From positions 1-64,000 of IMG/VR virus record IMGVR_UViG_3300021090_000001: DNA of 64,000 nt; one strand, written 5' to 3'. The notes beneath the pieces were generated by a model. It was not told where the DNA came from, did not search any database, and was given only the letters and a program-made list of their open reading frames with translations. This document shows positions 1 through 64,000 of the stretch, one piece after another. The stretch's first letter is position 1; the number at the start of each line of letters is the position of its first letter. This DNA comes from a virus. Position numbers and translations under genes: made by a program.

Positions 1-45
1 AAGCGTGCATCCCGACCCAAGATCCCACCCAAAGCGCTGCGCGAT

Positions 46-510
46 GTGTGGGCGAAGGTGCCCGGCATGAAGGACTGCAAGGGGCTCTGCTCGGACTCCT
101 GCGGGCCGATCCCGGTGTCGTCGCTGGAGCGCTCGATCCTGGAAGAACGGACGGGTAAGGAGCTGCGCGCCGATGGTCCCGGCTTCGATTGTGCATTGCT
201 GCGCAATGGACTCTGCACGGCGTACGCGGTGCGGCCGCTGGTCTGCCGCATCTGGGGCGCCGTCGAGGGCCTGCCGTGCGGTCACGGCTGTGAGCCCGAG
301 CGGGTCCTGGCCGCCGAGGAGGCCCTGGCACTATTCAAAGAGGTCGAGGAGATCGCGGGCGACGATGCGGATCGGGCGATGCGCGACATGCTCGCGGTGA
401 TGGCCCCGAGGCAGCGCGCTTCCTGGCGGGCGAATCACAGCCGCGAGATGAAAATAATCGTCGGCCGAATTCTCAACGAGCGTCAGGAGAAAGACGATGC
501 CGATGCCTGA
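46..510 (+). CDS. Cys-rich putative zinc/Fe-S-binding protein (YkgJ/UPF0153-like); possibly 5'-truncated by window edge
   Basis: 154-aa GTG-start ORF with GC3 bias. Motifs CKGLCSDSCGP and GLCTAYAVRPLVCRIWG. The same frame stays open back to nt 1. Confidence 0.5.
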   Translation: MWAKVPGMKDCKGLCSDSCGPIPVSSLERSILEERTGKELRADGPGFDCALLRNGLCTAYAVRPLVCRIWGAVEGLPCGHGCEPERVLAAEEALALFKEVEEIAGDDADRAMRDMLAVMAPRQRASWRANHSREMKIIVGRILNERQEKDDADA

Positions 511-736
511 CGACGATCATTTTCAGCGCATCGAGGTCGAGAATGACGAACTGCTGACCCCCCGCGAAGTTCGCCGCGAGCTGGCCGGGCACATGGACCG
601 GCTGACCTCGGGGGAGATCGAGAAGCTGGTGCTCATCCACCGCAACCAGATGATCGCGGTGATCATCCCCTTCGATCGCTTTCTGAAGCTGGAGCGCTTG
701 GAAAAACTCGCCAAAGACCACGATTACGAGATCTAG
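497..736 (+). CDS. Phd/YefM-like antitoxin-fold small protein (orphan)
   Basis: 79 aa. Segment KLVLIHRNQMIAVIIPFDRFLKLE resembles Phd/YefM antitoxins. Overlaps the upstream ORF by 14 nt. No toxin-like partner is adjacent. Confidence 0.4.
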   Translation: MPMPDDDHFQRIEVENDELLTPREVRRELAGHMDRLTSGEIEKLVLIHRNQMIAVIIPFDRFLKLERLEKLAKDHDYEI

Positions 737-749
737 CCCTAGCAACATC

Positions 750-770
750 TGAACGGGCGTCGTACATTAT
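750..770 (+). promoter_or_regulatory. Promoter-like motif copy 1 (tgaacgggCGTCGTACATTAt)
   Basis: Intergenic. TACATT hexamer at 763-768. The GTG of the 776 ORF starts 8 nt after the hexamer, making it a leaderless candidate. Confidence 0.6.
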
Positions 771-775
771 GGGTC

Positions 776-1453
776 GTGCTGAAGCGGCTCACCAAAAGAC
801 TCAGGGCGGCCGGTGCGCGGGTCGCCCACTACGCGCTCGGCATCGCGATCGCCGAACGTCGGATCAGGCATTTCCGCCGCGAGCTGCACCGGGAGATCCT
901 GGCCGGAGGGCTCGAACTCGAACACGAGGCGAGGCTGCGAGCGAAGCTGAGGTTCTGGCGCGAACGTCGGGCCAAGCTGGAACGACTCCGAGCGGACTGG
1001 CGCGGTATCGAGCGGCGCCGCCGCAAGAAGAGGGAGAAGTGGCTGGCCGAACATCCTCCCGCTCCCGGCGATTGGCCCACCTTCGACGGTCAGCCGGTGC
1101 CGCCCTGGATGGTCGGCCAGGCGCCGAGCAAGACCCGTTCCGGCAAGACGATCGTCAAGAACTGGCTTCAGGCGCTCCGCGACCACGGCTGGGGCGGCCG
1201 GTGCATCTCGGGCATCCGCACCGAGGCCCACTCGATCGAACTGTGCGAGGAAATCTGCGGGGCGCCGTCCTGCTCGGGGACCTGCGCGGGCGCGACCTCC
1301 AACCACAACTGCAAGGGCCAATGCGCCTACCCCGAGGGTGCCGGTGACTTCACCGACCCCGACAGCTTCAACGAGGCGAGTAGGGAGATCGACTGCCCGT
1401 TGATCAACGACCTGCCGCTCGATCCCAACCACCACTCCGTGTCAGGACGTTAA
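776..1453 (+). CDS. Lysis-cassette protein: coiled-coil N-terminus plus Cys-rich C-terminal domain (possible M15-like cell-wall peptidase)
   Basis: 225 aa. Stop lies 2 nt before the GH25 gene. Segment ISGIRTEAHS...TSNHNCKG...GAGDFTD only loosely resembles the SxHxxGxAxD peptidase M15 signature. Confidence 0.55.
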   Translation: MLKRLTKRLRAAGARVAHYALGIAIAERRIRHFRRELHREILAGGLELEHEARLRAKLRFWRERRAKLERLRADWRGIERRRRKKREKWLAEHPPAPGDWPTFDGQPVPPWMVGQAPSKTRSGKTIVKNWLQALRDHGWGGRCISGIRTEAHSIELCEEICGAPSCSGTCAGATSNHNCKGQCAYPEGAGDFTDPDSFNEASREIDCPLINDLPLDPNHHSVSGR

Positions 1454-1455
1454 CC

Positions 1456-2112
1456 ATGAAGACCAGGTTCGGCATCGACATCAGCAGCTTCCAGGGGGAG
1501 CCCGACTTCCACGAGGTCGCCAAGCACATCGGCTTCCTCTTCCACCGATCGTGGATGGGTGACGTTGGCTCGAACGGAGCCCCCGATCCGAAGTTCACCA
1601 GGGAGCGGGTCCACCAGCTCCGGGTCAACGACATCCCGTTCGGTCCCTACTGTTTCGCCCGCAACAGCGGCAACTCAGGCAAGCTCGAAGCTCGCCTGTT
1701 CGTCGCCAATGCTCATGGTGCGGGCTGGGGCAAGAAAGGTGACCTGCCGGGAGTGCTCGACATCGAGACCGGCGAGGGTAGCCGCCCCGGCGTCAAGTTC
1801 GTCCGCGAATTCGCCAAGGAATACCGGCGCCTCACCGGCCACCGGGTGATCGTCTACTCCGGCAGCTTCTGGCGCGACATCCTCGGCAACCCCCTCATCC
1901 TCACCCGTTCGCGGTTCTGGCTGGCGGCCTACACCGCGACCTGGCACGGCTGGGTGCCGCGTGCCTGGAAGAAGCCGCACATCTGGCAGTACACCGACAA
2001 GGCGATCGTCCCTGGCATCTCCACGGGCGGCGTGGACGGCGACCGCTGGATTCGCTCCGAGCGCTCCTTCGCCCGGATGCGGCTTCGTCGTGATCTTGTC
2101 CTCCATGACTGA
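1456..2112 (+). CDS. Endolysin, glycoside hydrolase family 25 muramidase
   Basis: 218 aa. Shows FGIDISSFQGEPDF, LDIETGEG and HIWQYTD...GGVDGDRW, which are typical GH25 motifs. Confidence 0.9.
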   Translation: MKTRFGIDISSFQGEPDFHEVAKHIGFLFHRSWMGDVGSNGAPDPKFTRERVHQLRVNDIPFGPYCFARNSGNSGKLEARLFVANAHGAGWGKKGDLPGVLDIETGEGSRPGVKFVREFAKEYRRLTGHRVIVYSGSFWRDILGNPLILTRSRFWLAAYTATWHGWVPRAWKKPHIWQYTDKAIVPGISTGGVDGDRWIRSERSFARMRLRRDLVLHD

Positions 2113-2124
2113 AATAGGGAGGGG

Positions 2125-2505
2125 GTGAAGAAATTGATCTTCGGACACTCACTCTCCGAAACCAGGAAGACGGTCGTGGCTGGCCTCTACCTGCTGTTTT
2201 CGGTCGTGATGCTCGCGGGTTTCGTGCCCCACGTCGGCTTCCAGGAAGCCGTCCTGGCGGTCGTAGGCCCGGCCTACGGCGTCGTCGGTGTGTTCTTAGC
2301 CAAGAATCATGACCCTGCCGACCTCCAGAAGGCGCTGGAAGCGCTGAAGGCGGCATTAATGACGGCGATCTCGTTCTATGTCGCCGTACCTGAAGCAACG
2401 AACGAGTCGGTCACGCTGCTGATCACAGGCATCGTGATGGCGGTCGGCGTCTACTGGACCAGAAACGCTGGTCAAGGCGCACCCGCAACGCCGCGCGGTC
2501 CTTAA
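2125..2505 (+). CDS. Holin-like membrane protein
   Basis: 126 aa with 3-4 hydrophobic helices, immediately downstream of the endolysin. GTG start preceded by GGGAGGGGG. Confidence 0.65.
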   Translation: MKKLIFGHSLSETRKTVVAGLYLLFSVVMLAGFVPHVGFQEAVLAVVGPAYGVVGVFLAKNHDPADLQKALEALKAALMTAISFYVAVPEATNESVTLLITGIVMAVGVYWTRNAGQGAPATPRGP

Positions 2506-2521
2506 ATCCTTAAACGAACAC

Positions 2522-2542
2522 CGGACGCGCGTCGTACATTAG
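2522..2542 (+). promoter_or_regulatory. Promoter-like motif copy 2 (cGGACGCGCGTCGTACATTAG)
   Basis: Intergenic, 47 nt upstream of the ATG at 2589, which has AGGAGG upstream. Abuts the terminator hairpin. Confidence 0.55.
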
Positions 2543-2569
2543 GGGGTGGTCAACCGGCCACCCCCTTTT
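2542..2569 (+). terminator. Rho-independent terminator after the lysis cassette
   Basis: GGGGGTGG / CCACCCCC stem (2542-2549 with 2558-2565) followed by TTTT at 2566-2569. Confidence 0.7.
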
Positions 2570-2588
2570 CACGTCCCAGGAGGAAGAC

Positions 2589-3011
2589 ATGTCCGACGAG
2601 TTGCAGCAGCACGAGCAGACCGACGAGGAGCTGGCGGCGGAATTGGCCGGACGGCAGTCGGAGATCGACGCCGAAGCAACGGTCGAGACTGAAGGGACCT
2701 CCGGCGACGACACGCCCGAGCCCGAGCCGCCCCAGACGCTGCGCTCGGCCTTTCCGACCGGCCCGGCGCCAACCAACACCCACCAGCCTCCGGCCGACGT
2801 GCCGCCGATCGATGGGCTTGTTCCGACCTCCTCGGCGTCTCGGATCAGCGCCCCGCTGGGCAAGCGCGCCCGCCGGATGCAGGCCCGAGCCGAACGCAGC
2901 GCCCGGCTCAAGGCGGTTCGCGAGGAGCATCAGGCCGAGTCGATCGACACCGGCCTGCCGCTGCTGTACGAGATCGAGCGCAAGGTCCAGCCCCCGGACG
3001 GCGAGGGCTAA
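2589..3011 (+). CDS. Hypothetical acidic/Pro-rich protein
   Basis: 140 aa, ATG with an AGGAGG Shine-Dalgarno, GC3-biased frame. Confidence 0.55.
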   Translation: MSDELQQHEQTDEELAAELAGRQSEIDAEATVETEGTSGDDTPEPEPPQTLRSAFPTGPAPTNTHQPPADVPPIDGLVPTSSASRISAPLGKRARRMQARAERSARLKAVREEHQAESIDTGLPLLYEIERKVQPPDGEG

Positions 3012-3055
3012 GTCAGAACGAGCGTCCGCAGACCGCCTGTACGATCGGCCTACAC

Positions 3056-3280
3056 ATGGCGGCCTGCGGAAAATGCCACCGGGAGATCATCTGGGCCACC
3101 GGCCCGGATGGCGAAGTCCTGAAGCTGGAGGTGGCGGCCAGCTACGACGGCCCCGGCCGCTTCACCCTGCACTTCCCCGCGGGCGGCGGGCGCCCCAACG
3201 CGATCCCGCTCCTGCGTCCCGGCTACTTCGCGGGCTACCGCCCACACGACGCCGTCTGCGGCCAGGCGGTCCCAGTGTGA
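3056..3280 (+). CDS. Hypothetical small protein with CxxC motif
   Basis: 74 aa. CGKC near the N-terminus plus a distal Cys. GC3-biased. Confidence 0.5.
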   Translation: MAACGKCHREIIWATGPDGEVLKLEVAASYDGPGRFTLHFPAGGGRPNAIPLLRPGYFAGYRPHDAVCGQAVPV

Positions 3281-3579
3281 GCCAGACGGCGCGCGAGCAA
3301 GTCCGGCGCCGTCTCAGCTCGTTGGGAAAGCGCCGCAAAAAGCGGGACGCGGAGGGCGAGACGTTGGCCGACGACATCAAGGAGGCGCTGGCGGCGGCTA
3401 GGCTCGCGGGCATCCCGATGGAGGAGGCGGCAAACCGCCTCGGCCTCAACCGCACGACGCTCTACCAGGTCTACCTTGACGATGAGAACCCCGGAGGAAA
3501 CGGCGCTGGCCGACGAGCTGGCGCAGCGCCAGCGGCGCCTCGCAAACGAAGCGGCACCGCCCCAGCTGCCACCGGCTGA
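3277..3579 (+). CDS. Helix-turn-helix DNA-binding protein
   Basis: GTG at 3277 overlaps the upstream TGA. IPMEEAANRLGLNRTTLYQVY is HTH-like. The low-complexity tail overlaps the next ORF by about 100 nt. Confidence 0.45.
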   Translation: MSQTAREQVRRRLSSLGKRRKKRDAEGETLADDIKEALAAARLAGIPMEEAANRLGLNRTTLYQVYLDDENPGGNGAGRRAGAAPAAPRKRSGTAPAATG

Positions 3580-3967
3580 CGACCTCGGCTGGGGCCGCGG
3601 CGCCTTCAGCGCCCGCCTACGGCTCCTGGCCGACTGGCCGCCCGAGTACATGTCGATGCCCGGCAAGAGGCCGCCGAGGCGCTTCAACGCCCTGACGTGG
3701 CTCCAGGCGCTATGGCCTAGCTTCCCCCAGCAGTTCACCGAGGTCGTCCCCGACGAGTTCTGGTCCTGGGCCGAGTGGGACGGCGTTACCCAGGAGGACC
3801 GGGTCGCCGTGGTCGCCTGTGTGTGCGGCGCCGAGCCCGAGGTCGAGCAGAACCGGACGGCGATCTGCGAGGGCCGCTGCGGGCGGGTCTTCATGCTCAT
3901 CGGCGATGTGATCCGCGTCGCCGAATTCGAGCCCGGCGAGCTGTCCCCCTCCTCGTTGCAGGCGTAA
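3476..3967 (+). CDS. Hypothetical protein (C-terminal Cys cluster)
   Basis: 163 aa, TTG at 3476 or ATG at 3482. VVACVCGAEP...CEGRCG. GC3-biased. Confidence 0.55.
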   Translation: MTMRTPEETALADELAQRQRRLANEAAPPQLPPADDLGWGRGAFSARLRLLADWPPEYMSMPGKRPPRRFNALTWLQALWPSFPQQFTEVVPDEFWSWAEWDGVTQEDRVAVVACVCGAEPEVEQNRTAICEGRCGRVFMLIGDVIRVAEFEPGELSPSSLQA

Positions 3968-3970
3968 AAG

Positions 3971-3991
3971 CCAACCGGCGTCGTACATTAG
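3971..3991 (+). promoter_or_regulatory. Promoter-like motif copy 3 (ccaaccggCGTCGTACATTAG)
   Basis: Intergenic, 38 nt upstream of the ATG at 4029. Confidence 0.55.
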
Positions 3992-4028
3992 AAGCATGCG
4001 CTCCCGCCTCGACGCAGTCGATTAACCA

Positions 4029-4367
4029 ATGGCTGCTACAAACGAGCGGGAGATCGGCGAACAGATTGGCGAACTCCGCAGCGACGTGCGCGGTGTCGCC
4101 GGTGATGTGAAGGAACTCCAGCGGACCAATGCAGAGGAACATGGCAAAAATTCTGCCCGGCTGGAGCGGATGGAGGGCAACCTCCGCGCTGCGCTGGAGA
4201 CGAAGGCCGATATCGACTGGGTCCGCGAACACGAGGGTCGCCTGCGTATTGTCGAAGGCAAGTGGTTGGAAGGCAAGGGCGCGGTTCGCCTGATCCAGAT
4301 CGCCAAGGGGATCCTGCTCGCTCTGGTGCCCTTCGCCGTCCTCCTCCTCGCCAAGGCACTCGGATGA
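4029..4367 (+). CDS. Coiled-coil protein with C-terminal transmembrane anchor
   Basis: 112 aa. The C-terminus GILLALVPFAVLLLAKALG is hydrophobic. Confidence 0.6.
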   Translation: MAATNEREIGEQIGELRSDVRGVAGDVKELQRTNAEEHGKNSARLERMEGNLRAALETKADIDWVREHEGRLRIVEGKWLEGKGAVRLIQIAKGILLALVPFAVLLLAKALG

Positions 4368-4376
4368 GAGATCACC

Positions 4377-4802
4377 TTGAATCGGAGCCCGGACGAGAGT
4401 AGCCTCCCGTCCTTGGCTGGCAACGAATTAAGGGAAGAAAAATTGAGCGTCCGCGCGAACTGGTTTGCGGGCGTCACTGGGGAGTCCGACCGACACGACG
4501 ACGATCCTTTTGCCGAGATGACCAGCGCGAGCAGCAGGAAACAACTAACCAGCGAGTCCAGTCGCGAGGAGTTCGACGCGGCCTGGAAACGAATGCTGCA
4601 ATGGGGCAACCGACTAGAGGCGATCGGCGTGGTTTGCCCGCTTCGCTTCACGGGCGAGTGCCACTGTTCCTCCTGCCCGATCTCTCAGGCCAACGACCCT
4701 GACGGCGAGATGTCCTCGCTGTGCAAGCAGGGCATCGAGGAAGAGAAGCTGACCATGTTGGAGAGGGTCAAACAGCTCGATCTAGTTCCCAGTGGCGTCT
4801 GA
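4377..4802 (+). CDS. Hypothetical protein (start uncertain)
   Basis: 141-aa TTG-start ORF in a lower-GC stretch. The C-terminal half has CPLRFTGECHCSSCP. The real start may be an internal ATG. Confidence 0.35.
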   Translation: MNRSPDESSLPSLAGNELREEKLSVRANWFAGVTGESDRHDDDPFAEMTSASSRKQLTSESSREEFDAAWKRMLQWGNRLEAIGVVCPLRFTGECHCSSCPISQANDPDGEMSSLCKQGIEEEKLTMLERVKQLDLVPSGV

Positions 4803-5265
4803 CGGTAGCAAGGGTCCGAAGCCCTACAACCAGCACCAGGCAAGCACCATCTTCTTGAGGGTGCCGATCCAGGATTGGAATGAGGTCAAGCTCGGCTACA
4901 AAACCGAGTTCAAAGGCCAGCCCGGCATGGTGTCGGGGCTGGCCTTTGTCGAACCCCCAACGCCCGTTGTTGCATACTCCTACAGCCGGACCCACGGCTA
5001 TGATCGTGCTCTGATGGTCCTCGAAGACCGATATCAGGTCGAGCTGCTGGGGGCGACGCCGGAGGCGCTGGCGCGCGAAGGGCACCAGAACGTCGCTCAC
5101 TATCGCCGCTACATGGTGCGCCGCGAAGGCAAGCGCTTCAACCCGCTCCTGATGGTCACCGCCTACATGCTGCGGCCGTGGCGCGCCGAGGATCGAGCCC
5201 CCCTAGCCGATCGACTTCTGGAGCATCTGTATGGCGACTTCCTCCCTGAGCCAGCGCGGAGCTGA
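4792..5265 (+). CDS. Hypothetical protein, possibly ASCH-like fold
   Basis: 157 aa. IFLRVPIQDWNEVKLGYKTEFKG resembles the ASCH N-terminal motif. Weak call. Confidence 0.45.
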   Translation: MASDGSKGPKPYNQHQASTIFLRVPIQDWNEVKLGYKTEFKGQPGMVSGLAFVEPPTPVVAYSYSRTHGYDRALMVLEDRYQVELLGATPEALAREGHQNVAHYRRYMVRREGKRFNPLLMVTAYMLRPWRAEDRAPLADRLLEHLYGDFLPEPARS

Positions 5266-5698
5266 ACGCGAGGAGCGTCGTCGCTTCGCCGAGGCGGCCT
5301 GGCGCCAGCGCGCCTGCGCGGCCACCTTCGACGCGCGCGATTGGGTCGCCACCGGCAAGAACTGGGAGGCCCACCACGTTGTCGAGAAACGCTGGTTGCG
5401 CGGCCACAGGCTGCCGCTTTGGAACGAGCGCAACGCCCTACGACTCCGGCCCGACGTGCACCGCAAGCACACCAACCGCAGCGAGATCATCGAGCTTCGC
5501 CTCCTCACCGACGACAACATCGCCTATGCCTTCGAGATCATGGGACCAGCGGCCGAGGAGTATCTGGAGCGGATCTACAGAGGCCCGGACGATAGAGTCC
5601 AACGTGCATCGAAAGTTGCTGTGAAGCAGATGGAAGACGAGATCGCGGCGCTGCCCTCCGGCACCCTATGGCTGCCGCCCCACATGAGGAACGACTGA
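5231..5698 (+). CDS. HNH endonuclease
   Basis: 155 aa. WEAHHVVEKRWL ... NALRLRPDVHRKH is HNH-like. Sits directly upstream of the terminase genes. Confidence 0.8.
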   Translation: MATSSLSQRGAEREERRRFAEAAWRQRACAATFDARDWVATGKNWEAHHVVEKRWLRGHRLPLWNERNALRLRPDVHRKHTNRSEIIELRLLTDDNIAYAFEIMGPAAEEYLERIYRGPDDRVQRASKVAVKQMEDEIAALPSGTLWLPPHMRND

Positions 5699-6375
5699 TG
5701 GCTGAAGGCGAAGCGGCACCGGGACCGACGCAATCTTTTGAAGTGGACCTGCCGGTCGGCGGCGGCAAACTGCATCTCCTTTCGGCCGAGGAGGTCACCA
5801 TGTGGGAGACGGCGGCTACCAACTACCGCTCCGACTATGGGCTGACCAAAACGAACGACCTGGTCCTGCTCGGTGCCCTCCTCACCCAGCAGCTTGCGAT
5901 GTTCCGAGCCCAGCAGCGGATCAACGGGATGGAGCCCGTCCTCGACTCAGAAGGAGTACCGACCGGCAAGTACAGAGTCGTCACCCTGAAAGCGACTGAG
6001 CTGGCCGCCGCGAGCGAGACGGTTCGCAAGGCAGGCAAAGAGATCAGGGAGATCGAGCAGGCCCTGGGGATTGACAAAAAGAACCGCGAGGCCGGTGGGA
6101 CTCAGACCGTTCAGCAGTACGTGACGACCCTGAAGCGGGCGGGGAACGAGTACGGCGTCCATATCTCCAAACGCACGTTGGCATATGAGAGGTTCTGCAT
6201 GGCGCTTCGCACCAAACTCCGCATCCTCCAGAACGCCGACGAGGAGGACAAAGCCTACGAGGGTGTGTCCGGGGAAGCGATCTTGAACTGGTCCCGCGAC
6301 GGGCTGGCGAAGCTGGAAGAAGTGGACAAGGAATTCGCCAAGGAGAAGGGCCGCTTAGTTGTCGGCAAGCTCTAA
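5698..6375 (+). CDS. terS: Putative terminase small subunit
   Basis: ATG at 5698 overlaps the HNH TGA (TGATG); the ORF track begins at 5668. Called by position between HNH and TerL and by its size of about 225 aa. Confidence 0.5.
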   Translation: MAEGEAAPGPTQSFEVDLPVGGGKLHLLSAEEVTMWETAATNYRSDYGLTKTNDLVLLGALLTQQLAMFRAQQRINGMEPVLDSEGVPTGKYRVVTLKATELAAASETVRKAGKEIREIEQALGIDKKNREAGGTQTVQQYVTTLKRAGNEYGVHISKRTLAYERFCMALRTKLRILQNADEEDKAYEGVSGEAILNWSRDGLAKLEEVDKEFAKEKGRLVVGKL

Positions 6376-9109
6376 CCTGGTCCATGTCGAGGGGCATGAC
6401 CCGAAGCTCCACGGTCCCTACGCGGCCGAAGAGGGATGGGTGATCGACGCCGACGACCTCCTACTCATCGCCCTGCTGCGCGACCCGGTGTATGGCCCGG
6501 AGCTGACCTGGCGCGACGCTGCCAATCATGAGTACGCCGGTTGTTACCGGGCGATGGATTACCAGTACCCACTCTTCAGGGTGGAAGACAACTACGCCGG
6601 GTTCGCGTGCGCGCGGTCGGTGGGGAAGGCCCTGGCCGATTATATGCACGTATTGACCCCCAGTGGCTACGTTCGCATGGATGAAATCGAAGTGGGTGAC
6701 TTCGCGATTGGCTCGGACGGTAAACCGACTGAAGTCCTCGGGGTGTACCCTCAGCAGGGAAAGCGGGAGCTGTATCGGGTCGCATTCACCGACGGAACAT
6801 TCGTGGATTGCGATGGCGATCATCTCTGGACGGTTACCTGCGATAGCTGGGAGGCGAGGGGAACTGGACCGAAAACTCTGACGCTGCATGACATCCGTTG
6901 GCGCAAGGCCAGGTTCAAAGTGCCGCTGCCCAGCGGCCCAGTGGAGTTCAAGCCTCTCGCGCCGCCTCATATTGATCCCTGGGCGGCAGGGGCACTGCTA
7001 GGAGATGGCAACCTTACTCCGCGTTCGATGGTGCGCTTCGCGAGTATTGACGACGAGAACGTGGCCCGCTTGCAGGCCGCCCTGCCCGAAGTAGACGTGG
7101 TTCACGATGGCGGCTGTAATTACAGACTTCGGTCAAGCGGCCCTAAGCCGGGGCCATGTGAAGCGCTCACCTGGAGCAGGCTCACCGGCCTGGCGGGGCG
7201 AAGCTCTCTGAGGAAGTTCATTCCAGATGAATTCCTCTGGGGCTCCGTTGCGGTAAGGACCGAGCTATTACGCGGGCTCGTTGACACCGATGGCTACGTG
7301 ACTCATGCGGGGAGCATCGAAGTTAGTACCTCCTCTCCTCAGTTGGCAGAGGACATTAGGCAGTTGGTTCTTTCGCTCGGCGGAAGATGCTCGATCAAGA
7401 TGCGACATACCACCCACGCTGATGCGTATCGAGTCGTATTCCGCATTGATGGGATTTTACCTTGTCACCTGACCCGGAAGAAAACGACCTATGAAGCGCT
7501 TCAGGACCAGAGGACCAGGGCAACCGAGTTTCGCCTGATCGACTCGATACGGCCGATTGGTCCTGGGATGGCGACGTGCATTGAGGTCAACAATACAAAC
7601 GGCCTCTTCATGACCGAGGACATGGTACTAACCCACAACACCGAGAGCATCAAGGCCCGCGCCTTCGCCCACGTCTTCAAGCGGGTCAGCGAGAACATGC
7701 TGATCACGGCGCCAGAGCTGATCCACCTTCTGCCGCTGACCGAAGCGATCGAGGACCGCATCCTCGACACCAGGATCAGCCGCGACTTCCTCGACACGCG
7801 GGGCGGCAAAACCGGGCTCACCCACCGTCCGTTCGGCGCCGAGTTCTACGACGGCACCAGGCTGGTCGGCCGCATCCCGAAGATCACGGGAACCGGCGTC
7901 AAGGGTCAGCACGAGCCGGACATGGTGATTGACGAGGCCCAGGACTACCCCGAGAAAGGGTGGACCGAGATCCACGAGACGGTGATCAAGGATCACACCG
8001 ACAAGGAAGGCAACCCGGATTTCACCTACCACTTCTTTGGAGTCCACTCGGGCGACCGCGACAGCGGCTTCTTCAAGTCCATCAATGATGGTGCCTTCAA
8101 AGTCATCACGATCACCGCGATCCAGCGGCCGGGCTGGTCGAAAGCCGAGAAGGACGCGGCCAAGGCCCGTTACGGCGGCACCCAGAACCCTGACTACCGC
8201 CGCAACATCTATGGCGAGCCCGGCGCCGCTGCCTCGGCGTTCTTCGTCACCGCCCGGCTCATGGCCTGCGTGGACCAGGGACCTCCCGGCAAGCTGCCTA
8301 CCGACTCCGACTACAACACGCTTCAGTACGTCAAACAGCAGCTCCGCGCCGAGGAGGTCGATGAACTTCGTCTGCCGATGAACGAGGTCCTGGACCTGCC
8401 CGATTCCTATGGCAAGCTCTATATCGGCGCCGACCTCGGGCTCACCAACTCCCCCACTGTCGTCTCGGTCTTCTCTCACGAGAAAGTGAAGAACGTCGAA
8501 CGACTGAAGCTAATCCGCCTGTACGAACTCCACCGCTTCCGCACCCGCCAGATCAGGGAGTGCTTCAGCACCCTGGGCTGGCACTTCGGCTCGGCGATGC
8601 AGTCCTTCGGGATCGACATCACTGGGCTCGGCTTCCCGATCTGGCAGGAAATGGAGGACGATGAGAACGTACCTCAGCGCCTGCGCGACGTGAGCCGGGG
8701 CTACTTTTTCAACGCGAAGGTCCCGGTAAACGTGGACAAGGATCACATCACCAAGGACGAAGCTGGGCGGATGCGAGATCAATACGGTGCGTCGGTCGAG
8801 GTCGAGACCGACGAGTGGGGACAGGAGCGGCTGGTGACCAAGATGCCGATGATCGAGGCCAGTACCCGCTATCTCCGCGAGTTCGTGGACTCCGGCTTCC
8901 TGATGCTCCCCTTCGACAAAGCGATCACCACCGACATGCAGGGCGAGACTCAGCAGCGGGTGCGCGCGGTCGGCGATAAAGCGCGCAAGCCTAACGCTTT
9001 CCACATTCTCGACTCCTTCCGGGGCATGGCGATGGGCTTCAAGGCGGGCGAGGTCGAGGAGGCGCTGGCGGTGAGCAAACCGGCGCCGGTCTTCGACATC
9101 GCGCTGTAG
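6359..9109 (+). CDS. terL: Terminase large subunit, interrupted by an intein in the Walker A motif
   Basis: 916-aa ORF. The exteins join as ARSVGK|TESIKA, restoring a GKT P-loop. Position is upstream of the portal gene. Confidence 0.9.
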   Translation: MSASSNLVHVEGHDPKLHGPYAAEEGWVIDADDLLLIALLRDPVYGPELTWRDAANHEYAGCYRAMDYQYPLFRVEDNYAGFACARSVGKALADYMHVLTPSGYVRMDEIEVGDFAIGSDGKPTEVLGVYPQQGKRELYRVAFTDGTFVDCDGDHLWTVTCDSWEARGTGPKTLTLHDIRWRKARFKVPLPSGPVEFKPLAPPHIDPWAAGALLGDGNLTPRSMVRFASIDDENVARLQAALPEVDVVHDGGCNYRLRSSGPKPGPCEALTWSRLTGLAGRSSLRKFIPDEFLWGSVAVRTELLRGLVDTDGYVTHAGSIEVSTSSPQLAEDIRQLVLSLGGRCSIKMRHTTHADAYRVVFRIDGILPCHLTRKKTTYEALQDQRTRATEFRLIDSIRPIGPGMATCIEVNNTNGLFMTEDMVLTHNTESIKARAFAHVFKRVSENMLITAPELIHLLPLTEAIEDRILDTRISRDFLDTRGGKTGLTHRPFGAEFYDGTRLVGRIPKITGTGVKGQHEPDMVIDEAQDYPEKGWTEIHETVIKDHTDKEGNPDFTYHFFGVHSGDRDSGFFKSINDGAFKVITITAIQRPGWSKAEKDAAKARYGGTQNPDYRRNIYGEPGAAASAFFVTARLMACVDQGPPGKLPTDSDYNTLQYVKQQLRAEEVDELRLPMNEVLDLPDSYGKLYIGADLGLTNSPTVVSVFSHEKVKNVERLKLIRLYELHRFRTRQIRECFSTLGWHFGSAMQSFGIDITGLGFPIWQEMEDDENVPQRLRDVSRGYFFNAKVPVNVDKDHITKDEAGRMRDQYGASVEVETDEWGQERLVTKMPMIEASTRYLREFVDSGFLMLPFDKAITTDMQGETQQRVRAVGDKARKPNAFHILDSFRGMAMGFKAGEVEEALAVSKPAPVFDIAL
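6629..7639 (+). mobile_element. Intein (337 aa) with LAGLIDADG homing-endonuclease domain; Ala1, class-3-like W/C/T triplet
   Basis: Begins ALADYMHVL and ends VLTHN followed by Thr+1. LLGDGNL and LRGLVDTDGYV are LAGLIDADG motifs. Triplet residues: W67 (DHLW), C317 (ATCIEV), T335 (LTHN). GC looks lower than in the exteins. Confidence 0.85.
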
Positions 9110-9179
9110 GCACCCGGTGTGTGTTCGCTCACGAAACACACCCATCCCGCTCCTCAGCCCGTTCGGGTCCCATCGGTCA

Positions 9180-9206
9180 AAATTGATAGCTTGCAGCTAT
9201 CAATTT
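9180..9206. repeat. Perfect AT-rich palindrome (AAATTGATAGCT tgc AGCTATCAATTT)
   Basis: 12-bp arms with a 3-nt spacer, inside the 240-bp non-coding gap after terL. Confidence 0.8.
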
Positions 9207-9350
9207 CAGCCCGAAAACGGCCTTTGTGAGCGAGATGTGGGCGGGCCTCACAAACACGCCTAACACTCGTTCAGAGTTGCGGGCGCTATAGCGCTGTAGC
9301 TGTAGGATCATCCGACAGATGGCGCAGCAGCAGCCACTTCGGGAGGCCCG

Positions 9351-9755
9351 GTGAACCCGGTCGAGGTCCGCGAGGCCCTGTACCAGGCCGCCAAGCTGAC
9401 CTTCCCCCGGCTGCGTGACCTCTCGCCCGAGGCCAAGGTCGCCGCGATCGAAGACCATTACGTCGCCTGCGCCATCTCTCGACAGGCGTTGGAGGAAGCC
9501 GCCCTGTGGATGCAGGACGCGGTGAAGCGGCTGGAGGACGCCTGGGACGCGATCGAGGGCTACCGGACGCTGATCCCGCCCGGCGACAAGACCCAGAAGG
9601 GCGTCGTCGCGGCGAAGCGGCAGATCGATCCGAAGACCTACGAAGGCATCCGCGAGGGGAAGTGGCTCGTGGACAAGCTGAAGACCCAGGTCCGGCGTCT
9701 GGAACGCGATGAAGAAGCTGCGTCGAGGCTCTATACGATGATGACCGGCGGGTAA
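9351..9755 (+). CDS. Hypothetical helical protein
   Basis: 134 aa, GTG start after GGGAGG, GC3-biased. Confidence 0.5.
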   Translation: MNPVEVREALYQAAKLTFPRLRDLSPEAKVAAIEDHYVACAISRQALEEAALWMQDAVKRLEDAWDAIEGYRTLIPPGDKTQKGVVAAKRQIDPKTYEGIREGKWLVDKLKTQVRRLERDEEAASRLYTMMTGG

Positions 9756-9846
9756 TTTGCGCATTTTGGTCACCGGCTGACTACATTCCAGATCGGAATA
9801 TTAGGCCGCCCGATCGAGGAATTAAGGGCGCCGATCGGGCAAATAG

Positions 9847-9867
9847 CCGACGGGCGTCGTAAATTAG
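9847..9867 (+). promoter_or_regulatory. Promoter-like motif copy 4 (CCGACGggCGTCGTAaATTAG)
   Basis: TAAATT at 9860-9865. The portal GTG at 9872 starts 7 nt after the hexamer, a leaderless candidate. Confidence 0.6.
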
Positions 9868-9871
9868 AGCT

Positions 9872-12148
9872 GTGCCCGTCGAGGAGATGACCAGCTCTGG
9901 CCTCGTGGTCCCCCAGGGCTACGGCGCCGCCACCGAGGGGCGTGGCCCTTTCGGGGACTCCGACCGTCGCAGTCTCGGCTTCCCGCGCGGCGGCCCGGAG
10001 CGCGGCGGCATCCCGCTGGAGGGCGACGGCGTCGTTGTCAACGAGACGGGTCTGCCCGACGACCTCGTCCTCGACGCGACCCGCGACTACTTCGTGGAGA
10101 ACGCCTCGATGGCCTGGGGGCAGCAGACCAACTTCCAGCTCTACAACCAGCGCCAGGGCTCGATGCTCGCCAGGTCCGACTACAGGACCCCCACGAACGT
10201 CCTGGAGGAGATCAGGCTCGCGCGCAACCTGGCCGAATACGACGACGATGTCGGCGCCGTCATGCGCGAGGTCCTGGCGCTCGGCTTCGGGGAAGGCATG
10301 GAGCATCAGCACGCCGACGAGAAATCGCTGGCGATCTTCGACGCGATCGCTCGCGAAGCCAACCTCGACCACGTCTTCAAAGAGATTTACCGCGAGTACC
10401 TGATCGCCTCGCAGTTCACGACGGCGATGCTGTTCACCCGCCGCGAAATCGAATTCACCCCTCAGGGCGCGAGCGAGGCGGCGGAAACCCTGGTGAATGC
10501 GCCTCTGATCGGAGTCTTCCATTCCGAGAACGTCCGCATCATCGGCAACGACATGTTCGGCACCGGAATCCTGGCCTACGATCCGCCCGACGAGAAACTG
10601 CGCGCATGGCTCGATGAGTACTTCAGCGAGCGCACCACCGTCTCCCGCAAAGCCGAGATGGGCAGGCAGGATCGGGCGACCGCCAACCTCTTCACCGGGG
10701 TCATCTCGATTGACGACTTCGCCAACGTCGAAGACCGGCCGTGGCAATCCTCGATCACCGGCCGTCTCTACCTGCTCAACCCCCGCCTCTGCTTCCGCAC
10801 CAGCATGGCGAAGGGCACCTGGAAGTACCCGAAACCGCTGCTGACCGCCAACTTCGGGCTCCTGGAGGCCAAGCGGCTGCTGAACATCATGGACTACGCC
10901 CTGCTCCAGGGCGGCTCAAACTTCATCGTCGTCGCCAAAAAGGGCACCGACGATCGCCCGGCCCAGCCCGAGGAGATTCAACACCTGGTCGAGGTCGTCC
11001 GGCGGGCCTCGAAGTCCGGCGTCATCGTCGGCGACCACCGGCTCAGCTTCGAAATCATCACCCCCAAACTGGACGAGTTGCTGAACCCCGCCAAGCGCCG
11101 TCTGCTCGGCCGCAAGATCGCGATGAGGATGATGGGCATCGCCGAGCGCGCCGAGGAGTCGGCTTCCAACGGCGAGCAGGCCGACACCGAGGTCCTGGCC
11201 CGAGTGGTGATGGCCGACCGCCGCGACATCCAGCGCCACGTCGAGAACAACATCTACCCCGAAGTGGTGAAAAGGAACAAAACCCTCCTGTCGAAAGGCC
11301 CGGCGGGCATCTGGTTCCCGAAAATCATCCTCCAAGGACTCAACTTCTTCACCGAATTAGTCCTCAAGCTCCGCGACCGTGGTGACATCGCCCGCTCGAC
11401 GGCGGTGGCCGCCGCCGGGTTCAACTGGGAGGCCGAGGTCGCCAAGCGCAAACAGGAGGTCGAATCCGGCGACGATGAGCTGATGGCGCCCGCCTCTGTC
11501 CCGCACTCCTCAGAAGAAGCCGGTCCCCAGGACAACAACGAAGGTCGCCCGAAAGGATCGGGGGACGGCAACAAACCCGACCCGGCCGCGCCGAAACGCA
11601 CCATTACCCGGAACAAAGGCGAGACGGTCAAAGCCTGGTGGGATGAGGAGCTGGACGAAATCGTCCGCGTCGGCGAGGTCACCTACGCGATCCTGGAGGA
11701 GTACGCCGACACCAAAGAAGAGGACGGCTTCCGGGTCAGCGCCCTGGAGCGCGAGGCGATCGAGGCCCGCGAGCCGGTCATTCGCGGCGGCGCGGCGGTG
11801 GTGCCGGTCAACGTCGGCGTCCCGGTCTACTCCGAGCTGCGGGTGGTGAAACTGCGTGAGGGCCTGCGGATGGTGGTCGGCTACCGGCGCGACAACAACG
11901 CGATCGTCGCCGTCGCCCTCGACTTCCGCGAGCCCGAGTTCAGCGTCCACGACGTGGAAGCTCGGACGGCCCGCTGGGGCTTCGGTCTCCCTTCCCTACC
12001 CGCCCCTGAGCTGCCCGAGGAGACGGCCGTGATTCCGATCGTCACGCCGCCCTCCCCGGAGCCCGGCGTGCGTCTCTTGATCCGCGATAGAGACGGCAAC
12101 ATAATTGGCTCAGAGGTCGCAGTAGATAAGCCGCCCGAGGACTCCTGA
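9872..12148 (+). CDS. Portal protein (large, with C-terminal extension)
   Basis: 758 aa. First large gene after terL and upstream of the protease/scaffold and capsid genes. Acidic central region typical of portals. Confidence 0.7.
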   Translation: MPVEEMTSSGLVVPQGYGAATEGRGPFGDSDRRSLGFPRGGPERGGIPLEGDGVVVNETGLPDDLVLDATRDYFVENASMAWGQQTNFQLYNQRQGSMLARSDYRTPTNVLEEIRLARNLAEYDDDVGAVMREVLALGFGEGMEHQHADEKSLAIFDAIAREANLDHVFKEIYREYLIASQFTTAMLFTRREIEFTPQGASEAAETLVNAPLIGVFHSENVRIIGNDMFGTGILAYDPPDEKLRAWLDEYFSERTTVSRKAEMGRQDRATANLFTGVISIDDFANVEDRPWQSSITGRLYLLNPRLCFRTSMAKGTWKYPKPLLTANFGLLEAKRLLNIMDYALLQGGSNFIVVAKKGTDDRPAQPEEIQHLVEVVRRASKSGVIVGDHRLSFEIITPKLDELLNPAKRRLLGRKIAMRMMGIAERAEESASNGEQADTEVLARVVMADRRDIQRHVENNIYPEVVKRNKTLLSKGPAGIWFPKIILQGLNFFTELVLKLRDRGDIARSTAVAAAGFNWEAEVAKRKQEVESGDDELMAPASVPHSSEEAGPQDNNEGRPKGSGDGNKPDPAAPKRTITRNKGETVKAWWDEELDEIVRVGEVTYAILEEYADTKEEDGFRVSALEREAIEAREPVIRGGAAVVPVNVGVPVYSELRVVKLREGLRMVVGYRRDNNAIVAVALDFREPEFSVHDVEARTARWGFGLPSLPAPELPEETAVIPIVTPPSPEPGVRLLIRDRDGNIIGSEVAVDKPPEDS

Positions 12149-12471
12149 TGCTCACCCCCGAGGGCTGGGAGTGGATCGCGGACTGGGTCGCGGGAGAGGT
12201 CGCCAACGGCGGCTTTATCATTGTCGCCGACCTCGAAGGCCACTCTGGCGCCGCTCCGGTGCGATCGGCAACAGTGGAGAAACAGGAGAATGGCGCCTAC
12301 CGTCTGACGGCCACCGCTGTCTTCGCCGAAGCTGACTCTAACTTCACCTGGAACAAACGCAAGATCAAACTGGCGGACGGCACCGAGATCGAGGCCGAAG
12401 AGGAAGACCTCGGGCGCAAGGCCGAGGGTGCCGAATGGGAGATCGCGGTCAAGATCGACTTCGGAGCCTGA
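12148..12471 (+). CDS. Hypothetical head-module protein
   Basis: 107 aa. ATG overlaps the portal stop (TGATG). Confidence 0.55.
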   Translation: MLTPEGWEWIADWVAGEVANGGFIIVADLEGHSGAAPVRSATVEKQENGAYRLTATAVFAEADSNFTWNKRKIKLADGTEIEAEEEDLGRKAEGAEWEIAVKIDFGA

Positions 12472-12472
12472 C

Positions 12473-12847
12473 GTGACCATCACGACGAGCGTTGAAGAAA
12501 TCACCACGGCGGATGCGGTTCCGCACGTCGCGCCGAACAAAGTCAGCGCGAAAGCTACGAAGTCCACTCTCACCTACAAGTTCAAAGTGACTGCCGCCTC
12601 CAAAATCCTGGCCTGGCGCACGCGCTTCAAACCGACCAACCGGAACACCGGCAAACTCCTGGGCAGCCGGGGCATGGTGTGTGGAAGCGGTGATCGCTGC
12701 GGCAGCAAATGGGCCTACACCCTCTCGATGACCTCTGGCACCGAAGTCACCGGGGAAATCAAAGAGACGGAAGTCGCGGCTGAAGCTGACGGCGAATACG
12801 AAGTCAAGGTCTTCGCGATGGGCGAAGCGGACGGATGGAGTAGCTGA
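12473..12847 (+). CDS. Ig-like domain protein (virion decoration candidate)
   Basis: GTG at 12473 directly follows the upstream stop; the ORF track starts at 12428. C-terminal ADGEYEVKVFAMGEADGWS parallels ADGEYTIKVFGQDLAGNWS in the 14897 ORF. Confidence 0.5.
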   Translation: MTITTSVEEITTADAVPHVAPNKVSAKATKSTLTYKFKVTAASKILAWRTRFKPTNRNTGKLLGSRGMVCGSGDRCGSKWAYTLSMTSGTEVTGEIKETEVAAEADGEYEVKVFAMGEADGWSS

Positions 12848-14157
12848 TGGGATATGAACGTACCACCTGGATTGACGATGACGGCTCACTGACCGTTGGC
12901 ACGCCGTTCAGCGCGGCCAAGATGAACAACATCGAGGACGGCATCCTGGCGCGGGGGGCCAAGACGGCGCTCGCCGTAGATGCGATCTCGCAGTCGGCGA
13001 CCTTCACCGGCTCCCTGGTCACCTGGACCCACACATCGAATATCAACGCGAACTCCGCCAACGAATACCCAGGACTCGCCCGCGGGATGATGGTGATAGT
13101 GATCCAGAACGGCACCGCCGAAGACCAGATCGAAAGCGTCGAATTCGGCGGCCAGAAACTGAAAGAGGTTAAAGGCTCGCCCCTGCTACATGCCAGTGGC
13201 GCCAAGGATGGCGCCATTCACGTCTTCTTCCTGGGTGACTCGATCACCCAGGGATCGGCCACTGTCAAAGTGACTCCCAAAGCGAGCAGCACGGATGTCA
13301 AGCGGGCGGTCGCATACACGATCACCGGGGATGGACCGATTGCAGTGCAGACCAACACTCTGGCACAGGAGGGTGAAAAAGCGGGCGAACTACTGCCCAC
13401 CACCGGCATCGACGTGAGATCGGGGAGCCGCGCACTCGTCTTCGCGGGCGTTCTCTACGGCGTTGAAAACGAAAGCGAAATTCCCATCCAGCATGGCACC
13501 GAGGACTTCGGCCACGACTTCGGTACCTCGATCGCGAAGTGGGGCCACCTCGCGCCGGAAATCCAGGGAAACGAAGTCCAGGCATTCATGTACTGGAAAG
13601 TGACCAAAAAAGAACAGCCATATGCCGCCTTCGAGATCGCCGTGCATGTGATGCGTGATGTGGGGGTAGTTACGTCGCTGCCCGCAACCCCGGGGATTGG
13701 CGACAAGTGTCAGTATGTCGCCGACGAAGCCAACGGGATCGTCTGGGATCTGATCTACGACGGCATCGGCGAATACCCCTGGAAGAAGATCGGCGGGCCT
13801 GCCTTATTCAATATGTACTCAGGTACTTTGAGCACCGCGTCGGCGACTCCCCAGACGACTAATGCTCCCAAAATAACCTCACCCCTAGCAATGGAGGCCA
13901 GGATAGGTGTAGGCACTCAGTATCAGGCCAATGGCACCCCTCCAGGACAGGCATGGATACAGCCCTTTGTTAATGCAGTTGGCCAGAGCAATATAGCTAT
14001 CAACTCCACGGCTGGGCTACTGTCATGCTATGTACGTTGCCCTACTATAGCGATAAGCAATGGCGTTGCCATAGAAGCACGATACTATGCTGTTACTACT
14101 GGTACTGCTAGCTTCTCTAATCCTTACATAGAAGTAGACCCAGTGAGGGTAGGCTGA
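12847..14157 (+). CDS. Fibre-like protein with tail-fibre-type N-terminus and low-GC C-terminal domain
   Basis: 436 aa. N-terminus TTWIDDDGSLTVGTPFSAAKMNNIEDGI matches the common prophage tail-fibre N-terminal pattern. The last 350 nt or so are visibly AT-richer. Confidence 0.65.
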   Translation: MGYERTTWIDDDGSLTVGTPFSAAKMNNIEDGILARGAKTALAVDAISQSATFTGSLVTWTHTSNINANSANEYPGLARGMMVIVIQNGTAEDQIESVEFGGQKLKEVKGSPLLHASGAKDGAIHVFFLGDSITQGSATVKVTPKASSTDVKRAVAYTITGDGPIAVQTNTLAQEGEKAGELLPTTGIDVRSGSRALVFAGVLYGVENESEIPIQHGTEDFGHDFGTSIAKWGHLAPEIQGNEVQAFMYWKVTKKEQPYAAFEIAVHVMRDVGVVTSLPATPGIGDKCQYVADEANGIVWDLIYDGIGEYPWKKIGGPALFNMYSGTLSTASATPQTTNAPKITSPLAMEARIGVGTQYQANGTPPGQAWIQPFVNAVGQSNIAINSTAGLLSCYVRCPTIAISNGVAIEARYYAVTTGTASFSNPYIEVDPVRVG

Positions 14158-14870
14158 TGAGCGCCAGCTTCACCCTCACGCTCGATACCCAGACGAGCGT
14201 TGAAGCTTCTATCAACGGCGGCAAAGCCGACACCGAAAGCTCGACGGTCACGCTCGAACTGGTGCTCGATGCCGACGCGGCGCTGGTCAAAGTCTGGGGC
14301 ACCATCAACCCGCTCGACCCGGCCAACGCCGGGTTCGGCGAGACCGAAGAAGGCGCCGAATGGATACCGGCGGCGAGCAGCTTCCTGGTCCACACGACGA
14401 CCAATCCCGGCCAGAAGACGCTGCACGTCCTGGTCCGCGACGACGTTGACAACGAGGCCCAGGACGAAGCCTCGATCACCCTCCAGGGCGAAGGCCCGCC
14501 GATCCCGCCGCCGCCGCGCCCGAGCCAGGCTCCTTCCCCAGCCGGTGGTCCGCCGCATCCCGAGCACCGCCCCGAGCGCCGCCGCATCTCCTCGATCATT
14601 CGCGTCGGCCGCGTCCGCGACCACGCCTCCCTTGAATGCAGACCGAATGCAAATCGCATTCGGGTCCGGGCTCCCAGGGTGAGCGCCGGGATTCTGGTAG
14701 CGCACCATATTGTGCCTGTGCAAGTCCAGACGCTGGTTGAGACTTCTGTCTCGGCGAGGCTCGCTGGAATGCAATCTGCATTCGTCGTGCATCCCAGGGT
14801 CTCCTCTCAGGTTGCCCGCCGCGATGGCGAGGACTTCCTGGCCGTCCTCGACTCCCTCGGCATCCTCTGA
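14157..14870 (+). CDS. Ig-like domain protein, paralog of 14897 ORF (3' half doubtful)
   Basis: The first 115 aa or so align with the 14897 ORF (FxLTLDT, VKxWG, TEExxEW, KTLHxxxRDDVxNE). The remainder is Pro/Arg-rich with weaker GC3 and two hairpins. Confidence 0.5.
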   Translation: MSASFTLTLDTQTSVEASINGGKADTESSTVTLELVLDADAALVKVWGTINPLDPANAGFGETEEGAEWIPAASSFLVHTTTNPGQKTLHVLVRDDVDNEAQDEASITLQGEGPPIPPPPRPSQAPSPAGGPPHPEHRPERRRISSIIRVGRVRDHASLECRPNANRIRVRAPRVSAGILVAHHIVPVQVQTLVETSVSARLAGMQSAFVVHPRVSSQVARRDGEDFLAVLDSLGIL

Positions 14871-14887
14871 CGCAGGTCGTACATTAG
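14867..14887 (+). promoter_or_regulatory. Promoter-like motif copy 5 (CtGACGCaGGTCGTACATTAG)
   Basis: Overlaps the stop of the 14157 ORF. ATG at 14897 lies 12 nt after the TACATT hexamer. Confidence 0.55.
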
Positions 14888-14896
14888 AAAGCCGAC

Positions 14897-15577
14897 ATGG
14901 CGAGCTTCTTCCAACTCACCCTCGACACCACCGGGCCTCAGACCCCGACCTTCGCGATCGCTGCGGGCGCCGCCTTCGCCACCAGCCAAACGACGGTAGT
15001 AAATTTCACTACCGCTGACTCGCCGACCACCGGATACCAGGTGAAGATCTGGGGCAACGTGGATGCCGCGTTCAACGCCGCGATCCAGGCCACCGAGGAA
15101 GCCTCGGAATGGATCACCTTCAGCGCTGAAGTCGCAGTCAAGCTATCCAGCGGCGACGGCACCAAGACCCTGCACGCGAAAATCAGGGACGACGTTTGGA
15201 ACGAGACCGCCGAACTCTCCGACACGATCGTCCTCGACACCACGGTCCCGGTCATCACGATCTCGGCCGGGCCGGAACCTACGAAGGTGTCGAAAATCGC
15301 GGGTAAACGGACCGTCACCTTCAGCTTCCAGAGCGACACCAAACTGCAAGCCTGGAAGGTCAAGGTGGTCCCGTCCGGGGCTTCGACGGAGGGCGCGGGC
15401 ACGACGATCCTGACGACCAACGGATCGACCAACATGACCGGCGGCACCCTCGAACCGGCAACCAACGAGGAATGCACGATCGACGGCCGGGATCTCGCTG
15501 TCGCCGCTGGCGCCGATGGCGAATACACCATCAAGGTCTTCGGCCAGGACCTCGCCGGGAACTGGTCGCTCGCTTAG
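14897..15577 (+). CDS. Tandem Ig-like domain protein (virion decoration/adhesin-like)
   Basis: 226 aa with two domains separated by IVLDTTVPVITI. Ends ADGEYTIKVFGQDLAGNWS. Confidence 0.65.
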   Translation: MASFFQLTLDTTGPQTPTFAIAAGAAFATSQTTVVNFTTADSPTTGYQVKIWGNVDAAFNAAIQATEEASEWITFSAEVAVKLSSGDGTKTLHAKIRDDVWNETAELSDTIVLDTTVPVITISAGPEPTKVSKIAGKRTVTFSFQSDTKLQAWKVKVVPSGASTEGAGTTILTTNGSTNMTGGTLEPATNEECTIDGRDLAVAAGADGEYTIKVFGQDLAGNWSLA

Positions 15578-15582
15578 AACCG

Positions 15583-15603
15583 CCGACGCGCGTCGTACAT
15601 TAG
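15583..15603 (+). promoter_or_regulatory. Promoter-like motif copy 6 (CCGACGCGCGTCGTACATTAG, consensus)
   Basis: TACATT at 15596-15601. ATG at 15608 begins 7 nt after the hexamer, a leaderless candidate. Confidence 0.65.
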
Positions 15604-15607
15604 GGCT

Positions 15608-16924
15608 ATGCCCACCGCCCAGGCGCAGCCCCACGTATTCGAGAGCGGCGACAAGATTTACCTCGTCTCGCCGATTTCGCCCTTCCAGCCCGCCAGCGGG
15701 GAGATCGAGGAGTTCGCCTTCGCCGAGAATCTGAAGCGCCAGGCGCCCAACGAGAACCTGCTGTGGCTGAAGGGCAACTACGTCGAGGCCGACAAGCCGA
15801 ATCTGAACGGCCACCAGTGGACCGCATCCGGCCTGTCGATCGCTTCCCTCACCCCGATGTTCTGCCCGGTGACGGTGATGCACGATCCCCGTACGGCGGT
15901 CGGGCTCATCGCCGATACCCAGCTTCGGGTCCCCGAGAAAGACAACGTGCCCCGAGCCCGGATCGAAACTGCGCTGGCGATCTGGGCGCATCGCTTCCCG
16001 AAGGTCGCGGAGGAGGCGATGCACAACTACGAGGCCGGGATGTTGATGCAGTCGATGGAGTGCTTGTCGCCTTATTACTCCTGCGTCGATTGCGGCCGGA
16101 CCTTCCACAAGCTGCCCGAAGAAGGGGAGAAGGCCCAGTGGTGCGCGCACCTATCTGAAAGTCCCAACGCGGGTCGTATATTAGGAGGCGTCACCTTCAC
16201 GGGCACCGGACTTATTTTCGGATCGCGCGGAGCAGAGGGGGCTTACACCGAAGCCTTCCTGGAGACGGCGGTCAGAGAAGAGATAGTCGCGGCCCACCAA
16301 GAGCTTCACCAAGCATCTAGCGATCCAAGACCGAAATCGAGGAGCAGAAAAAACATCATGGACATCGACCAGGCGAAATACGACGAACTGATGGCTCGCC
16401 CCTCGAAAGAGGAACTGCTCGCCGAGCGTGATCGCGCCGACAAAGAGAAACAGCGTGCCGACAAAGCAGAGCGCGACTTCGAGGCCGAGGAGACGGCGAA
16501 AAAAGCTCTCGAAACCGCCAACGCCGATCTGAAAGCGGCCAAAGAGACGGCCGAGGAGACGGCGCGCAAAACCGAGATGGCGGGCACTCGCCTCGCCGGG
16601 CTCGGCAAGGACTTCAAGGGCAAGCTCGGGGAGAAAACCTCCGAGCGCCTGACCGCCCAGGCCAAGGACTTCTCCGACGAGGAGTGGGAGGCCCGGCTGG
16701 TCGAACTGGAGGAGGTCACCGAGGTCAAGCGGGACGCCGGGGGCGTCTCCACCGAGGCGGCTTCCACGGTCCCCGGCGACGGCAATGTCTCCATAGCAGA
16801 GACGGCCTCCGCTCGCGTCGGCGCCACGCCGAACAACGGCTCGACCCCGAGCGCGCCCGCGCGGTCCTCGGTGGTCGGCGGGCTCGTCAAACGGGTCGGG
16901 GTACCCCCGGCCAAGGCCGAGTAA
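15608..16924 (+). CDS. Putative prohead protease / scaffolding fusion protein
   Basis: 438 aa. Globular N-terminal domain of about 240 aa with a CVDCG...C..H insert. The C-terminal half is a charged coiled coil (KEELLAERDRADKEKQRADKAERDFEAEE...). Located just upstream of the capsid gene. Confidence 0.55.
   Translation: MPTAQAQPHVFESGDKIYLVSPISPFQPASGEIEEFAFAENLKRQAPNENLLWLKGNYVEADKPNLNGHQWTASGLSIASLTPMFCPVTVMHDPRTAVGLIADTQLRVPEKDNVPRARIETALAIWAHRFPKVAEEAMHNYEAGMLMQSMECLSPYYSCVDCGRTFHKLPEEGEKAQWCAHLSESPNAGRILGGVTFTGTGLIFGSRGAEGAYTEAFLETAVREEIVAAHQELHQASSDPRPKSRSRKNIMDIDQAKYDELMARPSKEELLAERDRADKEKQRADKAERDFEAEETAKKALETANADLKAAKETAEETARKTEMAGTRLAGLGKDFKGKLGEKTSERLTAQAKDFSDEEWEARLVELEEVTEVKRDAGGVSTEAASTVPGDGNVSIAETASARVGATPNNGSTPSAPARSSVVGGLVKRVGVPPAKAE
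16164..16184 (+). promoter_or_regulatory. Promoter-like motif copy 9, internal to protease/scaffold ORF (ccaacgcgggtcgtatattag, 18/21)
   Basis: 18 of 21 positions match the consensus. The next in-frame ATG is at 16358 (M251), at the start of the coiled-coil half. Confidence 0.4.
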
Positions 16925-16985
16925 CCCAGCACCACCAACCCCTGACCACCCAGCAACGCACGACGACAAACAGGAGATCAGCGAG

Positions 16986-17546
16986 ATGCCACCCGAAGCA
17001 GGAAACTTCCCCCTCACCGGCACGAAAAACCTGCCGCACGTCGCCGTTGCCTATGGACCCGGCGCCGAGCATTGGTCCGATCGCGTCGCCTCGGGCTCGA
17101 TCGTCCCCGGCGAGGCAGTCGTCCCGGCGGGCTCGGCCAACGCACAGGGCTACATGCTCATGCGTACGGCCAACGCCGAAGACGTGATCGGCCAGCTCGC
17201 GATCTGCCTGCGGCCGATCGACGTGCCGGACATCAACACCGGCCCGACCGCCCTGGGTCCGAACGAGATTCGGAACCAGACGATGGCGGACGGCGACTGG
17301 GTCCACCCGTACTACTCGGGCGGGTTCACGCTGACCCTGGTCGATCCTAACCGGACCTATGTGGCGGGGATGTTGCTCGGCTGGGATGCGGACGGTGCAC
17401 GCCCGGCCGGTATCGCGGGCGTCGGCTCCTGGGCGCCGAATGAAAACGCCGACATCGACAGCTTCTTCGAGGTCGCCAAAGTCACGAAAGTCGGGACCGG
17501 CGGCGAGGTCGTGCTCAAGGTTCGCACCCTCAGAACGAACGCATAA
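16986..17546 (+). CDS. Putative head decoration / accessory capsid protein
   Basis: 186 aa, AGGAG Shine-Dalgarno, located between the scaffold and major capsid genes. Confidence 0.45.
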   Translation: MPPEAGNFPLTGTKNLPHVAVAYGPGAEHWSDRVASGSIVPGEAVVPAGSANAQGYMLMRTANAEDVIGQLAICLRPIDVPDINTGPTALGPNEIRNQTMADGDWVHPYYSGGFTLTLVDPNRTYVAGMLLGWDADGARPAGIAGVGSWAPNENADIDSFFEVAKVTKVGTGGEVVLKVRTLRTNA

Positions 17547-17622
17547 GCGTTTTGAGGGCAACCCTCACCAACACCGCTTAAACCACCCACCAGCAGAAGA
17601 CCACTCAGGAGGAACGAAAGAC

Positions 17623-18561
17623 ATGGACGCGGCAATATTCGACATCCTTCAGCAGGTCAACGCTGAGCGGGACGAGGTCAAAGCGGCCGAGCTGAAAGCC
17701 GGTACCAACAACCAGCTCGGACAGCACTTCCAGCGCAACACGCCGGATCTGGAAGAGTTCGCTTTCGACCTGCTCAACCAGGTCTGGGCGGATGCGATGG
17801 TGGAGGACATCCTCCCCCAGATCATCGAGCGGAAAACGGTGGGCCTCGGCGAGACCGACTACGTCGAAGAGGACCTGCGAGGGCTCACCGCTTACTGGCA
17901 GGGCAAAGGCGGCGAGATCTACTCGGATGTCATCCGCTACGAGCGGAGCCAGATGCCCCGCGAGGAGATGGTGACCGCCCTGGACTTCCACCAGGACGAG
18001 ATCATCACCGACTTCTGGGGTGCGTTCGACAAGCTCGTCGGCCAGGCCCGCGAGAAGCTGGGCCAGCTCCCAACCCTCAAACTGGTCGAACTGATCCAGA
18101 GCGTGATCGTCTCGGGCGCCACCTTCGGCCAGTTCGCCGCGACCACCTTCTCGGACGATCAGTTCGATCCGATCCTCGAAGAAGTAGCCCTCCGTTCGAA
18201 GGGGAACGTGACCATCGTCGGCACCCGCCCGGCCCTTCGCCACATGGCGAACATCGGCCTCGAATACGGCAACAACGTTGCGGAACAGATTTTTCGCACC
18301 GGCCAGATCGGGGTCTACAAGGGCTATGGGACGGTCCTCGTCCAGAACTTCGAGGACTTCGCCGGTAACTACGTCCTGCCCAACGACGAGCTGTGGCTGG
18401 TCGGGCAGAACGCCGGGCGGCTGACCTACTACGGCGACGTGGCGAAGGTCCAGCAGCTCGCCCTCCCCAGCTTCATGAAGCGGTGGGAAACGGCTCGGGA
18501 TGCGGGAATGCTCCTGTATGGAGCCGAAAAAGGTCGGATCGGGCGGATTCGCCTCGTCTAA
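17623..18561 (+). CDS. Major capsid protein
   Basis: ATG at 17623 after CAGGAGGAA; the ORF track starts at 17359. About 312 aa. Follows the scaffold gene and is followed by a strong terminator. Confidence 0.7.
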   Translation: MDAAIFDILQQVNAERDEVKAAELKAGTNNQLGQHFQRNTPDLEEFAFDLLNQVWADAMVEDILPQIIERKTVGLGETDYVEEDLRGLTAYWQGKGGEIYSDVIRYERSQMPREEMVTALDFHQDEIITDFWGAFDKLVGQAREKLGQLPTLKLVELIQSVIVSGATFGQFAATTFSDDQFDPILEEVALRSKGNVTIVGTRPALRHMANIGLEYGNNVAEQIFRTGQIGVYKGYGTVLVQNFEDFAGNYVLPNDELWLVGQNAGRLTYYGDVAKVQQLALPSFMKRWETARDAGMLLYGAEKGRIGRIRLV

Positions 18562-18589
18562 CCACTTCTCGGGCGAAAGGTAGCTTCAA

Positions 18590-18624
18590 GGGTCGGGTCC
18601 TCTTCGTCGGGCTCGGCCCTTTTT
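18590..18624 (+). terminator. Rho-independent terminator after capsid gene
   Basis: 11-bp stem (18590-18600 with 18609-18619, including G-U pairs) followed by TTTTT at 18620-18624. Confidence 0.7.
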
Positions 18625-18634
18625 GTTGCATCGC

Positions 18635-18655
18635 CCGACGCTCGTCGTACATTAG
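18635..18655 (+). promoter_or_regulatory. Promoter-like motif copy 7 (CCGACGCtCGTCGTACATTAG)
   Basis: Follows the terminator. TTGCAT lies 16 nt upstream of TACATT. ATG at 18695 has an AAGGAG Shine-Dalgarno. Confidence 0.6.
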
Positions 18656-18694
18656 GGCTTGGGCAATTGATACTTCGACGGCAAGGAGACACCG

Positions 18695-19357
18695 ATGGCA
18701 ACCGCCCGTTCTGAGTTCCGCAACACTCGCGACTACGTGATCGGCGTGATGACGCGCCGCGAGGACAACAAGATGAAGTCGCTCGCGGTCAGGCCCAGGG
18801 AGACGATCTGGCTGGATGAAGACGAGCAGATCGCGACGGCCAACGCCCCGCGCGAGGAAGCGGGCAACCCCTTCGTCAACGGCGACCTCGAACTCGTCAC
18901 CCCGGCGACGATGGTCGCGAACCGGCGGCCGATCGGCTACACCGAGCATCCCCAGGTCCCCGGCGAGGAACCTCCGGCCACGCCGGAGGAGACGCCCCCG
19001 GAGCCGTCGCCGGAGGAGTCCGGTCCTGCTGCTGGCAGCGGGACGCCTGCGGAGGGCTCCCAGGAGCCCGCAGCGGGCAAGGACGGAGCCGACGAGGGCG
19101 GCGACACCCAGACGGCCGCCAAGGAGCCGGAGAAGGCCACTGAGGCCGCCACGGACCCGGCCGAGACGAAGCGCAAGCTGACCGCCGCCGAGCGCGAGGA
19201 GAACGCCCGTCAGGCCGCCGCGCGCGCCGTCAAGGGCTCGGCCGCCCGCCAGGCCAAGGAGACGGGCGCCGCGCCTGCGCCGAAAGCCGCCAAAGGTGTC
19301 GAGGGCAGCCGCGCCCTGACCGAGGAGGTCGCAACGCCGGAGGCCGCAGGGAGCTGA
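18695..19357 (+). CDS. Hypothetical protein with long Pro/Glu/Thr/Ala-rich disordered tail
   Basis: 220 aa, good Shine-Dalgarno. Low-complexity PEETPPEPSPEESGPAAGSG region. Confidence 0.6.
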   Translation: MATARSEFRNTRDYVIGVMTRREDNKMKSLAVRPRETIWLDEDEQIATANAPREEAGNPFVNGDLELVTPATMVANRRPIGYTEHPQVPGEEPPATPEETPPEPSPEESGPAAGSGTPAEGSQEPAAGKDGADEGGDTQTAAKEPEKATEAATDPAETKRKLTAAEREENARQAAARAVKGSAARQAKETGAAPAPKAAKGVEGSRALTEEVATPEAAGS

Positions 19358-19360
19358 GCA

Positions 19361-19678
19361 ATGGGGCTGACTACCGATCCGAATGATCCCTGTCTCGGCC
19401 ATGGGCCGGGGCAGGGAGACGAGGGCCAAAACGCCTGCTACCTGATCCTCACCGAGGAGGAGCGGGCCAAGGGCTTTGTCCGGCCGGTGCGCCACACCTA
19501 CGTGCATGAGAAGTGCGGCTCGGTGACGGCGATGCCACAGGCGATCGCCGAGACCTATGCGCGCGACCCATCCTTCTACGGCGCCACGTTCTGCATGCGT
19601 TGCAACACTCATCTGCCGGTCGGCGCGGATGGCGAGTTCGTCTGGGACTACCGCGACCGGGAAAAGGTCGGGACCTGA
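19361..19678 (+). CDS. Hypothetical Cys-containing small protein
   Basis: 105 aa. EEERAKGFVRPVRHTYVHEKCG...FCMRCN. Confidence 0.55.
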   Translation: MGLTTDPNDPCLGHGPGQGDEGQNACYLILTEEERAKGFVRPVRHTYVHEKCGSVTAMPQAIAETYARDPSFYGATFCMRCNTHLPVGADGEFVWDYRDREKVGT

Positions 19679-19718
19679 TGCCTCGCCTCCCCGCCAAACC
19701 AAAGGGACAGGCGATCCG

Positions 19719-20285
19719 ATGACCCCGGTAGTCGATCTCAGGGACACCCGCGTACTCATCCCCAGGGTCCGGCGCGGCCTGGAAGGCGCCGGGCTCGACA
19801 AAAAACTGGAAGACGACCTGCTCAACGGCCTGATCGCCGACGCGATCGCCAACATCATTCTCTTCACCGGAGGGCTGTTCGGCCACCACCTGAACGTGGT
19901 CACCCGCGACACCGAATACATGGCGCCGACCGCCTGGATGGTGGACCCCGAGCTGACCGAGGCCGAGGGCGGCCTGATCGTGATCCAGGCCCAGCTCGAC
20001 TTCCTCTACTCCGACCTCAAATCGACCAAGATCAGCGAGACGATTCGCGACGAGGCCAGCGAGTGGAGCTATGCCCTTTCGGCCAACGCGATGAACGAAC
20101 TGGTCAAGCAGCTTCGCCAGCAGCGCGATCAGCTCCTCCAACAGATCGCGGGTGAAAATGCGGCGCTCGATACCTGGGTCAACACCCTCTACGAGCGCGA
20201 CGCGTGGACCGACATGCTGATCGAGCCCTACGCGACCGGAGGCGGCCTGGGCGGGATGGAATTCGGCGACGCGAGGTTCGCCTGA
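19719..20285 (+). CDS. Putative head-tail connector/adaptor protein
   Basis: Internal ATG at 19719 of track ORF 19557..20285. 188 aa. Called by position after the capsid module. Confidence 0.5.
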   Translation: MTPVVDLRDTRVLIPRVRRGLEGAGLDKKLEDDLLNGLIADAIANIILFTGGLFGHHLNVVTRDTEYMAPTAWMVDPELTEAEGGLIVIQAQLDFLYSDLKSTKISETIRDEASEWSYALSANAMNELVKQLRQQRDQLLQQIAGENAALDTWVNTLYERDAWTDMLIEPYATGGGLGGMEFGDARFA

Positions 20286-20596
20286 TGGGCTACCACGTCG
20301 GGCGCCACTGGCCCGCGATCTACGAGCAGCGCGGGTCGAAGGTCGGCGACCTCTGGCGCTGTGGGTGTGGCGAAGAGTGGAAGCGCGCCTCCGACCTCCC
20401 TGTTGAGTGCGGGCGCTGCGGCAGCCACACGGGGATCAAGACGCTGGAGGACGAATGTCCTTGTCCGGTCGAGCCCTGCGGCCTGATCGACCACGACAAG
20501 ATCGACCCGGAGTGCCCGCAGCATGCGATGACCGCAGCCAAGACGTTCCGTGCTTCACACCCGGCCGAGGACTGCCCCGGCGCGCGAGGTTCCTGA
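20285..20596 (+). CDS. Cys-rich small protein
   Basis: ATG overlaps the upstream TGA. 103 aa with at least 10 Cys (CGCGEEW, CGRCGSH, CPCPVEPCG). Confidence 0.5.
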   Translation: MGYHVGRHWPAIYEQRGSKVGDLWRCGCGEEWKRASDLPVECGRCGSHTGIKTLEDECPCPVEPCGLIDHDKIDPECPQHAMTAAKTFRASHPAEDCPGARGS

Positions 20597-20901
20597 TGCA
20601 GGGCCGCGCCGCCACTGGCTACGAGGACTTCTTCAGCGACGGCGAAGGCGGTGGCGAGCTGGGCATGTGGTGGAAGATGGAGCAGGGCGACGGCGTCTTC
20701 CACTGGATGGTGCGCCCCCCCTGCGGTCACCACTTCATCCTCGCTCACCAGCCGGAGTCCCACCATCACGTCGAGGAGCATCACGACGGCGCGATCACGG
20801 TGCGGCCAAACCCACCCGCCGAGCCCGACAACTCCAACTCGGTCCTCTGCTACTGCGGCTGGCACGGCTTCGTTGACCACGGACGGTGGTACTCGGTATG
20901 A
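20596..20901 (+). CDS. His/Cys-rich small protein
   Basis: ATG overlaps the upstream TGA. 101 aa. HQPESHHHVEEHHDG and VLCYCGWHGF. Confidence 0.5.
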   Translation: MQGRAATGYEDFFSDGEGGGELGMWWKMEQGDGVFHWMVRPPCGHHFILAHQPESHHHVEEHHDGAITVRPNPPAEPDNSNSVLCYCGWHGFVDHGRWYSV

Positions 20902-21341
20902 GCCCCGAACCGAATCTCGCCGGGATGCGCGATGCGCTCGAACGCAAGCGCGTGGCCCTCGGCCAGAGCGTGGTCTTCGTTTTCGAGCCGGTGCCAACCT
21001 GGCCCGCAGGCACGCAGTTCGATCCCCTCACCGAACGACCCTACGATCCGCTGATCGAGCCGACCAAAGAAACGACGCCCGAAGCGGTCACCAAGGACTG
21101 CTCCGTCGCCTTCCGGCCGCTGTTCCAGGAGGACACCGAGGAGAAAGCGCTCGGCGACGTGAAGACGAATGTGATCCTGGTATGGCTGCCGCTGGCCGAA
21201 GCCGACGATGTCGTTGACGCGGTCGCTTTCCTTGTCAAGAGCGAGCGCTACCGCATCCGCAAACAGACCGAGGACGGCATCGGCGAGGACTTCCGCTGGC
21301 TGGTCTGGGGCGAACGCGAAGGGCCGGAAACGGAACCCTGA
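20898..21341 (+). CDS. Putative head closure / head-tail joining protein
   Basis: ATG at 20898 overlaps the upstream stop. 147 aa. Called by position. Confidence 0.5.
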   Translation: MSPEPNLAGMRDALERKRVALGQSVVFVFEPVPTWPAGTQFDPLTERPYDPLIEPTKETTPEAVTKDCSVAFRPLFQEDTEEKALGDVKTNVILVWLPLAEADDVVDAVAFLVKSERYRIRKQTEDGIGEDFRWLVWGEREGPETEP

Positions 21342-21345
21342 CCTG

Positions 21346-21831
21346 ATGGCCGTCAACCGAGAGACGAAAGTCGAGACGAGCGTTCAGACCTATGCGATGG
21401 CGCGGCTACGCGCCGATGGCTGGTCCGAAGATCGCCTCACCTTCCTGGAGGAGTTCCCGCACTATGGGTTTTTCGACGGCGACCTCACCACCAACTACTG
21501 CGCGTTCGGCTTCAACTTCGATGACCAGGGCCGCCCGGCCGAGCTGGGCTCGGCGCTGCGTAAACGCATCTACACCCTGGAGTTCTTCCTCTTCGGCCAG
21601 GACGAGCTGAACGCGAAGTCGGCGGCCAACGACATCAAGTTCGCCCTCGACGTGGACGAGATCGTGCCACTGCTCGACGTGGGAGAGATGGGGATGCCGC
21701 CGGTCGATGCCCTGCTGGTCAAAGGCGCCAGCGCCCAGAAAGTCCTGATCGCCGATCCCAAACCGTTCGAGCGCCACGTCTGGTTGGCGACGGCGCGCGT
21801 GGAAGACGAATACTACCCAGCGGCGCCCTGA
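21346..21831 (+). CDS. Putative neck/tail-terminator-type protein
   Basis: Internal ATG at 21346 of track ORF 21208..21831. 161 aa. Called by position. Confidence 0.5.
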   Translation: MAVNRETKVETSVQTYAMARLRADGWSEDRLTFLEEFPHYGFFDGDLTTNYCAFGFNFDDQGRPAELGSALRKRIYTLEFFLFGQDELNAKSAANDIKFALDVDEIVPLLDVGEMGMPPVDALLVKGASAQKVLIADPKPFERHVWLATARVEDEYYPAAP

Positions 21832-21850
21832 GCCCGAAGGCCCAGGGCGC
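21823..21850. terminator. Bidirectional hairpin between convergent genes
   Basis: GCGCCCTG / CAGGGCGC outer stem plus GCC/GGC inner stem. Overlaps the TGA of the plus-strand gene and lies 7 nt from the minus-strand gene stop. Confidence 0.5.
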
Positions 21851-21856
21851 ACTCAG

Positions 21857-22132
21857 CTAGCCGATATCGCTCGGGCCTTCGGGTCCGCCGGGCCGGTCTG
21901 CCGGAGTCGCGGTGCGGGTGGCATCGACGTGGATGCCGTCGTCCACCAGCTCGATCTGCTGCACGTCGAAGTACCAGCTATCACGCTTCGTCTCGGCCTT
22001 CTTCGGCGTCTTCGGCGTCAGATTGATCTGGGTGCAGCCATTGAGGTAGGTGATCGTCGCCGTCGCGATCCCCATAAAGCCGGAAACCTTGTCCTGGTAG
22101 CGTTTTCCGAGGACTACTTCGTATGCCTGCAT
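21857..22132 (-). CDS. Hypothetical small protein (moron)
   Basis: ATG at 22132 preceded by GAGGAGGGAC. 91 aa. Opposite strand to the flanking structural genes. Confidence 0.6.
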   Translation of the reverse strand: MQAYEVVLGKRYQDKVSGFMGIATATITYLNGCTQINLTPKTPKKAETKRDSWYFDVQQIELVDDGIHVDATRTATPADRPGGPEGPSDIG

Positions 22133-22490
22133 GTCCCTCCTCTGGTTGTTGGGTCGGCCTACAAAGCGCGACCCTAGCAGCATCTGCTAACTTCCCGGCA
22201 AGGCGATATGTGTAGCTGGCTCGTTCGTCGTCTCGGGCGAACGGAACCGCAATCTGAGTCTGAGGGCGCGACCCCTTCTCAGGTAGACAGCAACTGAGCC
22301 TTTGCTCGGCCGCTCCGTGGTGACACTAGCTGGGATTGCAATCGCAGCGACTCACTCCCACGGGGCGGTCGGCTTATGTCGGGCCAGGCGTCCGCCCGCT
22401 ATGCGCCTCGCCAGTCCACGGACGAACGGGGTTGCACGCAACGCTCCCAGTAGCGGGGTAGGGCCTGGAGGGGCGTCCGCGTCTGAACTG

Positions 22491-22514
22491 GGGGCGCGGC
22501 GCCCCTTCTCGGTT
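22491..22514 (+). terminator. Plus-orientation intrinsic-terminator-like hairpin
   Basis: GGGGCG cgg CGCCCC stem-loop at 22491-22505 followed by TTCTCGGTT. The U-rich tail exists only on the plus strand, yet no plus-strand CDS lies upstream. Confidence 0.4.
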
Positions 22515-22761
22515 AGAAGACATCGATCGGGATGCCCTTGTACTCCGTGACCCGCCCCGACGCTCGCGGGAAGAGAAACTTGACAACGTCCCGGTTGAGC
22601 CGTTCGAAGATGTCGCCGGTCTGATCGAGACGGAGCCGGATCGCCGGGGGCGTCGTCGCCCTCTCCAACTCGTACTCGCCGATTGCCCAATCCAGCATCT
22701 CCAGGTTGAGCACGTGGGGCGGCACTCCGCGCAGGTCCAGGTCGAGGTCGGCGGGCGTCAT
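22513..22761 (-). CDS. Hypothetical small protein (moron)
   Basis: 82 aa with very strong GC3 bias. ATG lies within a perfect 14-bp inverted repeat. Confidence 0.6.
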   Translation of the reverse strand: MTPADLDLDLRGVPPHVLNLEMLDWAIGEYELERATTPPAIRLRLDQTGDIFERLNRDVVKFLFPRASGRVTEYKGIPIDVF

Positions 22762-22794
22762 CCGGTGCTACAGGGTACGGTGTAGCACCGGATG
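22759..22794. repeat. Perfect 14-bp inverted repeat CATCCGGTGCTACA-n8-TGTAGCACCGGATG (operator-like)
   Basis: Both arms end in ATG when read outward. Spans the start codon of the 22513..22761 gene. Confidence 0.8.
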
Positions 22795-23042
22795 ACGCAG
22801 CTCCTCGTCGCCAAGAACCTCCAATCGCCACCCCGCCAGGCGACCAAGCAGGAGACCTGCGTCCACTGGATGGTTGACACCAACGCCTCCTGCGGCGGGC
22901 GGCGATTCCAGCGCTGCGCTCATTGCGGAAAGTCCGGCTCGCGCCCGACCCGCAAAGACGAACGCGTCTCCTGATAGGGCCGAACGTCTGTCGGGCGATG
23001 CTACAGTCGCGCCGTTCTGGTCCAAGCAAGGGAAGGAGCAGT

Positions 23043-23441
23043 ATGAGGAGTAAGAAACTGGTAGGGGTGCTTCTGGCGCTCGTGATCGCCATCGCGTCGT
23101 TTGGTCTGAGTGCGTGCGGCGACACCGACGCCGACGTGGCCTCCGAGAACCTGTCGAAGGCGGCCGAGCAGTTTGAAATCGAGCGGCGGGTGGTGTTCTT
23201 CAACGGCATCACCGACAAATACCTGCTGTCCATCGAAGGGCTGTGCAGCATCGAGGACGAAGGTCGCCAGCTCGAAGTGACCTGCAAACTGCCGGACGGC
23301 AAATTCAAGAAGAATTATCTCGGGCTCTCAGACAACGTCTCCTATTTCGTGGAGCAGATGGGTACCGTTGAAGTAAGCACCAGTCAGTATCGCGTGATCT
23401 TTAAGCCGGAGTCGATCGTTCCCGACTTCGACCGCCCGTAG
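23043..23441 (+). CDS. Secreted lipoprotein (moron; superinfection-exclusion-type candidate)
   Basis: ATG at 23043 after GGGAAGGAG. Signal peptide KKLVGVLLALVIAIASFGLSAC with a lipobox Cys. Confidence 0.8.
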   Translation: MRSKKLVGVLLALVIAIASFGLSACGDTDADVASENLSKAAEQFEIERRVVFFNGITDKYLLSIEGLCSIEDEGRQLEVTCKLPDGKFKKNYLGLSDNVSYFVEQMGTVEVSTSQYRVIFKPESIVPDFDRP

Positions 23442-23454
23442 GGCAAACCGCCGC

Positions 23455-23485
23455 GCCGCGCCCGGAGTAGGTGACCGGGCGCGGC
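23455..23485 (+). terminator. Hairpin after lipoprotein gene
   Basis: 11-bp GC-rich stem (GCCGCGCCCGG / CCGGGCGCGGC) with a 9-nt loop. Weak U tail. Confidence 0.45.
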
Positions 23486-23521
23486 TTACGGGCGGCCAGG
23501 AGGGGCGCTAGTATCCGGGGT

Positions 23522-23692
23522 ATGCCGGGCGATTTCATCCACGCGAGCAACCCCGAGATCTTCATCCAGGTCCCTGAGCTGGGCACTGGGGTCGCCGGTC
23601 TAAGTCTGAACGAGCGTGGTGATTTAGTCGCCTGGGAGAAGGTGGGCGACGTGACCAAGATCGAGATCATGGTGGCGCCGGGGGAGGACTAG
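23522..23692 (+). CDS. Hypothetical small protein
   Basis: Internal ATG at 23522, 8 nt after a TAGTAT hexamer (leaderless candidate). 56 aa. Confidence 0.45.
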   Translation: MPGDFIHASNPEIFIQVPELGTGVAGLSLNERGDLVAWEKVGDVTKIEIMVAPGED

Positions 23693-24436
23693 GTGCCCGG
23701 CGCCTTCGTCCCCCCGCCCTACGAAGAACTAGCTCCCAACGGGCGTCGGTATTTCAAGATCCTCGGCGTCTCGCGGCACCTGATCCGCATGTATGAGCTG
23801 CTGCTCGACGCGAGCGACCTGGCGGCGGTCCGCCCCGGCGGCACCGGCCGCGCGCAGGCGGTGGAAATCGATCGGCTAATAGCCCGCGTCCGCGCTGAAG
23901 TCGAAGACAACGGCCGCAAGACCGCCGTCGAGTCGATCAGGCTGATCCAGGATGCGATCGAAGCGACCCGCGTCCGCCCCCAGGGCCAGCAGCGGCTGCT
24001 CAACGCGATCGAGTCCATGGTGGTCCCCTCGATCCTCGGCGCCGGAGCGGGCGCAGTGGGGGTGGGCGATATCGAGGCGCTGGAGCGCGGCACCCTGGCG
24101 CCCAGCGCGCGCTCCAAGGTCCCCTTCTATTGGCGGGCTCAGGAGTTCGGCTCCGACCACCTGGTCGGCCACACGCTCTACGGCGTCTTCCAGCCCGGCA
24201 GCGCCCCGCCCGAAGGCCCTGGGCCGAATCGAACTCACCCCTTCTTCGAGGTCCGCTCCAGCTCCCCCAGCTACAAGATGGTGGTCCGCAACCCGATCGA
24301 GGAACGCGGCTTCTTGCGCTCGGGCGCTTTCGAGGCGTACGAGTTCCGGCGCGGGCTCCACAGGGTGACCGAGGGCAAAGCGGTCGCCACGATGGACCGC
24401 ATCGCCAGCGGCACGATCCTCCCCCGCCGCAAATAG
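23693..24436 (+). CDS. Putative tail completion / HK97 gp10-like neck protein
   Basis: 247 aa, GTG start. The YWRAQEFGSDHLVG region resembles the gp10-family core. Called partly by position before the tail genes. Confidence 0.5.
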   Translation: MPGAFVPPPYEELAPNGRRYFKILGVSRHLIRMYELLLDASDLAAVRPGGTGRAQAVEIDRLIARVRAEVEDNGRKTAVESIRLIQDAIEATRVRPQGQQRLLNAIESMVVPSILGAGAGAVGVGDIEALERGTLAPSARSKVPFYWRAQEFGSDHLVGHTLYGVFQPGSAPPEGPGPNRTHPFFEVRSSSPSYKMVVRNPIEERGFLRSGAFEAYEFRRGLHRVTEGKAVATMDRIASGTILPRRK

Positions 24437-24443
24437 GAGGCGA

Positions 24444-24484
24444 CCGCCCCGAGCCTCGCGCTTGACCTCGCGGGCTCGGGGCGG
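24444..24484 (+). terminator. Strong hairpin (first of a tandem pair)
   Basis: 16-bp stem with one bulge (CCGCCCCGAGCC-T-CGCG / CGCGGGCTCGGGGCGG) and an 8-nt loop. Confidence 0.55.
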
Positions 24485-24525
24485 AAGCTGCCGAACTTCG
24501 ACCTCCTCAGATTCTACAGGCCTCT

Positions 24526-24556
24526 GCCGGAGCGCGCCCAGTCCACGCGCTCCGGC
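24526..24556 (+). terminator. Second hairpin of tandem pair
   Basis: 11-bp stem GCCGGAGCGCG / CGCGCTCCGGC with a 9-nt loop. Confidence 0.5.
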
Positions 24557-24667
24557 GGTGAGGGTGGGGCTTCAACCCGAGGCCAGTCTATAGCCCCGAT
24601 CGCTGCTCAACCCCGGCGAGGGTGCCGACCGTCCTTCGGCTTCCAGCATAGCTCATAGCTGAAACAT

Positions 24668-24688
24668 CCGACGCGCGTCGTACATTAT
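24668..24688 (+). promoter_or_regulatory. Promoter-like motif copy 8 (CCGACGCGCGTCGTACATTAt)
   Basis: Intergenic, after the two hairpins and 33 nt upstream of the ATG at 24721, at the head of the tail operon. Confidence 0.6.
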
Positions 24689-24720
24689 GGAACGGCGTTT
24701 GGATGCTGCGATGGCGATGA

Positions 24721-24984
24721 ATGAACAAGGCGCAACTGATCCGGCAGCGAAAGGGCAAGTACCTAGCCCAGGCAGCTTCTCAGTTCGAGGGGATTGTCGA
24801 GCCAAGGGTCCCAAAGAGCGTCGCCGATCAGTACAAGGCGATCCTTCGGGAGAAGTTCAAGCTCCTCGCTGAAGACGCAGTAGCGATCTTGGAACTGGAT
24901 GACACAACGGAGCTAAATGCACACGCACAGGCGATTCGTGACACCCACGATCCCCATGCGGGCATAGGAGGAAGAAAAAGATGA
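24721..24984 (+). CDS. Hypothetical small protein at head of tail operon
   Basis: 87 aa. Stop overlaps the next ATG (ATGA). Confidence 0.55.
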   Translation: MNKAQLIRQRKGKYLAQAASQFEGIVEPRVPKSVADQYKAILREKFKLLAEDAVAILELDDTTELNAHAQAIRDTHDPHAGIGGRKR

Positions 24985-26222
24985 GCATCCCCGCAGGTTC
25001 ACTCGTTCACGTCGCTGGCAAGAACGCACTCGACCGGCTTCAGTCCGCCGGACTCGGTGACGTTAATCTCCCAGTCGAGACCATCCGCGAGACGGGCAAC
25101 CGTGAGGTCGTGGACAAGGTCACGGGAGAGCCGGACTTCACCTTCTCGATGGAAAGCTACGACGCCTCGACCGAGGTCATGGCCTGGCTCACGGGCGAGG
25201 TCGGCGGCGGGATCGGTTCTGGCGCGGGCGCGGGCGCCGCCGACCCAGACGGCACCGAGTATTCGTGGTTGGACGCCGCGAGCCGGTGCCTGAACATCAT
25301 CTCGCCCTGGAAGGACGAGTCCACCGGCTCGGCGGGCGATATCGAGGCCGGGCACCTGATTCCCGGCTACTACCCGACCAAACTCAACATGCGCTTCGGC
25401 GTCACCGATAACTCGTCGTTCACCGTCGAATTCGGTGGCGGCAGCTTCTTCTACGCGAAGGCGACGCCGGAAGAGGACTACTTCACCGCTAGCGCCGAAC
25501 AAAAAGCATTCGAATCTGTCCACCCGACGATCCACTACCGCAAAGGCGGCGTGGCGGGCTCGACCTTCCGCGACGTGTTCGGCGTGATCGTGGACGGCGA
25601 CCTCCAGACCGAGGGTGTGGACTATGTCGTCTCCGGCGGCAACGGCTCCAAAGCCATTGTCGAATTCACGATCGCCCCGGTTACCGGCGCGGATGTGCGG
25701 TTCTGCTATTTCACCGCCGACGCGAAAGCATACCCCCAGACGATCCATCCCGCGGTGGTCGTCAAGCCCGGCGCCGTTCGCGGCCGCAACATCCGCATCA
25801 AATTGAACGGTCAGCGCGTCGGCAACGGCCAGAGCTTCGAGCTGGAAGCCACGGTCGAAGGCGAAGTCGAGCGCGAGCTGGGGAACGAAGAAATCATCGG
25901 CCGCACGGTCAACGGGACCGACGTGAACGGGACCTTCACCGTTCGCTCCAAGGACTCGGATGCCTTCTTCAAACTCCTCAACGAAATCACCGGGGTCGAA
26001 GAAGACGAGGTCTTCGGCTGGTTCAACGACAACACGGTGTCACTCGACATCGAGATCGAGAACCCGAAGAACCCCGGCACCCTCCTGAAAACCGTCCGCG
26101 TGAAACAGGCGAAGTTCCAGCCTCCGGGCACCCCGGCGCGCGTCAATCAGCCGACCGACTTCGCCATCTCCTGGTCGGCCCTCGACGGGACCTTCAGCGA
26201 TTTCAAGGGCGAAGCTCCCTAA
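24981..26222 (+). CDS. Putative major tail protein
   Basis: 413 aa, immediately upstream of the chaperone pair and the tape measure gene. Followed by a hairpin. Confidence 0.55.
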   Translation: MSIPAGSLVHVAGKNALDRLQSAGLGDVNLPVETIRETGNREVVDKVTGEPDFTFSMESYDASTEVMAWLTGEVGGGIGSGAGAGAADPDGTEYSWLDAASRCLNIISPWKDESTGSAGDIEAGHLIPGYYPTKLNMRFGVTDNSSFTVEFGGGSFFYAKATPEEDYFTASAEQKAFESVHPTIHYRKGGVAGSTFRDVFGVIVDGDLQTEGVDYVVSGGNGSKAIVEFTIAPVTGADVRFCYFTADAKAYPQTIHPAVVVKPGAVRGRNIRIKLNGQRVGNGQSFELEATVEGEVERELGNEEIIGRTVNGTDVNGTFTVRSKDSDAFFKLLNEITGVEEDEVFGWFNDNTVSLDIEIENPKNPGTLLKTVRVKQAKFQPPGTPARVNQPTDFAISWSALDGTFSDFKGEAP

Positions 26223-26246
26223 GCCTGACAGCGAGCATCAGACATA

Positions 26247-26275
26247 GCCCGGCGAGCCCCAGCGGTTCGCCGGGC
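26247..26275 (+). terminator. Hairpin/attenuator after major tail gene
   Basis: 9-bp stem GCCCGGCGA / TCGCCGGGC with an 11-nt loop. No clear U tract. Confidence 0.4.
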
Positions 26276-26296
26276 GCCACATAAACGACGGACTCG

Positions 26297-27238
26297 GTGC
26301 CCACGGTGTGGGCGGACATGGAAGCAGTAACGGACAAGGAAGAGGTAACGGGAATGACCGACGCATCCGCAGTAGCAGAGGCACCAGCCAACGAGGCTCC
26401 CCAGGAAGACGCTGCGCCCGATCGCACTGAGGCGCAGCTTTTCAAGTTCAGCGACTTCATCCACGTCGGCGAGGGCTCGGCCGAGTGCGAGCATCGCATC
26501 GACGGGCTCTGCAAAGACCCGGACCACTTTCACTGTTGGATCAGGCTGCCCAACAAATTCCAAGTCGTGCAGATGAAGGAAAAGGGCCAGGCCGCCCGCG
26601 CTCGGGTGATGCGCCAGGCCCGCGACTCCGAGAGCGACCGCCACGCGATCGTCGAGAACGAGATCGCCGAGGCCATCTACCAGGGCGAGGAGGCGATGGT
26701 CGCCGAACTCATGGACCGCGAGGCGTACAAACACGAAAACGCCTCGATGCGCGAGCTGGTCGAGGAGGAGGACTCCCCCTGGGCAACGATCGAGGAGGAT
26801 CAGGTCCGCTGGAACTTCCTCAACAAACTCGACCTGGAGAAGCGCGAGGAGGACGCGGTCGAGGATGAGTACCAGGAGCTGAGTCGGCACCTGGCGAAGT
26901 GGAACGAAGCCGTCGCCGAGTGCTTCGAGAAGTTGGTCCAGCCCGAACGCGAATCGCTCTCGGGACGGACCAAGGAGGAGCTGGCCGAGCTGATGCGAGA
27001 AATCGTGATCAACGAGCAGGCCGACCAAATCTTCATGCGCGTCTACACCAAGTGGCAGATGGTGGTGTGCGTGCTGAAGCCGCGCGGTGAGGGCGTTACC
27101 CCGAAAGAGCGGGTCTTCGACAACATGACCGAGCTGGAAGCGGCGGCGCCGGAGGTCATCGCCGCGGTCGAGGTCAGCTTCAGAACCCTGGAGCTGGAAT
27201 TCGCGAACCGGACCCATCTGAGGGCCGAGGGAAACTAG
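26297..27238 (+). CDS. Tail assembly chaperone (G-like, acidic)
   Basis: 313 aa (start uncertain), very acidic. Ends with the slippery GGGAAAC immediately before TAG. Lies directly upstream of the TMP gene. Confidence 0.6.
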   Translation: MPTVWADMEAVTDKEEVTGMTDASAVAEAPANEAPQEDAAPDRTEAQLFKFSDFIHVGEGSAECEHRIDGLCKDPDHFHCWIRLPNKFQVVQMKEKGQAARARVMRQARDSESDRHAIVENEIAEAIYQGEEAMVAELMDREAYKHENASMRELVEEEDSPWATIEEDQVRWNFLNKLDLEKREEDAVEDEYQELSRHLAKWNEAVAECFEKLVQPERESLSGRTKEELAELMREIVINEQADQIFMRVYTKWQMVVCVLKPRGEGVTPKERVFDNMTELEAAAPEVIAAVEVSFRTLELEFANRTHLRAEGN

Positions 27239-27278
27239 TCGCGAGCGATGCCTGGCTTGACACGGTACGCATCGCTCG
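27229..27278 (+). promoter_or_regulatory. -1 programmed ribosomal frameshift signal (G GGA AAC plus hairpin)
   Basis: Heptamer at 27229-27235 is in the correct X XXY YYZ phase. After a 6-nt spacer comes a perfect 10-bp stem (27242-27251 with 27269-27278). The -1 frame is open from 27091 to 27582. Confidence 0.65.
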
Positions 27279-27291
27279 TGACCTCGGGGAC

Positions 27292-27582
27292 GTGTCGGTC
27301 CTCTTCCCCGAGGGAGTCCGCAGCCTCGCCGATATGCCCTACCAGCTCCACGACGCGATCTCGGTCGGGCTCCAGTTCCTGCGGTTCACGGAAATGGAAT
27401 CTGAAGAGTCACCGCCGCGGAAAATCTGGCTCGACTCCGATCAGCTCACCAGTCACTTCAAGGCGGTGGAAAAGCGCCGCGAAGAGAAGTACAACACCGA
27501 CAGCAGTGGTACCTCTAAGGAGATTGAGGACCCCGTGACCAACGATGCAGCACGACTCTTGCTTGGTGACCTGAGGGACTGA
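27292..27582 (+). CDS. T-like -1 frame extension of the tail assembly chaperone (probably made only as a fusion from 27235)
   Basis: Frame is -1 relative to the 26297 ORF. Its stop overlaps the TMP ATG (TGATG). Confidence 0.55.
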   Translation: MSVLFPEGVRSLADMPYQLHDAISVGLQFLRFTEMESEESPPRKIWLDSDQLTSHFKAVEKRREEKYNTDSSGTSKEIEDPVTNDAARLLLGDLRD

Positions 27583-30500
27583 TGCCCGGCTTTGAAGACG
27601 ACTTCGCGAAAGGTGAGGCCGCAGCCGCGCGCCTCGCCGCGCGGATGGCCGAGGCGACCAAACGCTTTGAACAAGTGGCAGAGGTCGAGGCCCGCGATGC
27701 GAAGGTCAGGGAGAAGACCGCCGCAGCCGCGCGCCGCGAGGCTCAGACCGGCCGGACCACGACGCCGGAGTCGGCGCCGAAAGCCCTCAAGGACAACATC
27801 TCCTTCCAGGAACGGGCCAAACAGGCGACCGAGGAACGCATCCGCCTGGAGGCTCGCTATCGGGGCGAGCTGGAGCAGACCGGCGCCGCATCGCGTCGCG
27901 TCGGCTCCGGGCTCATTCCCAGCCCGCTTGCGAGCGCTGGCGGTGCCGGGGGGAGTGGGCGCCTGCCACCCCGGTTCTTCGCCCAGCCGCCACCGGGAGA
28001 ACCGCCCTACGGCGGCCGTGGCCTGCCGCCGGGCTCGATCCCTCCCCAGCTTCCCCTCGGCGGCGGTGGCGGCCCGCGCCAGCTCCTCGCGCGCAACCCC
28101 GAGCATCCCGACGAGCGCATCGTCCGCAACTACCGCGAACGCGCGTCGGCACTGAAGGAGTCCACCGCCGCCGAGGGGGAATACGCGACCAGGGCGCGGG
28201 CCATGCGCGCGGCCGAGGGCGACCTGGGACCGGCGATCGGCCGCACCGCTCAGTTCCAGCGGGCGGCCAACATGGAGTACCAGCGCTTCGGGGCGCTGAG
28301 CAGCGAGTGGATCGGCGCCACGGCGCGCGGGGCCACCACGATCCACGAGCTGGGACGGCAGACGACGGCGACGATCGGCAAGTTCGGCGGCTGGCTCGCG
28401 GCCGGGTCCCTCATCTTCACCGCCCTCGCCGGGGTCCGTGCCATCGGTCATGGCGCGATCGAATCGGCGAGCGGTGTCAACCAGTTGGAGCGGGTAATCA
28501 AAAAAACCTCCTCCATCGACCCGAATTCCGTCCAGAAAAGCTTTCGGGAATCCAGTCAACACTTCAACTTGCCGATCAGCGATGTCACCAATGCTGCCTA
28601 TGAAATGGCCAAGGTCTTTAAGACCCAGGACGAAGCACTCGAAGCATCCAAAGCAGTTCTGTATGCGGTGAAAATCGGCGAGCTTGACACCGCCACCGCC
28701 TCGCGTTACCTGATCGCGACGATCAACGGATTTCACCTACCCGCTGGGAAGTTGGTCGGAGTCTTCGACCAACTCAACAATGCCCAGAACGAATTCGGCA
28801 TCTCGATCAACGATGCATTCGCTGGAATCGCCAAGGCTTCGGGTTCGTTCAACGCCGCCACCACCAAGGGCTCCCCTCTCCAGAAATACCACGAGCTGCT
28901 GGCGCTGATCACGACCGCCCAGAAGGCGACGGGTCAGACTGGGCAGGTAGTGGGTACCGCGATTCAGCGTGCACCGAACTTCCTTCGGCAGGCGAAAAAC
29001 AAAAATATCCTCAAACAGTACGGAATCAATGCGGGCGGCGATCTCAACGACATCATCGTCCAGGCGTTTGAAAAAGCCCAGGGCCTGTCGGGTCACAAAA
29101 TCGCGGATCTCGCCTCGGCGATCTTCGGTCCACAGTACGGAGCGCGGATCGGGACTCCGCTACTCCAGCAGTTCGACCTCTACAAAAAAGTCCTCAGCAA
29201 AACCACCAGCAAAGCCTCGAAAGGCTCGGGCGAGACCGAGCTTCAGACCCAGCTCGGGTCGCTCTCGGAACAGATCAGTCGGATTGGCACGGACCTCGAA
29301 CAGCTCGGTTCCAACCTCGCGGAGGCGGGCTTCTTCGACCTGCTCGGCGCGGGTGTCAAATCACTCGATGAGATGTTGCAATTCGCGAACCACATCCTGG
29401 AGGTCTTCAACAACCTCCCGGACCCACTGAAGCACTCGCTCGCGATTCTGGTTGAGATGAAACTGGCGCTGGGTGCGCTGCGCAAATTCAGTCTTGGTGA
29501 CAATTTCCAGAACTCGACCGCCCGCCGCGTCTTCAACGGCCCGAACGCCGGAGCCCGTAAATACAACGACCTGCTCTTTGAAGAAGAGAGGGAAGTCCGG
29601 CGCAATCTGGAGTCCAACAACCGAAGCCAGATAACCACCGAACGCCGCCTTCCTCCGGCCGCTAGCCGAGTTGGCCAGGAAGAGGCGGTACTGCGGTCAC
29701 TGCAAACCCAAGGTGTTGACCAGAAGGTCCTTCTCAGCCAGGAACGCAATATCGTCGCGGCCAAGCAGCATGAGCAGGGTCTGATCACTAAACAGATCGA
29801 GTCAAGTCAACTTCGACGCGATCTGCTGGTCGAGTTGGATGCGATTGAACGTGACAACGTTGCTCTGTCGGCCAGCCGCAACGACGCAACGGCCGCCCAG
29901 TTGGCGACTGCCCGCAACCGCACTGTCCCTGGCTCCAATGCGAAGGGTGGGATGACCGCGCGCGAGCTGGCGCGGGAAGGAGGCGAAGAATTCCGCAACA
30001 ACGAGACGGTGGTGCCGGTCACCACCGCCGCTAAGGCCGAGCAGGATGCCGCAGCGCGCGCCACGCGGGACTCCAAAGCATCGGCCTCGGCCTTCAAGGG
30101 CGTAGGGGGCAAATGGCGCACATTCGCCCAGACCGAGGGCGGCATCGTCCATCCAATCGAAAGCTTCCGCGCTGCCAGGGGGAATGCAGTGAATGCGATG
30201 GAGGCGACGGCGGGGGGCATCTCTCGGGCCAGAAGCACGCTGCCGACCCTGGGGACCGCCCTCGGCAAAGTGGGGTCGGGGCTCAAAGGGCTCGGTGCCG
30301 GACTATATGGGCTGGTCGGTGGCCCGCTCGGAGCGCTGATTATCGGCGCCTACGCAGCCTTTGAATATGGCGATGACCTCGGCCGGGCGCTTGCCGGAGG
30401 TCAGGAAGAAATTGATGCCGCTTCTGAAATTGAACACGGTGGTGTTAAAAGCACCAAGCGCAAGAAAGACCTCGTCAAACAGTACGAAGACTTTTTCCGC

Positions 30501-32480
30501 GAACAGGGCACCACCCTGAAGGAGTACCACAAAGCTGAAGCCGAAGGTGCGGCCTCGGTACATCTCGATAATGCACCCAAATATTTCGACGCTGGGGAGG
30601 CCGCCCAGCAGGGGAAGCTGATTGAAGCTCAGGCGAAAGCGCTCCAGGAAGGCCGGGTGGCGGCTGGGCTCGGCGGCGACGTGCTGAAACACCAGGCCCA
30701 GGCCCTCGAAGGTCTGAAACCAGGAACCGTTCACTTCACCAAGGCGATCAATACGCTCAAGCAGAATATCGCTCTCGGCGACGCGAGCAAGGGTGAGCAG
30801 AAGAAGCTGAAGACGATCATCGAGACGGCCGAAGCAAAACAGATTAACGCGAGCAGCGATATCGCCTCCTTCTTCAAAAGCTACAATGCGCTCGCTGACA
30901 AACTGCTCCAGGAGTACGTCGGCAACCTCTCGACGCTCGTTCAGGCCGGTCCAGCCTTCGCCGCCCCAAAAGACGTTCACCGTTACATAAACGCCTCGGT
31001 CGTCCAGGGCGTGCGCGACCTCGCTTCGCCGAAACCCAAAGTCCAGGCCGAAGGCGTGCAGGCGCTCCAGGAAATCTCCCAGACCCTCGCCGCCTATGAA
31101 CAGCAGGAACTGAAAGACAACCTGACCCTCGCCAAAACCCAGTCCCAGCGGGAACGCGCCTACAACAAGTACACCGGCTCGCTCCAGCGCAACATCCACG
31201 ACGTGCGGGCTAGCTTCACCGGCAAGGGTAAGGAACTGACCGCGAAACTGCGGAAGACGAACGAACAGATCAAGAAGCTGGAAAGCGAGGGCGCGGGCGT
31301 CGAGTACACCCCGCAGCAGGAACATAACCATCCACAAAAGCACCCAGGCCCAGGAGAAGCCTTCCGGACTAAGGAAGGAGTCCTGGAACGACTGAAAGAA
31401 CGTCGGGCCGGGCTCAGCAAAACCGAGAAAATCCTCGACAAACAGCTCGCCCATCAGGAACGTGAACTTCGCGTACTGCTCCAGGAACACAAGGAGGAGC
31501 AGATCGCCGAGCGCGTCAGTGTCCTCGGCGAACTCGGCCAGATCGCCACCGCCCGGATCGGCAGCGACAACCCGGTCGCCCAGGCGCGCGCCACGCTCAA
31601 CTACGCCCAGAAAGCGTTGCAGTACGTTCGGGCCAGCGGCGGCAACCCCCAGGACCGGCGCCAGGCATTTCTGCAAGTTCTCAACGCGCGTCAGAGCTTG
31701 GAAGACGCCGAGCGCCAGGAAGCCTCCGACCTCGCCTCGGCCGCCGAGGCGCTGGCCCAGGCCGAAGCCAACGGCGACCCGATCCTCGAAGCCCAGGCGG
31801 AAATCCGCAAGGCGCAGGCCGACATGGCGAATGCCCGCACGGCGGCCGACCGCAAGAGCGCGCTCGCCGAGCTGCTGAACGCCGAACACAAACTCCAGGA
31901 AGACCGGGTGGCGATCGCGTTCGCCCAGCTCGGGCTCGCCGCCGCCCAGACGGAAGATCCGGTGAAGAAAGCGGCGATCAAGGTCCGGGAAGCCGAGGTG
32001 AAGCTGCGCAATGCACATGGCAAGGCTGCGACGCTCGAAGCTCGGGCCTCCCGCGCCGAAGCCGTCCGGGAAGAACGCGAAGCCGTCAACAACGCGCGGA
32101 TCGAAGACGTTGAATTCCAGGCCGACATAGGCAGGATCACGGTGGACCAGGAGATTGCCGCCTATACCCGCCTCCTTCGTACCCTGAAACTCGGCAAACA
32201 GGCTCGGCGCTCGCTGATCGAGAAAATCCACTCACTCCAGGAGGAAGCATCCGGCAACCTGGAGCTGACCGTGGGCAACATCCAGCTCCCGACTCTATAT
32301 GACATCCGGCGTGCGGTTCAGGGTGGTGTCAACGGCGGTCACTCCTACACCGATGCGTCGAGCCACGAAACGATCATCAATATCAATGGCGGCGATCTTA
32401 ACGCGGTCGGTCGTGTGGTGGATAACGCCTTGAAACGCAACAGTCGCAACTCTCGACGCTCAGCGGGGCTTATAAAATGA
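27582..32480 (+). CDS. Tape measure protein
   Basis: 1632 aa, helical and repetitive, Ala/Gln/Glu-rich, downstream of the frameshifted chaperone pair. Confidence 0.9.
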   Translation: MPGFEDDFAKGEAAAARLAARMAEATKRFEQVAEVEARDAKVREKTAAAARREAQTGRTTTPESAPKALKDNISFQERAKQATEERIRLEARYRGELEQTGAASRRVGSGLIPSPLASAGGAGGSGRLPPRFFAQPPPGEPPYGGRGLPPGSIPPQLPLGGGGGPRQLLARNPEHPDERIVRNYRERASALKESTAAEGEYATRARAMRAAEGDLGPAIGRTAQFQRAANMEYQRFGALSSEWIGATARGATTIHELGRQTTATIGKFGGWLAAGSLIFTALAGVRAIGHGAIESASGVNQLERVIKKTSSIDPNSVQKSFRESSQHFNLPISDVTNAAYEMAKVFKTQDEALEASKAVLYAVKIGELDTATASRYLIATINGFHLPAGKLVGVFDQLNNAQNEFGISINDAFAGIAKASGSFNAATTKGSPLQKYHELLALITTAQKATGQTGQVVGTAIQRAPNFLRQAKNKNILKQYGINAGGDLNDIIVQAFEKAQGLSGHKIADLASAIFGPQYGARIGTPLLQQFDLYKKVLSKTTSKASKGSGETELQTQLGSLSEQISRIGTDLEQLGSNLAEAGFFDLLGAGVKSLDEMLQFANHILEVFNNLPDPLKHSLAILVEMKLALGALRKFSLGDNFQNSTARRVFNGPNAGARKYNDLLFEEEREVRRNLESNNRSQITTERRLPPAASRVGQEEAVLRSLQTQGVDQKVLLSQERNIVAAKQHEQGLITKQIESSQLRRDLLVELDAIERDNVALSASRNDATAAQLATARNRTVPGSNAKGGMTARELAREGGEEFRNNETVVPVTTAAKAEQDAAARATRDSKASASAFKGVGGKWRTFAQTEGGIVHPIESFRAARGNAVNAMEATAGGISRARSTLPTLGTALGKVGSGLKGLGAGLYGLVGGPLGALIIGAYAAFEYGDDLGRALAGGQEEIDAASEIEHGGVKSTKRKKDLVKQYEDFFREQGTTLKEYHKAEAEGAASVHLDNAPKYFDAGEAAQQGKLIEAQAKALQEGRVAAGLGGDVLKHQAQALEGLKPGTVHFTKAINTLKQNIALGDASKGEQKKLKTIIETAEAKQINASSDIASFFKSYNALADKLLQEYVGNLSTLVQAGPAFAAPKDVHRYINASVVQGVRDLASPKPKVQAEGVQALQEISQTLAAYEQQELKDNLTLAKTQSQRERAYNKYTGSLQRNIHDVRASFTGKGKELTAKLRKTNEQIKKLESEGAGVEYTPQQEHNHPQKHPGPGEAFRTKEGVLERLKERRAGLSKTEKILDKQLAHQERELRVLLQEHKEEQIAERVSVLGELGQIATARIGSDNPVAQARATLNYAQKALQYVRASGGNPQDRRQAFLQVLNARQSLEDAERQEASDLASAAEALAQAEANGDPILEAQAEIRKAQADMANARTAADRKSALAELLNAEHKLQEDRVAIAFAQLGLAAAQTEDPVKKAAIKVREAEVKLRNAHGKAATLEARASRAEAVREEREAVNNARIEDVEFQADIGRITVDQEIAAYTRLLRTLKLGKQARRSLIEKIHSLQEEASGNLELTVGNIQLPTLYDIRRAVQGGVNGGHSYTDASSHETIININGGDLNAVGRVVDNALKRNSRNSRRSAGLIK

Positions 32481-32914
32481 CAAGATTGGCTAACGAATTC
32501 ATCAACCCCGAGAACTCGGATAAATATGCCTGGCCGATCAACCACACCGAGGAGTCCGAGGCGGGCATCGCCCGGACGATCAGCCGTGGCGCCAACACCG
32601 CTGCGACCGGGCTCGTCCGTCAGCAGGCCGATGATCAGCCGCTTGTGTTCCAATTCGCGGGCACCATTTTCAAAGAGTCGATGCTGGAAGAAATGATCAA
32701 ATGGTATGTACTCTGCAAGACCCAGACGATCTTCTTCAAGAAATACTCGGGCGATGAATTCGAGGTCTGCATCACCGAATTCAAACCGACCGAGAAAAAG
32801 ACCCTGCACAACCCGAAGGACTTTGCCAACGCGCCGCTCTGGTACTGGAGCTATACGATGACGATGGAAGTCATCACCGTGCGCAGCGGCGTCTGGGTGG
32901 GGATCGTCCCTTGA
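32477..32914 (+). CDS. Putative distal tail protein
   Basis: 145 aa. ATG overlaps the TMP stop. Called by position. Confidence 0.55.
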   Translation: MTRLANEFINPENSDKYAWPINHTEESEAGIARTISRGANTAATGLVRQQADDQPLVFQFAGTIFKESMLEEMIKWYVLCKTQTIFFKKYSGDEFEVCITEFKPTEKKTLHNPKDFANAPLWYWSYTMTMEVITVRSGVWVGIVP

Positions 32915-35037
32915 GTACGCTCGCCGAACAACAGCAGCGATGGCTGAGTGGGAAGCACGTCGGCCGGTCCAAGCCGGTGCTGAGAGCGTACGTCCGCCGG
33001 GGTCACCTGGAGCGCAACTATCGCAACCTGCCCAGCGATCAGGTTTTCTGCTATATCCCTGGCCTCAAGGGTCCAAACGCCGTCTGGTTCGCCCATTGGG
33101 TCGCCGATACCGACTACGTCGAAGTGCCGAATATCGCCACCATCAAGGGCGGCAACGACTTCGCTAAGAACGGCGTCGAGCAGATCACGGTGGAACTCGA
33201 CAACATCGGGCTCGAACCACAGACCGGAAACGCCGGGACCTACCACACGATTCAACGCGGCTTCATGGCGCCGACGCGCGGTGACGCCGGGTTCAACCAA
33301 GAGGCCGCTGGGGACTCCAACTTCTGGCGCGGAATCTGGAAGGACCAGTCCACCCAGATCATGGTGACCACTGGTTATGGCGACGCCCACTTCCCTCTCT
33401 TCCTCGGGCTCGTGGATACCGCCGACCTGACCAGCAGCCCGGACAAGATCACGGTTACGGCGCGGAGCATGGGCAAGTTCCTAACCGACCAGCACACCTT
33501 CATGGATGCCAAGCACCTGTTCGTCCGTGACCCGATCACCTTCTGCGACCGCCAACGAGCCGACGAACTGATCAATGTCGCCAAAAATGCGGTCGCGAAG
33601 GACAGCGATGGTTCGCACCTTGCTCGCTTTGCCGCCGACGAAGACGATGGGACCGCCTGGGTATCGGACGGTTATGACAGCACCAACGGGCTGACCTGGA
33701 TTGAGTTCACCGTGCCGAACGCGCGGGTAGAGGACTTCCAGCTCCTACCGCGCTTCGCCGGTCTGGAGATGTATGTCTCGGTATTTGCTACCAGTGAGAA
33801 CGTCCAGGGTGGCGGCCCAGCGCGGACGACCGACGACCACGACCTCGGCGAGGGCTGGGTGTCCTATGAAAGCCTCGGTAGCGTTCCCGGCACCACCCTC
33901 CCCTACGTCAACTTCGTAGGCCAGGTCAACGAGGCATCGACGCGCTACAAAATCCGCAAAGGCGGCGGCGGTTATGTGATCGGCGACAACAGCAGGGTGA
34001 GGCTCTGGTTCCGCAACCTCGCCAAAGTCAGCAGCGGTAAACAGTGGCAGTACAAGGCGGGCGTCTCCTCGTGTGAAGTCTTCTCCAGGGTCCGCAAAGA
34101 AGCCGCCAAAAACTTCCATTGGATTCTGGTTGACGACGTTAGTGACATCGTCAAAGTCGTCCTCCAGTGGTGCGGGTTCGATGAATGGGAGATCGAAAGG
34201 GTCGGCTCGCGGCTGAAGGACAAAATCGTCTTCGATCGCAACACGTTCCTGATCGACATCATCAAAAAGATCACGGAAACGACCAGCTATACGTTCAGCA
34301 TCCGCCCGCCCGACAGCTTCGATGCTGGCAACCTCGCCAAAGGGAACAAAGCCAATCTCTCGATGGGCGTTGCGGTTTTCCGTCAGAACCAAGCGATGAC
34401 GACGCTACCGAAGGAGGCCCGCTACTCGGTGCGCGACGACCAGACGATCACCGGCATCCAGCCGCAGTTCGACAGCTCCGGGCTCGCGCAGTCGATTCGC
34501 GCTCGTGGCAAGCTGATCGCCGAGTGGAAGGCCCAGCAAGACCCGAACTACGTCCCTTCGGCCAACGGCAACATCGGCCGCTTCTTCTACAACTACCGCC
34601 CGGTCTGGGCTCGTGGTGGCGACGCTCAGGCGGGCCACGGCGCCGCCGGGCTCCGCAAGCACGAGTTCCACACCGACCAGCACTATGCCTCCAACCAGGA
34701 CTGCAAGATAGCCTGCCTCCTGATCGCCTTCCGCATGGCGCTCGAAGCCTCCAAGGCGTCGGTCCAGATCCCCCTCTTCCCGCCGATCAATCTCGACCAG
34801 CAGCTCCAGATTTACGACCTCGGCAGCGGCATCTCCACGCGGCTGTGGGTAGTCAGCCGGGACTGGGAATACGTCGGCGGGGAAGAGATGAAATTCACCA
34901 TGACCCTGGGCGGCTCCCTGCTCGACGTTGACATCGTGGAGCGGACGCGGACGGAGCTGATCCGTGCGCTCAATGACGCGGGCTACAACCCGGCGCCGAT
35001 CGCGCGCGGCCCCTGGGAAGAAGTCCACCTGTTCTGA
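32911..35037 (+). CDS. Minor tail / baseplate hub-like protein
   Basis: 708 aa, TTG start overlapping the upstream stop. Called by position after Dit. Confidence 0.65.
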   Translation: MSTLAEQQQRWLSGKHVGRSKPVLRAYVRRGHLERNYRNLPSDQVFCYIPGLKGPNAVWFAHWVADTDYVEVPNIATIKGGNDFAKNGVEQITVELDNIGLEPQTGNAGTYHTIQRGFMAPTRGDAGFNQEAAGDSNFWRGIWKDQSTQIMVTTGYGDAHFPLFLGLVDTADLTSSPDKITVTARSMGKFLTDQHTFMDAKHLFVRDPITFCDRQRADELINVAKNAVAKDSDGSHLARFAADEDDGTAWVSDGYDSTNGLTWIEFTVPNARVEDFQLLPRFAGLEMYVSVFATSENVQGGGPARTTDDHDLGEGWVSYESLGSVPGTTLPYVNFVGQVNEASTRYKIRKGGGGYVIGDNSRVRLWFRNLAKVSSGKQWQYKAGVSSCEVFSRVRKEAAKNFHWILVDDVSDIVKVVLQWCGFDEWEIERVGSRLKDKIVFDRNTFLIDIIKKITETTSYTFSIRPPDSFDAGNLAKGNKANLSMGVAVFRQNQAMTTLPKEARYSVRDDQTITGIQPQFDSSGLAQSIRARGKLIAEWKAQQDPNYVPSANGNIGRFFYNYRPVWARGGDAQAGHGAAGLRKHEFHTDQHYASNQDCKIACLLIAFRMALEASKASVQIPLFPPINLDQQLQIYDLGSGISTRLWVVSRDWEYVGGEEMKFTMTLGGSLLDVDIVERTRTELIRALNDAGYNPAPIARGPWEEVHLF

Positions 35038-35507
35038 TGCCCGAGCCAGAAGTCAACAGACTTGAGAGGGCGATGCAGGGGCTGACGATCGGCATCGTCC
35101 GCGACCAGCAGGAATTTGAAGATCAGATCAGGGTCGATGGGCTCCAGGAGAAAGAGCAGCAGTTCTGGGTCGAGATCGCCGGGCGCGCCGAGGAGTTCGC
35201 CTCCTGGGCGGTCAAAGAGATCGAATTCGAGCAGCATTATGTGGACGCGACCGGGCAGCGGGACAGCCCGTTCGACCGGCCGCACTTCACCTTCGGCGGT
35301 GTGCTGGATAGCCCAACACCCGTTGCGCTTTTCGCGATGGTGATGGAATACATCGTCAACAAAAGGAACGAAACCGTGGGCGCGAAGGTTGCGATCGGCA
35401 TCTTGGCGACCGACCGATCGACCAAGGTAAAGGGGCGCGTGAACCTGACCTTCCAGGGTTATTGCCAGGCGCCGAGTGGATTCGCTGACGACATAGGAGC
35501 TGGATGA
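35037..35507 (+). CDS. Hypothetical baseplate-module protein
   Basis: 156 aa, translationally coupled (TGATG). Confidence 0.55.
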   Translation: MPEPEVNRLERAMQGLTIGIVRDQQEFEDQIRVDGLQEKEQQFWVEIAGRAEEFASWAVKEIEFEQHYVDATGQRDSPFDRPHFTFGGVLDSPTPVALFAMVMEYIVNKRNETVGAKVAIGILATDRSTKVKGRVNLTFQGYCQAPSGFADDIGAG

Positions 35508-36745
35508 TGGAAAAGACGATCTTCACCGGCCTCACGGTCCTTGAACCTGACGAGTCGATCTATGCCGACAACTCGGCGTTCATCTCACGCGATCGCCGCG
35601 AGATCGACCGTGGGCTCCACATCGGCATCAAGACCCATCGCCACGACGGCTCCTCTGGGCTCGAAAATCCGGTGGTCGCCCCGAGTGGTCTCGTAATCGG
35701 CTCCGGCGGCACGATCCCGGCCGGGGTCAGCCTGACGCTGGGCTACACCCTGGAGGATGCCTTCGGCGGCGAGACGCTGGTTTCGCCCACGGTCCTCGTC
35801 ACCACCCCGCTGCCGTTCTCCTCGCCCCAGACAGCGCCCACGGCGGTTCTGGATACCACGACCGGCGAACTCGACGTTGACACCTTCACCTACGCGGTCA
35901 CCTGGACCGATGGCGAAGGCGGCGAGACGCCGCTCGGGCCATCGGTGACGATCAGCCGCGATCCCGGCTTCGCCAACGCCCAGATCAAACTGAGCGGCCT
36001 CGATGCGGGCATGACGGAAGCCGGGGCGAGCGAATGGAACCTCTACCGGGCGCGCTCCGGCGGCGTTTACGTCCTGCTGACCACGGGGACCGGCGCCACC
36101 TTCAATGACGATGGGAAAACGCTCGCACAATGCGATGTGAACCCGCCCACGGCGACCACCAACACGACCGGCTCGATTAACCAGTTGGAGTTCTTCATCC
36201 CCGGCTCGGGGATCGCGGGCTCGGGGATCGCCAATGCGACCTGGATCAACCTGTACGCCTCGCAGGCCGGTGACTTCGGTGAATCCTGTCTGCTCGCCCA
36301 GGTCCCGGTCGGCAGCGCGGGCGGCTCGATGGTATTCCCCGCACTTGAACTGCTCGACGCCCAGCCGCCGGATGTGAACCGCTCCTATGGTGGCGCCAAC
36401 AAAATCGACCCCGACGAGGAGCTGATCGATTGGCATTGGAAGCGGCCGGTGAAAGAAGTGGGCGACCTGCCGACCGAAGAAAAAGGCGCCGAAGAGGGCG
36501 ACGTGCGGGTGGTCGAGGAAGAACGGAAAGCGTACCAATTCCATGAAGGTGAATGGAAAACCTGGGTCGGCGGAAGTGGCGCTGGCGAATTGTTGGAAGG
36601 GTTCGGGATGGGTTTCATCTTCGTCGCTGAAGATCTGACCAAAGCTCGGCCCGAAGGCTTCGCCTGCGTCACTTGGATGACCAAAGGTGAACCGGGTGAA
36701 CCCGAAAAAATGGCCGAACACGACATCCTCATCGAGCTGCCATGA
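35504..36745 (+). CDS. Minor tail / fibre-like protein
   Basis: 413 aa, Gly/Thr-rich beta-type sequence, coupled start. Confidence 0.6.
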   Translation: MMEKTIFTGLTVLEPDESIYADNSAFISRDRREIDRGLHIGIKTHRHDGSSGLENPVVAPSGLVIGSGGTIPAGVSLTLGYTLEDAFGGETLVSPTVLVTTPLPFSSPQTAPTAVLDTTTGELDVDTFTYAVTWTDGEGGETPLGPSVTISRDPGFANAQIKLSGLDAGMTEAGASEWNLYRARSGGVYVLLTTGTGATFNDDGKTLAQCDVNPPTATTNTTGSINQLEFFIPGSGIAGSGIANATWINLYASQAGDFGESCLLAQVPVGSAGGSMVFPALELLDAQPPDVNRSYGGANKIDPDEELIDWHWKRPVKEVGDLPTEEKGAEEGDVRVVEEERKAYQFHEGEWKTWVGGSGAGELLEGFGMGFIFVAEDLTKARPEGFACVTWMTKGEPGEPEKMAEHDILIELP

Positions 36746-37485
36746 GCATGGTCCGCAAATTCAGCGGCGGCGGTCACATCCAGACCGCGATCGGCAACGC
36801 CTACGCGAACTCGGCGCTGACCTTCGTCTGCTATGCGAAGCAGAACGGTGACGGTACCGAATGGCTGAACAGCTACACCGCTGGCGGCACGAAGATCACG
36901 ATGGGTATCGAAGGCGGTGTGCTGAAACTCTACAAGGCCGGGGCCTCTGGTGGTCCTAGCGCGAGTTCGAACTGGGCTCTCTATGTCGCGACCAAGGCTG
37001 CCGGTACGGTTAAACCCCTCTTCTATTTGTACGACTTCCTGCTCGGGGAATGGGTTGCGGATGGCGTCGAAGGCAGTTCGACCATGTCGGACGGTCTCGG
37101 CGAAGCGCCCGAACATGTCGAGCTGGGCATCTGGGAAGAACCCGGCAGCGAACAGTTTGAAGGGTGGATGGCAGCCGACGCGATCTGGAAAAAAGTCTTG
37201 TCCAAAGCCCAGGTCCACGAATTGGTCAGCCTCGGTTCGGTCGAAGCGTGGGTCGCGCTAACCCCTGACGCGCATTGGCGTTTTGACGAAGCACTCCCCG
37301 TTGACAAAACCGGCGGCGGTGCCAACGCGATCGCGGTTACCAACACCGAACTGGTAGAACTTACGATCCCATTCCCATACGGCGAAGGTGAAGAACCGCC
37401 AGCGGCCGTCAAAGTCAAGAGCGGCGGCAGCGTCGTCAGCGCCAAACGGTGGGTTAAATCGGGCGGCATCCTCGTCCCGGCCTGA
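36742..37485 (+). CDS. Tail fibre-module protein with LamG/concanavalin-like features
   Basis: 247 aa. FEGWMAADAIWKKVLSKAQVHEL resembles the LamG_3 C-terminal pattern. Confidence 0.5.
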   Translation: MSMVRKFSGGGHIQTAIGNAYANSALTFVCYAKQNGDGTEWLNSYTAGGTKITMGIEGGVLKLYKAGASGGPSASSNWALYVATKAAGTVKPLFYLYDFLLGEWVADGVEGSSTMSDGLGEAPEHVELGIWEEPGSEQFEGWMAADAIWKKVLSKAQVHELVSLGSVEAWVALTPDAHWRFDEALPVDKTGGGANAIAVTNTELVELTIPFPYGEGEEPPAAVKVKSGGSVVSAKRWVKSGGILVPA

Positions 37486-38300
37486 TGAACTACACGTTCG
37501 TCAACGGCACCATCGAGCAGCAGCAAAGGTGGCTGCAAGCAGCGCATTTGCTGCTGAACTTTCCATTCGCCGCCCTGCCCTACGAGATCGAAGTCGAATT
37601 CAGCACGGCCGGTGTGATCGAAGCTGTCGGTCACAATTCAATAGCGGTGACCCAGGTCACCTATGACTCCATGAGCGCGAAAACGATTGTCAGGAACGAT
37701 GCGCCCGGTTTCGGTCAGGCACTGCGCATGAGTCTGGCCGCCGAAGCCGCCGCCCTGGGCCTCCGCTACAACGCCGACCTGCACTTCAACGAGACGGTGG
37801 TTCACGAGCTTGCCCACGTTGCCTATGGCGCCCTCTCGCACGCGCTGAGAGTGAGGGTGGCAGAAATGTTCGGGGCGAAAACCGACCTCGACGCGGTGAT
37901 CAACGACCAGTCCAAGGACTGGAAGGACCGGGTGGTCGAGGGCATCGCCGACACCTTCAAGGAGGCGTTCCTGCCGCGTCGTCACCGCGTCTTCCCGAAC
38001 CGAACCAACCGCCGTATCTCCTATAGCCGCTACTCTGAATTCAGGCGCTTCTTCCGGGGCGTCGAAGGTGGCGAAGATGGGTTTCAATACACCTATGGCA
38101 GCAGCGCCTTCCGTGCCGATCTGAGCGAGTGGGGGTTGAACGCTCGTCCATACCACAAGTCGAGCCGAGACGACGAAGCCTTCGTATTCTTCGGGGAGAT
38201 CGAAGGTTATGAGAGTTGCTGGGGTGTGGACATGAGCCAGTTTGCCGAGTCCAGCCACCACCCCTTTTCGATCGAACCCGAAGATGAGATCATTAGCTGA
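37485..38300 (+). CDS. Putative zinc metallopeptidase (HExxH) in tail module
   Basis: 271 aa. VVHELAHVAYGALSH contains HExxH. Confidence 0.55.
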   Translation: MNYTFVNGTIEQQQRWLQAAHLLLNFPFAALPYEIEVEFSTAGVIEAVGHNSIAVTQVTYDSMSAKTIVRNDAPGFGQALRMSLAAEAAALGLRYNADLHFNETVVHELAHVAYGALSHALRVRVAEMFGAKTDLDAVINDQSKDWKDRVVEGIADTFKEAFLPRRHRVFPNRTNRRISYSRYSEFRRFFRGVEGGEDGFQYTYGSSAFRADLSEWGLNARPYHKSSRDDEAFVFFGEIEGYESCWGVDMSQFAESSHHPFSIEPEDEIIS

Positions 38301-39037
38301 TGCCCAATGTCATCGTCAAATTCTATGAGAACTTTCGCTTTGAAGATGTGGATACCAGCGGCGTTTTCAGCGGTTCGTTCAGCAACGGCAGCGAGTCGAA
38401 GCTCGCCCACGTCCAAGAGGTGATCAACCAGGCTTTCCACAATCCGAACAATCCCCCTGAAGAACCACCCTGTCTGACTGAATTCGTGGAAGAAAAACTC
38501 TATGACGAAACGCGGACGTGCCAATATTCAAGCAACACCCTCAAAGTCATCGCCAGTGGTGGGACCTGGAAACTGAAAGTCCATCTCGCCGCCGAAGACA
38601 TCGAAACCGGCCCGATCGCCTACAACGCGAATGCCGCTGCGATCGCCGCTGCGATCGGCGGGCTCTATGCGGACCCGGCCGCGTTGGAAATCTTCCGCAT
38701 CACCGAACTGGCCGGTGAAGGTTGCGGTCCCGGCCTGCTGCTCGAAATCGCACCAGAAACATGGATCAGGGTGATCGACATCGGGCCGAGCGAGTGGGAA
38801 TTCAGATATTTTGAAGCTGCCGGGACGCATCTTCCGTCCGGGCTCTCATTCCTCGCCACCGACATCGATCTCGGCGAAGTGATCGTCTCTAAACCTTTCT
38901 ATGACGAAGTCCAGTACACCGTCGAACTGGAAGAAGGCTGCTCGGGAATCGCGGCGCCGAAAGGCAAAACCGAACCCGGCGGGGTTCGCGCGGGCACGCA
39001 TCGAAAGCGCGTGCCGGTCCTTGGCCGCCACGCTTGA
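38300..39037 (+). CDS. Hypothetical tail-module protein
   Basis: 245 aa, coupled start (TGATG). Last plus-strand gene before the recombination module. Confidence 0.55.
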   Translation: MPNVIVKFYENFRFEDVDTSGVFSGSFSNGSESKLAHVQEVINQAFHNPNNPPEEPPCLTEFVEEKLYDETRTCQYSSNTLKVIASGGTWKLKVHLAAEDIETGPIAYNANAAAIAAAIGGLYADPAALEIFRITELAGEGCGPGLLLEIAPETWIRVIDIGPSEWEFRYFEAAGTHLPSGLSFLATDIDLGEVIVSKPFYDEVQYTVELEEGCSGIAAPKGKTEPGGVRAGTHRKRVPVLGRHA

Positions 39038-39103
39038 TCGCATGCGCGTTAGCGTCCGCGCGCGATCCTAGTCTGTAGGACCACCCAACAGACGGAGGAA
39101 GCG

Positions 39104-40135
39104 ATGACGGACTTTCAGGCGCGACGCGGGCAGGAAGGCAACCGCTGGTTCAACGAGCGCCCTGACGGCGACGCGGTCGCCAGCTGGTTCGCCGGAGCGG
39201 TGGACATGCCCGAGGGGTTGAAGGCCGAGGACTATGTCGGCGGCGTGGTGCTGATCCCCGGCAAGGAAAAGGCCGACGAACCACTCGGCTTCGATGACAG
39301 GGGGTTCCCGCGTTGGACCGAGGTCGAGAACCTGGTCTTCACCCCCTACGTCAAGGTCGAGACGCGCGTTGCCTTTTTCCACGCCCTCATGAGCAAGCAC
39401 TGCGAGGAGTGGGAGGGCGTGATCGAGCCCGTAGTCCCCGAGGACGGCATGGTCAAGGGTTTGCCGCCGGGCTTCCAGCGGATCGCCCTGCAAAAAGAGG
39501 AGAAGGTTACCCCCTACCTGCTCTGCACGATGAAGGTCACCGTCTTCAAGCGCGGCACGGTCAAATGGAGGGAGTACCGCAATACCCGGACCGGCGCGCT
39601 CGAATTCAAACGGACGGGCGAGACGATCATCGATGCGGCACCCGCGACCAAGCAGGTCCCGACGCTGCGGCGCTTCGGCCCGGACGACAGCGTCGTCATG
39701 AAGGCCGAGACGGGCGCGATCGGCCGCGCCCTCGGGATGGCCGGGATGCTGATCGTGCCCGGCACCGGGATCGCCACCGCCGAGGACATGCGCGAAGCGA
39801 TCGCCGAGCGCGGCATCCAGCCCGCCGCCAAAGAGGAGGGCATGCCGAGCCCCGAAGGCCGCGCCGCCAAGAGCGCCACCGCCGAGCTGAGCCATGAGGA
39901 GCTGGTGACGATGGGCTCCGGGCTCGTCGTCCGGCTGCGGGAGGTCAACGAGGCCGCCCACACCGCCTTTCTGGCCTGGTGCCACGAGCGTGGCTTCAAG
40001 GGCTCGATGTCCGAGATGAAAGACGGTGACCTCAAACAGGTCATCAAGCAGGCGGAAAAGGGGCTGGAGACGGCCCAGGGCGGCGGCGCTACCGAGCAGG
40101 CGGCGGCGGCCGGGGCGGGCGGTCAGGATGGCTAA
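39104..40135 (+). CDS. Putative single-strand annealing / recombination-associated protein
   Basis: 343 aa, GGAGGAAG Shine-Dalgarno. MKAETGAIGRALGMAG resembles annealase-type motifs. Context with RusA and the exonuclease. The functional call is weak. Confidence 0.4.
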   Translation: MTDFQARRGQEGNRWFNERPDGDAVASWFAGAVDMPEGLKAEDYVGGVVLIPGKEKADEPLGFDDRGFPRWTEVENLVFTPYVKVETRVAFFHALMSKHCEEWEGVIEPVVPEDGMVKGLPPGFQRIALQKEEKVTPYLLCTMKVTVFKRGTVKWREYRNTRTGALEFKRTGETIIDAAPATKQVPTLRRFGPDDSVVMKAETGAIGRALGMAGMLIVPGTGIATAEDMREAIAERGIQPAAKEEGMPSPEGRAAKSATAELSHEELVTMGSGLVVRLREVNEAAHTAFLAWCHERGFKGSMSEMKDGDLKQVIKQAEKGLETAQGGGATEQAAAAGAGGQDG

Positions 40136-40508
40136 GAGGAGCTTCAAACTCGCCTTCAGCTACGACGACACCCCGCCCTCCTTCAACGAGGTCGGGCACA
40201 CCGGCAACCGCTGGACCTGGACCAAAGCCGAGAAACAGTGGCGGGAGACGTTCGAAATGCTGCTGATGTCCACCGGCTTCCCTCGCGAATGGGACCAGAT
40301 CACCGCCGTTGTGCGGCTGCGGTTTCCGACCAAGCGCCGCCGCGACGAAGGCAACTACCGCACCTTATTGGAGAAGGCGCTCGGCGACGCCCTCGTCAAC
40401 GGCCGCTGGGTCGAGGACGACACCCCCGACCACTTCGTCTTCGAACGCGTCCACTTCGAGCAGCAGCTCGGGAAGGCCCAGACGACGATCGAGCTGGAGG
40501 CGAAATGA
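40128..40508 (+). CDS. rusA: RusA-like Holliday junction resolvase
   Basis: 126 aa from the ATG at 40128. RRRDEGNYRTLLEKALGDALVNGRWVEDDTPDHF matches the RusA catalytic Asp pattern. Confidence 0.75.
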   Translation: MAKRSFKLAFSYDDTPPSFNEVGHTGNRWTWTKAEKQWRETFEMLLMSTGFPREWDQITAVVRLRFPTKRRRDEGNYRTLLEKALGDALVNGRWVEDDTPDHFVFERVHFEQQLGKAQTTIELEAK

Positions 40509-40539
40509 AAAGGACCCGCCGGGGAGGGGCGGGTCCTTT
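40509..40539 (+). terminator. Rho-independent terminator after rusA
   Basis: 12-bp stem AAAGGACCCGCC / GGCGGGTCCTTT, whose 3' arm ends in TTT. Confidence 0.65.
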
Positions 40540-40567
40540 CGAGGCTGGCGACGGGCGGGGAGAAATA

Positions 40568-40588
40568 CCGACGCTCGTTCAAAGGTAG
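40568..40588 (+). promoter_or_regulatory. Degenerate motif copy 10 (CCGACGCTCGTtcaaaggTAG)
   Basis: The first 11 nt are identical to copy 7, but the -10-like part is diverged. Lies 21 nt upstream of the ATG at 40609. Confidence 0.3.
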
Positions 40589-40608
40589 CAGTTTCACCGG
40601 AGGGTGCA

Positions 40609-41775
40609 ATGGATTTGCCTAATTCGAGCATTGGAATATCGGACATCACCGCGTGGATGGACTGCCCGAGGCGGATGAGCTTCAGCATGAAACGGTGGGG
40701 CGACGCTGGCGAGCCGCCCGAGGCAGCGATCCAACACGCCTATGGTTCAGCGATCCACGATGTCCTGCACGGCATCGAGGAGAAGGGGCTCAGCGACGAT
40801 CTCGCGGTCCAGCTCGCTTTCGACAAGTGGGGCTGGGCGATGCGCCCCGAAGAGTTGCAGCGCCTGCACCACGACATCGAGGTCTACCGCAGCAGGGAGG
40901 TCGTCGGCGTCAATACGATCCTCAACGAGGGAGAAATCCGCGTGCCGCTGATGGAACGGGGCGGGCGGATGATCTTCTTCCGGGGCAAAATCGACCGCCT
41001 CTTCAACTTCAAGGCCAACGCCTCCTTGTTCCTGCATGTCGATTACAAGTCGAGCGCCTGGCGGAAAACCGAAGCCGAAGTCCATGAAGACCTCCAGCTC
41101 TGGGCCTACAACTGGGCGCTTTTCCAGTATTTCCCAGAGATCGGGCGTCTGGTCCAGCGTTACGATCAGCTCAACTATGGATATGAGACGACCGAAAAGA
41201 GCAACGCGCAACGGGATTTCATCGGCGAATGGCTGAGGCGCCAGGTTACCGCGATCCTCAACGACCAGAGCTTCGACCCCGCCGATGGGCTCCTGGAGCC
41301 GCACTTCAACGACTGGTGTCCCTGGTGCCCGATCATCGAGGACTGCAAAGTGATCCCGAAGCTCACGGATTTTGCGCAGCGCCGGATCGCTTTGCTCTCG
41401 CCGCACGTCGTTTCAATTGCTAAGGTCGGCCTTGATGCAACGGGCATTGAGACTTACGTCAAACAACTGGACGCGGTCGGCACCGCGAGGAAGACCCTCG
41501 ATGTGTTCGAGAAAAGCGTCAAGGACCTCATCCGGCAGCTTCCAACCTCAGACCAAGTCGCCCTGGGCTGGAAGATCTCGCCCCGCAACTCGGATGTCTG
41601 GGATGAGCAGGCGCTTCGCGAGGCCCATGACCTCCTCGGCGATGACTTCTACCGGGTCGTTGCGCTCACCAAGAAGCGTCTCGACTCGTTCTTCGATGAC
41701 GACCCCCGCGCCGACAAGGTCCGCGCCCTGGCGGAAAGGAGGGAGTCCGGCGAGCAGATGAGAAGACGCACCTGA
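40609..41775 (+). CDS. PD-(D/E)XK exonuclease, RecB/Cas4-like with C-terminal Cys cluster
   Basis: 388 aa from the ATG at 40609. GKIDRL...LHVDYKS nuclease motif. DWCPWCPIIEDC cluster. Confidence 0.75.
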   Translation: MDLPNSSIGISDITAWMDCPRRMSFSMKRWGDAGEPPEAAIQHAYGSAIHDVLHGIEEKGLSDDLAVQLAFDKWGWAMRPEELQRLHHDIEVYRSREVVGVNTILNEGEIRVPLMERGGRMIFFRGKIDRLFNFKANASLFLHVDYKSSAWRKTEAEVHEDLQLWAYNWALFQYFPEIGRLVQRYDQLNYGYETTEKSNAQRDFIGEWLRRQVTAILNDQSFDPADGLLEPHFNDWCPWCPIIEDCKVIPKLTDFAQRRIALLSPHVVSIAKVGLDATGIETYVKQLDAVGTARKTLDVFEKSVKDLIRQLPTSDQVALGWKISPRNSDVWDEQALREAHDLLGDDFYRVVALTKKRLDSFFDDDPRADKVRALAERRESGEQMRRRT

Positions 41776-41809
41776 CCGCCCCTCTAACCTTGGCTGGCGA
41801 GGGCGGTCA
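41773..41809 (+). terminator. Hairpin overlapping exonuclease stop
   Basis: TGACCGCCC(C)TC / GAGGGCGGTCA stem with one bulge and a 14-nt loop. Confidence 0.45.
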
Positions 41810-41925
41810 GGCTCTATCGAGGACCGATGACGATTCCGATTCCCACCCTCGGGCCAGTTAAACCGAGGAACGAAAGCGTCAGCGGCTTCTAGGAACGATA
41901 GCAGTCTTCTACCGGGCGCTTTCAG

Positions 41926-42780
41926 ATGAGCCTTGAAACCGCGAAGGTCGTCCTGGCGAGCAGGCACCCGAAAGGGCTCAAGCGCTTCGTCCTGACCGTA
42001 CTTGCCCTGTACGCGACGGATGGCGGCCAGCTCCCCTTCGGCGAAGCCGACCAGCAGCGTTGGTCTGACGAGCTGAGGATGGACTTCTACACGAGATTTT
42101 CGCGCATAGTGGAGGAACTTCGCTACGAGGGATTCGTTTCCATCGACGGCACCACTCTAACTCTGTACGCTGGGGACCAACGGGGGGCTGCTGTTGGTGG
42201 AGAATCCCCACAAACCTCTCTCCTTCAGTCTCAAGCGTTAGCACAGGGACGGGGTATACAAAGGGGGGATGAGAAAAAACCGCAAGATGCGGTTAGCGAC
42301 GTTCTCTCCTTCTACGTGGCCACGTTCGGTCCTCGCAAATGGGGCGAGGAAGACAAGCGCGAGGTACGCGCGGCGCTGGAGATCGCATCCGTTCTGGAGA
42401 TCCAAGAAGCAATCCAGGGCAATAAATTAAGCGCCTACCATCAGGGCGAAAACCCGAAAGGTAAGAAGTACAACACCCTCGGGCACATCATCAGGGGTAA
42501 GCAGGGTAAGCGAACCCGCCGCGAGAACATCGACATGTTCCGCGAGATCCTTGAAAAGGCAAGGGCCAGCTCGGGCGGTATCAAAGCTGCCGCATCCGGC
42601 GCCGACCCGGCGATCATCAAAACCCGCAAGGAGGAGGTCCGCCGGTCTCACCGGCTGGCCCACGACCAGGAAGCCCAGGAGCGGGGTAGCCGCGCCGAGG
42701 CGTGGCTCCGCGAGCAGGGCATCGAGACGAAGCGAAAGCCGGACGGATATCCGATTTGGCCCGAGGGAGGAGGAGCATGA
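41926..42780 (+). CDS. Putative replication initiator / replisome organizer (winged-helix N-terminus)
   Basis: 284 aa, upstream of DnaB. The central region resembles phage replisome-organizer C-terminal domains. Weak call. Confidence 0.45.
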   Translation: MSLETAKVVLASRHPKGLKRFVLTVLALYATDGGQLPFGEADQQRWSDELRMDFYTRFSRIVEELRYEGFVSIDGTTLTLYAGDQRGAAVGGESPQTSLLQSQALAQGRGIQRGDEKKPQDAVSDVLSFYVATFGPRKWGEEDKREVRAALEIASVLEIQEAIQGNKLSAYHQGENPKGKKYNTLGHIIRGKQGKRTRRENIDMFREILEKARASSGGIKAAASGADPAIIKTRKEEVRRSHRLAHDQEAQERGSRAEAWLREQGIETKRKPDGYPIWPEGGGA

Positions 42781-43298
42781 AGTCGAGGATGAAGTTTCGA
42801 CGCGCATTGGTGGGTCTGCTCGATCGCGTCGTCGGGCGCGAGGCCATCGGGCAACCAGAGTGCCCGTTGATGCTGCGCTGGACGCTCTGGGCGCCGAGGC
42901 GCGGCGAGGAGCCCTGGTTCAAGGTGCTGGTCCACTACTTCCCGCCCAACGTCAGCGATCGCGACCCCCACGATCACCCCCGTTCCTTCTTCACCTTCAT
43001 CCTGCGCGGGCGCTACTTCAACACCGAGTGGGAGGACTACGGCGGCGAGTTCACCGTGCCGACGATCGAGATGATCGACGCCGGGCGCATCGTCTACCGC
43101 CCCGCCGACCACACCCACATCGTGGAAACGGGCGATGCGGGCTGCTGGACCCTGGTGGTCATGGGGCCGCTCAAGCGCCCCTGGGGCTTCGTCCACCTGG
43201 AGGATATGAGCTGGTGGCCGTGGAAGCGGTACGTCGAGGAGTTCGGCGGCGTCATCCGCTGCGACGCCGAGCCCGACCGGATGGGCTTGGATCTCTAG
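42777..43298 (+). CDS. Hypothetical protein (HDHP motif, possible cupin-like fold)
   Basis: 173 aa from the ATG at 42777, which overlaps the upstream stop. RDPHDHPRSFFTFILRGRY. Confidence 0.5.
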   Translation: MKSRMKFRRALVGLLDRVVGREAIGQPECPLMLRWTLWAPRRGEEPWFKVLVHYFPPNVSDRDPHDHPRSFFTFILRGRYFNTEWEDYGGEFTVPTIEMIDAGRIVYRPADHTHIVETGDAGCWTLVVMGPLKRPWGFVHLEDMSWWPWKRYVEEFGGVIRCDAEPDRMGLDL

Positions 43299-44677
43299 TG
43301 GCGAAAGGGCCGCCCAACAACCCTCAGGCCGAGAAGTCGGTCCTCGGGCAGATGATGCGTGGCGGCCCGAAAGTGGCGGGCGTGGTGATCGGTACCCAGC
43401 TCGAACCCGGCGACTTCTACTCGGCGCCGAACCGGGCGATCTTTGAAACGATCCATCAGTCCTACTACAAGGACCTCCCGCTCGACCCGCTGAACGTTGC
43501 CGAGCGCGCGATGGATCGGCTCCAGCACCTGTGGGGCACCGAGTCCTCGGACGAGATCGCAACGCGCGTCCGGGGTTACATGAACATCCCGCCGGGCGAT
43601 GTGGTGGACCACTCGAAGCTGATCAAGCACGACTCCGACCTGCGGAAACTCGAACAGGTTGCCTATGACGCCCTCGGGCAGATCGAGGCCCGCGAGAAAA
43701 CCCCCCAGGAGATCGGCGCCGATATTTCCCACCAGGCGATGCAGGTCGCCACGGCGACGCTGCTGACCTCCGACATCATGAGCTTCGCCGAGCTGGGGCG
43801 CCGGTACCTCACGACTGCCGAGGAGGAACGTCAGGCCCGACTCCGAGGTAAGGAGCTGGGTGCCCACTTCGGGATGAGGTTCATCGACAACTGGACCCGA
43901 GGAGTGCGGCCGACCGAGCTGTGGTTTATCGGTGGTGAGCCGGGGTCGGGCAAGTCAGCGACGGCATGGAATGCCGGGATGCGATTCGCCGAGCGCCAGG
44001 CTGCCCACAACCCGCCGAATGAACAGATCGGCTGCTTCATCCTCTCCCTGGAGATGGGTGAGAACGACTCCGAGGTTCGCCTCGCTCAGTCGATCACCAA
44101 GATCGACGGCGCCAAGCTCCGCGAGGCGCGGCAGACCCCCGATGACATGAATACCATCCTGCGCCAGTGGGGGCGCCGCAAAGATATCCCACTCTTCTTT
44201 AACTTCACCAGCTCCCTACGCGCATCGCAACTTCGAGCAATGGTGGTCGAGGCGATCCGGCGGCACAACTGCGGGCTCGTGATCATCGACCACTTCCGGT
44301 ACTTCGACCTCGACCACCGGCTGCGCGACACCCTCCAGGAAGACGAGGAGAAGGCGCGCTTCCTCAAGGAGGACATCGCCAAGGATCTCAACGTCGCCGT
44401 GGTGTGTCTCGCCCACACGACCAAGAGCATCGAGGCCCAGACCGACCGCCGCCCGACGCTGTCGAACCTCCGAGGTTCCGGCTTGGTCGCGGCGCACGCA
44501 GACTTCGTCAGCTTCGTCTATCGACCCTACATGTATGCAAGCGAGAAGGCGAAGAACGAGGGCATGGTGTTCGACACGGACGCCGAGATGATCTTTCGAA
44601 AGAATAGACATGGTGTTGATGGAATATCACAGTATTTCTTCGAGCCGCATACTATGACTGTGGATGACCCAAGATGA
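43298..44677 (+). CDS. dnaB: DnaB-family replicative helicase
   Basis: GTG at 43298 (TAGTG overlap). N-terminal AEKSVLGQMM...AIFETI. Walker A GGEPGSGKSA. The track ORF extension back to 42551 is shadow sequence. Confidence 0.9.
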   Translation: MAKGPPNNPQAEKSVLGQMMRGGPKVAGVVIGTQLEPGDFYSAPNRAIFETIHQSYYKDLPLDPLNVAERAMDRLQHLWGTESSDEIATRVRGYMNIPPGDVVDHSKLIKHDSDLRKLEQVAYDALGQIEAREKTPQEIGADISHQAMQVATATLLTSDIMSFAELGRRYLTTAEEERQARLRGKELGAHFGMRFIDNWTRGVRPTELWFIGGEPGSGKSATAWNAGMRFAERQAAHNPPNEQIGCFILSLEMGENDSEVRLAQSITKIDGAKLREARQTPDDMNTILRQWGRRKDIPLFFNFTSSLRASQLRAMVVEAIRRHNCGLVIIDHFRYFDLDHRLRDTLQEDEEKARFLKEDIAKDLNVAVVCLAHTTKSIEAQTDRRPTLSNLRGSGLVAAHADFVSFVYRPYMYASEKAKNEGMVFDTDAEMIFRKNRHGVDGISQYFFEPHTMTVDDPR

Positions 44678-44808
44678 CGGTGCGGGGCCGCGAGAACGAG
44701 CTTGAGTCGGTCCGAGAATCCACATACCGTTATTCGCGGGCGTTCGAACTCTGCACATCGCGGACTGACTACTACTTACCAATAACCAACGAGGAGGCAT
44801 CAGAGAAC

Positions 44809-45393
44809 ATGGACACCGATTCAGGAGCAGCAGCAGACCTCGGCGGGGGCGACTCCGGCGAGGAGAAAGACCCGTTCGCCCAGGTACAGAGCGATCCGCT
44901 CGGCAACGACGCCGCAGGCGAGGTCGAGGAGACGGCCGAGATCCAGGAGGGCACCCTTGGCGGCACTGGGGCGACCCTGGAGGAGCTGGAGCCCGAGGCT
45001 GAGCTGGCAGAGGCGGAAGCCGCCGAGGAGGATGCCCCAGCGGCGGCCGAGCCGGAGGCGGAACCCGAGCCCGCAGCGGCAGAGCCCGAGCCAGAGGCAT
45101 CGGCGGTAGCCGAGCCGGAGCCGCCCGCGCCGACCGGCAAAGTCGGGACCAGCGAGCGGGAGTATGTGGTCCAGCGCCAGGATGGCAAGGACGACGATGG
45201 CAACCGTGAGTGGGTCGAGGTCACCCGGATCAAGGCCGCCAATGGCGAAGTCGCGCTGCGACAGGCGTACGCCGCTCTGGTGCCCAGCGATTCCGAGGAG
45301 GCCGTGACCCTGGTCGTGATCCCGGCTTACTTTTTCCACCCGAAGACGGTGAAGGCCATGGCGAAGGTTAACCGTGCGATCGAGATCGCCTGA
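44809..45393 (+). CDS. Hypothetical acidic protein
   Basis: ATG at 44809 after GAGGAGG. The N-terminal half is E/A/P low-complexity and the C-terminal 80 aa look globular. Confidence 0.5.
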   Translation: MDTDSGAAADLGGGDSGEEKDPFAQVQSDPLGNDAAGEVEETAEIQEGTLGGTGATLEELEPEAELAEAEAAEEDAPAAAEPEAEPEPAAAEPEPEASAVAEPEPPAPTGKVGTSEREYVVQRQDGKDDDGNREWVEVTRIKAANGEVALRQAYAALVPSDSEEAVTLVVIPAYFFHPKTVKAMAKVNRAIEIA

Positions 45394-45628
45394 TCCACCG
45401 GATATTCCCGGTCAGTCCTCGATCGAGGGCGACGCGGTGGGAGTGGCGGACGTGGCGGGTCAGGCATGTGACTGGTGCCCTGAACCCGCCACGATCGCTC
45501 TCCCGATCGTGCGCAAGATGAAGGGTGGCAAAGCGGGCGCCATCCTACCGACCGGGATGCACATGTACGCCTGTGAGGAACACGAGGAGATCGCGCGCCG
45601 ATCCAACATCCCGAGGCCCGCACTCTGA
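45374..45628 (+). CDS. Hypothetical small protein (start uncertain)
   Basis: 84-aa ORF. CDWCPEP...YACEEH suggests a zinc ribbon. Confidence 0.4.
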   Translation: MRSRSPDPPDIPGQSSIEGDAVGVADVAGQACDWCPEPATIALPIVRKMKGGKAGAILPTGMHMYACEEHEEIARRSNIPRPAL

Positions 45629-45638
45629 GAGGAAGATC

Positions 45639-46220
45639 ATGCCGAGCATTCGACCGAACAGCGGTAAAAAGGTTTCACCCAGCAAGGGCACCGACGCGAG
45701 CGACAAGCTGTTAAGTGGTGGCCAGATCGAAGGCGGTTATCTGTACGTCACCGATGGGGCGCAGGTCATGCGGTACCCGGTTCACGCCGCGAGCAAGGTC
45801 AGCGAGGGCTATGTTCCCCGCGAGGCCCTGCTCCATATCGAGCGCGACCAGGCCGACTTCGCGGGCAACATGAACGAGCTTAGGGTGGGCGGCAAAACGC
45901 CCTCGCGCTGGAGCAGGGACAAACCCGGCCAGGTGATCGATGGCGCCCCGCGGGTCGTCTACTCGCGCTTCGAGCCCGTCTTCACCCCTACCCAGCCCAG
46001 GCAGTTTCCGACCCTGCACGCCGACTGGCCCGAGGAGTGCGAGGGGGCTCGGTCGATCACCGTGGACACCAAGCAGCTCCGAGGTATCGCGATTGCCCTC
46101 GGCCTCGACAAGGTAACGATCGAGTTCGATCCCGAAGGGAAGGACGACAGGCTGATCATCAGGGGGCGCAACGAGCATGGCGCCGCCGTGGCGATGCAGC
46201 CCTGGAGGGCCGACGCATGA
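45639..46220 (+). CDS. Hypothetical protein
   Basis: 193 aa from the ATG at 45639 after GAGGAAG. Confidence 0.55.
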   Translation: MPSIRPNSGKKVSPSKGTDASDKLLSGGQIEGGYLYVTDGAQVMRYPVHAASKVSEGYVPREALLHIERDQADFAGNMNELRVGGKTPSRWSRDKPGQVIDGAPRVVYSRFEPVFTPTQPRQFPTLHADWPEECEGARSITVDTKQLRGIAIALGLDKVTIEFDPEGKDDRLIIRGRNEHGAAVAMQPWRADA

Positions 46221-46570
46221 TCTTCAAGACCAAGGGTGAGCATATGCTTCAACGGGAGCTGCGCCAGGAGATGCGCGTCGGGATTCCACATTACGTCGTC
46301 GGTCAGCATAAGGCGGTGATCGTGGAAGACGACACGCATCTGATTGCGGTGCTGTCCTTCGTCAACCCCCTCGGGGTCGCGATTCGGATGATGGTGCGGC
46401 GCAAACCCGGTGACTTCTGGGAAGTATGCAGCGCTGCGATGAGGGCGGGCATGGAGGTTGACTGGGGCGCCGCGCCGGTCCCCATCGGCTTCGAGTTCAG
46501 CGCCGCGATGCTCGACGTGCTGAACAAGGCCGAGATCGAGTGGATGGAGAGGTTCACCGACGATGGCTAA
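46217..46570 (+). CDS. Hypothetical protein
   Basis: 117 aa, ATGA overlap with the upstream gene. Confidence 0.55.
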   Translation: MIFKTKGEHMLQRELRQEMRVGIPHYVVGQHKAVIVEDDTHLIAVLSFVNPLGVAIRMMVRRKPGDFWEVCSAAMRAGMEVDWGAAPVPIGFEFSAAMLDVLNKAEIEWMERFTDDG

Positions 46571-47099
46571 ACGCTCGAAACGCATTCTGAGGGTGACCGG
46601 GATGAAGCCGATCACCAACATCAAGCTCGCCAACGGCGGGACCACGACCCTATACGAGGTCTTTGCTACCACCGAGGATGGCGGCTACGTCGAGGAGGCG
46701 CTGCGCGCCTTCACCGAACTGGATGTCGGCCAGCTCTTGGAGTATGAGATCGAGCCCTACAACCACAAACGGTGGGGCATGAGCTACACGCTCTACCCCC
46801 CGAAAAAAGAAACGGCAAGGCGCCTCCGCGAGCTGGAGGAAAAGATGAAGGCCCTGATCGGGTGGGCCGAAAATCAGGGCCTTAACTTTCAACGCGCGTT
46901 GAAACCTGAGTCGCCGTCGCCGAGTGCGGCGGCGGGCGCCGAGGCCGAGGGCCGGAAAAAGGAGGCCGAGGAGAAAGCCGACGAGAAGTACGGCACCGAG
47001 GCGCCTTGGACCGACGACTATTGGCAGGACCCGGAAAGACCGCCGGACACCGACCCGCCGCCCGAGGATCCCCCGCCAGCGGAGCCGGTGGAGCTGTGA
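46563..47099 (+). CDS. Hypothetical protein with Pro/Asp-rich tail
   Basis: 178 aa, GC3-biased. Confidence 0.55.
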   Translation: MAKRSKRILRVTGMKPITNIKLANGGTTTLYEVFATTEDGGYVEEALRAFTELDVGQLLEYEIEPYNHKRWGMSYTLYPPKKETARRLRELEEKMKALIGWAENQGLNFQRALKPESPSPSAAAGAEAEGRKKEAEEKADEKYGTEAPWTDDYWQDPERPPDTDPPPEDPPPAEPVEL

Positions 47100-47278
47100 G
47101 GGCACTCGAATGCCCTCATCACGGCCGCCGCTTCCTCGCCAATGCCGGAGCGCCCAACGTGGTGCGCTGTACGCATTGCTGCCACCAGATTTTCACGACC
47201 TGCCTCGGCTGTCGGGGTGAGGGCTGCAATCGCTGCAATCGCTGCGGCGGCTCCGGCACTGAAGAGGTCAGGAAGTGA
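47096..47278 (+). CDS. Small zinc-finger protein (DnaJ-type CxxCxGxG-like repeats)
   Basis: GTG at 47096 overlaps the upstream TGA. CLGCRGEGCNRCNRCGGSG. Confidence 0.5.
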   Translation: MRALECPHHGRRFLANAGAPNVVRCTHCCHQIFTTCLGCRGEGCNRCNRCGGSGTEEVRK

Positions 47279-47469
47279 AGGCCGAACGTCGCGCCGCCAA
47301 GAAGCTCTATGGCCGGATCGCCGATCTCTCGCCCGGTTCGACCGTCGAGGAGATCGGCAAACTCGCCGAGGCATATGCGAAAGTCCGCTGGGGCGCGCAA
47401 GGAAAGACCATCTATGACCAAAGGATCCGGCGTGAGGAGCCGCTTGAGAAAGGAACTGGCTTCGCATGA
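47275..47469 (+). CDS. Hypothetical small protein
   Basis: 64 aa, coupled starts on both sides. Confidence 0.45.
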   Translation: MKAERRAAKKLYGRIADLSPGSTVEEIGKLAEAYAKVRWGAQGKTIYDQRIRREEPLEKGTGFA

Positions 47470-48281
47470 AACCACTCGTTGTGATCCCCAGTTACATGAA
47501 GACCGGGCTTCACCTGGAAGCCCTGACTGACACCCTCGCATCGATCCTCCACACCCAGGAGCATGAGATGCCCGACATCCTTGTGGTGGACGACTACTCG
47601 CCCGACCGGGCGCTGGTCGATGCCCTGGGAAAGCTGCAAGAGGGCTCCTCCGAGAAGGACCTGCCGCCGTTCGAATTGATCCGCAAGAAGGGCAACAGCG
47701 GCTTCTCCTCGACCGTCAACTTCGGGATGCGCTTCGCCCAACAGGAAGACCGCGACGTGGTCCTGATGAACTCCGATATCGAGATGGATGTGCCCGACTG
47801 GGTCGGCAAGTGCCAGCGGACGCTGGACTCCGAGGGCCGTCCGGCCGCTGTCATCGGCGCCCTGCTGATCTACCCTCAGACCGGGCTCATCCAACACGCC
47901 GGGATCAACTTCTCCTATCTCACCCGCCGTTTTTACGAGCGCTTCAAATATGGCCCGGCCAACCTGCCCAACGCTCTCAACCGGGAAGTGCTGCCGGTCA
48001 CCGGGGCGTTTCAATACATCCGGGCGCAAACCCTAACGGATGTGGGGATTTACGATGAGCGCTTCAAACTCGGTTACGAGGACATCGACTACTGTCTCCG
48101 CGTCTTCCTTGCCGGATTGGAGTGTGTATACGAACCTGAAGTCAGAGCTTGGCATCATGAGTCGATGGTCCGGGGCGAGAAAACCGAGCAGGTCAGTCGC
48201 TGGGAGGTCGAGTCATTCGCCTCGCTGGTCGAGAAGTATCGCGGCCAATCCTTCGGCCAGTTCGTCCCTTCGGTCCTCTAG
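47466..48281 (+). CDS. Glycosyltransferase family 2
   Basis: 271 aa. VVIPSY...ILVVDDYSPD...NSGFSSTVNFG...VVLMNSDIE are GT-A/GT2 motifs. Confidence 0.85.
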   Translation: MKPLVVIPSYMKTGLHLEALTDTLASILHTQEHEMPDILVVDDYSPDRALVDALGKLQEGSSEKDLPPFELIRKKGNSGFSSTVNFGMRFAQQEDRDVVLMNSDIEMDVPDWVGKCQRTLDSEGRPAAVIGALLIYPQTGLIQHAGINFSYLTRRFYERFKYGPANLPNALNREVLPVTGAFQYIRAQTLTDVGIYDERFKLGYEDIDYCLRVFLAGLECVYEPEVRAWHHESMVRGEKTEQVSRWEVESFASLVEKYRGQSFGQFVPSVL

Positions 48282-48354
48282 CCGCAAATCGCGAAGAAAG
48301 GTTGATCATGGAGGCTACATTTCCGCCTATCGAGTTTGTAGGGTGGCCCGACAG

Positions 48355-49050
48355 ATGAACGAGCAAGCCAACGACACCGAGAGAACGCCCCGCTGGTGGG
48401 ACTACGACCAGCTCCCGAGTGGCGAGCCCTACGACTGGGGGCAGGCCGGGCGCGTCCACGAGGACGACCAGACCGATTTCCACTTGGACCTCGGCGCCGG
48501 TCGGCTGCCGAAGGGCAGGCTCTGTATCGACCGCTATGACGACGACTGCACCGACCTGATCATGGACCTCGATGAGCTTCACGTCGCCGGGGTGACCAGC
48601 GAGAAAATCAACTACGGCAAATACCCCGAGCCCGCCGCCGAACTGATCCCGATCCAGGGCCGGATGCCGTTCCCGACCGATTCGATCGAGTCGATCATCT
48701 CCCATCATGCCCTGGAGCATGTGGGCGGGGGCTTCATCCGACTCATGGACGAGTGCTACCGCATTCTCAAGCCCGGCGGCATCTTCAGGATCATCGTGCC
48801 ACTGTTCCCGTCACACTCGGCGATGGCCGATCCCGACCACAAGCGGGTGTTCCTGGAAGGCTCGTTCAAATCCTTCTGCGGTGATGGCGAGGGCAACTCC
48901 TGGCTGGAGTCGTTCTCGACCCCCTACACGATGGCGCGCTTCAAGGAAACGCACCTGGCAATCACCGAGCGCTCGCTCTACCCGAATGTGTGGTGGACCG
49001 AAGCCGACGCGCGCGAGATGCGTGTGACCTTGACCAAACCAGAAAGATGA
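48355..49050 (+). CDS. Class I SAM-dependent methyltransferase
   Basis: 231 aa from the ATG at 48355. LDLGAG, SHHALEHV, ILKPGGIF. Confidence 0.8.
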   Translation: MNEQANDTERTPRWWDYDQLPSGEPYDWGQAGRVHEDDQTDFHLDLGAGRLPKGRLCIDRYDDDCTDLIMDLDELHVAGVTSEKINYGKYPEPAAELIPIQGRMPFPTDSIESIISHHALEHVGGGFIRLMDECYRILKPGGIFRIIVPLFPSHSAMADPDHKRVFLEGSFKSFCGDGEGNSWLESFSTPYTMARFKETHLAITERSLYPNVWWTEADAREMRVTLTKPER

Positions 49051-49262
49051 GAATGCCTCCTCTAAAAAAAGGTGACGTACGTCAGGCGCTCGACAAGCGG
49101 ATCGAAGCCGCGAGACGCCGTCACAAGAAACTGGTGGACGAGGGTGAGCAGGAAGACCGCGTCGCGGTTGCCCAGGAGTCCGCGAAATTGAACGTCCTCC
49201 AGAACGTTCGCAAAGAGCTGTTTGGCGAACGGCTCCCGAAGAAGGTGGGTCCGAAAGCGTGA
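49047..49262 (+). CDS. Hypothetical small basic protein
   Basis: 71 aa, ATGA overlap. Confidence 0.45.
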   Translation: MRMPPLKKGDVRQALDKRIEAARRRHKKLVDEGEQEDRVAVAQESAKLNVLQNVRKELFGERLPKKVGPKA

Positions 49263-50041
49263 CCTCTCAAGTCCGCGAAAGCAGGTACGCATCGGTCTGT
49301 CTGCTCAGCTTCAACCGCGCGAAGCTGATCAAGCAGACGATCGAGACGGCGATCGCCAACGCTCGGTACCCATTCGAGCTGATCGTCCACGACGACGGCT
49401 CGGACATGGATACCACCGAGCTGCTGATCGACATGCACGAGAACGGGATGATTTCGCTGCTGATGCTGAACGCGCCGGGCAACAACGAGGGCCAGGGTGT
49501 TGCCCTAAACCGGATGTTCGGCTCCGCGACCGGCGACCCGATCGTGAAGATGGATCAGGACATGGCCCTCGACCCCGGCTGGTTGCAGAAGTCGGTCGAA
49601 CTGCTGGAAGCCAACGATGCCCACGCCTGGGGAGAATCGCGACTGGACCTGGAGGGCAAGCCCCGCATCGGCGCGTTGGGACTGTTCAAGTACGAACACG
49701 ACCCCGTGGACTTCCGCAAAATGCTGATTGCACACCACACCACCCAGGGCATCGAGTGGGAGGAGCATCAGGACTTCGTCGGCTCGGCGATGGTCATCCC
49801 GCGCTCCTGCTGGGAGGAATTCGGTCCGTTCGAGGAACGCAGTCCCGCCTTTGCCGAGGACGCCGTCTTCAAGCAGCGGATCGCCGGACTGCCGGGCTGG
49901 TGCTGCGCCCTCTTCCCCGATGACCTCGCCGTCAATGTCGGATTCGGGGTCGGCCCGTCCACGGTGAATGTGATGGACGGCGACAACCTGGTGGTGCAGT
50001 CGATCCATGACAAGCCGCTGCTCCTGGGTGCAGATTTCTAA
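49259..50041 (+). CDS. Glycosyltransferase family 2
   Basis: 260 aa. SVCLLSFNRAKLIKQTIETA...ELIVHDDGSDMDT. Confidence 0.8.
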   Translation: MTSQVRESRYASVCLLSFNRAKLIKQTIETAIANARYPFELIVHDDGSDMDTTELLIDMHENGMISLLMLNAPGNNEGQGVALNRMFGSATGDPIVKMDQDMALDPGWLQKSVELLEANDAHAWGESRLDLEGKPRIGALGLFKYEHDPVDFRKMLIAHHTTQGIEWEEHQDFVGSAMVIPRSCWEEFGPFEERSPAFAEDAVFKQRIAGLPGWCCALFPDDLAVNVGFGVGPSTVNVMDGDNLVVQSIHDKPLLLGADF

Positions 50042-50060
50042 GCATGGTGCCTAAGTCCTG

Positions 50061-50267
50061 ATGAGCGTTCCACGTGAAACCGCCCTGGAGCTGAGCGAGG
50101 CGATTTCCCAGGTCGAGGGCTGGGTCGGCCGGATCGAAGCGGTGGCTGAGTCGATGGCCTACTCGGTGCAGACGATGGAGCGGGCGGTCGAGAAGAACCA
50201 GCATGCCGCCAGCTCGATGCGCGACGCGGCCGCAGTGATCGACGGCGCCTCCCGGAGGATGGGCTGA
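50061..50267 (+). CDS. Hypothetical small protein
   Basis: 68 aa, helical. Confidence 0.45.
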   Translation: MSVPRETALELSEAISQVEGWVGRIEAVAESMAYSVQTMERAVEKNQHAASSMRDAAAVIDGASRRMG

Positions 50268-50464
50268 TGCACGAGTGCCCGGTCGGCGGCTGCCCGAAGC
50301 AGGTCGCCTCCCACTTGCTGATGTGCCGCCCTCATTGGCGGAAGGTGCCTCGCGACATTCAGCAACGGGTCTATACCGGCTGGCGCGAGGGCATCGAGAG
50401 CGATCTGTACGTTGAGGCCCGAGGCGAAGCGATCGCCTCCGTCGAGCTGGAGAAGGCGTCGTGA
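50267..50464 (+). CDS. Hypothetical small Cys/His protein
   Basis: 65 aa. CPVGGCPK...LMCRPHW. Confidence 0.5.
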   Translation: MHECPVGGCPKQVASHLLMCRPHWRKVPRDIQQRVYTGWREGIESDLYVEARGEAIASVELEKAS

Positions 50465-51099
50465 AGATTACCGGGGATCCCAAGGAGGGCGGCTACATCG
50501 AGAAGGCCGAGCTGGAGCTGATCGAATCGCTGCCGCAAGGCGAAATCACCGTCTTCGATGTCGGCGCCAACGTCGGCGAATTCACCCAGGCTGTGCTGGA
50601 GCGGCGCGGCGAGGCCAACGTCTTCGCGTTCGAGCCAGATGTTGATGGGCGTCGGAAGATCAGATCGTTCGCCCCGACGAGGAGGGTGCAGGTCCTCGGC
50701 GCGCTCAGCGACAAGGCCGGGCGCCGCGAGTTCTTCTCCGACTCCCCGGCCTCCCAGCTTGGAACCTTCTTTCCGCGCCCGAGCCTGCCCGAGGTCAAGA
50801 TGAACTGGACTGGCTCGCTGCTCACCAGCACTGTCACCGACATCGTCGCCGAGTATGGGCTCAACTGGATCGACTACATGAAGCTCGACTGCGAGGGCAG
50901 CGAGCTGGACATACTGCGCGGCGCGGCGGCGGTCCTCGACCGGATCGACCTGGTGAGCTGGGAGCTGCTGCGCGAGAACCGCTATACCGACGCGACGCTG
51001 GCCGACTTCACCGAGATCTTGGATGGCGAATTCGACGTGGCGCCGCTCGGCGATGCCCCCGACTCGGCGATCCTCTGGGTCGCGAGGCGGCGCGCGTGA
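50461..51099 (+). CDS. FkbM-family methyltransferase
   Basis: 212 aa. VFDVGANVGEFT...FAFEPD...MKLDCEGSELDIL. Confidence 0.8.
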   Translation: MKITGDPKEGGYIEKAELELIESLPQGEITVFDVGANVGEFTQAVLERRGEANVFAFEPDVDGRRKIRSFAPTRRVQVLGALSDKAGRREFFSDSPASQLGTFFPRPSLPEVKMNWTGSLLTSTVTDIVAEYGLNWIDYMKLDCEGSELDILRGAAAVLDRIDLVSWELLRENRYTDATLADFTEILDGEFDVAPLGDAPDSAILWVARRRA

Positions 51100-52163
51100 G
51101 GACCGGCGTCGTCATCCCGGTCGGCCCCGGTCGGCTCGAAAACCTGACGAACGTTCTGGCTTCCCTGAGCAGAATGACGGTCGAGCCCGAGGCGATCTGC
51201 CTCGTCGGCGACGGTCCCGAGGGCACCGAGGTCGCCGAGCAGGCGCTCAACGGCGCCCACCTCCTCGGCCGCGCCCCGGTTTTTGTCCATGCGCTGGACA
51301 AAAAACATGAGCCGGGGATGCGGCAGCCGCGTAACGCCGGGGTCGCAGCCCTGGAGGCCGAGGGCAACTTCAGCCATGTCTGGTTCCTCGACAGCGACGT
51401 TGTCGTCGCGCCCGACTGCCTGATGGCCTTCGAGTGGGCGAACTTCCAGAGCCCTTTCGATCGCATCCTCGTCGGGCGGTACGACTGGCTGCGCCAGGGT
51501 GTCGAGGCGCCTGAGGAGGCCGCTGATGTGATGGCCGGGGACTTCGAGATGTTTGACCCCCGCGATCGCTCCTTTGCCGCTCATGGGCCGCGAGAGACGT
51601 TCAGGGAAGACCTCAGCGCCGGGCTCGCCTGCTTCTCGGGCAACCTGGTGTGGCCGATCGCCCGCTTCAAGAGCGTCGGTGGCTTCTGGAACGAGATTCA
51701 CCACGGTCGCTGCGAGGACGGCGAGCTGGGCCTGCGGGCAGTGCGTATGGGCGTCCCGATCGCCTATGTCGGGCTCGCTCAGGGTTGGCACCAGTGGCAC
51801 GTCCGCAACGTCGCGCTGGCCCAGGAATGGAACCTTCGCGATGTGCCGATGCTCAACGAACGGCACCCCTGGCTGGAGAAGCGCTGCACCTGTGGGCACC
51901 AGGAAACCGTCCACAACGTGATCGAGAGCGAGCGCAAAGGCTCCTGCACCGAGTGCGTCGGCCAACCTTGCGCCTGCCAGGAGGAGGCGGCGCCGCCGGT
52001 CCGCCACGGTCCCTGCCGGGACTGCATGTGCCCAGCCTTCAAACAGGCGATCTTCGTGGTCGAGGAGGATGGCCGCCGGTTCGAGACGCGCTGCGGCCAA
52101 TGCGAGTGGACCGGCCACCCGGCCGAAATCTGGGCGCATGAGGCAACTCATGCCATTCGCTGA
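51096..52163 (+). CDS. GT-A-type glycosyltransferase with Cys/His-rich C-terminal extension
   Basis: 355 aa. VVIPVGPGRLENL...FLDSDVV. The last 94 aa or so contain at least 10 Cys (CTCGH, CTECVGQPCAC, CRDCMC, CGQC). Confidence 0.7.
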   Translation: MRTGVVIPVGPGRLENLTNVLASLSRMTVEPEAICLVGDGPEGTEVAEQALNGAHLLGRAPVFVHALDKKHEPGMRQPRNAGVAALEAEGNFSHVWFLDSDVVVAPDCLMAFEWANFQSPFDRILVGRYDWLRQGVEAPEEAADVMAGDFEMFDPRDRSFAAHGPRETFREDLSAGLACFSGNLVWPIARFKSVGGFWNEIHHGRCEDGELGLRAVRMGVPIAYVGLAQGWHQWHVRNVALAQEWNLRDVPMLNERHPWLEKRCTCGHQETVHNVIESERKGSCTECVGQPCACQEEAAPPVRHGPCRDCMCPAFKQAIFVVEEDGRRFETRCGQCEWTGHPAEIWAHEATHAIR

Positions 52164-52308
52164 GAAGCTGGTCAAGCTGACCAACGAGCAGATTGCGATC
52201 CTGCTCTCGATCACCGGGCCGCGCGCTGCTATGCCCGACGCCGAGAAGTACGGCGACTGGTCGGTCGATCTTCAGCGGCGCCTGGAGGAGGCCGAGGACG
52301 CCCCGTGA
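52150..52308 (+). CDS. Hypothetical small protein (start uncertain)
   Basis: 52 aa from the ATG at 52150; an alternative ATG is at 52138. Confidence 0.4.
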   Translation: MPFAEKLVKLTNEQIAILLSITGPRAAMPDAEKYGDWSVDLQRRLEEAEDAP

Positions 52309-52763
52309 TGGTGCTCTGGACTGATGGGAGCTGCCCGGAAAACCCCGGTGGCGCTGGGGGCTGGGCATTCGTCTGCGTCAAGGACGGTCAGGTCGTCGCC
52401 GAGATCAGTGGCGGCCAGTCCGTCACCACCAACAACATCATGGAGATGACGGCGGTGATTGAGGCGATCGCTTTCATGGAGCGCGAGTTTACCTTCGTCC
52501 AGCGCTTCAAAGTCATATCTGACTCGGAGTATGTGATCAAGGGGGTCAACGAGTGGATGCCCTCCTGGAAAGCGCGTCACTGGGTCAAACGCGGCGGCAT
52601 CAAGAACCTCGGGCTGTGGAAGATTCTCGACCGCTTAGTTGACCCGACCCGGATGGAGTTCGAATGGGTGCGCGGCCACGTCGGAATCATGCACAACGAA
52701 CGAGCGGACGAGCTGGCGGGAATCGCCACCGCCGCCGTCGAGAGCGGAAAGATCATCCTGTGA
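52305..52763 (+). CDS. rnhA: Ribonuclease HI
   Basis: 152 aa. LWTDGSC...GGWAF...TTNNIMEMTAVIEA...ISDSEYV...HNERADELA are RNase H catalytic DEDD-type motifs. Confidence 0.85.
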   Translation: MMVLWTDGSCPENPGGAGGWAFVCVKDGQVVAEISGGQSVTTNNIMEMTAVIEAIAFMEREFTFVQRFKVISDSEYVIKGVNEWMPSWKARHWVKRGGIKNLGLWKILDRLVDPTRMEFEWVRGHVGIMHNERADELAGIATAAVESGKIIL

Positions 52764-53797
52764 GTCTCGATCCGAGCCGCGTGCTGTTCATGGGCGTCAG
52801 CTCGACGCCGATCTGTTACTACCGATGCGCGTTGCCAGCTACGGCGCTGGGCGCCGATTGGGTGGGGGTCCACGGTGACCCGCCCGCGCTGACGATCGAG
52901 ACGGGGCTGGTGAAGCACTCCACCCAGAAACCCGTGATGCTCGGGGGCGACTACGACGTGATCGTGGTGCAGGAGGTCTACGGCGAGGGCTGGCTCAAAC
53001 TGATCGCCGACGCGCAAGAGCAGGGCATCCGGGTGATCTATGAGATCAACGACTACCTGCACGGCATTCCGAAACTGCGGGACCACCAGTACAGCCGTTT
53101 CTTCACCCCGCAGCGGTTGTCCTGGATCGAGCAGGCGATGGAAGCCGCCGACGCCGTCACCGTGACCACGAAATACCTGAAGAAGAAGTATCAGAAATTC
53201 GCGAAACGCATCTACGTGGTCCCGAACGGAATCGACCCCCGTCGATATGAACTTGATAAACCTGAACGCGCGTCGAGTGTTAACGTCGGGTGGGCGGGGG
53301 CAACGGGCCACTGGGAGGCGATCGCACCCTGGCTGATCCCGGTCGCCCACCTGATGGACGTGAACCCGAACGTTAACTTCGTCACCATCGGCCAGCCGAT
53401 CGCCGACCACTTCAAACCGCGCTTCGGCGAGCGAGCCCTGAGTGTGCCGTTCGCGGCGATCGAGCAATACCCGGCGGCGATGACCCTGCTCGATGTCGGG
53501 CTCGCCCCGGCGGCCCACACGCGCTTCCACCGAGGCAAGTCTGACCTGCGGTGGGTCGAGGCGGGCGCTCTCGGCATCCCGCTGATCGCCGACCCGACCG
53601 TCTACAACGAAATCGAGAACGGGGTGACCGGCTTCCTGGCGCCCGACGCCGACAAGGTCTTCGAGTACCTGATGTTGCTCGTCGGCAACCCGCAGCTCCG
53701 CCAGCAGGTTGGTGAGGCAGCAAGAACACACGTTCGAGAGAAACGCACCATTCAGGCGATGCTGCCGAAATGGGAACGCGCCCTCGCTGGCGAGTAG
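52760..53797 (+). CDS. Glycosyltransferase family 4 (GT-B, group 1)
   Basis: GTG at 52760 overlaps the rnhA TGA. VVPNGIDP, GKSDLRWVEAGALGIPLIA and GVTGFL are typical GT4 motifs. Confidence 0.8.
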   Translation: MSLDPSRVLFMGVSSTPICYYRCALPATALGADWVGVHGDPPALTIETGLVKHSTQKPVMLGGDYDVIVVQEVYGEGWLKLIADAQEQGIRVIYEINDYLHGIPKLRDHQYSRFFTPQRLSWIEQAMEAADAVTVTTKYLKKKYQKFAKRIYVVPNGIDPRRYELDKPERASSVNVGWAGATGHWEAIAPWLIPVAHLMDVNPNVNFVTIGQPIADHFKPRFGERALSVPFAAIEQYPAAMTLLDVGLAPAAHTRFHRGKSDLRWVEAGALGIPLIADPTVYNEIENGVTGFLAPDADKVFEYLMLLVGNPQLRQQVGEAARTHVREKRTIQAMLPKWERALAGE

Positions 53798-53826
53798 GAT
53801 CAGCGGTCTACGCCGAGCGGGTTCTC

Positions 53827-53847
53827 TGAACGTCCGTCGTAGGTTGC
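53827..53847 (+). promoter_or_regulatory. Degenerate motif copy 11 upstream of sigma gene (tGAACGtcCGTCGTAggTTgc)
   Basis: 15 of 21 positions are identical to copy 1, including GAACGnnCGTCGTA. TAGGTT fits TANNNT. The TTG start is at 53864. Confidence 0.35.
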
Positions 53848-53863
53848 TAACCTAGAGGGCAGC

Positions 53864-54505
53864 TTGGAACCCACTCAGGCTGCCGATCCGAATCTCCTAG
53901 CTCACTTCGAGGGTCTGGTGCATGCCACGAGTCGGAAGCTCAAGCTCAATTCGAACGAGAAATGGAAGCCGGTCAAGCGCTATGACGTGGAGGAACTTCA
54001 GCAAATCCTCCGGGTCAAAGTATGGAAAGCACTCCTGGCCTTCGAGCCGCAGCGGTATCCCCGTCAGCGGCGCTTGAAAGCGATGGAGAGCTATGTCTAC
54101 GGCTGTATCGCGAACGAGGTCAAGGACCTGCTCAAGCGAGACCGGGAACCTCTGCCGCTGATTGAGGACATCGCTCTGGCCGAGAGCCCGATGAGCGACC
54201 CCGAGAGTGCCAGCGATCGCTTCGAGTTCAGATACATGGGCACCGAGGACGATGCCTTCGATGAGGTCGAGCGCGATTCGGCTCCCCTTGTGCCAAACAC
54301 CCTAAGTCTTGACGAGCGTTCAGTGTTAGCTCTGAAGTACCTGGGCTACACCGGACCCGAAATGGCCGAGCGACTGGGGATGACCCGTTCGCAAGTCGCC
54401 GCCGCGATCAAGGACATTCGGGAGAAGATGGAGGACTGGCGGCCGAAGTCGGCGGTGGCTCCAACGCCACCGGAGCGGGACCTGAGCCCCGCCCCGGTGG
54501 CCTGA
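53864..54505 (+). CDS. Sigma-70-family (ECF-like) RNA polymerase sigma factor
   Basis: 213 aa. Region 2-like segment EELQQILRVKVWKAL...YVYGCIANEVKDLLKR. Region 4 HTH LDERSVLALKYLGYTGPEMAERLGMTRSQVAAAIKDIREKM. Confidence 0.8.
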   Translation: MEPTQAADPNLLAHFEGLVHATSRKLKLNSNEKWKPVKRYDVEELQQILRVKVWKALLAFEPQRYPRQRRLKAMESYVYGCIANEVKDLLKRDREPLPLIEDIALAESPMSDPESASDRFEFRYMGTEDDAFDEVERDSAPLVPNTLSLDERSVLALKYLGYTGPEMAERLGMTRSQVAAAIKDIREKMEDWRPKSAVAPTPPERDLSPAPVA

Positions 54506-54903
54506 CTAACTGGCCGGGAAGTAGCTCCGGCCTTTCTTGGTTACCCGCTTCTCCTGCTCCAGGTCGCCCAGCACCCGGTAGAGGTAGTTCGGCTTGATCT
54601 TCATCGCCTTGGCGACATCGGTAGCCGAAATGCCGGGATCTTTCTCGACGAGCCTCAGGGCCTGCTCGGCTCGGGTCGGGACGCCTTTGCGCTGGCGCCG
54701 CCGTTTCGGCGTGGCCGACGCCGAAACGGCGCCCGCTTTGCGGGGGCGGCCGGTCGAGCGCCGTGGTTTGGCAGCGGGGGCGCTGCCGTTCATCGGGAGG
54801 GCGGCGATCGAATCCAGGATCGAGGATCGCTCCTTATCGATGGTGGAGAGCCTGCCCTGGAGCAGGTCGTGCGCCTCCTGAACCTCTGGTGCGACAGTTG
54901 ACA
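54506..54903 (-). CDS. Winged-helix DNA-binding protein with basic linker
   Basis: ATG at 54903 preceded by GAAAGGAGC. The C-terminal DVAKAMKIKPNYLYRVLGDLEQEKRVTKKG is wHTH-like. Its stop abuts the sigma stop with no gap. Confidence 0.6.
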
Positions 54904-54982
54904 TCAGGTTGCTCCTTTCGAGCATTGACTCTGGGTGGGTGAGAATGTAGCACGGTCCTACAGACGTAACCGTTCGGATGTG

Positions 54983-56371
54983 CTATGGGGATGAAGTCGT
55001 CCGGGCGTAAGAATCGGCAACCGCCCTGCTGGAGAAGAAGCCCACCTTCTTCTTCTGCGGCTTCGGCTTTACCGGCAGAGACATCGCGAAGTTGGCCGTC
55101 AGGTCCGCATAGCGGAAAAGCGCCACCGTGTTCTCGGGCACGCCCTGGGTCCCCGGCGGCACGGTGTAGTCGAGTCTGGCGCAAGGACCGATTGCGAACA
55201 CGTTGCGGTTGTTTTCGCGGGCAACCTCCCGGCCGCCAACCACGACCGGATTCCCGTTAATTCTGTCTGCCTGTTCGGCGCTCCCCTGGGAGTAGCCAGC
55301 GCACCAGATCACCTTGTCGTACCTGACCCCATCGACGTAGGCGCCGTTGTAGCTGGTCGAGACGAACCGGGCTCTGCGGGCGATTGGCCTGATTCGACCG
55401 TCTGCCTGTTCGGGCCTCGCGGGCCTCGGCATGGCGCGGCCGATCCCCTTGTAGCGCGAGCGGTTGCAGCGCTCCCACCCCTCGCGGTCATGCGATTCGG
55501 GGTCTACCCCGAACCAGTCGATCCGCTCGACCCAGTCGAGGGAGGCCACGGTGTCGGTGCGCGGCGGACCCTGGCCGATCAGCGCCTCGATGACGGTGCG
55601 CCCGGAGTCACCAGCGCCCACCACGGCGACGCTGCGCATCCCCTCCAACGGAAAGGGCTTGTCGAGACTGGCGAGAAACTGGGTATAGCTCAGCAATCTC
55701 TCGCCGTCACAGTTCTCGCCCGGCGGTACCAGCGCCTCGCCGATGCCGGTTGCGTAGATCGCCCGCTCGCAATCGATCACCGTTTGGTCGGTGAGGATGA
55801 CTCGCCTGTTCTGGGCTCGGAGGACCTTGCGGCCGGTAACCACCCTTGCATTCATCGCCAGCGTGGCCCTGATCGCGAAGGCCATCTCGGTGTTGGTCTG
55901 ATACTCGTCGCCGCCGAGGTCGGCGGGCTGCACGGGCGCGAACGGGATGAAGTTCAGCGCCTCGTCTCGGCCGGGCACTCCGAGTTCTCCCGGTCGGTTG
56001 CGGCTGTTGAGGAAGAAGCTGGGCATCGTGCTGACGGCGAAGATGCCACCGGCTCTCTCACCCTCCTCGATCACCAGCGGTTTCGGGCAGCCCTGGGCCA
56101 CCCTGGCGGCGCAGTAGATGGCCGCGTGCAGGCCGCCGCCGATCACCACTTCGGGGACTTCCGATGGAACCGGCGTATTGGCCCACATCTGATCCAGCTC
56201 CGCATCGAAACGAGCCCGTGCCAGCGGATGCGTGGCGATTCCCGCCAGCTTCGCCGCGAGTGGGTTCTCGAACTCTTTGACGCGACCCATCATCGCCTCC
56301 ACGCCGCCGTTCATGGTGAGGTCGCCAGTGATCTCTCGGATCACATCGCGCACTCGTTTCGGTGGTTCCAT
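54983..56371 (-). CDS. FAD/NAD(P)-binding oxidoreductase, flavin monooxygenase-like
   Basis: 462 aa. Two dinucleotide-binding motifs, VVIGGGLHAA and VAVVGAGDSGRT. DKVIWCAGY resembles the (L/F)ATGY motif of N-hydroxylating and flavin monooxygenases. Confidence 0.7.
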   Translation of the reverse strand: MEPPKRVRDVIREITGDLTMNGGVEAMMGRVKEFENPLAAKLAGIATHPLARARFDAELDQMWANTPVPSEVPEVVIGGGLHAAIYCAARVAQGCPKPLVIEEGERAGGIFAVSTMPSFFLNSRNRPGELGVPGRDEALNFIPFAPVQPADLGGDEYQTNTEMAFAIRATLAMNARVVTGRKVLRAQNRRVILTDQTVIDCERAIYATGIGEALVPPGENCDGERLLSYTQFLASLDKPFPLEGMRSVAVVGAGDSGRTVIEALIGQGPPRTDTVASLDWVERIDWFGVDPESHDREGWERCNRSRYKGIGRAMPRPARPEQADGRIRPIARRARFVSTSYNGAYVDGVRYDKVIWCAGYSQGSAEQADRINGNPVVVGGREVARENNRNVFAIGPCARLDYTVPPGTQGVPENTVALFRYADLTANFAMSLPVKPKPQKKKVGFFSSRAVADSYARTTSSP

Positions 56372-56387
56372 GCCTGCGCCTTCCTCT

Positions 56388-56924
56388 CTAATCGTTACCG
56401 TAGCCGTACTGCTCGTTCGCGAACTTCCTCGCCCGTTTCCTGCTGTCCTCAGACGCGGCGGTTCGCCCGGTGGTCAGACCCTCTTCCCACGGCTCCTGCT
56501 GGCCCTTGTGGGTCGAGTCCTCGGTGAATTCCTCTGCCATCGCGTCATCGCTGACGATGGCTTTGCCTTCGAGCCCGATGCCGAAGTTGACCTCGGGCGG
56601 AAAGCAGAACATGTGGTACTCGTTGGCCGTGTCAGTGAGCTGGTCCTCGGGTGGGAATATCTCAGCACCCGTCCAAAGCTCTCCGCAGCACTCGTTCTTG
56701 ATCTGCTGTAGGTGGCGCCAGTTGCGCGCCGGGCTGCGGTCGTGCAGGTGAATCGAGAGCTGCTTGACCAGGTTGCCAGCCCGCCCCTCGCGGTTGTGGA
56801 CGATGCACTGGTACCGATCGTTCGTCCAGACCTCGACGTTCGGATCGTCGCGGTAACGCTCATGCAGGTCCTCGCGCTCGGCCTTGACCATCGGCTCCCA
56901 TTTGCGGATGTAGCCGCCGGGCAT
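56388..56924 (-). CDS. Hypothetical protein
   Basis: 178 aa, GC3-biased, coupled with its neighbours. Confidence 0.6.
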   Translation of the reverse strand: MPGGYIRKWEPMVKAEREDLHERYRDDPNVEVWTNDRYQCIVHNREGRAGNLVKQLSIHLHDRSPARNWRHLQQIKNECCGELWTGAEIFPPEDQLTDTANEYHMFCFPPEVNFGIGLEGKAIVSDDAMAEEFTEDSTHKGQQEPWEEGLTTGRTAASEDSRKRARKFANEQYGYGND

Positions 56925-56926
56925 GG

Positions 56927-57355
56927 TCAGTCACCGCCCTCGCTGTATTTGGAGGTCGAGAGGGGTGCGTAAAAGTCGATGGGCGTCATTGGCTCGCCAC
57001 CGTGATGCTCCAGGAACTCCTCGTTCGAGCCAAAGCAGCTCTCGGTGTCCGGGGGTCCCGTCTCGATGGTGGGGTTCTTCGGCTGCTTACTGACGTTCGC
57101 GCGGAAGATGGCCGCCCCGCGACACTGGCGCAGTTTCGGGTGATCCCACTTGCCGGTCATCTCCAGCGGGTCGGTGACGACGATGGTCTTGTGGCAGGCG
57201 ATCGGCGCTTCGCTGTGTGCGATCTTGATCCAGTCGGAAGGCAGGTAGGGACCTAGCCAGCCGGGGATGGCGGCGCGGCGCCAAGGGCAGTCGTTGCAGG
57301 GCTCCGGGGTCGCTGGCGGGAATTTGCGGGTGAGGTCGTTCGGAATCTCGGTCAT
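56927..57355 (-). CDS. CPWRR-motif Cys-rich protein (paralog of 59957..60394)
   Basis: 142 aa. CNDCPWRRAAIPGWL...IACHKT...CRGAA. Confidence 0.6.
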   Translation of the reverse strand: MTEIPNDLTRKFPPATPEPCNDCPWRRAAIPGWLGPYLPSDWIKIAHSEAPIACHKTIVVTDPLEMTGKWDHPKLRQCRGAAIFRANVSKQPKNPTIETGPPDTESCFGSNEEFLEHHGGEPMTPIDFYAPLSTSKYSEGGD

Positions 57356-57357
57356 CC

Positions 57358-57681
57358 TCAGCCCAGTCCGGGGATGCGGTCCCCGACCTCCGGGTCGATG
57401 CTGGTGATCCAGCGCTTCAACAGCTCGCTGCCGCGAATTAGCAACGTTCGTTCCCCATACTGGAGGATGATGAAGTCGGTGCCGAGCCCGGCGCCGCAGC
57501 TTACGGAGGCGTCTATCTCCTCCACGCCCACCATCTCCTGTCGTAGGCCCAGGACGATGCTCAGATCGGGGTCCTTCAGATCACGCACTGGGAGGGACAT
57601 CTCGGTGGGCTCCAGGCCAGTCGCATCAGCGGTTTTCATGCCCTTTCTGTCCTCGCCTTTTCTGGTAACGCTTGCCTTCAT
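57358..57681 (-). CDS. Hypothetical protein
   Basis: 107 aa from the ATG at 57681, preceded by AAAGGAGAG. Confidence 0.55.
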   Translation of the reverse strand: MKASVTRKGEDRKGMKTADATGLEPTEMSLPVRDLKDPDLSIVLGLRQEMVGVEEIDASVSCGAGLGTDFIILQYGERTLLIRGSELLKRWITSIDPEVGDRIPGLG

Positions 57682-58169
57682 TTCCAGCTCTCCTTTCGGT
57701 TCCTCAGCCACGCGGCCAACTCTTCGGCGAGTTGGCCGGGCAACTTCCACCCTTTCGGTGCATGGTCTTCGGGTAGGGTCTTGGCCACGTCCGCCTGCTC
57801 CATCACGCGCCATTTCTCCATCCGAAGGATGCAAAGACGGAAGCAGTCGGCGCAAAACTCCACGCCGAGGTTGAAGTCGGGGTTGTGTTCTTCGATCAGG
57901 CTGTCGTGTTTGTATCGGGAGCGAACCGTGGGCTTGTGGTTGGGATCGGCCTCCTGCTTTTCGGTACACATTCCGCTGGCTTCCAGAATCACGCGGTTGA
58001 AATCAACCGCTTCAAAGACCTCGACGAATAGTTCGCTGACAAAGTCCATGACGTTGTAGAAGTCCTGCTCGTCCAGCGCATAGGCGCCGACGATCTGGCC
58101 CATCGTGGTGTGTAGCTCGCCCGCGAACATCGGCATGACGGCTGCCTCGGCTTTATCGCGTACGGGCAT
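57678..58169 (-). CDS. Hypothetical protein
   Basis: 163 aa, lower GC, ATGA-type overlap downstream. Confidence 0.6.
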   Translation of the reverse strand: MPVRDKAEAAVMPMFAGELHTTMGQIVGAYALDEQDFYNVMDFVSELFVEVFEAVDFNRVILEASGMCTEKQEADPNHKPTVRSRYKHDSLIEEHNPDFNLGVEFCADCFRLCILRMEKWRVMEQADVAKTLPEDHAPKGWKLPGQLAEELAAWLRNRKESWK

Positions 58170-58217
58170 CAGCCTTCGCCCCTGCGAAGCCCTTGAGCGT
58201 GTATTCCCAGACTCCCA

Positions 58218-58433
58218 TCAGTCGCCCCCGGTGATCGTCAGGCCGCCTTGGGCACCGATGGTGGTCCTGCGCCTAACGCGGGCCTTCCGTTTCCAGTCGC
58301 GGGGGTCGTACTCGGTGACTCCGATCCGCGCATCGCGGAGGCCGAACCGCCGGAAAGTGACGATGCTTCCCTTGAGGCCCGCATCCTTCAGGACTTCGGC
58401 GAGCGCGAGGACCTGGCCTTTCTCAACTTTCAT
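58218..58433 (-). CDS. Hypothetical small protein
   Basis: 71 aa. ATG overlaps the recombinase TGA (ATGA). Confidence 0.5.
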   Translation of the reverse strand: MKVEKGQVLALAEVLKDAGLKGSIVTFRRFGLRDARIGVTEYDPRDWKRKARVRRRTTIGAQGGLTITGGD

Positions 58434-59455
58434 CGTTCCCTCCTGGTCAGTTGTCGGAACTTCTGTTCGTTCTGCGAGGCGGCGCGCTCGATGTCGCCAT
58501 GCTCGATTCGTGCGTAGGCCAGCGTCTGCTGGAGCGTTGCATGACCCAACAGTCGCTGCACTATCTCTAAGTCCATGCCAGAACGCAACCACAAGGTCGC
58601 GCAAGTGTGGCGGAAGCGGTGGTACTCCCAGCCGCCGAGGATCAGCGGAATCTTGCGGAAGCCGGTCTCGTACGGCGCTTTGAGGGCGACGCCGGTCGCA
58701 GTGTTCTTCCACCCGACGATCCAGGGGCGGTCGTGGACGACGCCGAGCTGACCGCGGACTTCAAGCCAGCGGTGGATCGAGTTGCGCAGCGGGTTGGTGA
58801 AGGGGACCTTGCGGAAATGGTCCTTGCCGTTTGACCGCTCGCCTCGTTGGGGCACGATGATCATGTCGTTGTCGGGGTGGATGTGATCGATCTCGGCCGT
58901 GAATATCTCGATCGACCGCAGCCCAGCTTCCAACGCGAGTCCAAAGATCGCCTCGCACTGGAGCCTCATCGCGTGATCGCCTATGCGGCGATATCGGCTC
59001 CTGCCCTCCTGGTAGCGCTGCATCCAGTGGTCGAAGCGGGGGCCGGGCGGCAGACGGGCGTTTAGAGCCTCCCAGAAGGCCCTCAGCTCCTTCGAGCTGT
59101 AGGGCTTCGGTTCGCTCTGGCCGGTCGCGCCCTTCGGGTCTTTGACGAGTTTGATCGCCATCAACTGCTCGGCGCCGACCAGGCCGTTCTCGAAGCCCCA
59201 GGTGAAGAAGGGGTTGACCATGCCGTGGCGCCAGCGGACGGTATTGACATGCAGGCCGTCGGTCAGCGCCGCGAGGTAGGCGCGCAGGTCGCCCGCATCG
59301 CATTCCTCCGGGCGGCTTTTCCCGGCGAACTCGGCCAGCCGCTCCAGCTCCTGCCGCTGCTGGCGCTGTCGCTTCTCGCTGAGCCCGTTGTAGAGCTGGT
59401 AGCCGGTATGGAAACGGCCGAGCGAGTCCGGGGTGTCGAGCGTGGCCGTGGTCAT
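58430..59455 (-). CDS. int: Tyrosine recombinase / integrase (XerC/D-like architecture)
   Basis: 341 aa. SAM-like N-terminal domain. C-terminal HRFRHTCATLWL...LLGHATLQQTLAYARI (R..HxxR..Y). Confidence 0.9.
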   Translation of the reverse strand: MTTATLDTPDSLGRFHTGYQLYNGLSEKRQRQQRQELERLAEFAGKSRPEECDAGDLRAYLAALTDGLHVNTVRWRHGMVNPFFTWGFENGLVGAEQLMAIKLVKDPKGATGQSEPKPYSSKELRAFWEALNARLPPGPRFDHWMQRYQEGRSRYRRIGDHAMRLQCEAIFGLALEAGLRSIEIFTAEIDHIHPDNDMIIVPQRGERSNGKDHFRKVPFTNPLRNSIHRWLEVRGQLGVVHDRPWIVGWKNTATGVALKAPYETGFRKIPLILGGWEYHRFRHTCATLWLRSGMDLEIVQRLLGHATLQQTLAYARIEHGDIERAASQNEQKFRQLTRRER

Positions 59456-59477
59456 CGCGATCCTCCCTTCTGAGTCG

Positions 59478-59512
59478 TGAACGCATGTTCATGAACCATG
59501 AACATGCGTTCA
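59478..59512. repeat. Perfect inverted repeat TGAACGCATGTTCATG-aac-CATGAACATGCGTTCA
   Basis: 16-bp arms with a 3-nt spacer, or equivalently 13-bp arms with a 9-bp centre. Lies 23 nt upstream of the recombinase ATG and overlaps the stop of the upstream gene. Confidence 0.85.
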
Positions 59513-59740
59513 GATTTCGAGCGTCGTCGCCTTCGACTTGCGCCAGTGGCCGACGACCTGGTATGCGGTGACGAAGCTGGTGATCAACCCGCGCCCCGGC
59601 ACCATCGGGCGAATGGTGAGCCCGCGTATCTTGCGGACTGGATCGTTGTGTGCCTCCTTGGAGACGAGGGCGAAGGACCGCTGACCTCGCACATCGATCC
59701 TGATCACGTCGTCCTTCTTGATGCCGGTCAGCGAGGCCAT
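59510..59740 (-). CDS. Hypothetical small protein
   Basis: 76 aa from the internal ATG at 59740. Confidence 0.5.
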   Translation of the reverse strand: MASLTGIKKDDVIRIDVRGQRSFALVSKEAHNDPVRKIRGLTIRPMVPGRGLITSFVTAYQVVGHWRKSKATTLEI

Positions 59741-59973
59741 CAGACCTCCCCGCTCGCGCCGCTGGCTGCTCCAGACCGAAGCGGGCGAACGATCCACCGG
59801 GTCCTGCGGCCGAGATCGGGAAAATCAAAGGAGTAGACAACGAATACGAGCCAGCCTCCGGTCGAGACCGGGGTGACGACGCTATCGACTATCTCCAGCT
59901 CGATGTTAGGGTATCTCTGATGCTGCGAATCCATTGCTTCCCGAACCAGCTCGGCGTCACCTTTGATCGCCAT
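59740..59973 (-). CDS. Hypothetical small protein
   Basis: 77 aa from the ATG at 59973, preceded by GGAGGAGGAAG. Confidence 0.5.
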   Translation of the reverse strand: MAIKGDAELVREAMDSQHQRYPNIELEIVDSVVTPVSTGGWLVFVVYSFDFPDLGRRTRWIVRPLRSGAASGASGEV

Positions 59974-60394
59974 CTTCCTCCTCCTTCTCTCGTTTGTCAC
60001 GGTCAGATTCCAGCTTGGCGATGACCTTCAGCGCCGCCGGACTCGGTGCCTCGACCTCGGCCATACCGTGGCGCGCTGCTTCCCCGCCGGTGTTGAATAG
60101 CGGCGTGCTGGTGGTGTAGTCGAGAAAGGGCTCGGGGTCCTCGATCATGCCCGCTGCCCCGCCGAGCCGGAGCGCAAGCGAGTTGTTCATGTCGTGAGTC
60201 CCGCACCAACCGGCGCAAGCTCGCCCGTCCTGTCGATGACAAAGGAACATTCCCGTCGGCTGAGAGGCGGTGTAACGGTCGTACTCGGGCAGCTTGCGAT
60301 ACTCGCTCCGGTCCCACAGACCGCTGGGCACGTCGCGGCGGTAGGGGCAGGAGCCACATGGGTTCGGCGCCGGGGGTTTAATCACCTTTGACAT
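59957..60394 (-). CDS. CPYRR-motif Cys-rich protein (paralog of 56927..57355)
   Basis: 145 aa. CGSCPYRRDVPSGLW...FLCHRQ...CAGWCG. Confidence 0.6.
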   Translation of the reverse strand: MSKVIKPPAPNPCGSCPYRRDVPSGLWDRSEYRKLPEYDRYTASQPTGMFLCHRQDGRACAGWCGTHDMNNSLALRLGGAAGMIEDPEPFLDYTTSTPLFNTGGEAARHGMAEVEAPSPAALKVIAKLESDRDKREKEEEDGDQR

Positions 60395-60605
60395 CCCAGT
60401 CCACCTTTCTCAGCCATCTGAAGGCAGGTACATGACCGCGCTCGATGCCTAGGGTTGCGTTCCTTAGGGCAAGAGTGGCGCAGCCCGAGCAGTATTCGAC
60501 GGACCTGTCGAACTCCTCCATGCCTGCCGGTATCTCCTCGGGCGGGATCACAACTTCCAGAATGTCAGTGGGCTCCTGATCGCAGCCATACGCTCCGCAG
60601 CTCAT
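60378..60605 (-). CDS. Hypothetical small Cys protein
   Basis: 75 aa. CGAYGC...CSGC. Confidence 0.5.
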   Translation of the reverse strand: MSCGAYGCDQEPTDILEVVIPPEEIPAGMEEFDRSVEYCSGCATLALRNATLGIERGHVPAFRWLRKVDWDVKGD

Positions 60606-61066
60606 GCCTCACTCCTAACTAGGGCAGCCAGTCGATCGACGTTGTCGTTGATGTTCGCGGCGCTGTCGAACGGGCCGCCCTTGGAGTGCAGCAGGACTCC
60701 GCCAACCACGGCTACGAACGCCCGTTGGACGTTCGCTGGGATGTCGCCGAGAGCGCCGTCGAGATCGCGCTCGTCATAGCAGCGGGTCATCCCACGCGGG
60801 CCGTCGAGGGCGGGCATCATCTCGTTGACCACCACGGCCATGCGGAGGACGCCCGCCTTGATCAGATCGACGTTGTCGCTGCCAACGACGATCAGGTCGG
60901 CGAACAGTTTGGTCATCTCCAGGACCTGCTCGACGGCGTCCTCGCCGTACTGTTCGACCAGTCTGGCGCGTTGCTCGGCCAGGAAGTTGCGGCGCATCCG
61001 ATTGAACTCGTCGTCGCCGTCTTCCGGCGGTAGGATCGGCGGCAGGATGTCGTTGATGTCGGCCAT
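60602..61066 (-). CDS. Hypothetical protein
   Basis: 154 aa from the ATG at 61066, preceded by AAGGAGGGTG. Confidence 0.55.
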   Translation of the reverse strand: MADINDILPPILPPEDGDDEFNRMRRNFLAEQRARLVEQYGEDAVEQVLEMTKLFADLIVVGSDNVDLIKAGVLRMAVVVNEMMPALDGPRGMTRCYDERDLDGALGDIPANVQRAFVAVVGGVLLHSKGGPFDSAANINDNVDRLAALVRSEA

Positions 61067-61638
61067 CACCCTCCTTTCTCTGGTTCGTCGGGGCGGCCTT
61101 TGTAGCCCGACCCGATGCGGTTCTTGAAGAAGCCCTGGTGAATCCGCACGTTGATTGCGTACAGCGAATGCTCGTGGGCTCGCATCTCCGGTTCCCGGCG
61201 CATGTCGTGTTCGAGCGCCCGTTTGGAGAGAGCCTTTTGGTCTTCGGCTTCGACCAGCGCATGACAGACTCCGCACGCCGCCCACGGACCTTTGCTGCCG
61301 CCCGCTGGCATTCCCATGACCTGGATTCCGTACTCGAAGTCTTTGCACGGGTGGGTCCAGACATCGCCCTCCTCCATGACGTTCGAGCAGAAGTCACAAA
61401 CCTCCTGGACGACGATGCTGGTGAAACGTTCGTGTCCACAGTGGGGGCAGACCAGCGGCGCGGGCGGCATCTTCTCGAAGTCGAACTTGGAATGGCACCC
61501 GTTGCACTCATAGATCGTGTTGCTGGCGACGCTGGGCATCAGATGTGGCTCCAAGTCTTGCGAGTGACGATGTTGGAAATGGTGGCCTGCGAGACGCCGA
61601 ACTTGGTCCTCGCTCAGCTTCGGAAGCGCCAGCCTCAC
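61066..61638 (-). CDS. Zinc-ribbon protein
   Basis: 190 aa. The GTG overlaps the upstream TGA. CNGCHS...CPHCGH...CDFC...CGVCH. Confidence 0.5.
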   Translation of the reverse strand: MRLALPKLSEDQVRRLAGHHFQHRHSQDLEPHLMPSVASNTIYECNGCHSKFDFEKMPPAPLVCPHCGHERFTSIVVQEVCDFCSNVMEEGDVWTHPCKDFEYGIQVMGMPAGGSKGPWAACGVCHALVEAEDQKALSKRALEHDMRREPEMRAHEHSLYAINVRIHQGFFKNRIGSGYKGRPDEPEKGG

Positions 61639-62789
61639 TTTTCACCCAGCAGTTCCAGCGCGCGGGCTACGCCCATCGGCGTGAGGGACCTGCCACCGCT
61701 GCCGACCTGAAGTAGTCCCTGCTTCAGCATGTAGGGCTCGACCCGCAATTGCACGGCCTTGGTGTCGCGGCTGAGCCCGATCGCGGTGGCGATCGTGTTG
61801 ATGCTGGCGCTGTAGCTGACTTCGCCGTCGCCTTTGCGCTCGCGGCGGCAGCGTGTGTAGAGGAACCGGAGCGTGCCCTGCATCTCCCGCGTCAGGCCGT
61901 CGTGCGTGGTCTGGTTCATCTCCAGGACCTCGGTGGCGATGAAGGGCGTGATGTAGTTATCCGGGGGCGCTAGCGATTCGGCGTTGCGCAGGAAGTTGTT
62001 GACGACGCGCGGCGTGAACCGGGCGGCGCCAGCGAAGAGTTCGGCGATGCCGGGCATGAGGGTGAGGCCGAGCGCAGTCGCGTTGCGTTCCGCGATAACT
62101 GCTAACTCGCGTTGAGAGTAATCCTCAAGGCGCGGGTTCAGCGGGAAGCGATCGAGGAACGGATCGGGCAGGCGGCCGGGGTCGGTGGTCGCGCCGATCA
62201 CAGTGACGGCCGGGAAGGAGACCATGCCCTCGCTGGTCATCAGCACACCGTCCTCCAGCAGGGCGAGGAAGACCTCGGGTGCGGACATCGCTTCCTTGCC
62301 GCGCCGCTCCATCACGGCCTGCATGTGAATCTCGTCAACGAACAAGATGTCGCGGTCCTCCATGACCTCGCGGAGGGCCAGCAGTGTCTCCATCGAGACG
62401 GGGGCGGCGACCTGGAACATGCGGCGACCCAGTTCGTTCGCGATGACGTTGGCGAAGGTGGTCTTGCCGGTTCCGGCCGGGCCGACCAGCAGCGCGTGAT
62501 CCAGCGCCTCGTTTCGGGTGAGGGCGGCGGTGATCACGCGCTGCATGGCGGCTTTCGCCCGGTTCTGTCCGACGACATCGGCGAACCTGGTGGGTCGCAG
62601 CCGGTTCTTGGAGCTGGTCTCCTCGCCTACTGGTTGCGGCGCGGCCTCTCGGGCTGCCTGGGCGTCGGATTCTTCCTTGCTGAGGTTGCGGAGGCGCGCG
62701 TCGATTTCGCGCTGCTCGTCCTTCAGCTCGTGCAAGCGCCGCCGCACGGCGGCAGCCTCAAATGCGTGTGGGTCAAGTCCGGTGGGCAT
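61635..62789 (-). CDS. RuvB-like AAA+ ATPase
   Basis: 384 aa. RPTRFADVVGQNRAK...LLVGPAGTGKTTFANVIA...ILFVDEIHM follows the RuvB N-terminal and Walker A/B layout. Confidence 0.75.
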   Translation of the reverse strand: MPTGLDPHAFEAAAVRRRLHELKDEQREIDARLRNLSKEESDAQAAREAAPQPVGEETSSKNRLRPTRFADVVGQNRAKAAMQRVITAALTRNEALDHALLVGPAGTGKTTFANVIANELGRRMFQVAAPVSMETLLALREVMEDRDILFVDEIHMQAVMERRGKEAMSAPEVFLALLEDGVLMTSEGMVSFPAVTVIGATTDPGRLPDPFLDRFPLNPRLEDYSQRELAVIAERNATALGLTLMPGIAELFAGAARFTPRVVNNFLRNAESLAPPDNYITPFIATEVLEMNQTTHDGLTREMQGTLRFLYTRCRRERKGDGEVSYSASINTIATAIGLSRDTKAVQLRVEPYMLKQGLLQVGSGGRSLTPMGVARALELLGEK

Positions 62790-62840
62790 CTAACCCTCCT
62801 ATGGTTGGTCGAAGCGTTGCATCATGCTACAGAAGATTTG

Positions 62841-62868
62841 CCCCGGTGGGTGGAGAAACCCACCGGGG
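62841..62868 (-). terminator. Hairpin between 62877 gene and RuvB-like gene
   Basis: 11-bp stem CCCCGGTGGGT / ACCCACCGGGG with a 6-nt loop. Confidence 0.5.
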
Positions 62869-62876
62869 AACGCGCA

Positions 62877-63824
62877 CTACGCTTTGGGCATCAGCAACTG
62901 CTCCAGGGCGTCGTCCAGCAGGGTGACACCTGCGTTGAGGACCGAGAGCTTGGTGTCGAGCAGGCTCTGGTAGCGCTCGATGCCCTCTTTGATCCGCAGT
63001 CGCTCTGCCACGAGGTTCTTCTGGCGGTCGCCGCGAACCGGCGTGCCCGCCTTCAGGCGCTGGCTGCACTCGGCCAGGAGAGAGTCGATCTCGCCCTGCA
63101 CGTTCTCCGTGTAGTGGCGCTGGATCATCTGCTTTTCCGGCGCGTCGGCCAAGCACGGGATGATGGCCAGCTCGGCGAGCCCGGCGCCTTTGTAGAGGCC
63201 GCGCAGCACCGACTCGATCGACTCCAGCGTCCCGTGCGAAACCTTCGGGACGAAGAACACACCCTTATTCTGGATGCGCGTTGAGTGATCGGCGATCAGG
63301 GTTTCTCGGATCGCGGCGCGGACTTTGTTGCCGGGAACTTTGGTCCCGTTGGCCTCGTACTCGGCGCGGATCACGTCACCCAGTCTCCGGAGTTCTTTGT
63401 AGAGTTTCCGGTCGTCCAGGGCTTCGTGTTTAATCACGCCGTCCTTGGCGGCGAAGGTGATTCGCATCGCCTTCGGATGCTCGATCAGGCGCTGATCTTT
63501 GTCGCGAACGAGCTGCGTGATCTGGTACACGCATTCCTCGCTGGACTCCAGCACCCGATCGACCTTGATCTCATGGGTGCGGTCTTCTTCGGTTCGACGC
63601 GACTCCACCGACCGGCAGGCAGCCATGAACACGTCGGCGGGGCGGCGCTGTCTGGGGACCAGGTTTTCGTCCAGTCCCTCAGCGAGCCAGAGGCGTCGCA
63701 GTTTGGTGGCGGAAACCGGCTGGTTCGGAATTGACACCAGCGCGATGTACCCTAGGATCATTTCGGTCGTCACGTCACCGCTGGGGGTAGCGGCGACTAC
63801 GTTCTTGGCACGGCGCTTAGTCAT
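62877..63824 (-). CDS. Hypothetical protein
   Basis: 315 aa. ATG preceded by GGAATGGAGGATG. No motif recognised. Confidence 0.6.
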   Translation of the reverse strand: MTKRRAKNVVAATPSGDVTTEMILGYIALVSIPNQPVSATKLRRLWLAEGLDENLVPRQRRPADVFMAACRSVESRRTEEDRTHEIKVDRVLESSEECVYQITQLVRDKDQRLIEHPKAMRITFAAKDGVIKHEALDDRKLYKELRRLGDVIRAEYEANGTKVPGNKVRAAIRETLIADHSTRIQNKGVFFVPKVSHGTLESIESVLRGLYKGAGLAELAIIPCLADAPEKQMIQRHYTENVQGEIDSLLAECSQRLKAGTPVRGDRQKNLVAERLRIKEGIERYQSLLDTKLSVLNAGVTLLDDALEQLLMPKA

Positions 63825-63836
63825 CCTCCATTCCTC

Positions 63837-64000
63837 CTAGCTGATGTTGACGGCCAGTGCATCGGTGGCCGTGTTGGCTCCCGCGAGGTCATAGGCTGAG
63901 ACGAGCGTGTCGCACATCTCCTCCTGGTATTTGCTGGGAGAGTCGCCGATCATCACACCGTGAATGCGAACGCCTTGACCGCGCAGGCTGTCTCGCAGCC
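63837..64000 (-). CDS. 3' end of a gene truncated by the window edge (VWA-domain-like C-terminus?)
   Basis: The minus frame reads ...VRIHGVMIGDSPSKYQEEMCDTLVSAYDLAGANTATDALAVNIS then stop (TAG at 63839-63837). Not in the ORF track because it is partial. Confidence 0.35.
   Translation of the reverse strand, partial: LRDSLRGQGVRIHGVMIGDSPSKYQEEMCDTLVSAYDLAGANTATDALAVNIS

Follow-up and report, generated by a model that had tools for sequence, protein, structure and literature searches.

The late promoters of phage T4 (TATAAATA) consist of a near-invariant 8-9-bp -10 element that is sufficient without a -35 element, and they are served by gp55 together with gp33 and the sliding clamp. In temperate siphoviruses of Gram-positive bacteria, small sigma-like proteins of the RinA/ArpU/Ltr superfamily, described as activators, switch on the genes for packaging, morphogenesis and lysis, typically from one promoter upstream of terS. 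For ECF-type sigma factors, a -35 element set at a constant spacing of ~16-17 bp is normally required. The pattern TAnnnT, in which -11 is A and -7 is T, characterizes primary (group 1) sigma factors and is also what usually precedes leaderless genes in Actinobacteria; in cellular promoters of that type, only T-12, A-11 and T-7 are well conserved. Mycobacteria frequently produce leaderless mRNAs and have many small leaderless ORFs (PMC4633059). For phage phiEco32, the sigma factor gp36 has been associated with a single element, AATGTA, whose center lies at -11.5 (PMC12276001) and which is also given as TAATGTATA (PMC4331800). Both in phiEco32 and in Salmonella phage 7-11, a distant phage protein of the sigma-70 family is paired with a short, highly conserved, low-copy -10 element at the middle/late promoters, with no conserved -35 element described; the structural genes use these promoters and the early genes use host-type ones.

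Here we analyze a repeated element in the late module of an uncultured, siphovirus-like phage from soil metagenomes, with a high-GC (63%) genome of ~88 kb; given the presence of an integrase gene, the phage is temperate. The complete genome, as reassembled, is a circle of 87,693 bp, of which 7.3% is intergenic; positions refer to the window, that is, the whole 64-kb stretch of DNA that was analyzed. The host is probably an actinobacterium, the sole clue being one 6-kb contig that had been assigned to a MAG of Actinomycetota. With a probability of roughly 0.6, the nine copies of the element are late promoters that consist of an extended -10 element only and are read by an ECF-like sigma factor of the phage, for which phiEco32 gp36 and T4 gp55 are precedents.

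A search of the window with the 21-mer given in a preliminary description of this DNA, allowing up to three mismatches, yielded eight matches (P2 to P9 in Table 1), all on the plus strand, against an expectation of zero from shuffled sequences. The copy at 750 (P1) differs from the 21-mer at more than three positions and from the 13-mer CGTCGTACATTAG at one. In the whole 87,693-bp genome, the core CGTAnATTA occurs nine times on the plus strand and never on the minus strand; all nine copies lie between 750 and 24688, and even the shorter GTAnATTA is absent from the rest of the genome. Eight of the nine are intergenic (binomial P = 7e-9 against the intergenic share of the genome). The repetition of the motif upstream of plus-strand late genes, as well as the enrichment outside coding sequence that had been proposed as a check, are thus borne out. 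Most of the strong copies are intergenic, as had been stated, but P5 overlaps the TGA stop codon of the upstream gene 14157-14870.

The strand bias reported for this phage extends to its family. Across ~820 kb from ~70 related metagenomic phages, all 194 occurrences of the core are on the strand that encodes the capsid, with none on the opposite one: 112:0 in a first set of loci (502 kb, including 82 kb of this genome) and 82:0 in further IMG/VR loci (317 kb). The capsids of the related phages that carry the core are just 50-90% identical. Single-mismatch variants of the core are near-absent in the 502-kb set, at background level. In a logo of 112 sites, the core is extended by T at -15 (88/112) and G at -4 (87/112), so that the family-wide signal is the 12-bp T(-15)CGTAnATTA(G/C)G(-4), in which TAnATT is the -10 hexamer; eight core positions are invariant in ~200 sites, including C-14, G-13 and A-6 outside the hexamer. 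The same logo contains no family-wide -35 element, its information content being ~0 at -45 to -26 and at most ~0.26 bits per position at -25 to -16. Upstream elements have no space at several of the post-capsid sites, where the stem of a terminator reaches to about -17, directly against the core. The proposed structure of the motif, a palindrome GACGnnCGTC joined to a TANNNT hexamer, accordingly stands with respect to the hexamer, whereas the 21-mer is not the family-wide unit: the palindromic half, dyad-like in the clade of the window (A-22 C-21 G-20 ... G-16 T-15), is clade-specific and gives way to GCGCTCG in another clade and to a terminator stem at some sites, so that a dimer binding the palindrome cannot serve as the general reader. 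Two half-conserved copies had also been listed, at 40568 and 53827. Both lack the invariant core and fall outside the late class; the latter belongs to the upstream element of the sigma gene, which has a TGn extended -10 sequence, and its left part is conserved at this place in two relatives. The supposed 9/13 relative upstream of the wHTH gene is actually TGCTACATT, a TGn extended -10 element of a different class.

The sites occupy orthologous positions across the relatives, namely upstream of the portal gene (14 related loci, 15 counting this genome), the protease-scaffold gene (most related loci that span this position), the post-capsid gene (12 loci) and the tail genes (17 loci, with leaders of ~30 nt). 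The distance from the hexamer to the first start codon of a long ORF is bimodal. The short class (5-10 nt, n=36) peaks at 6-7 nt and leaves no room for a Shine-Dalgarno sequence, and the starts in the long class (28-42 nt, n=20) have Shine-Dalgarno sequences of their own. Protein homology begins at the predicted start codons, for example, at ATG 15608 of the protease-scaffold gene. The leaderless spacing that had been noted for GTG 776, GTG 9872 and ATG 15608 was recovered, at 7, 6 and 6 nt, respectively, and the promoter interpretation with a TANNNT -10 element survives the comparative tests of strand specificity, orthologous position and spacing. In one relative (L130), no copy of the motif was detected within 10 kb upstream of the terminase gene; hence, not every late gene needs the signal.

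Table 1. Predicted features of the late module and of the sigma factor locus (window positions)
Feature	Position	Strand	Sequence	Details
Putative late promoter P1	750..770	+	TGAACGGGCGTCGTACATTAT	Hexamer 763-768; GTG of ORF 776-1453 7 nt past hexamer
Lysis cassette headed by P1				225-aa ORF 776-1453; GH25 endolysin 1456-2112; membrane protein 2125-2505
Putative late promoter P2	2522..2542	+	CGGACGCGCGTCGTACATTAG	Hexamer 2535-2540
Terminator-like hairpin	2542..2570	+	GGGGGTGGTCA-ACCG-GCCACCCCC, then TTTT	3' of lysis cassette
Putative late promoter P3	3971..3991	+	CCAACCGGCGTCGTACATTAG	Hexamer 3984-3989; ATG 6 nt on
Putative late promoter P4	9847..9867	+	CCGACGGGCGTCGTAAATTAG	Hexamer 9860-9865; portal GTG 9872 6 nt past hexamer
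Putative late promoter P5	14867..14887	+	CTGACGCAGGTCGTACATTAG	ATG 14897 11 nt past hexamer
Putative late promoter P6	15583..15603	+	CCGACGCGCGTCGTACATTAG	Consensus copy; protease-scaffold ATG 15608 6 nt past hexamer
Putative intragenic promoter P7	16164..16184	+	CCAACGCGGGTCGTATATTAG	Inside ORF 15608-16924
Nested scaffold start	16339..16360	+		GAGGAG Shine-Dalgarno 16339-16344; in-frame ATG 16358
Intrinsic terminator, strong	18588..18621	+		13-bp stem and T run; 14 nt 5' of P8
Putative late promoter P8	18635..18655	+	CCGACGCTCGTCGTACATTAG	~34-nt leader; AAGGAG Shine-Dalgarno; ATG 18695
Putative late promoter P9	24668..24688	+	CCGACGCGCGTCGTACATTAT	5' of tail operon
Element upstream of sigma gene	53827..53853	+	GAACGTCCGTC-N3-GGTTG-N-TAACCT	10 nt 5' of TTG 53864
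Candidate reader	53864..54505	+		Sigma-70-family, ECF-like protein, 213 aa; sigma2 and sigma4

Taken as promoters, a reading that sequence comparison supports well, these sites would each require only the single extended -10 element T(-15)CGTAnATTA(G/C)G(-4), with no need for a -35 element: RNA polymerase would melt the AT-rich hexamer and begin the transcript 6-8 nt downstream. At most sites, the first transcribed base would be the A or G of ATG or GTG, and the first gene of the lysis cassette, the portal gene and the protease-scaffold gene would be expressed from leaderless mRNAs; the post-capsid and tail-operon sites would yield leaders of 30-40 nt with an ordinary Shine-Dalgarno sequence. 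Terminators downstream of the lysis cassette and of the major capsid gene (17623-18561) would set the transcription units apart. The predicted start of P2 (~2547-2548), with a leader of ~41 nt that carries AGGAGG ahead of ATG 2589, falls inside the 5' arm of the adjacent hairpin. The hairpin has a folding energy of -31.1 kcal/mol when whole compared to -8.8 kcal/mol without this arm, as in P2 transcripts, which therefore should escape the terminator. At P3, the ATG is the start of a mini-ORF of nine codons (3996-4025), the end of which is 3 nt ahead of ATG 4029. The spacing at P5 implies a very short leader for the Ig-like protein encoded at 14897 (phrog_10898). The tail operon that follows P9 comprises 24721-24984, 24981-26222, the tape measure gene (27582-32480) and genes beyond.

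The most likely reader would be the host core RNA polymerase equipped with the product of 53864-54505. The proposal that this ORF encodes a sigma factor was upheld: the protein passes the TIGR02937 cut-off (48.9 vs 42.9 bits), its best sequence relative of solved structure is the ECF sigma factor CnrH, and almost all its top Foldseek matches are sigma factors. It contains a disordered linker at 105-140 and belongs to a protein family of 161 clusters at E < 1e-30; tblastn against 50,697 GenBank phage records gave no match. The gene is the last of the plus-strand block, in a position that is syntenic in three relatives (L124, L125 and L126), and is the sole recognizable gene of the transcription machinery in the complete genome, where no second sigma factor, RNA polymerase or WhiB-like gene was found. 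Its pairing with these promoters, whose timing is presumably late, is probable; the two could be placed in one genome for this phage only, as none of the contigs obtained from relatives carried both the sigma locus and the late region. The upstream element of the sigma gene, conserved in L124 and L125, contains the extended -10 sequence TGcTAACCT (53845-53853), presumably read by the host primary sigma factor. The likely host-type promoters of the phage, TGCTAnnnT, and the late core have different bases at three positions, -14, -13 and -6.

The parallel with phiEco32 and 7-11 stops short of detectable sequence kinship of the sigma factors, and the motif, TCGTAnATTA(G/C)G, is a different one; furthermore, phiEco32 is a lytic coliphage, whereas in the temperate high-GC phage described here nine promoters are spread across the late module and mostly leaderless mRNAs are predicted. 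No gp79-like partner of the sigma factor was identified. As proposed here, T4 employs a small sigma-like phage protein as the specificity factor. However, gp55 has only a region-2-like part and needs gp33 and gp45, whereas the present protein has both sigma2 and sigma4, and no clamp, gp33 analogue or replication link is evident in this phage; also, T4 mRNAs carry leaders. Compared to the RinA/ArpU/Ltr systems, the promoters are nine and dispersed, and by its scores the protein is a genuine member of the sigma-70/ECF family, with no RinA/ArpU family match seen.

It is possible, although rather unlikely, that the host primary sigma factor (SigA/HrdB type) reads the sites as strong -35-independent -10 promoters like those in front of leaderless actinobacterial genes. 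Something else would then have to account for late timing, for instance a small phage protein or a repressor that binds the upstream half typical of the clade, and the phage sigma factor would serve other targets. Because TAnnnT is the group 1 signature, the host sigma factor could read the hexamer, and the spacing is the classic leaderless geometry, with the hexamer ending 6-8 nt upstream of an ATG or GTG that is the first transcribed base and lacks a Shine-Dalgarno sequence. The upstream half is dyad-like in the clade of the window. Three genomes share a copy of this half (AACGTCCGTC) upstream of the sigma gene, a hint that a further DNA-binding factor may be involved. The late sites also lack the -35 element usual for ECF-like sigma factors, which counts against a phage sigma factor as the reader. 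On the other hand, host-sigma promoters normally are degenerate, whereas here C-14, G-13, A-9, T-8 and A-6 are invariant as well, T-15 and G-4 are strongly preferred, and the motif is confined to one phage module and kept across a phage family. Moreover, the phage's own likely host-type promoters have TGn rather than TCG, a lysogen would have to repress nine strong promoters separately, and the upstream half is not retained across clades, a terminator stem taking its place at some sites.

It is very unlikely that the motif acts at the level of RNA or translation, whether by substituting for the Shine-Dalgarno sequence at start codons, in the manner of the start-associated sequence of Cluster K mycobacteriophages, or by marking where polycistronic RNA is processed to give leaderless ends. 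Such a role would be compatible with the location of the motif 6-9 nt ahead of many starts that have no space for a Shine-Dalgarno sequence and with its purine-rich end, AGG. However, a gap of just 3-4 nt separates this AGG from the start codon, which is too little for a Shine-Dalgarno sequence; 20 sites are 28-42 nt away from start codons preceded by one, no start codon is close to the 29 intragenic sites, and other sites directly follow terminators. An AT-rich TAnnnT in 63% GC DNA, properly spaced from the first transcribed base, fits melting instead. Still harder to credit is a role as 'stoperators' of the type described in mycobacteriophage L5, which are asymmetric, orientation-biased and intergenic and at which the bound prophage repressor blocks elongation. 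The present sites resemble them in being numerous, asymmetric, oriented alike relative to transcription and placed in short intergenic gaps of a temperate phage genome, but L5 stoperators are spread over both genome arms and vary with the immunity group, whereas the present copies are limited to the late module, lie at a fixed distance from start codons, resemble a -10 element and have a core that is invariant in very distant relatives, the reverse of the expectation from immunity specificity.

The preliminary description had recognized an 18/21 copy inside a gene at 16164; far from being degenerate, this copy (P7) is a conserved, functional site. The motif is encoded as CGT-ATA-TTA-GGA (R-I-L-G) and is retained in 29 genomes, where the relatives use CGT-A[T/C/G]A-TTA and the amino acid specified by the free base varies (I/T/R). 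All three codons are rare: TTA accounts for 1.1% of Leu, ATA for 4.2% of Ile and CGT for 8.7% of Arg codons. This pattern indicates that selection acts on the motif at the DNA level inside the coding region. The 29 intragenic sites are followed by a conserved GTC or GTA valine codon. The nested start, 176 nt past the P7 hexamer, opens the coiled-coil scaffold part of the protein (MDIDQAKYDEL...), and its Shine-Dalgarno sequence and ATG are kept in most relatives. As with C/Nu3 of phage lambda, translation of the scaffold would begin at an in-frame start codon internal to the protease gene; in contrast to lambda, for which to our knowledge no such arrangement is known, a conserved intragenic promoter appears to serve the nested gene from ~165 nt upstream. 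The transcript from P7 would carry the internally initiated scaffold protein together with the capsid gene, and would raise the dose of scaffold and capsid relative to the protease.

The preliminary description reported a repeated 21-mer, CCGACGCGCGTCGTACATTAG, and this repeat is far from chance: eight matches with at most three mismatches were detected in the window, all on the plus strand (Table), against 0 expected from 100 shuffles. A further copy, at 750 (TGAACGGGCGTCGTACATTAT), lies beyond this threshold through its left end only and fits the 13-mer CGTCGTACATTAG with one mismatch. Inspection of the flanks gave the same hexamer-to-start spacings as originally described. The two half copies at 40568 and 53827 share the left part of the motif but lack its AT-rich core, so that they stand as relatives of the left part only. 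The strand bias extends to the complete genome, where the 9-mer CGTAnATTA (hereafter, the late core) occurs nine times on the plus strand and not once on the minus strand; GTAnATTA has no occurrence beyond these nine copies. All nine (P1 to P9, with P1 at 750) fall within 750-24688 of the window, that is, in the lysis, packaging, head and tail module, and the late core is absent from the early divergent region, the small-gene block, the replication/glycosyltransferase block and the minus-strand block of the complete genome. Eight of the nine copies are intergenic, in a genome of which 7.3% is intergenic (P = 7e-9).

The window sits on an 87.8-kb contig whose ends overlap by 141 bp, identified by exact-protein look-ups (ENA ERZ27267809 k141_2036348; also JGI Ga0184615_10000036), and the 87,693-bp circle was rebuilt from overlapping loci with 0 mismatches in the overlaps. 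The annotated genes of the window encode a GH25 endolysin, a portal, an Ig-like protein, a protease-scaffold, a 312-aa capsid protein (PF27364) and a tape-measure protein, along with DnaB, a PD-(D/E)XK nuclease, a glycosyl-/methyltransferase block, a tyrosine integrase, a RuvB-like ATPase and a MoxR/VWA pair; the phage is temperate and siphovirus-like. Neither megablast (25 kb) nor blastn (protease-capsid region) detected nucleotide relatives of the window among 50,697 GenBank phage records, and relatives were therefore sought via proteins. More than 500 capsid homologues were found at E <= 1e-10, mostly on soil-metagenome contigs, many of which are 80-90 kb long. The capsid family comprises more than 500 clusters and its phages are known from metagenomes only; the sole hint of a host is an Actinomycetota MAG that, in a scan of genome collections, was found to hold one 6-kb phage contig. 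The loci compared here extend 10 kb to either side of capsid homologues and include 55 metagenome loci, 1 MAG locus and 36 IMG/VR loci.

Several other features of this genome deserve mention. The 916-aa terminase large subunit (6359-9109) contains a LAGLIDADG/Hom_end homing-endonuclease domain at residues ~288-352, pointing to a probable intein; relatives align to this protein over 1668 bases (556 codons) spanning query residues 20-916. The AT-rich 242-bp gap 3' of the terminase gene contains a perfect 12-bp inverted repeat, AAATTGATAGCT-N3-AGCTATCAATTT (9180-9206), flanked by further inverted repeats (9125-9135 with 9223-9233, and 9242-9254 with 9338-9350), which could be a packaging site or an operator. 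Within the structural module, a 1.2-kb island (21831-23043) resembles a moron: it has long stretches without genes, and its two genes, 21857-22183 and 22513-22761 (GC3 0.81-0.87), are on the minus strand. The ends of the ENA contig (near 22362) are inside this island. Outside the window, a 663-bp gap between divergent gene blocks (positions 2816-3479 of locus L127, from the same genome; the divergent early region) is occupied by four copies of a ~23-bp repeat (GATAGTCGCCGACCCGTTACCGG-like), two in each orientation, followed by a promoter-like site, TTGACA-N17-CAGACT, ahead of a gene for a 390-aa protein; this region could be an origin, a partition site or a switch region. No RNA genes were detected by Rfam. 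The tRNA-Trp (25212-25290) and tRNA-Tyr (63155-63237) called by ARAGORN both lie within protein-coding genes, with no tRNA at the Rfam gathering threshold, and are probably false positives.

Among the relatives, the late core is as strand-specific as it is in the window. In the first set of loci (502 kb, including 82 kb of this genome), the capsid strand carries 112 copies of the 9-mer and the opposite strand 0; its 24 single-mismatch variants are found 0-4 times each on the capsid strand and about as often on the opposite strand. A further 21 non-redundant IMG/VR loci (317 kb) gave 82 and 0. In the information profile of the 112 sites, T is present at -15 in 88 and G at -4 in 87, position -5 is G or C, the third base of the hexamer (TAnATT) is free, and there is essentially no conservation from -45 to -26. 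The family-wide element is thus the 12-bp TCGTAnATTA(G/C)G, without a -35 box (non-template strand, TCGTAnATTAGG). The hexamer fits the TANNNT pattern (T-12, A-11, T-7) at all ~200 sites, with start codons clustering 6-7 nt downstream, and we consider it very probable that the late element is a promoter. A scan for E. coli-type -35/-10 consensus sequences yielded counts at or below the shuffle level and is uninformative in this GC-rich genome; searches of IMG/VR for the exact 14-mer GCGTCGTACATTAG gave single matches only, apparently by chance. The P1-P3 sites may be specific to certain lineages, since one relative (L130) lacks the late core throughout the 10 kb that precede its terminase gene.

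Measured from the hexamer, the first ATG or GTG of a long ORF falls at either of two distances. One class comprises 36 sites at 5-10 nt (mode, 6-7 nt; 21 ATG and 15 GTG), each ORF having at least 40 codons, and the other comprises 20 sites at 28-42 nt that possess their own Shine-Dalgarno sequence. For the portal and the protease, protein homology starts at the codon located 6-8 nt past the hexamer, indicating that these codons are genuine starts; a Shine-Dalgarno sequence would not fit ahead of them. The leaderless arrangement proposed in the preliminary description is therefore upheld at the level of sequence, and the spacing suggests that the transcript begins on the first base of the start codon. 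The public gene call places the portal start at ATG 9887, whereas GTG 9872 is in the leaderless position, 6 nt past the hexamer; because nearly all relatives have a start codon 6-9 nt past the hexamer at the portal, 9872 is probably the true start. A 9-codon mini-ORF (3996-4025; MRSRLDAVD) also occupies the leaderless position, 6 nt past the P3 hexamer, and its stop comes 3 nt ahead of ATG 4029. Coupling of this putative leaderless upstream ORF to the following gene is possible. The late sites were grouped by comparing the DNA that follows each of them with the proteins of the window (blastx), and their positions recur among the relatives (Table).

The intragenic copy P7 lies inside the protease-scaffold ORF and reads CGT-ATA-TTA-GGA, or R-I-L-G, a run of codons that are rare in this genome (TTA, 1.1% of Leu; ATA, 4.2% of Ile; CGT, 8.7% of Arg). 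The DNA motif is kept in 29 of 29 genomes, whereas the encoded protein changes within the limits of the motif, with I, T or R at the codon that includes the free base and G or R after it. The rare codons and the varying residue under a constant motif show selection on the DNA rather than on the protein. None of the 29 intragenic sites is directly followed by a start codon, a valine codon, GTC or GTA, being found there instead; ~155-185 nt past the site, most of these relatives have within the ORF a strong Shine-Dalgarno sequence (AAGGAG or GAGGAG) together with an ATG in frame. In the window, this ATG opens the coiled-coil C-terminal scaffold part of the ORF. We infer a nested scaffold gene with its own promoter, P7, the transcript of which would continue into the capsid gene. 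The hairpin that overlaps the predicted P2 start cannot be formed by an RNA that begins at 2548 (-8.8 vs -31.1 kcal/mol), so that read-through from P1 would stop at this hairpin and P2 transcripts would pass.

Table. Late sites, terminators and other signals, with their positions in the window or their occurrence among loci
Feature	Position	Strand	Context or occurrence
P2 to P9, matches to the 21-mer	2522, 3971, 9847, 14867, 15583, 16164, 18635, 24668	+	at most 3 mismatches
Late site before portal			15 loci (one with two sites; one is this genome)
Late site at start of protease-scaffold			most loci covering that position
Late site inside protease-scaffold, codon ~190			29 loci
Late site before post-capsid gene			12 loci
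Late site before tail operon			17 loci
Predicted nested scaffold start	GAGGAG 16339-16344, in-frame ATG 16358; nested part 16339-16924	+	within ORF 15608-16924
Terminator, 13-bp stem	18588-18621		3' of capsid gene, 14 nt before P8
Hairpin and T run	2542-2566		after lysis cassette; overlaps predicted P2 start
TGCTAnnnT (TGn extended -10)	53845-53853	+	before sigma gene
TGCTAnnnT	54944-54952	-	before wHTH gene
TGCTAnnnT	upstream of 23043	+	before gene 23043
TGCTAnnnT	~66650, outside window	-	before MoxR gene

The sole recognisable transcription-machinery gene in the complete genome is ORF 53864-54505, which encodes an ECF-like protein of the sigma-70 family. The 87.7-kb genome contains no gene for a phage RNA polymerase: the largest ORFs without an assigned function encode at most 708 aa and do not match RNA polymerase families, and comparison of 85 small ORFs with Pfam and PHROGs revealed no sigma, WhiB-like or RNA polymerase match. 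The 53864 protein (213 aa) has weak Sigma70_r2 and r4_2 matches, passes the TIGR02937 cut-off (48.9 vs 42.9 bits) and, when its profile is compared with the PDB, retrieves the ECF sigma CnrH as the first match (1e-6); its AlphaFold model (pLDDT 72) consists of two helical domains and a disordered linker, and has structural matches almost only among sigma factors. The family includes 161 clusters (50% identity) at E < 1e-30; the 53864 protein has no tblastn match at E <= 0.01 in all GenBank phage records. In three diverged relatives, the sigma gene is the last of the plus-strand block and convergent with the wHTH/integrase block. The capsid-centred loci, with 10 kb on each side, contain no sigma gene, and a scan of IMG/VR with peptide patterns from the sigma alignment confirmed only one distant locus, so that the sigma and the late core are paired in one genome. 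Just 5' of the sigma gene, four glycosyltransferase genes (two GT2, one GT2-like and one GT4) and two methyltransferase genes (47466-53797) form a run that is syntenic in two relatives (L124 and L125).

The sigma gene itself is preceded by a different signal. A conserved upstream block (53827-53863, and in L124 and L125), (G/T)AACGTCCGTC-N3-GGTTG-N-TAnCCT, ends 10 nt before the TTG start and includes a TGnTAnnnT extended -10, distinct from the late class. The sites of the TGCTAnnnT form (Table) are probably the phage's host-sigma promoters; the two classes differ at positions that are invariant in the late class (TCG vs TGn, and A at -6). Before the PD-(D/E)XK nuclease gene (40609), a strong hairpin (40509-40539, -29 kcal/mol) precedes the half copy CCGACGCTCGTTCAAAGGTAG, in which the late core is absent; 40513-40609 resembles a terminator with a promoter, of a class other than the late one, behind it. 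The left part of the sigma-gene block (AACGnnCGTC) is also found, as the clade-specific left half, in the late promoters, and may mark a second DNA-binding factor at both.

To the left of the late core, the sequence is (G/A)ACGcn(c)GTCG in the window's clade, g(c/g)CGCTCG in a second clade and neither of these in others; at several post-capsid sites, the stem of a terminator reaches ~-17. The possibility, one of two raised in the preliminary description, that the palindrome GACGnnCGTC is the operator of a dimeric regulator does not survive this comparison: the dyad is found in the window's clade only, its place being taken elsewhere by GCGCTCG, by unrelated sequence or by a terminator stem, and this clade specificity rules out a general operator. 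The dyad partners are also unequal, position -17 being variable and -20 not. GAACGnnCGTC is enriched in the genome (12 found vs 1.7 expected under a first-order model), most copies being intragenic. The clade-specific bases from -16 to -23 could represent a second layer of specificity, evolving in step with the sigma or a partner protein.

As to what reads the late element, we lean towards the phage sigma, which appears to be the most economical reader given that the core is invariant across hosts and clades, that the late genes of a temperate phage must stay silent in the lysogen, that there is no conserved operator, and that phiEco32 gp36 and T4 gp55, a sigma-like phage protein that reads late promoters, provide precedents. 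Against this assignment stand the usual dependence of ECF-type sigmas on a -35 element and the TAnnnT pattern, a signature of primary sigmas. The hexamer would indeed suit the host primary sigma acting with a timing factor, as would the dyad-like left half in one clade, but that combination explains neither the invariance outside the hexamer nor silence in the lysogen, and we regard it as unlikely. The fuller reading, according to which a two-domain ECF-like phage sigma recognizes a single 12-bp extended -10 without a -35 contact and places the start on the start codon, so that an uncultured soil-phage family of hundreds of genomes makes its virion genes from leaderless mRNAs and, via an intragenic promoter, a nested scaffold gene, is tentative, with a probability of roughly 0.45. 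Canonical ECF (group 4) promoters are bipartite, with a (G)GAAC -35 and a CGT/GTC -10 separated by ~16-17 bp, whereas the late element shows no family-wide conservation from -45 to -26; reading GAAC as the -35 and CGTC as the -10 was rejected because, in the window's clade, the GAAC/GACG-like word is only 2-3 bp from CGTC. The closer analogy is with the single-element promoters of the phiEco32 gp36 type, which combine a short, strongly conserved, low-copy element over -10 ahead of middle or late genes with a sigma encoded by the phage; here, all nine copies belong to the late module and share an invariant core, and the genome encodes a sigma whose gene is syntenic in relatives. The gp36 element is AATGTA centred at -11.5 (PMC12276001, PMC4331800). 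The resemblance does not extend to homology, the phage sigma having no match in the same tblastn search of GenBank phages, which should include phiEco32 and 7-11.

Other kinds of signal account poorly for the sites. A T7-like promoter, suggested by contiguous conservation of ~21 bp ending in TTAGGG, was discarded: there is no RNA polymerase gene, and the start codons 6-8 nt, not 1-2 nt, past the hexamer argue against a start at the TTA/GGG junction. An RNA or translation signal, for which the start-associated sequences of Cluster K mycobacteriophages would be the model, is highly improbable; those sequences always adjoin the start and contain or replace the Shine-Dalgarno sequence, whereas the late element lies 28-42 nt away from the start at 20 sites with a separate Shine-Dalgarno sequence and has no nearby start at 29 intragenic sites. 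Stoperator-like repressor sites are even less credible: the L5-type stoperators occupy both arms, vary with the immunity group and have no fixed relation to start codons, in contrast to the restricted distribution, fixed spacing and cross-clade invariance of the late sites. Late promoter classes that are specific to a phage and used with a phage sigma are, as a kind of system, already known; the novelty lies in the unrelated sigma lineage, in the new 12-bp element, in the systematic leaderless starts of virion genes across a large uncultured phage family, and in the conserved intragenic promoter for the putative nested scaffold gene.

For practical purposes, the invariant 9-mer is a simple and almost error-free marker (194:0 strand ratio) with which to orient and annotate related contigs, and it helps to fix start codons that are miscalled by gene callers, as in the case of the portal. 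Should the phage sigma prove to read the late element, it would offer a second example, unrelated to the first, of an ECF-like sigma that uses a -10-only element, with bearing on DNA melting by minimal sigmas that lack a -35 anchor, and the 12-bp promoter with its sigma would be an orthogonal pair for use in high-GC Gram-positive hosts. The conserved intragenic promoter would be one route for a phage to set the ratio of scaffold to protease. For a large phage family that is known only from metagenomes and lacks nucleotide similarity to GenBank phages, the analysis offers, without culture, a ready-made map of promoters, terminators and leaderless starts.

Follow-up and report, generated by a model that had tools for sequence, protein, structure and literature searches.

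The features that define class 3 inteins are Ala at position 1, a block B H-x-W motif, a block F Cys and a terminal T-H-N followed by a +1 nucleophile (PMC2807308), and the complete set is present in the phage gene described here. Phage terminases and helicases are known to carry such inteins in their P-loops, a description from 2010 having been followed by surveys in 2016 and 2025, and our finding leaves the knowledge of inteins unchanged; Tori et al. 2010 had already observed that terminase large subunits can contain class 3 inteins, for the most part within the P-loop (PMC2807308). The class 3 prototype, the phage-borne DnaB intein of mycobacteriophage Bethlehem, has 341 residues, an endonuclease domain, the WCT triplet (with Cys320 and Thr339), Asn341 and Thr at +1, which resembles our intein in size and motifs, but it differs in Pro1, Gln at −1 and its DnaB host, a comparison made by published description only (PMC2807308). 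The solved inteins MchDnaB1 (6RIX/6RIY) and MsmDnaB1 (6BS8) share with ours Ala1, His65, Trp67, the block F Cys, the T-H-N end and a P-loop insertion after SVGK; the native N-extein of MchDnaB1 ends in SVGK, and its numbering of His65 and Trp67 is equal. By contrast, both are mini-inteins of ~140 residues without an endonuclease, located in a bacterial replicative helicase and followed by Ser+1, whereas the intein described here has 337 residues, a full LAGLIDADG domain, a phage terminase as its probable host and Thr at +1.

For terminases, Kelley et al. 2016 (PMC5050341) describe a TerL family whose ATPase domain is interrupted at several sites; of these, b, c, e, f and g (but not a) were assayed and shown to splice, and endonuclease activity was shown for b and c. 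In that study, the mycobacteriophage TerL1-a/b inteins occupy the site found here, a 'classic' P-loop insertion that separates the invariant Lys of the TerL Walker A motif from its nucleophilic Thr, and their host is a Terminase_1 protein, whereas the terminase studied here has no Pfam or PHROG match. Three further phage inteins, with 26–38% identity to ours, all keep H-x-W and the block F Cys in different hosts and phage groups: those of the gp175 helicase of Mycobacterium phage Alice (GSGK/AEP...LTHN/S, slashes marking splice junctions), the 'TerL' of Salmonella phage SPLA5c (GRGK/ALA...VTHN/T) and the TerL of Gordonia phage Gmala1 (GVGK/QFD...VSHN/S), the last of which has, unlike ours, Gln1 and Ser at G5. 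PI-SceI (the VMA1 intein), TliVMA and PI-PfuI follow the same two-domain plan, with a LAGLIDADG endonuclease inside a HINT domain, but are class 1 inteins (Cys1, block F Asp) of eukaryotic or archaeal hosts and contain an extra DNA-recognition region.

Here we analysed the first 64 kb (the window) of a ~88-kb phage genome, identified as phage by a tape-measure protein, a DnaB and a PD-(D/E)XK nuclease; PHROG and Pfam scans of the genes around this locus were almost empty. Sequence features and structure prediction together indicate that a 916-residue reading frame is very probably the precursor of a large terminase interrupted in its Walker A P-loop by a mobile, self-splicing class 3 intein that is also a homing endonuclease.

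An intein with class 3 sequence features and a LAGLIDADG domain

Residues 91–427 of the reading frame form an in-frame insert of 337 residues with the junctions ACARSVGK/ALADYMHV and MVLTHN/TESIKARAF. Its removal restores ARSVGKTES, placing the insertion point between Lys90 and the Thr of the Walker A motif (ARSVGK/TES), and because neither junction repeats a residue, the insert boundaries are unambiguous. Thr+1 would thereby be the predicted splice nucleophile and the Walker A Thr at once. The predicted masses of the precursor, the spliced terminase and the intein are 102, 65.2 and 37.2 kDa, the latter two in agreement with an earlier sequence-only reading of this DNA (~64 and ~37 kDa). In the N-extein, the conserved DYQYPLF stretch with its invariant Gln is a possible adenine-binding Q motif. 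The features are collected in Table 1.

Table 1. Features of the interrupted terminase gene; nucleotide positions refer to the window
Feature	Position (nt)	Strand	Remarks
TerL-precursor reading frame	6359..9109	+	916 aa, TTG start
N-extein, TerL residues 1–90	6359..6628	+	Ends with the first Walker A half, ARSVGK (6611–6628)
DYQYPLF stretch, conserved, invariant Gln	6557–6577	+	Within N-extein
Intein, 337 aa, class 3 sequence features	6629..7639	+	Missing in most homologues; homology to 6rix/6bs8; AF2 and Foldseek
N-terminal splicing (HINT) half, blocks A and B	6629..6940 (limit approximate)	+	AF2 secondary structure; residues 1–69 align to MchDnaB1 1–69; H-x-W kept by 15 of 16 family members
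Key codons of N-terminal half	Ala1 6629–6631; His65 6821–6823; Trp67 6827–6829	+	
LAGLIDADG homing-endonuclease domain	6941..7528 (limits approximate)	+	Pfam, family alignment, Foldseek
Endonuclease motif 1, AAGALLGDG (Asp126)	6983–7009	+	
Endonuclease KFIP motif	7214–7225	+	
Endonuclease motif 2, LRGLVDTDG (Asp221)	7268–7294	+	
C-terminal splicing half, blocks F and G	7529..7639	+	Cys317 invariant in family
Key codons of C-terminal half	Cys317 7577–7579; Thr335-His336-Asn337 7631–7639	+	
C-extein of TerL, stop codon included	7640..9109	+	Starts with Thr+1 (7640–7642); both TerL domains covered by fold match
Walker B, MVIDEAQD	7922–7945	+	Followed by RNase-H-like nuclease domain

The insert begins with Ala and so has none of Cys, Ser or Thr at position 1, in line with the class 3 definition of Tori et al. 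2010. It contains DHLW at residues 64–67 (His65, Trp67), ATCIEV (Cys317) and LTHN (Thr335, His336, Asn337), which together provide a complete WCT triplet of W67 (B12, two residues past His65), C317 (F4) and T335 (G5), and it ends in the His-Asn typical of inteins, with Thr at +1, a residue that also suits class 3. A phmmer search of the PDB returned the class 3 inteins 6rix (2.5e-11) and 6bs8 (4.6e-9) as the best sequence matches, in an alignment that begins at residue 1 and pairs C317 with the catalytic Cys of MchDnaB1 (VRCVEV). The block F/G segment of the 6rix alignment is weak by itself (2.7 bits); the assignment draws its support from the family alignment and from the fold. A profile built from 14 relatives matched 6riz, 6rix and 6bs8 at 1e-22 to 6e-21. 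Among 15 intein relatives, hosted by P-loop NTPases that are mostly interrupted at GK/T, the block F Cys is present in all, while a non-nucleophilic residue 1 (Ala or Pro), H-x-W and Thr at G5 each occur in 14.

The AF2 model of the intein (pLDDT 92.3, pTM 0.90) resembles PI-SceI in a Foldseek search (1e-17, TM 0.76) and gives target TM values of 0.72–0.81 with 6rix and 6bs8; sequence and profile matches, the model and Foldseek all support a HINT fold with blocks A, B, F and G. The junctions and the W/C/T triplet proposed from the letters of the DNA were thus borne out at the positions proposed, and the identification of the insert as a class 3 intein with a LAGLIDADG endonuclease is supported at the level of sequence and predicted structure. 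A tblastn search with the intein found no second intein within the 64 kb.

The two endonuclease motifs named in the sequence-only reading, LLGDGNL (starting at intein residue 123) and LRGLVDTDGYV (residue 214), lie in a domain matched by Pfam LAGLIDADG_3 (PF14528, E 2.7e-10) and Hom_end (PF05204, E 2.9e-6). Both motifs keep their acidic residue, and the Pfam and Foldseek matches indicate the alpha-beta-beta-alpha-beta-beta-alpha fold of the family, the structural matches of the endonuclease domain being PI-SceI, TliVMA, PI-PfuI and I-DmoI. The family alignment shows no variation at K196, P199, D221 or G222 and at least 90% conservation at D126.

The interrupted protein as a probable large terminase

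The spliced extein has no Pfam match at E≤1, no significant PHROG match and no PDB profile match, and it lies outside the curated terminase families (Pfam Terminase_1/3/6, GpA, PHROG TerL); the TerL PHROG matches of the full reading frame originate in the intein, not in the extein. With these sequence resources silent, we drew the TerL identity from the predicted fold. In a Foldseek search with the model of the spliced protein, every one of the top 29 matches was a large-terminase structure, and in many cases the alignment spanned most of that structure, with T4 gp17 (3.8e-11) followed by D6E, Sf6, HK97 and P74-26. Model confidence is moderate overall (pLDDT 67, pTM 0.48) and reaches a pLDDT of ~90 in the nuclease core; the predicted architecture is an N-terminal ASCE ATPase joined to a C-terminal RNase-H-like nuclease. 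The sequence contains a terminase-type Walker A motif ([S/A]-R-x-x-G-K-[T/S], here ARSVGKT; SRQLGKT in T4 gp17) and a Walker B motif (hhhhDE, here MVIDEAQD), with key residues invariant in 43 homologues. Taken together, these data support the proposed assignment of the host protein as a large terminase, at the level of a structural model, and no second TerL was found within the 64 kb of the ~88-kb genome.

We found 766 homologues of this terminase, and among the 120 listed, 114 are 498–610 residues long and most have no insert. The closest of those listed (P0002) is 86% identical, has a length of exactly 579 residues and reads an uninterrupted ACARSVGKTESIKARAF, as do P0003, P0005, P0009 and P0011. 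No substitution occurs at R86, G89, K90, T91, E92 or S93 across 43 homologues that lack the intein. The proposed insertion point is thus matched by natural intein-less alleles, which read ARSVGKTES, and the counter-reading in which the insert is a normal TerL domain present in all homologues fails, the insert being missing from most of them while the Walker A motif is invariant. At the nucleotide level, blastn aligned positions 4404–6631 of the window with 4028–6273 of the related locus L002, and 7636–9105 with 6267–7736, so that the gene differs from that locus by a single clean insertion of ~1 kb (1,011 bp).

Distribution, age and mobility of the intein

An intein at this site occurs in 2 of the 120 listed protein clusters. 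Across IMG/VR loci, two distant relatives, L083 and L078, carry it, and every close relative (at least 46% identical) lacks it. The TerL P0074 has a sister intein at this position with 56% identity to ours, compared with 65% identity between the exteins, and the 90%-identity protein cluster of this sister TerL also contains an intein-less member (P0138) with 83% nucleotide identity to the P0074 exteins. Presence of the intein among close relatives is sporadic, with intein-less alleles adjoining each intein-bearing lineage. The identical 916-residue protein was recovered in independent JGI and Logan/ENA assemblies, on contigs of ~87.8 kb, which argues for a replicating phage; a megablast search of 50,697 phage records with the entire gene gave no match.

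The sequence-only reading had taken the lower GC and codon usage of the insert as a sign of recent invasion. The compositional step within one reading frame is real, with a GC3 of 0.656 in the insert against 0.811 in the N-extein and 0.863 in the C-extein, and with sliding-window values of 0.62–0.67 inside the insert and 0.83–0.89 after it. A GC3 of ~0.67 is also seen in two other genes of the window, and the insert is therefore low for the TerL gene yet within the range of the phage. As a firm conclusion, recent invasion was rejected and is not demonstrated: the sister intein has the same low GC3 and is more diverged than the exteins that surround it.

Co-conversion was assessed by sliding-window scanning of a codon alignment that comprised two alleles with the intein and two without it, and no tract was visible in this four-allele scan. 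Near the junction, similarity rises to the other intein-bearing allele (50/60) but equally to an intein-less allele (49/60), reflecting P-loop conservation rather than a homing footprint. In this alignment, Gly89 is encoded by GGG where the intein is present and by GGC in the two alleles that lack it; as an intein-linked marker it was rejected, since a further intein-less locus (L023) also has GGG. Candidate intein-less target sites were identified in L002 and L023, the naive site of L023 being identical over 31 bp and that of P0002/L002 differing by several synonymous changes.

These observations bear on an alternative in which the intein splices but its endonuclease is dead, leaving a fixed passenger that has lost mobility. 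The larger divergence of the sister inteins than of their exteins would fit such long vertical residence, and the lack of a visible co-conversion tract and the rarity of the same-site intein among the listed clusters and close relatives are also compatible with it. Against this, the intein retains D126, D221, the flanking glycines and the lysine of KFIP, all of them conserved in the family, the domain is modelled at high confidence, the intein-less alleles beside each intein-bearing lineage form a pattern of ongoing gain and loss, and the GC3 of the intein has not been ameliorated. We consider a dead endonuclease unlikely, though worth keeping in view, and favour a mobile intein with a functional endonuclease.

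Proposed splicing and homing route

We infer splicing, the class 3 route and endonuclease activity as follows. The intein would fold after translation, and Cys317 of block F, helped by His65, Trp67 and Thr335, would attack the peptide bond between Lys(−1) and Ala1 to give a thioester-branched intermediate. Cyclisation of Asn337 would free the 37-kDa intein, and an O-to-N shift would then yield TerL of 65 kDa with its GKT loop intact; before splicing, the ATPase could not assemble, and hence no packaging motor would form. The free intein may act as a LAGLIDADG homing endonuclease, expected to cut intein-less alleles at approximately the junction of CGGTCGGTGGGGAAG and ACCGAGAGCATCAAGG during co-infection, after which repair would copy the intein into the cut allele.

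A dependence of packaging on splicing led the sequence-only reading to suggest that packaging may be condition-sensitive, which we regard as speculation by analogy with MsmDnaB1. In its developed form, the intein would be a post-translational packaging checkpoint, with oxidation of Cys317 or binding of zinc or another metal to it under host stress reversibly blocking splicing and pausing packaging. In MsmDnaB1, a related class 3 intein that also lies in a P-loop, H2O2 causes reversible inhibition via a disulfide at the catalytic Cys, and zinc is likewise reported to inhibit mycobacterial DnaB splicing reversibly (PMC6195587, PMC7360933). Six further cysteines are present in our intein (C61, C71, C163, C177, C254 and C279), and a Cys occupies position 61 in 9 of the 15 relatives. 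However, the partner Cys48 of MsmDnaB1 is at a non-conserved position, and the sporadic distribution and intact homing endonuclease suffice to explain persistence as a selfish element; such a switch is unlikely. If it did exist, active terminase and virion maturation would be confined to the reduced cell. A more modest reading is that at least three sites in the TerL family bear class-3-type inteins, which, if true, would make the family a natural system for studies of intein site-switching.

Splicing by another route is very improbable, for instance one in which Thr+1 attacks the N-terminal peptide bond directly, as in a class 2-like mechanism, and Cys317 is structural. The mechanism is indeed deduced from sequence, and an Ala start is common to class 2 inteins, but class 2 (KlbA) inteins have no WCT triplet and rely on Cys+1, and the nearest solved relatives belong to class 3 and have a Cys-His-Thr triad at these same positions. 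The class 3 prototype, moreover, has an absolute requirement for the block F Cys, while Thr+1 is dispensable for N-cleavage (PMC2807308). A degenerate, non-splicing intein, with TerL a pseudogene of a defective phage or another terminase encoded in the ~24 kb of the genome beyond the window, is hardly credible, given that H65, W67, C317, T335, H336, N337 and T+1 are all intact and conserved, that the 2.75-kb reading frame is open, that the C-extein GC3 of 0.86 and invariant residues mark a gene under selection, and that the independent assemblies carry the same protein and the window no second TerL.

The preferred reading, a mobile self-splicing class 3 intein in a terminase P-loop, has consequences for annotation. 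'Terminase' PHROG matches on the reading frame reflect the intein rather than the host protein, and the terminase of this family escapes all current sequence models. The locus provides a class 3 intein whose limits are fully defined and whose homing endonuclease is apparently intact, from a large family of high-GC metagenomic phages with genomes of ~85 kb, and because partner alleles that lack the intein are known, as is a naive target of 31 bp, both splicing and homing are directly testable in this family.

An intein-interrupted large terminase

The insert comprises 337 aa, residues 91–427 of the 916-aa ORF (nt 6629–7639 exactly), and lies between the junctions ...GFACARSVGK↓ALADYMHVLTPSGY... 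and ...EDMVLTHN↓TESIKARAF... (arrows mark splice junctions). Deleting it leaves a 579-aa protein with ARSVGKTES; this spliced product has a computed mass of 65.2 kDa, against 37.2 kDa for the insert. Each motif reported in the sequence-only reading was found at its place in the ORF. That reading would have given way had the insert been a normal TerL domain present in all homologues, and both intein-less homologues and a clean insertion at the DNA level argue against this. A search with the spliced sequence retrieved 766 homologues, 114 of the 120 listed being 498–610 aa long; the closest among those listed, P0002, is exactly 579 aa and 86% identical, and ACARSVGKTESIKARAF is uninterrupted in the metagenomic TerL proteins P0002, P0003, P0005, P0009 and P0011. 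R86, G89, K90, T91, E92 and S93 (spliced numbering) do not vary across 43 aligned intein-less members. The window is collinear with L002, the contig of P0002 (window 4404–6631 with L002 4028–6273, and window 7636–9105 with L002 6267–7736), the sole large difference being a single clean ~1-kb (1,011-bp) insertion. Because neither junction has a repeated residue, the insert boundaries are unambiguous.

The predicted fold identifies the host protein as a large terminase. The spliced extein returned no Pfam match at E ≤ 1, no significant PHROG match and no PDB profile match, and the 'terminase large subunit' PHROG matches on the ORF (phrog_19299, 36964 and 15) fall in the intein, not the terminase; these profiles evidently include intein-containing members, which is a pitfall for automatic annotation. 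The identification as TerL made from sequence was borne out by an AlphaFold2 model of the spliced protein built with 43 homologues (overall pLDDT 67, rising to about 90 in the C-terminal core), for which the top 29 Foldseek matches were all large terminases, many over most of the length, led by T4 gp17 (3.8e-11) and followed by D6E, Sf6 gp2, HK97 and P74-26. The motifs fit as well: ARSVGKT has the look of a terminase-type Walker A, conserved Arg included (SRQLGKT in T4 gp17), with Walker B reading MVIDEAQD and an invariant Gln ~20 residues upstream of Walker A. An intein-less GenBank relative from the Caudovirales phage GX15bay, annotated as terminase, is 33% identical (E 1e-82) and reads CARSIGKSLS. 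No second terminase was found in the 64-kb window. The upstream 235-aa ORF and TerL share 17 nt at the TTG start, an overlap suggestive of translational coupling. This ORF occupies the usual position of the small terminase subunit and had no Pfam or PHROG match.

Features of the intein, its host gene and the surrounding phage genome
Feature	Position (nt) or motif	Strand	Basis
Upstream ORF, 235 aa	5668..6375	+	
TerL precursor ORF, 916 aa, TTG start	6359..9109	+	ORF call
Splicing residues H65 and W67	in DHLW, block B	+	sequence
LAGLIDADG-type motif 1, AAGALLGDG	6983-7009	+	sequence
LAGLIDADG-type motif 2, LRGLVDTDG	7268-7294	+	sequence
Block F Cys C317	in ATCIEV	+	sequence
T335-H336-N337	intein C-terminal end (LTHN)	+	sequence
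Empty TG↓TGVKG site, KITGTGVKG	7880-7906		
Empty VKG↓QHE site	~7895-7906		
Empty HE↓T site, EIHETVIK	7967-7990		
758-aa protein	9872-12148	+	
Equivalent of 'PhoH' intein junction, LLQGG↓SNFIVV	10915/10916		
Low-GC3 gene	12847-14157	+	
Paralogue, phrog_10898	14157-14870	+	
Paralogue, phrog_10898	14897-15577	+	
Tape-measure protein	27582-32480		domain scan
Low-GC3 gene	38300-39037	+	
PD-(D/E)XK (Cas4/RecB-like) nuclease	40309-41775	+	domain scan
DnaB-like helicase, 708 aa, ~250 extra N-terminal residues	42551-44677	+	domain scan

Class 3 features and predicted fold

Pfam detected LAGLIDADG_3 (2.7e-10) and Hom_end (2.9e-6) on the ORF, and the best solved sequence relatives were the class 3 inteins MchDnaB1 (6rix, 2.5e-11; 6riy) and MsmDnaB1 (6bs8, 4.6e-9), whose alignments run from residue 1 to block B, while a short C-terminal segment places C317 on the catalytic Cys (VRCVEV) of class 3 relatives and LTHN on PTHN. 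With a profile of this intein and 13 relatives, the class 3 structure matches strengthened to 1e-22 to 6e-21, and the same profile also matched PI-SceI across its endonuclease and C-terminal parts. The definition of class 3 requires a residue 1 that is not a nucleophile, the triplet Trp/Cys/Thr at B12/F4/G5, and a +1 residue that is Thr or Ser; known hosts are DnaB, RecG, SNF2 and the large terminase subunits of phages, with most insertions in P-loops (Tori et al. 2010, PMC2807308). All four of these sequence criteria hold for the TerL insert, with Ala1, the triplet and Thr+1 present. MchDnaB1, with catalytic His65, Trp67, Cys124 and Thr143, also has SVGK as its native N-extein (PMC7664689), the same as the TerL intein.

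These positions are conserved in a family alignment of 15 metagenomic relatives, where the block F Cys is found in all 15 and Ala or Pro at position 1, H-x-W, the G5 Thr and Thr+1 in 14 each (+1 is Ser in one). Host proteins of these relatives are PhoH-like, DnaB, UvrD-like or Terminase_6, with GK↓T the usual insertion point. A similar pattern is seen in the annotated Mycobacterium phage Alice gp175 helicase, Salmonella phage SPLA5c 'TerL' and Gordonia phage Gmala1 TerL; the Alice intein is assigned to class 3 in a 2025 bioRxiv survey.

An AlphaFold2 model of the intein built from the family alignment (pLDDT 92.3, pTM 0.90) most closely matched bifunctional intein/endonucleases in the PDB (Foldseek; TliVMA 3e-18, PI-SceI 1e-17 with TM 0.76, and PI-PfuI) and next the class 3 mini-inteins 6rix, 6riy and 6bs8 (target TM 0.72–0.81), free LAGLIDADG enzymes, among them I-DmoI, ranking below these. 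The endonuclease is likely active, because its domain retains the motif aspartates D126 and D221 and the invariant KFIP lysine K196. Taking these observations together, the TerL insert is by sequence a member of the class 3 intein family, and its carrying every class 3 feature readable from sequence supports the view that it behaves as a class 3 LAGLIDADG intein; the original observation is thereby confirmed and its interpretation supported.

Distribution, composition and related elements

Among the listed homologues, only one other protein cluster, P0074, has an intein at this site (SVGK↓ALADGSP...LTHN↓TESIKAK), the two inteins being 56% and their exteins 65% identical; all other intein relatives are ≤38% identical. 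Intein-less alleles lie near both: P0002 near the present lineage, by the extein identity of 86%, and P0138, in the 90%-identity protein cluster of P0074, with 83% nucleotide identity to the P0074 exteins. In the IMG/VR phage L023 the site is uninterrupted, with 31 bp identical to the spliced junction (CGGTCGGTGGGGAAG↓ACCGAGAGCATCAAGG), and two distant TerL relatives carry class-3-type inteins at the same GK↓T, L083 (ARAVGK↓ALRAT...VTHN↓TQS; 33% extein identity) and L078. This sporadic presence is the pattern expected of a homing element.

The lower GC ascribed to the insert is real, GC3 stepping from 0.62–0.67 within the intein to 0.83–0.89 after it. The recent invasion drawn from it found no such backing: sliding windows over two intein-bearing and two intein-less alleles revealed no co-conversion signal beyond general P-loop conservation, and a GGG versus GGC difference at the Gly89 codon, considered as a homing mark, is contradicted by L023. 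Because the diverged sister intein of P0074 is also low in GC3 (0.70 versus 0.86), one inference is repeated arrival of the intein from a lower-GC pool; alternatively, low GC3 may reflect different constraints on the intein. GC3 is equally low (~0.67) in two further genes of the window (window mean 0.78, neighbouring genes up to 0.87), and these may also have been acquired recently.

The window is a phage genome, and tblastn across it, including the PD-(D/E)XK nuclease, revealed no second copy of the intein. The P-loop of its DnaB-like helicase (GEPGSGKS), a classic class 3 target in relatives, is intact and apparently uninterrupted. Two adjacent paralogous genes, 35% identical over ~135 aa, match a PHROG of unknown function. 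On L007, the contig of intein-less P0138, TerL is immediately preceded by a free-standing HNH_3 endonuclease gene (nt 196–504, 102 aa) that overlaps the TerL start, a homing-type element of another kind at the TerL locus of a relative.

Two further TerL sites, both empty in the window, carry class-3-type inteins in relatives. HE↓T is filled in P0036, P0075 and P0108, whose inteins begin with Ala or Pro and have the WCT triplet, and TG↓TGVKG is filled in P0114 by a variant with Pro1, H-R-F in place of H-x-W and PVFN in place of THN. A ~1-kb insert in L032 lies at ~residue 300, at the nuclease-domain start. Two distant IMG/VR TerL relatives, L086 (~nt 462–1501) and L087 (~nt 1980–2947), each have a class-1-like intein of ~346 aa (Ser1, block B S-x-x-H, block F Asp, two LAGLIDADG motifs, SHN end) that separates GVKG from QHP immediately ahead of Walker B. 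Its boundaries are firm, because the +1-equivalent position in 78 uninterrupted relatives holds Q/M/L/I/S/T/V ahead of an invariant His; the +1 residue is Gln in both (SHN↓QHP), without a nucleophile, so splicing by the canonical route should not be possible. The alternatives are aminolysis of the BIL-A type, cleavage alone or a dead gene. Downstream of TerL, the 758-aa protein is an intein-less orthologue of the GX15bay 'PhoH' CDS (L001 6163–8985; 29% identity once the intein is removed), whose 347-aa intein has the WCT triplet but Ser1 (HLIGG↓SLRLDQ...VTHN↓TNFIVV) and shares 36% identity with the TerL intein. 'PhoH' itself is probably an annotation artefact caused by the intein.

Reports of terminase inteins of class 3 go back to 2010 (PMC2807308), with a further survey in 2025 (bioRxiv), and the insertion site seen here is the 'classic' P-loop site known from mycobacteriophage TerL1-a (PMC5050341). 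The novelty is modest: a diverged member with one sister above the 38% level, an uncharacterised terminase family as host, and class-3-type inteins at two further sites in that family.

Proposed splicing route and terminase function

Here we observed the anatomy, the homology and the conservation of every catalytic position, and the splicing route is taken from the class 3 literature. By this route, Cys317 would attack the Lys(−1)–Ala1 bond, the N-extein would be transferred to Thr+1, Asn337 would cyclise, and re-formation of the peptide bond would complete GK-T. Thr+1 would serve twice, as the nucleophile for splicing and as the Walker A residue expected to coordinate Mg2+, the same double role as that of the +1 residue in MsmDnaB1. 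By analogy with MsmDnaB1, redox-sensitive, conditional splicing is possible. The precursor, with its interrupted P-loop, should be without ATPase activity, so that packaging would depend on splicing.

Follow-up and report, generated by a model that had tools for sequence, protein, structure and literature searches.

A conserved glycosyltransferase and methyltransferase module in an uncultured tailed phage, possibly for virion glycosylation

In the mycobacteriophages Che8, Corndog, and Myrna, virion proteins carry O-glycans, and Che8-type glycans occupy the C terminus of the capsid protein and that of the tail tube protein (Freeman et al. 2023, described in PMC12363180 and PMC12619734). Three Che8 genes are involved: gp108, a GT2 glycosyltransferase (GT) fused to a TylF-type O-methyltransferase; gp109, which is GT2-like; and gp110, a GT25. 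In chlorovirus PBCV-1, virus-encoded enzymes assemble a methylated, deoxyhexose-containing oligosaccharide stepwise in the cytoplasm on the capsid protein, using A064R, which combines two rhamnosyltransferase domains with a methyltransferase, and A111/114R (PMC7826918). Other phage GTs act on DNA, as in T4 (alpha- and beta-GT), the MT/5mYOX/GT clusters (Pyle et al., bioRxiv 10.1101/2023.12.21.572611), and 5hoC arabinosylation (PMC13326640). Phage-borne GT-A enzymes also act on host surfaces, either as prophage-expressed single enzymes or as membrane-bound three-gene sets (Staphylococcus aureus TarP and GtrABC). Finally, the GTs of phage GX15bay (Caudovirales, MK557849), from a mangrove soil virome, have been read as auxiliary genes of carbohydrate metabolism and carbon cycling (PMC6460857).

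We analyzed a window of 64,000 nucleotides (IMG/VR record IMGVR_UViG_3300021090_000001, positions 1 to 64,000) from the 87.8-kb genome of an uncultured tailed phage whose relatives are likewise uncultured. The genome encodes an intein-containing terminase, a portal, and a tape measure protein, and has capsid and tail genes in common with GX15bay, which among GenBank phages comes closest to it in virion genes (terminase, 32 to 35% identity; portal, 31%; capsid, 27%; tail tube, 30%). A sequence-only reading had described positions 47466-53797 as an island of GTs, methyltransferases, RNase HI, and four small open reading frames (ORFs). We confirmed these contents by Pfam and NCBIfam domain assignments (Table 1). 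All four small ORFs had also been called independently as genes of the source contig, and a Pfam search of the 68-residue ORF gave no credible family match. At eight of the 10 junctions within the block the ORFs overlap by 1 to 14 nt, and at the remaining two they are 73 and 19 nt apart. The module enzymes are soluble: none has a transmembrane (TM) segment, and all are acidic (pI 4.5 to 6.6). The term island does not fit, as the G+C content of the block (0.605 to 0.675) does not deviate from the rest (~0.63), and the block is a conserved module of its lineage rather than a variable insertion. Downstream, the rightward arm ends in a sigma factor gene, kept 3' of GT4 in loci L003 to L006, L008, and L019, and in a predicted hairpin whose seven-pair stem has six G-C pairs and runs into a T-rich tail.

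Table 1. Coordinates of the module genes, their downstream neighbors, and structural-region proteins discussed in the text
Feature	Coordinates	Strand	Description
Ig-like (Big_3-like) head-region protein	14897..15577	+	Weak PF13750 match; paralog at 14157-14870
Post-capsid-gene protein, candidate glycan acceptor	18695..19357	+	Conserved C-terminal motif GxRx3EEV(A/G)TPEA
GT2a	47466..48281	+	Soluble GT-A (GT2); core; PF00535 Glycos_transf_2, 4e-13; no TM; pI 5.1
MT11	48355..49050	+	Class I SAM-dependent methyltransferase; core; PF08241 Methyltransf_11, 2e-7; phrog_6636, 6e-11
Small basic ORF, 71 aa	49047..49262	+	Independent gene call; pI 10.3; 4-nt overlap with each neighbor
GT2b	49259..50041	+	Soluble GT-A (GT2); core; PF00535, 3e-19; K4CP, 3.6e-9
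Small ORF, 68 aa	50061..50267	+	Independent gene call
Small Cys/His-containing ORF, 65 aa	50267..50464	+	Phage family phrog_18063, 5e-11
FkbM-family methyltransferase	50461..51099	+	Accessory; PF05050, 6e-11; TIGR01444, 3e-19
GTAzn	51096..52163	+	GT-A with C-terminal beta-beta-alpha zinc finger and extra Cys-rich insert; module signature gene
Small ORF, 52 aa	52150..52308	+	Independent gene call
RNase HI	52305..52763	+	PF00075 RNase_H, 6e-33; PRK00203, 6e-39
GT4	52760..53797	+	GT-B; core; PF13439 Glyco_transf_4, 5e-9; PF13524, 3e-7; phrog_7162, 4e-33
ECF-type sigma factor	53864..54505	+	TIGR02937, 5e-13; last gene of the rightward arm
Terminator-like hairpin	54512..54532	+	Convergence of + and - gene blocks; consensus match only

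Five genes (GT2a, MT11, GT2b, GTAzn, and GT4) form the core of the module, with 37 to 55% identity over 14 related metagenomic loci. GT2b was found at 13 of the 14 (42 to 54% identity), GT2a at 10 (38 to 54%), and MT11 and GT4 at nine each (40 to 52% and 37 to 51%, respectively). The syntenic core lineage places the five genes between DnaB and the sigma factor, and every lineage member seen keeps the module. In more distant phages, spanning 46 to 70% G+C, the module genes are the sole genes shared with the window. The exception is L009, an otherwise dissimilar locus that also encodes the Ig-like head-region protein (L009:16302-16994, 55% identity over the full length); the rest of L009 had no match to window proteins at E<1e-6. 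Conservation across the 14 loci and sole sharing with distant phages point to a single functional unit, under selection and mobile as a cassette. The core is conserved throughout the lineage and has spread in cassette-like fashion.

Two members of the block fall outside this core. RNase HI precedes GT2a in L005 and L007 and follows GTAzn in L006; in L019 it sits between GT2a and GT4, and L003, L004, and L008 lack it. It is a gene of replication that lies within the module and is not a member of the glycan pathway. The only tblastn match to FkbM was in L006, at 27% identity, making this methyltransferase an accessory of the present genome and one weak relative rather than part of the set. Modules of relatives carry further GT2s, another GT-A-like family, NAD-dependent epimerase/GDP-mannose-4,6-dehydratase-like enzymes of the 6-deoxyhexose type, and CmcI/rhamnosyl-O-methyltransferase-like genes, suggesting that the module product is a variable methylated oligosaccharide. 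Of the earlier interpretation, then, the gene identities stand, and the proposed capacity to build a methylated oligosaccharide is strengthened by the sugar-tailoring genes of relatives; inclusion of RNase HI in the pathway and of FkbM in the core is not supported. The description of the set as unusually elaborate holds only in a relative sense, since one GX15bay cluster combines seven annotated GTs with a methyltransferase, and some module relatives have more GTs than the window.

The signature gene of the module is GTAzn, which scores below Pfam cutoffs (21 bits). Its family profile matches the chondroitin polymerase K4CP (3e-6) and TarP (6h1j, 2e-5). An AlphaFold model (pLDDT 80.6) has a GT-A fold, and a Foldseek search with this model returned K4CP first (1e-12), followed by AvpGT, ppGalNAc-T2, and TarS. 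The zinc-rich tail noted earlier is real and is modeled as a beta-beta-alpha finger: across 27 sequences, C333, C336, and H348 do not vary, nor do the DxD and HGRCEDGELG motifs elsewhere in the protein. The enzyme of this genome has an extra Cys-rich insert. We found 408 GTAzn homologs, many on contigs of 70 to 92 kb, none among 50,697 GenBank phage records, and no prophage copy in 185,579 species-representative genomes.

Compared with Che8, the window likewise has soluble phage transferases of the GT-A type and a SAM O-methyltransferase function, and in both phages the gene set is found at the end of the rightward arm, separate from the structural genes. Both phages are high-G+C and siphovirus-like. 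Here, several hints point to a host in the Actinomycetota, a phylum with known cases of virion glycosylation. A metagenome-assembled genome of this phylum includes a contig that encodes a homolog of the candidate acceptor, one window protein is 72 to 76% identical to mycobacteriophage proteins, and GT4 matched best to phages of Arthrobacter (Mimi) and Streptomyces (Zuko), with 25 to 29% identity to their GTs, though module relatives span 46 to 70% G+C. Unlike the three genes of Che8, the core comprises five, including a GT-B enzyme (GT4) and GTAzn, and the window enzymes have no BLAST similarity to Che8 gp108-110. By analogy, then, the parallel is in kind, not homology. The PBCV-1 enzymes share the fold class, and relatives of the window module have rhamnosyl-O-methyltransferase-like and deoxyhexose synthesis genes; PBCV-1 is a eukaryotic giant virus with multidomain fusions and N-linked glycans, whereas the genes here are separate. 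GX15bay also has a dense GT cluster, but directly upstream of the terminase and with no BLAST-detectable homology to the window GTs.

The glycans of Che8 are C-terminal, and a C-terminal Thr-Pro motif is what marks, from sequence alone, the candidate acceptor in the window. Earlier, the capsid and major tail proteins had been proposed as acceptors; neither has an obvious Ser/Thr-rich C-terminal extension, and their C termini are dissimilar to the ...TGS and ...DGS endings in Che8. The protein encoded at 18695 had been proposed for its Pro/Glu/Thr-rich stretch, which proved not to be conserved. What is conserved is the C-terminal motif GxRx3EEV(A/G)TPEA, which follows a folded N-terminal domain (no match in a structure search), a nonconserved acidic Pro/Ala-rich linker, and a helix. 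Of 62 homologs, 59 carry the motif, mostly 4 to 8 residues before the end, and it recurs in nine of nine fetched loci; T214 and P215 are invariant or at least 90% conserved, and within the window the motif occurs once, in this protein. The homologs reside on the same long contigs as those of GTAzn. This protein therefore appears to be the best acceptor candidate, perhaps modified at the conserved Thr, although the motif could instead be a capsid-binding or processing signal.

Virion proteins, host glycans, and DNA had been named as possible targets, and this is the right list, between which the sequence does not decide. An unlikely reading, but one with several points in its favor, is that the GTs place a methylated sugar or chain on a hydroxylated phage DNA base to shield the DNA from host nucleases, as is known from T-even phages and from metagenomic clusters that glycosylate 5hmC or 5hoC. 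Both this module and many DNA-GT clusters lie among replication genes, here with recombination genes as well and in two unrelated contexts (DnaB and RNase H in this genome; Pol III alpha, RecA, and RusA in L009), a neighborhood that counts against the virion reading. DNA-acting GTs, sometimes several in series, also use both GT-A and GT-B folds, and the GT-A ones resemble TarP. The C2H2-like finger of GTAzn could equally bind nucleic acid, and the module of one relative (1 of 14 loci) contains a C5 DNA methylase-like ORF. Nonetheless, DNA glycosylation requires a thymidylate synthase homolog or TET/JBP dioxygenase that creates the acceptor hydroxyl, and neither of these, nor a C5 methylase domain, was found in the scanned window ORFs and precomputed Pfam annotations of the flanks (~74 of 87.8 kb), which disfavors this reading, even if ~65% of the phage contigs with GTs related to DNA GTs likewise have no base-modifying enzyme close by. 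Among the families listed for module ORFs of relatives (25 of 39 in one listing), that single methylase was the only base-modifying one. The acidity of all module enzymes is a further point against DNA as the target. Sugar methylation and deoxyhexose synthesis have no part in the described DNA pathways; the tailoring genes of relatives fit methylated deoxyhexose glycans of proteins or envelopes, unlike the sugars so far reported on DNA.

Alteration, in infected cells or lysogens, of a host cell wall glycopolymer or glycolipid seems to us less probable still; it would block superinfection or the adsorption of progeny to lysed cells, as with TarP and Gtr seroconversion. A tyrosine recombinase gene lies 4.6 kb from the module (58430-59455), so the phage may be temperate. 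TarP is a soluble prophage GT-A enzyme acting on wall teichoic acid, TarP and TarS are among the matches to GTAzn, and NCBIfam gives weak matches to exopolysaccharide and teichuronic acid enzymes. The module, however, consists of five soluble core enzymes with no GtrA/GtrB/GtrC-type membrane protein, lies at the end of a long rightward arm, its reading frames overlapping, instead of being transcribed on its own as a moron next to the integrase, and has no prophage copy of its signature gene in the species-representative genomes. Its retention in all lineage members seen would also be unusual for lysogenic-conversion cargo. More remote is an auxiliary role, in which host carbohydrate metabolism is reprogrammed or a small molecule glycosylated. 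The published interpretation of the GX15bay GTs and the presence of AvpGT, a nucleoside glycosyltransferase, among the closest folds to GTAzn speak for it. Against it, no catabolic carbohydrate-active enzymes lie beside the module in the window, and a fixed, long-conserved, cassette-mobile set of four transferases and a methyltransferase fits one defined glycan better than general metabolism.

We tentatively favor, at somewhat under even confidence, the reading that the module builds a methylated sugar chain on virion proteins, as in Che8. Which acceptor is modified, in what order the enzymes act, and how the phage benefits are inferences. Four soluble cytoplasmic GTs (two GT2s, GTAzn, and GT4) would assemble an oligosaccharide stepwise from host nucleotide sugars. 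The chain would be O-methylated by MT11, presumably a sugar O-methyltransferase, and in this phage additionally by the FkbM enzyme. Acceptor recognition may fall to GTAzn because it is the lineage signature, has the sole extra domain, and is among the module enzymes whose fold resembles that of polypeptide GalNAc-transferases; attachment would be to the Thr of EEV(A/G)TPEA. The small ORFs and RNase HI would be bystanders. Glycosylation of one or more virion proteins would take place in the cytoplasm at a late stage of infection, either ahead of assembly or in its course, yielding a sugar-coated particle comparable to those of mycobacteriophages Che8, Corndog, and Myrna.

The block at window positions 47466-53797 holds eleven co-directional genes, and eight of its ten internal junctions overlap, by 1 to 14 nt. 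Pfam and NCBIfam searches agreed with the sequence-only reading in calling GT2 glycosyltransferases (GTs), a class I methyltransferase, an FkbM methyltransferase, RNase HI, and a GT4 glycosyltransferase, and the four small ORFs were also called independently on the source contig. GT2a and GT2b belong to the GT2 family, of GT-A fold, based on Glycos_transf_2 scores of 50 and 69.8 bits (Pfam gathering cutoff, 23.3), and GT4 belongs to the GT4 family, of GT-B fold, based on PF13439 (37 bits; cutoff, 28.5) and PF13524 (30.8 bits; cutoff, 25). The FkbM protein is likewise a family member by PF05050 (43.1 bits; cutoff, 22.7) and TIGR01444 (70.1 bits; cutoff, 37.7). RNase HI scores 114 bits against PF00075 (cutoff, 25.8), placing it in that family, and 133 bits against the NCBIfam equivalog PRK00203, under its 160-bit cutoff. 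All GTs and methyltransferases of the block are acidic and lack hydrophobic segments. PDB sequence searches with the individual GTs returned only generic GT2 and GT4 relatives.

Window features with their coordinates and family matches
Feature	Coordinates	Strand	Family match
Large terminase	6359-9109	+	PF14528 2e-9, PF05204 1e-5 (insert)
First Ig-like paralog	14157-14870	+	
Second Ig-like paralog	14897-15577	+	
18695 protein	18695-19357	+	
Possible moron	21857-22183	-	
Possible moron	22513-22761	-	
172-aa protein	22923-23441	+	PF25682 5e-51
ARAGORN tRNA-Trp (probable false positive)	25212-25290		
GT2a	47466-48281	+	PF00535 4e-13
MT11, class I SAM methyltransferase	48355-49050	+	PF08241 2e-7
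GT2b	49259-50041	+	PF00535 3e-19
FkbM methyltransferase	50461-51099	+	TIGR01444 3e-19
GTAzn	51096-52163	+	Under Pfam thresholds; K4CP by family profile, GT-A by model
RNase HI	52305-52763	+	PF00075 6e-33
GT4	52760-53797	+	PF13439 5e-9
Pyr_redox_2 oxidoreductase	54983-56371	-	
DUF7694 protein	56388-56924	-	
ARAGORN tRNA-Tyr (probable false positive)	63155-63237		

The remaining glycosyltransferase, GTAzn, scores 19 to 21 bits against Glycos_transf_2, under the cutoff, and was placed in the GT-A fold by its AlphaFold model (pLDDT 80.6) and Foldseek. A D99xD101 motif is invariant among the aligned sequences of the family, whose profile matches the chondroitin polymerase K4CP. Among solved structures, K4CP, the nucleoside GT AvpGT, human polypeptide GalNAc-transferase 2, and TarS come nearest to the model; a search of a viral fold library gave nothing more specific than generic GT-A proteins. 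The zinc-rich tail noticed earlier proved well founded, as C333, C336, and H348 are invariant and the tail models as a beta-beta-alpha zinc finger. An extra Cys/His-rich insert is present in the GTAzn of this genome and in 11 of 26 aligned relatives. All 408 homologs detected are metagenomic, and 25 of the 120 listed lie on contigs of 70 to 92 kb. By tblastn, GTAzn had no match in 50,697 GenBank phage records, and a search of 185,579 species-representative genomes for prophage copies came back empty.

The window is part of the roughly 87.8-kb genome of an uncultured phage, recovered in independent assemblies of 87,834 bp (ENA ERZ27267809) and 87,820 bp (JGI). Among its products are a terminase with an intein, a portal protein, the capsid and tail tube proteins, and a tape measure protein of 1,632 aa. 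Window position w corresponds to position 110197-w of ENA contig k141_2036348; for w<22363 this value exceeds 87,834 bp, and thus the window must represent another assembly of this genome with a different permutation. The assemblies suggest that the genome is complete and circularly permuted or terminally redundant. By virion genes, the closest GenBank genome is GX15bay (MK557849), from a mangrove soil virome, at 27 to 35% protein identity. A near-identity search of the block against the GenBank phage records gave no match, and tblastn of GT2a, GT2b, and MT11 against GenBank phages gave only weak, scattered ones. No match was returned by a single-sequence capsid query of IMG/VR or by an exact 50-mer search of JGI metagenomes for the remaining 14 kb or so of the genome; exact look-ups of two structural proteins found no record, probably due to differing start codons.

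Several features lie outside the block. The 916-aa large terminase carries an intein-like insert at about residues 89 to 437, with LAGLIDADG and homing-endonuclease domains and about 38% identity to inserts in mycobacteriophage "DNA helicase" genes; this insert accounts for spurious PHROG matches to families of primases and helicase loaders. The otherwise rightward head-tail gene block is interrupted by two small ORFs on the reverse strand, possibly morons, whose coding signal is good. The two tRNAs predicted by ARAGORN, tRNA-Trp in the presumed tail tube gene and tRNA-Tyr in the DUF6744 gene, lie within coding sequence that is itself well supported, and both calls were rejected. On the leftward arm, a gene for a MoxR-type AAA+ ATPase is followed by those for a 519-aa protein, a DUF6744 protein, and a RuvB-like AAA+ protein (L002 positions 7216-9988, past the right end of the window; window positions 61635-62789, minus strand), and the RuvB-like gene is kept in the core lineage at 46 to 53% identity. 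Facing the end of the module are genes for a 462-aa FAD/NAD(P)-binding oxidoreductase and a DUF7694 protein. Both are missing from every related locus and so look like strain-specific cargo, and for the same reason we rejected the flavoprotein as a hydroxylase partner of the module.

The block had been described as an island, a description its composition does not bear out: G+C across it is typical of the genome, and we rejected horizontal acquisition as an island on this basis. GT2a, MT11, GT2b, GTAzn, and GT4 recur at 37 to 55% identity in 13 IMG/VR loci and one Logan locus. Seven loci share wider synteny, running through an exonuclease, DnaB, the module, an ECF-type sigma factor, and a convergent integrase block. 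Six others, whose G+C ranges from 46 to 70%, have only the module genes in common with the window, which indicates that the module moves between otherwise dissimilar phages. RNase HI lies before GT2a, after GTAzn, or between GT2a and GT4 in relatives, or is absent; given this variable position, we rejected it as a pathway member, and it is a replication gene embedded by happenstance. FkbM was seen in this genome only, apart from one weak match.

Relatives carry other enzymes in or near their modules: at least nine additional GT2 proteins, another GT-A-like family that Pfam does not detect, at least four NAD-dependent epimerase/GDP-mannose-4,6-dehydratase-like enzymes, and at least three to four Methyltransf_24/CmcI-type (rhamnosyl) O-methyltransferases. 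One related locus also has a short C5 cytosine DNA methylase-like ORF (L005:14069-14797; PF00145, 4e-5) inside the GT module just before GT4, with the motifs FxGxG, PC, and ENV. A fixed core with swappable tailoring and deoxysugar genes is the pattern expected of a pathway for a defined, diversifying methylated oligosaccharide.

Phage-encoded GT and methyltransferase sets that build a glycan are already known as a kind of system. According to the summaries in PMC12363180 and PMC12619734, the GT sets of mycobacteriophages Che8 (gp108-110), Corndog (gp38), and Myrna have been demonstrated to glycosylate virions, with O-linked glycans at the C termini of the capsid and tail tube proteins. In Che8, gp108 is a GT2 fused to a TylF/Methyltransf_24 O-methyltransferase, gp109 is GT2-like, and gp110 is a GT25. 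The window is similar in kind, combining GTs with the methyltransferases MT11 and FkbM where Che8 has gp108. The enzymes themselves show no sequence similarity by tblastn: no island protein matched Che8 positions 50000-59471 better than E=0.008, and none matched genes 108 to 110. GX15bay, with eight annotated GTs and one methyltransferase (L030 7105-18249), has a larger GT cluster than the window, formed by seven of its GTs upstream of the terminase; these GTs were read in 2019 as carbon-cycling auxiliary genes (PMC6460857). An "epimerase" gene of GX15bay (33831-35048) is 30% identical to the presumed tail tube protein of the window phage and is thus probably misannotated. New here are the enzyme families themselves, as no deposited phage has a homolog of GTAzn; the five-gene cassette, with its lineage-wide conservation and movement between phages; and a candidate acceptor motif.

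Virion glycosylation, the present standard inference for GT and methyltransferase genes in actinobacteriophages, is the best-supported mechanism for the module, with a chance that we place a little short of even. We consider it unlikely that the module glycosylates DNA. Its position among replication genes in two unrelated contexts, together with a GTAzn zinc finger that could bind nucleic acid, would fit such a role. However, every phage DNA glycosylation pathway described so far depends on a hydroxylated base, the product of a thymidylate-synthase homolog or a TET/JBP dioxygenase that is usually encoded nearby. No Pfam domain for a thymidylate-synthase homolog, or for a C5-methylase plus TET/JBP 5mYOX pair, appeared in the scanned window ORFs or the precomputed flank annotation, a scan of about 74 of the 87.8 kb that divergent enzymes could escape. 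The DNA reading is therefore lowered, though not removed.

Modification of the host envelope is a rival too, slightly less likely than the DNA reading. Gtr-type sets pair a GtrA flippase and a GtrB bactoprenol GT with a serotype-specific GtrC, whereas the module has no membrane component: no module protein contains a 19-residue hydrophobic window above 1.2 (Kyte-Doolittle), and a weak resemblance of the GT2b N terminus to a GtrB-like phrog family (3e-6) is the sole Gtr-type match. The module also forms the end of the long rightward arm, and is not a moron with transcription of its own. The genome does encode a tyrosine recombinase, and the search of representative genomes gave no prophage copy of GTAzn.

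Under virion glycosylation, the acceptors proposed in the sequence-only reading fared differently. The capsid and tail tube proteins have C termini without a Ser/Thr-rich tail on inspection, and the Pro-rich stretch of the 18695 protein, encoded directly after the capsid gene, is not conserved; the protein itself stays a candidate through its C terminus. Its 62 homologs lie on the same long contigs as GTAzn homologs. The N-terminal 80 residues fold confidently, with no meaningful match in fold and sequence searches, the middle is an acidic Pro/Ala-rich stretch that varies, and the C terminus combines a conserved helix with the motif GxRx3EEV(A/G)TPEA. Of the 62 homologs, 59 have this motif, usually 4 to 8 residues short of the C terminus; all nine retrieved loci have it too, and its one occurrence in the window is in the 18695 protein. 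With its gene beside that of the capsid, the conserved Thr-Pro at the tip of a predicted disordered tail makes a plausible candidate O-glycosylation site; a role of the motif as a signal for binding or processing is just as possible. Across the family (P0124-P0185; loci L021-L029) the acidic linker is hypervariable, some members have two motif copies, and a few have an extension after the motif. The post-capsid protein of GX15bay ends in ...GVGRPVTPT. A "...GS" ending common to the 18695 protein and the Che8 capsid and tail tube proteins was set aside, since chance alone would give it in about one in six genomes this large and the family does not conserve it.

The second Ig-like protein is a further acceptor lead. 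Along its whole length it shares 55% identity with L009:16302-16994, in a 46% G+C phage that otherwise has only module genes in common with the window. The two Ig-like paralogs sit between the portal and protease/scaffold genes. Fold and sequence searches with the Ig-like protein and the 16986 ORF found no meaningful match.

A more specific proposal, which we regard as doubtful, is that this uncultured lineage, with hundreds of homologs and many contigs of 70 to 92 kb, carries a dedicated two-part, sequon-directed virion O-glycosylation system made up of the mobile five-gene cassette and a capsid-associated peptide-presenting protein. The zinc-finger GT-A would recognize the short C-terminal peptide, which the capsid-associated protein would present on its long disordered acidic linker, forming a glycan-tipped head fiber. 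Swapping of methyltransferases, extra GTs, and deoxysugar genes would then diversify the glycan between relatives, using enzymes without BLAST similarity to the mycobacteriophage system.

Weak hints point to an Actinomycetota host. A 6.1-kb contig with an 18695 homolog is binned in an Actinomycetota MAG, the terminase intein resembles those of mycobacteriophage helicases, GT4 has its best matches in Arthrobacter and Streptomyces phages, and genome G+C is 63%. The 172-aa protein, with a lipoprotein-like N terminus and a PF25682 (Mycobacterium phage VG64) domain, shares 72 to 76% identity with mycobacteriophage proteins, of which some carry the annotation recombination directionality factor; its identity to cultured phages is far above that of any other gene of the genome.

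If virions are glycosylated, particle glycosylation would reach past a few cultured actinobacteriophages to a widespread environmental lineage with different enzymes. The compact cassette and short candidate acceptor peptide would then be directly testable and perhaps reusable for glyco-engineering of phage particles, whose glycans influence antibody recognition in phage therapy. If DNA is the target, this would be sugar hypermodification without any known acceptor-generating enzyme, a more surprising outcome. With either target, the default reading of GT clusters from soil and mangrove viromes should not be that they are carbon-cycling auxiliary genes.
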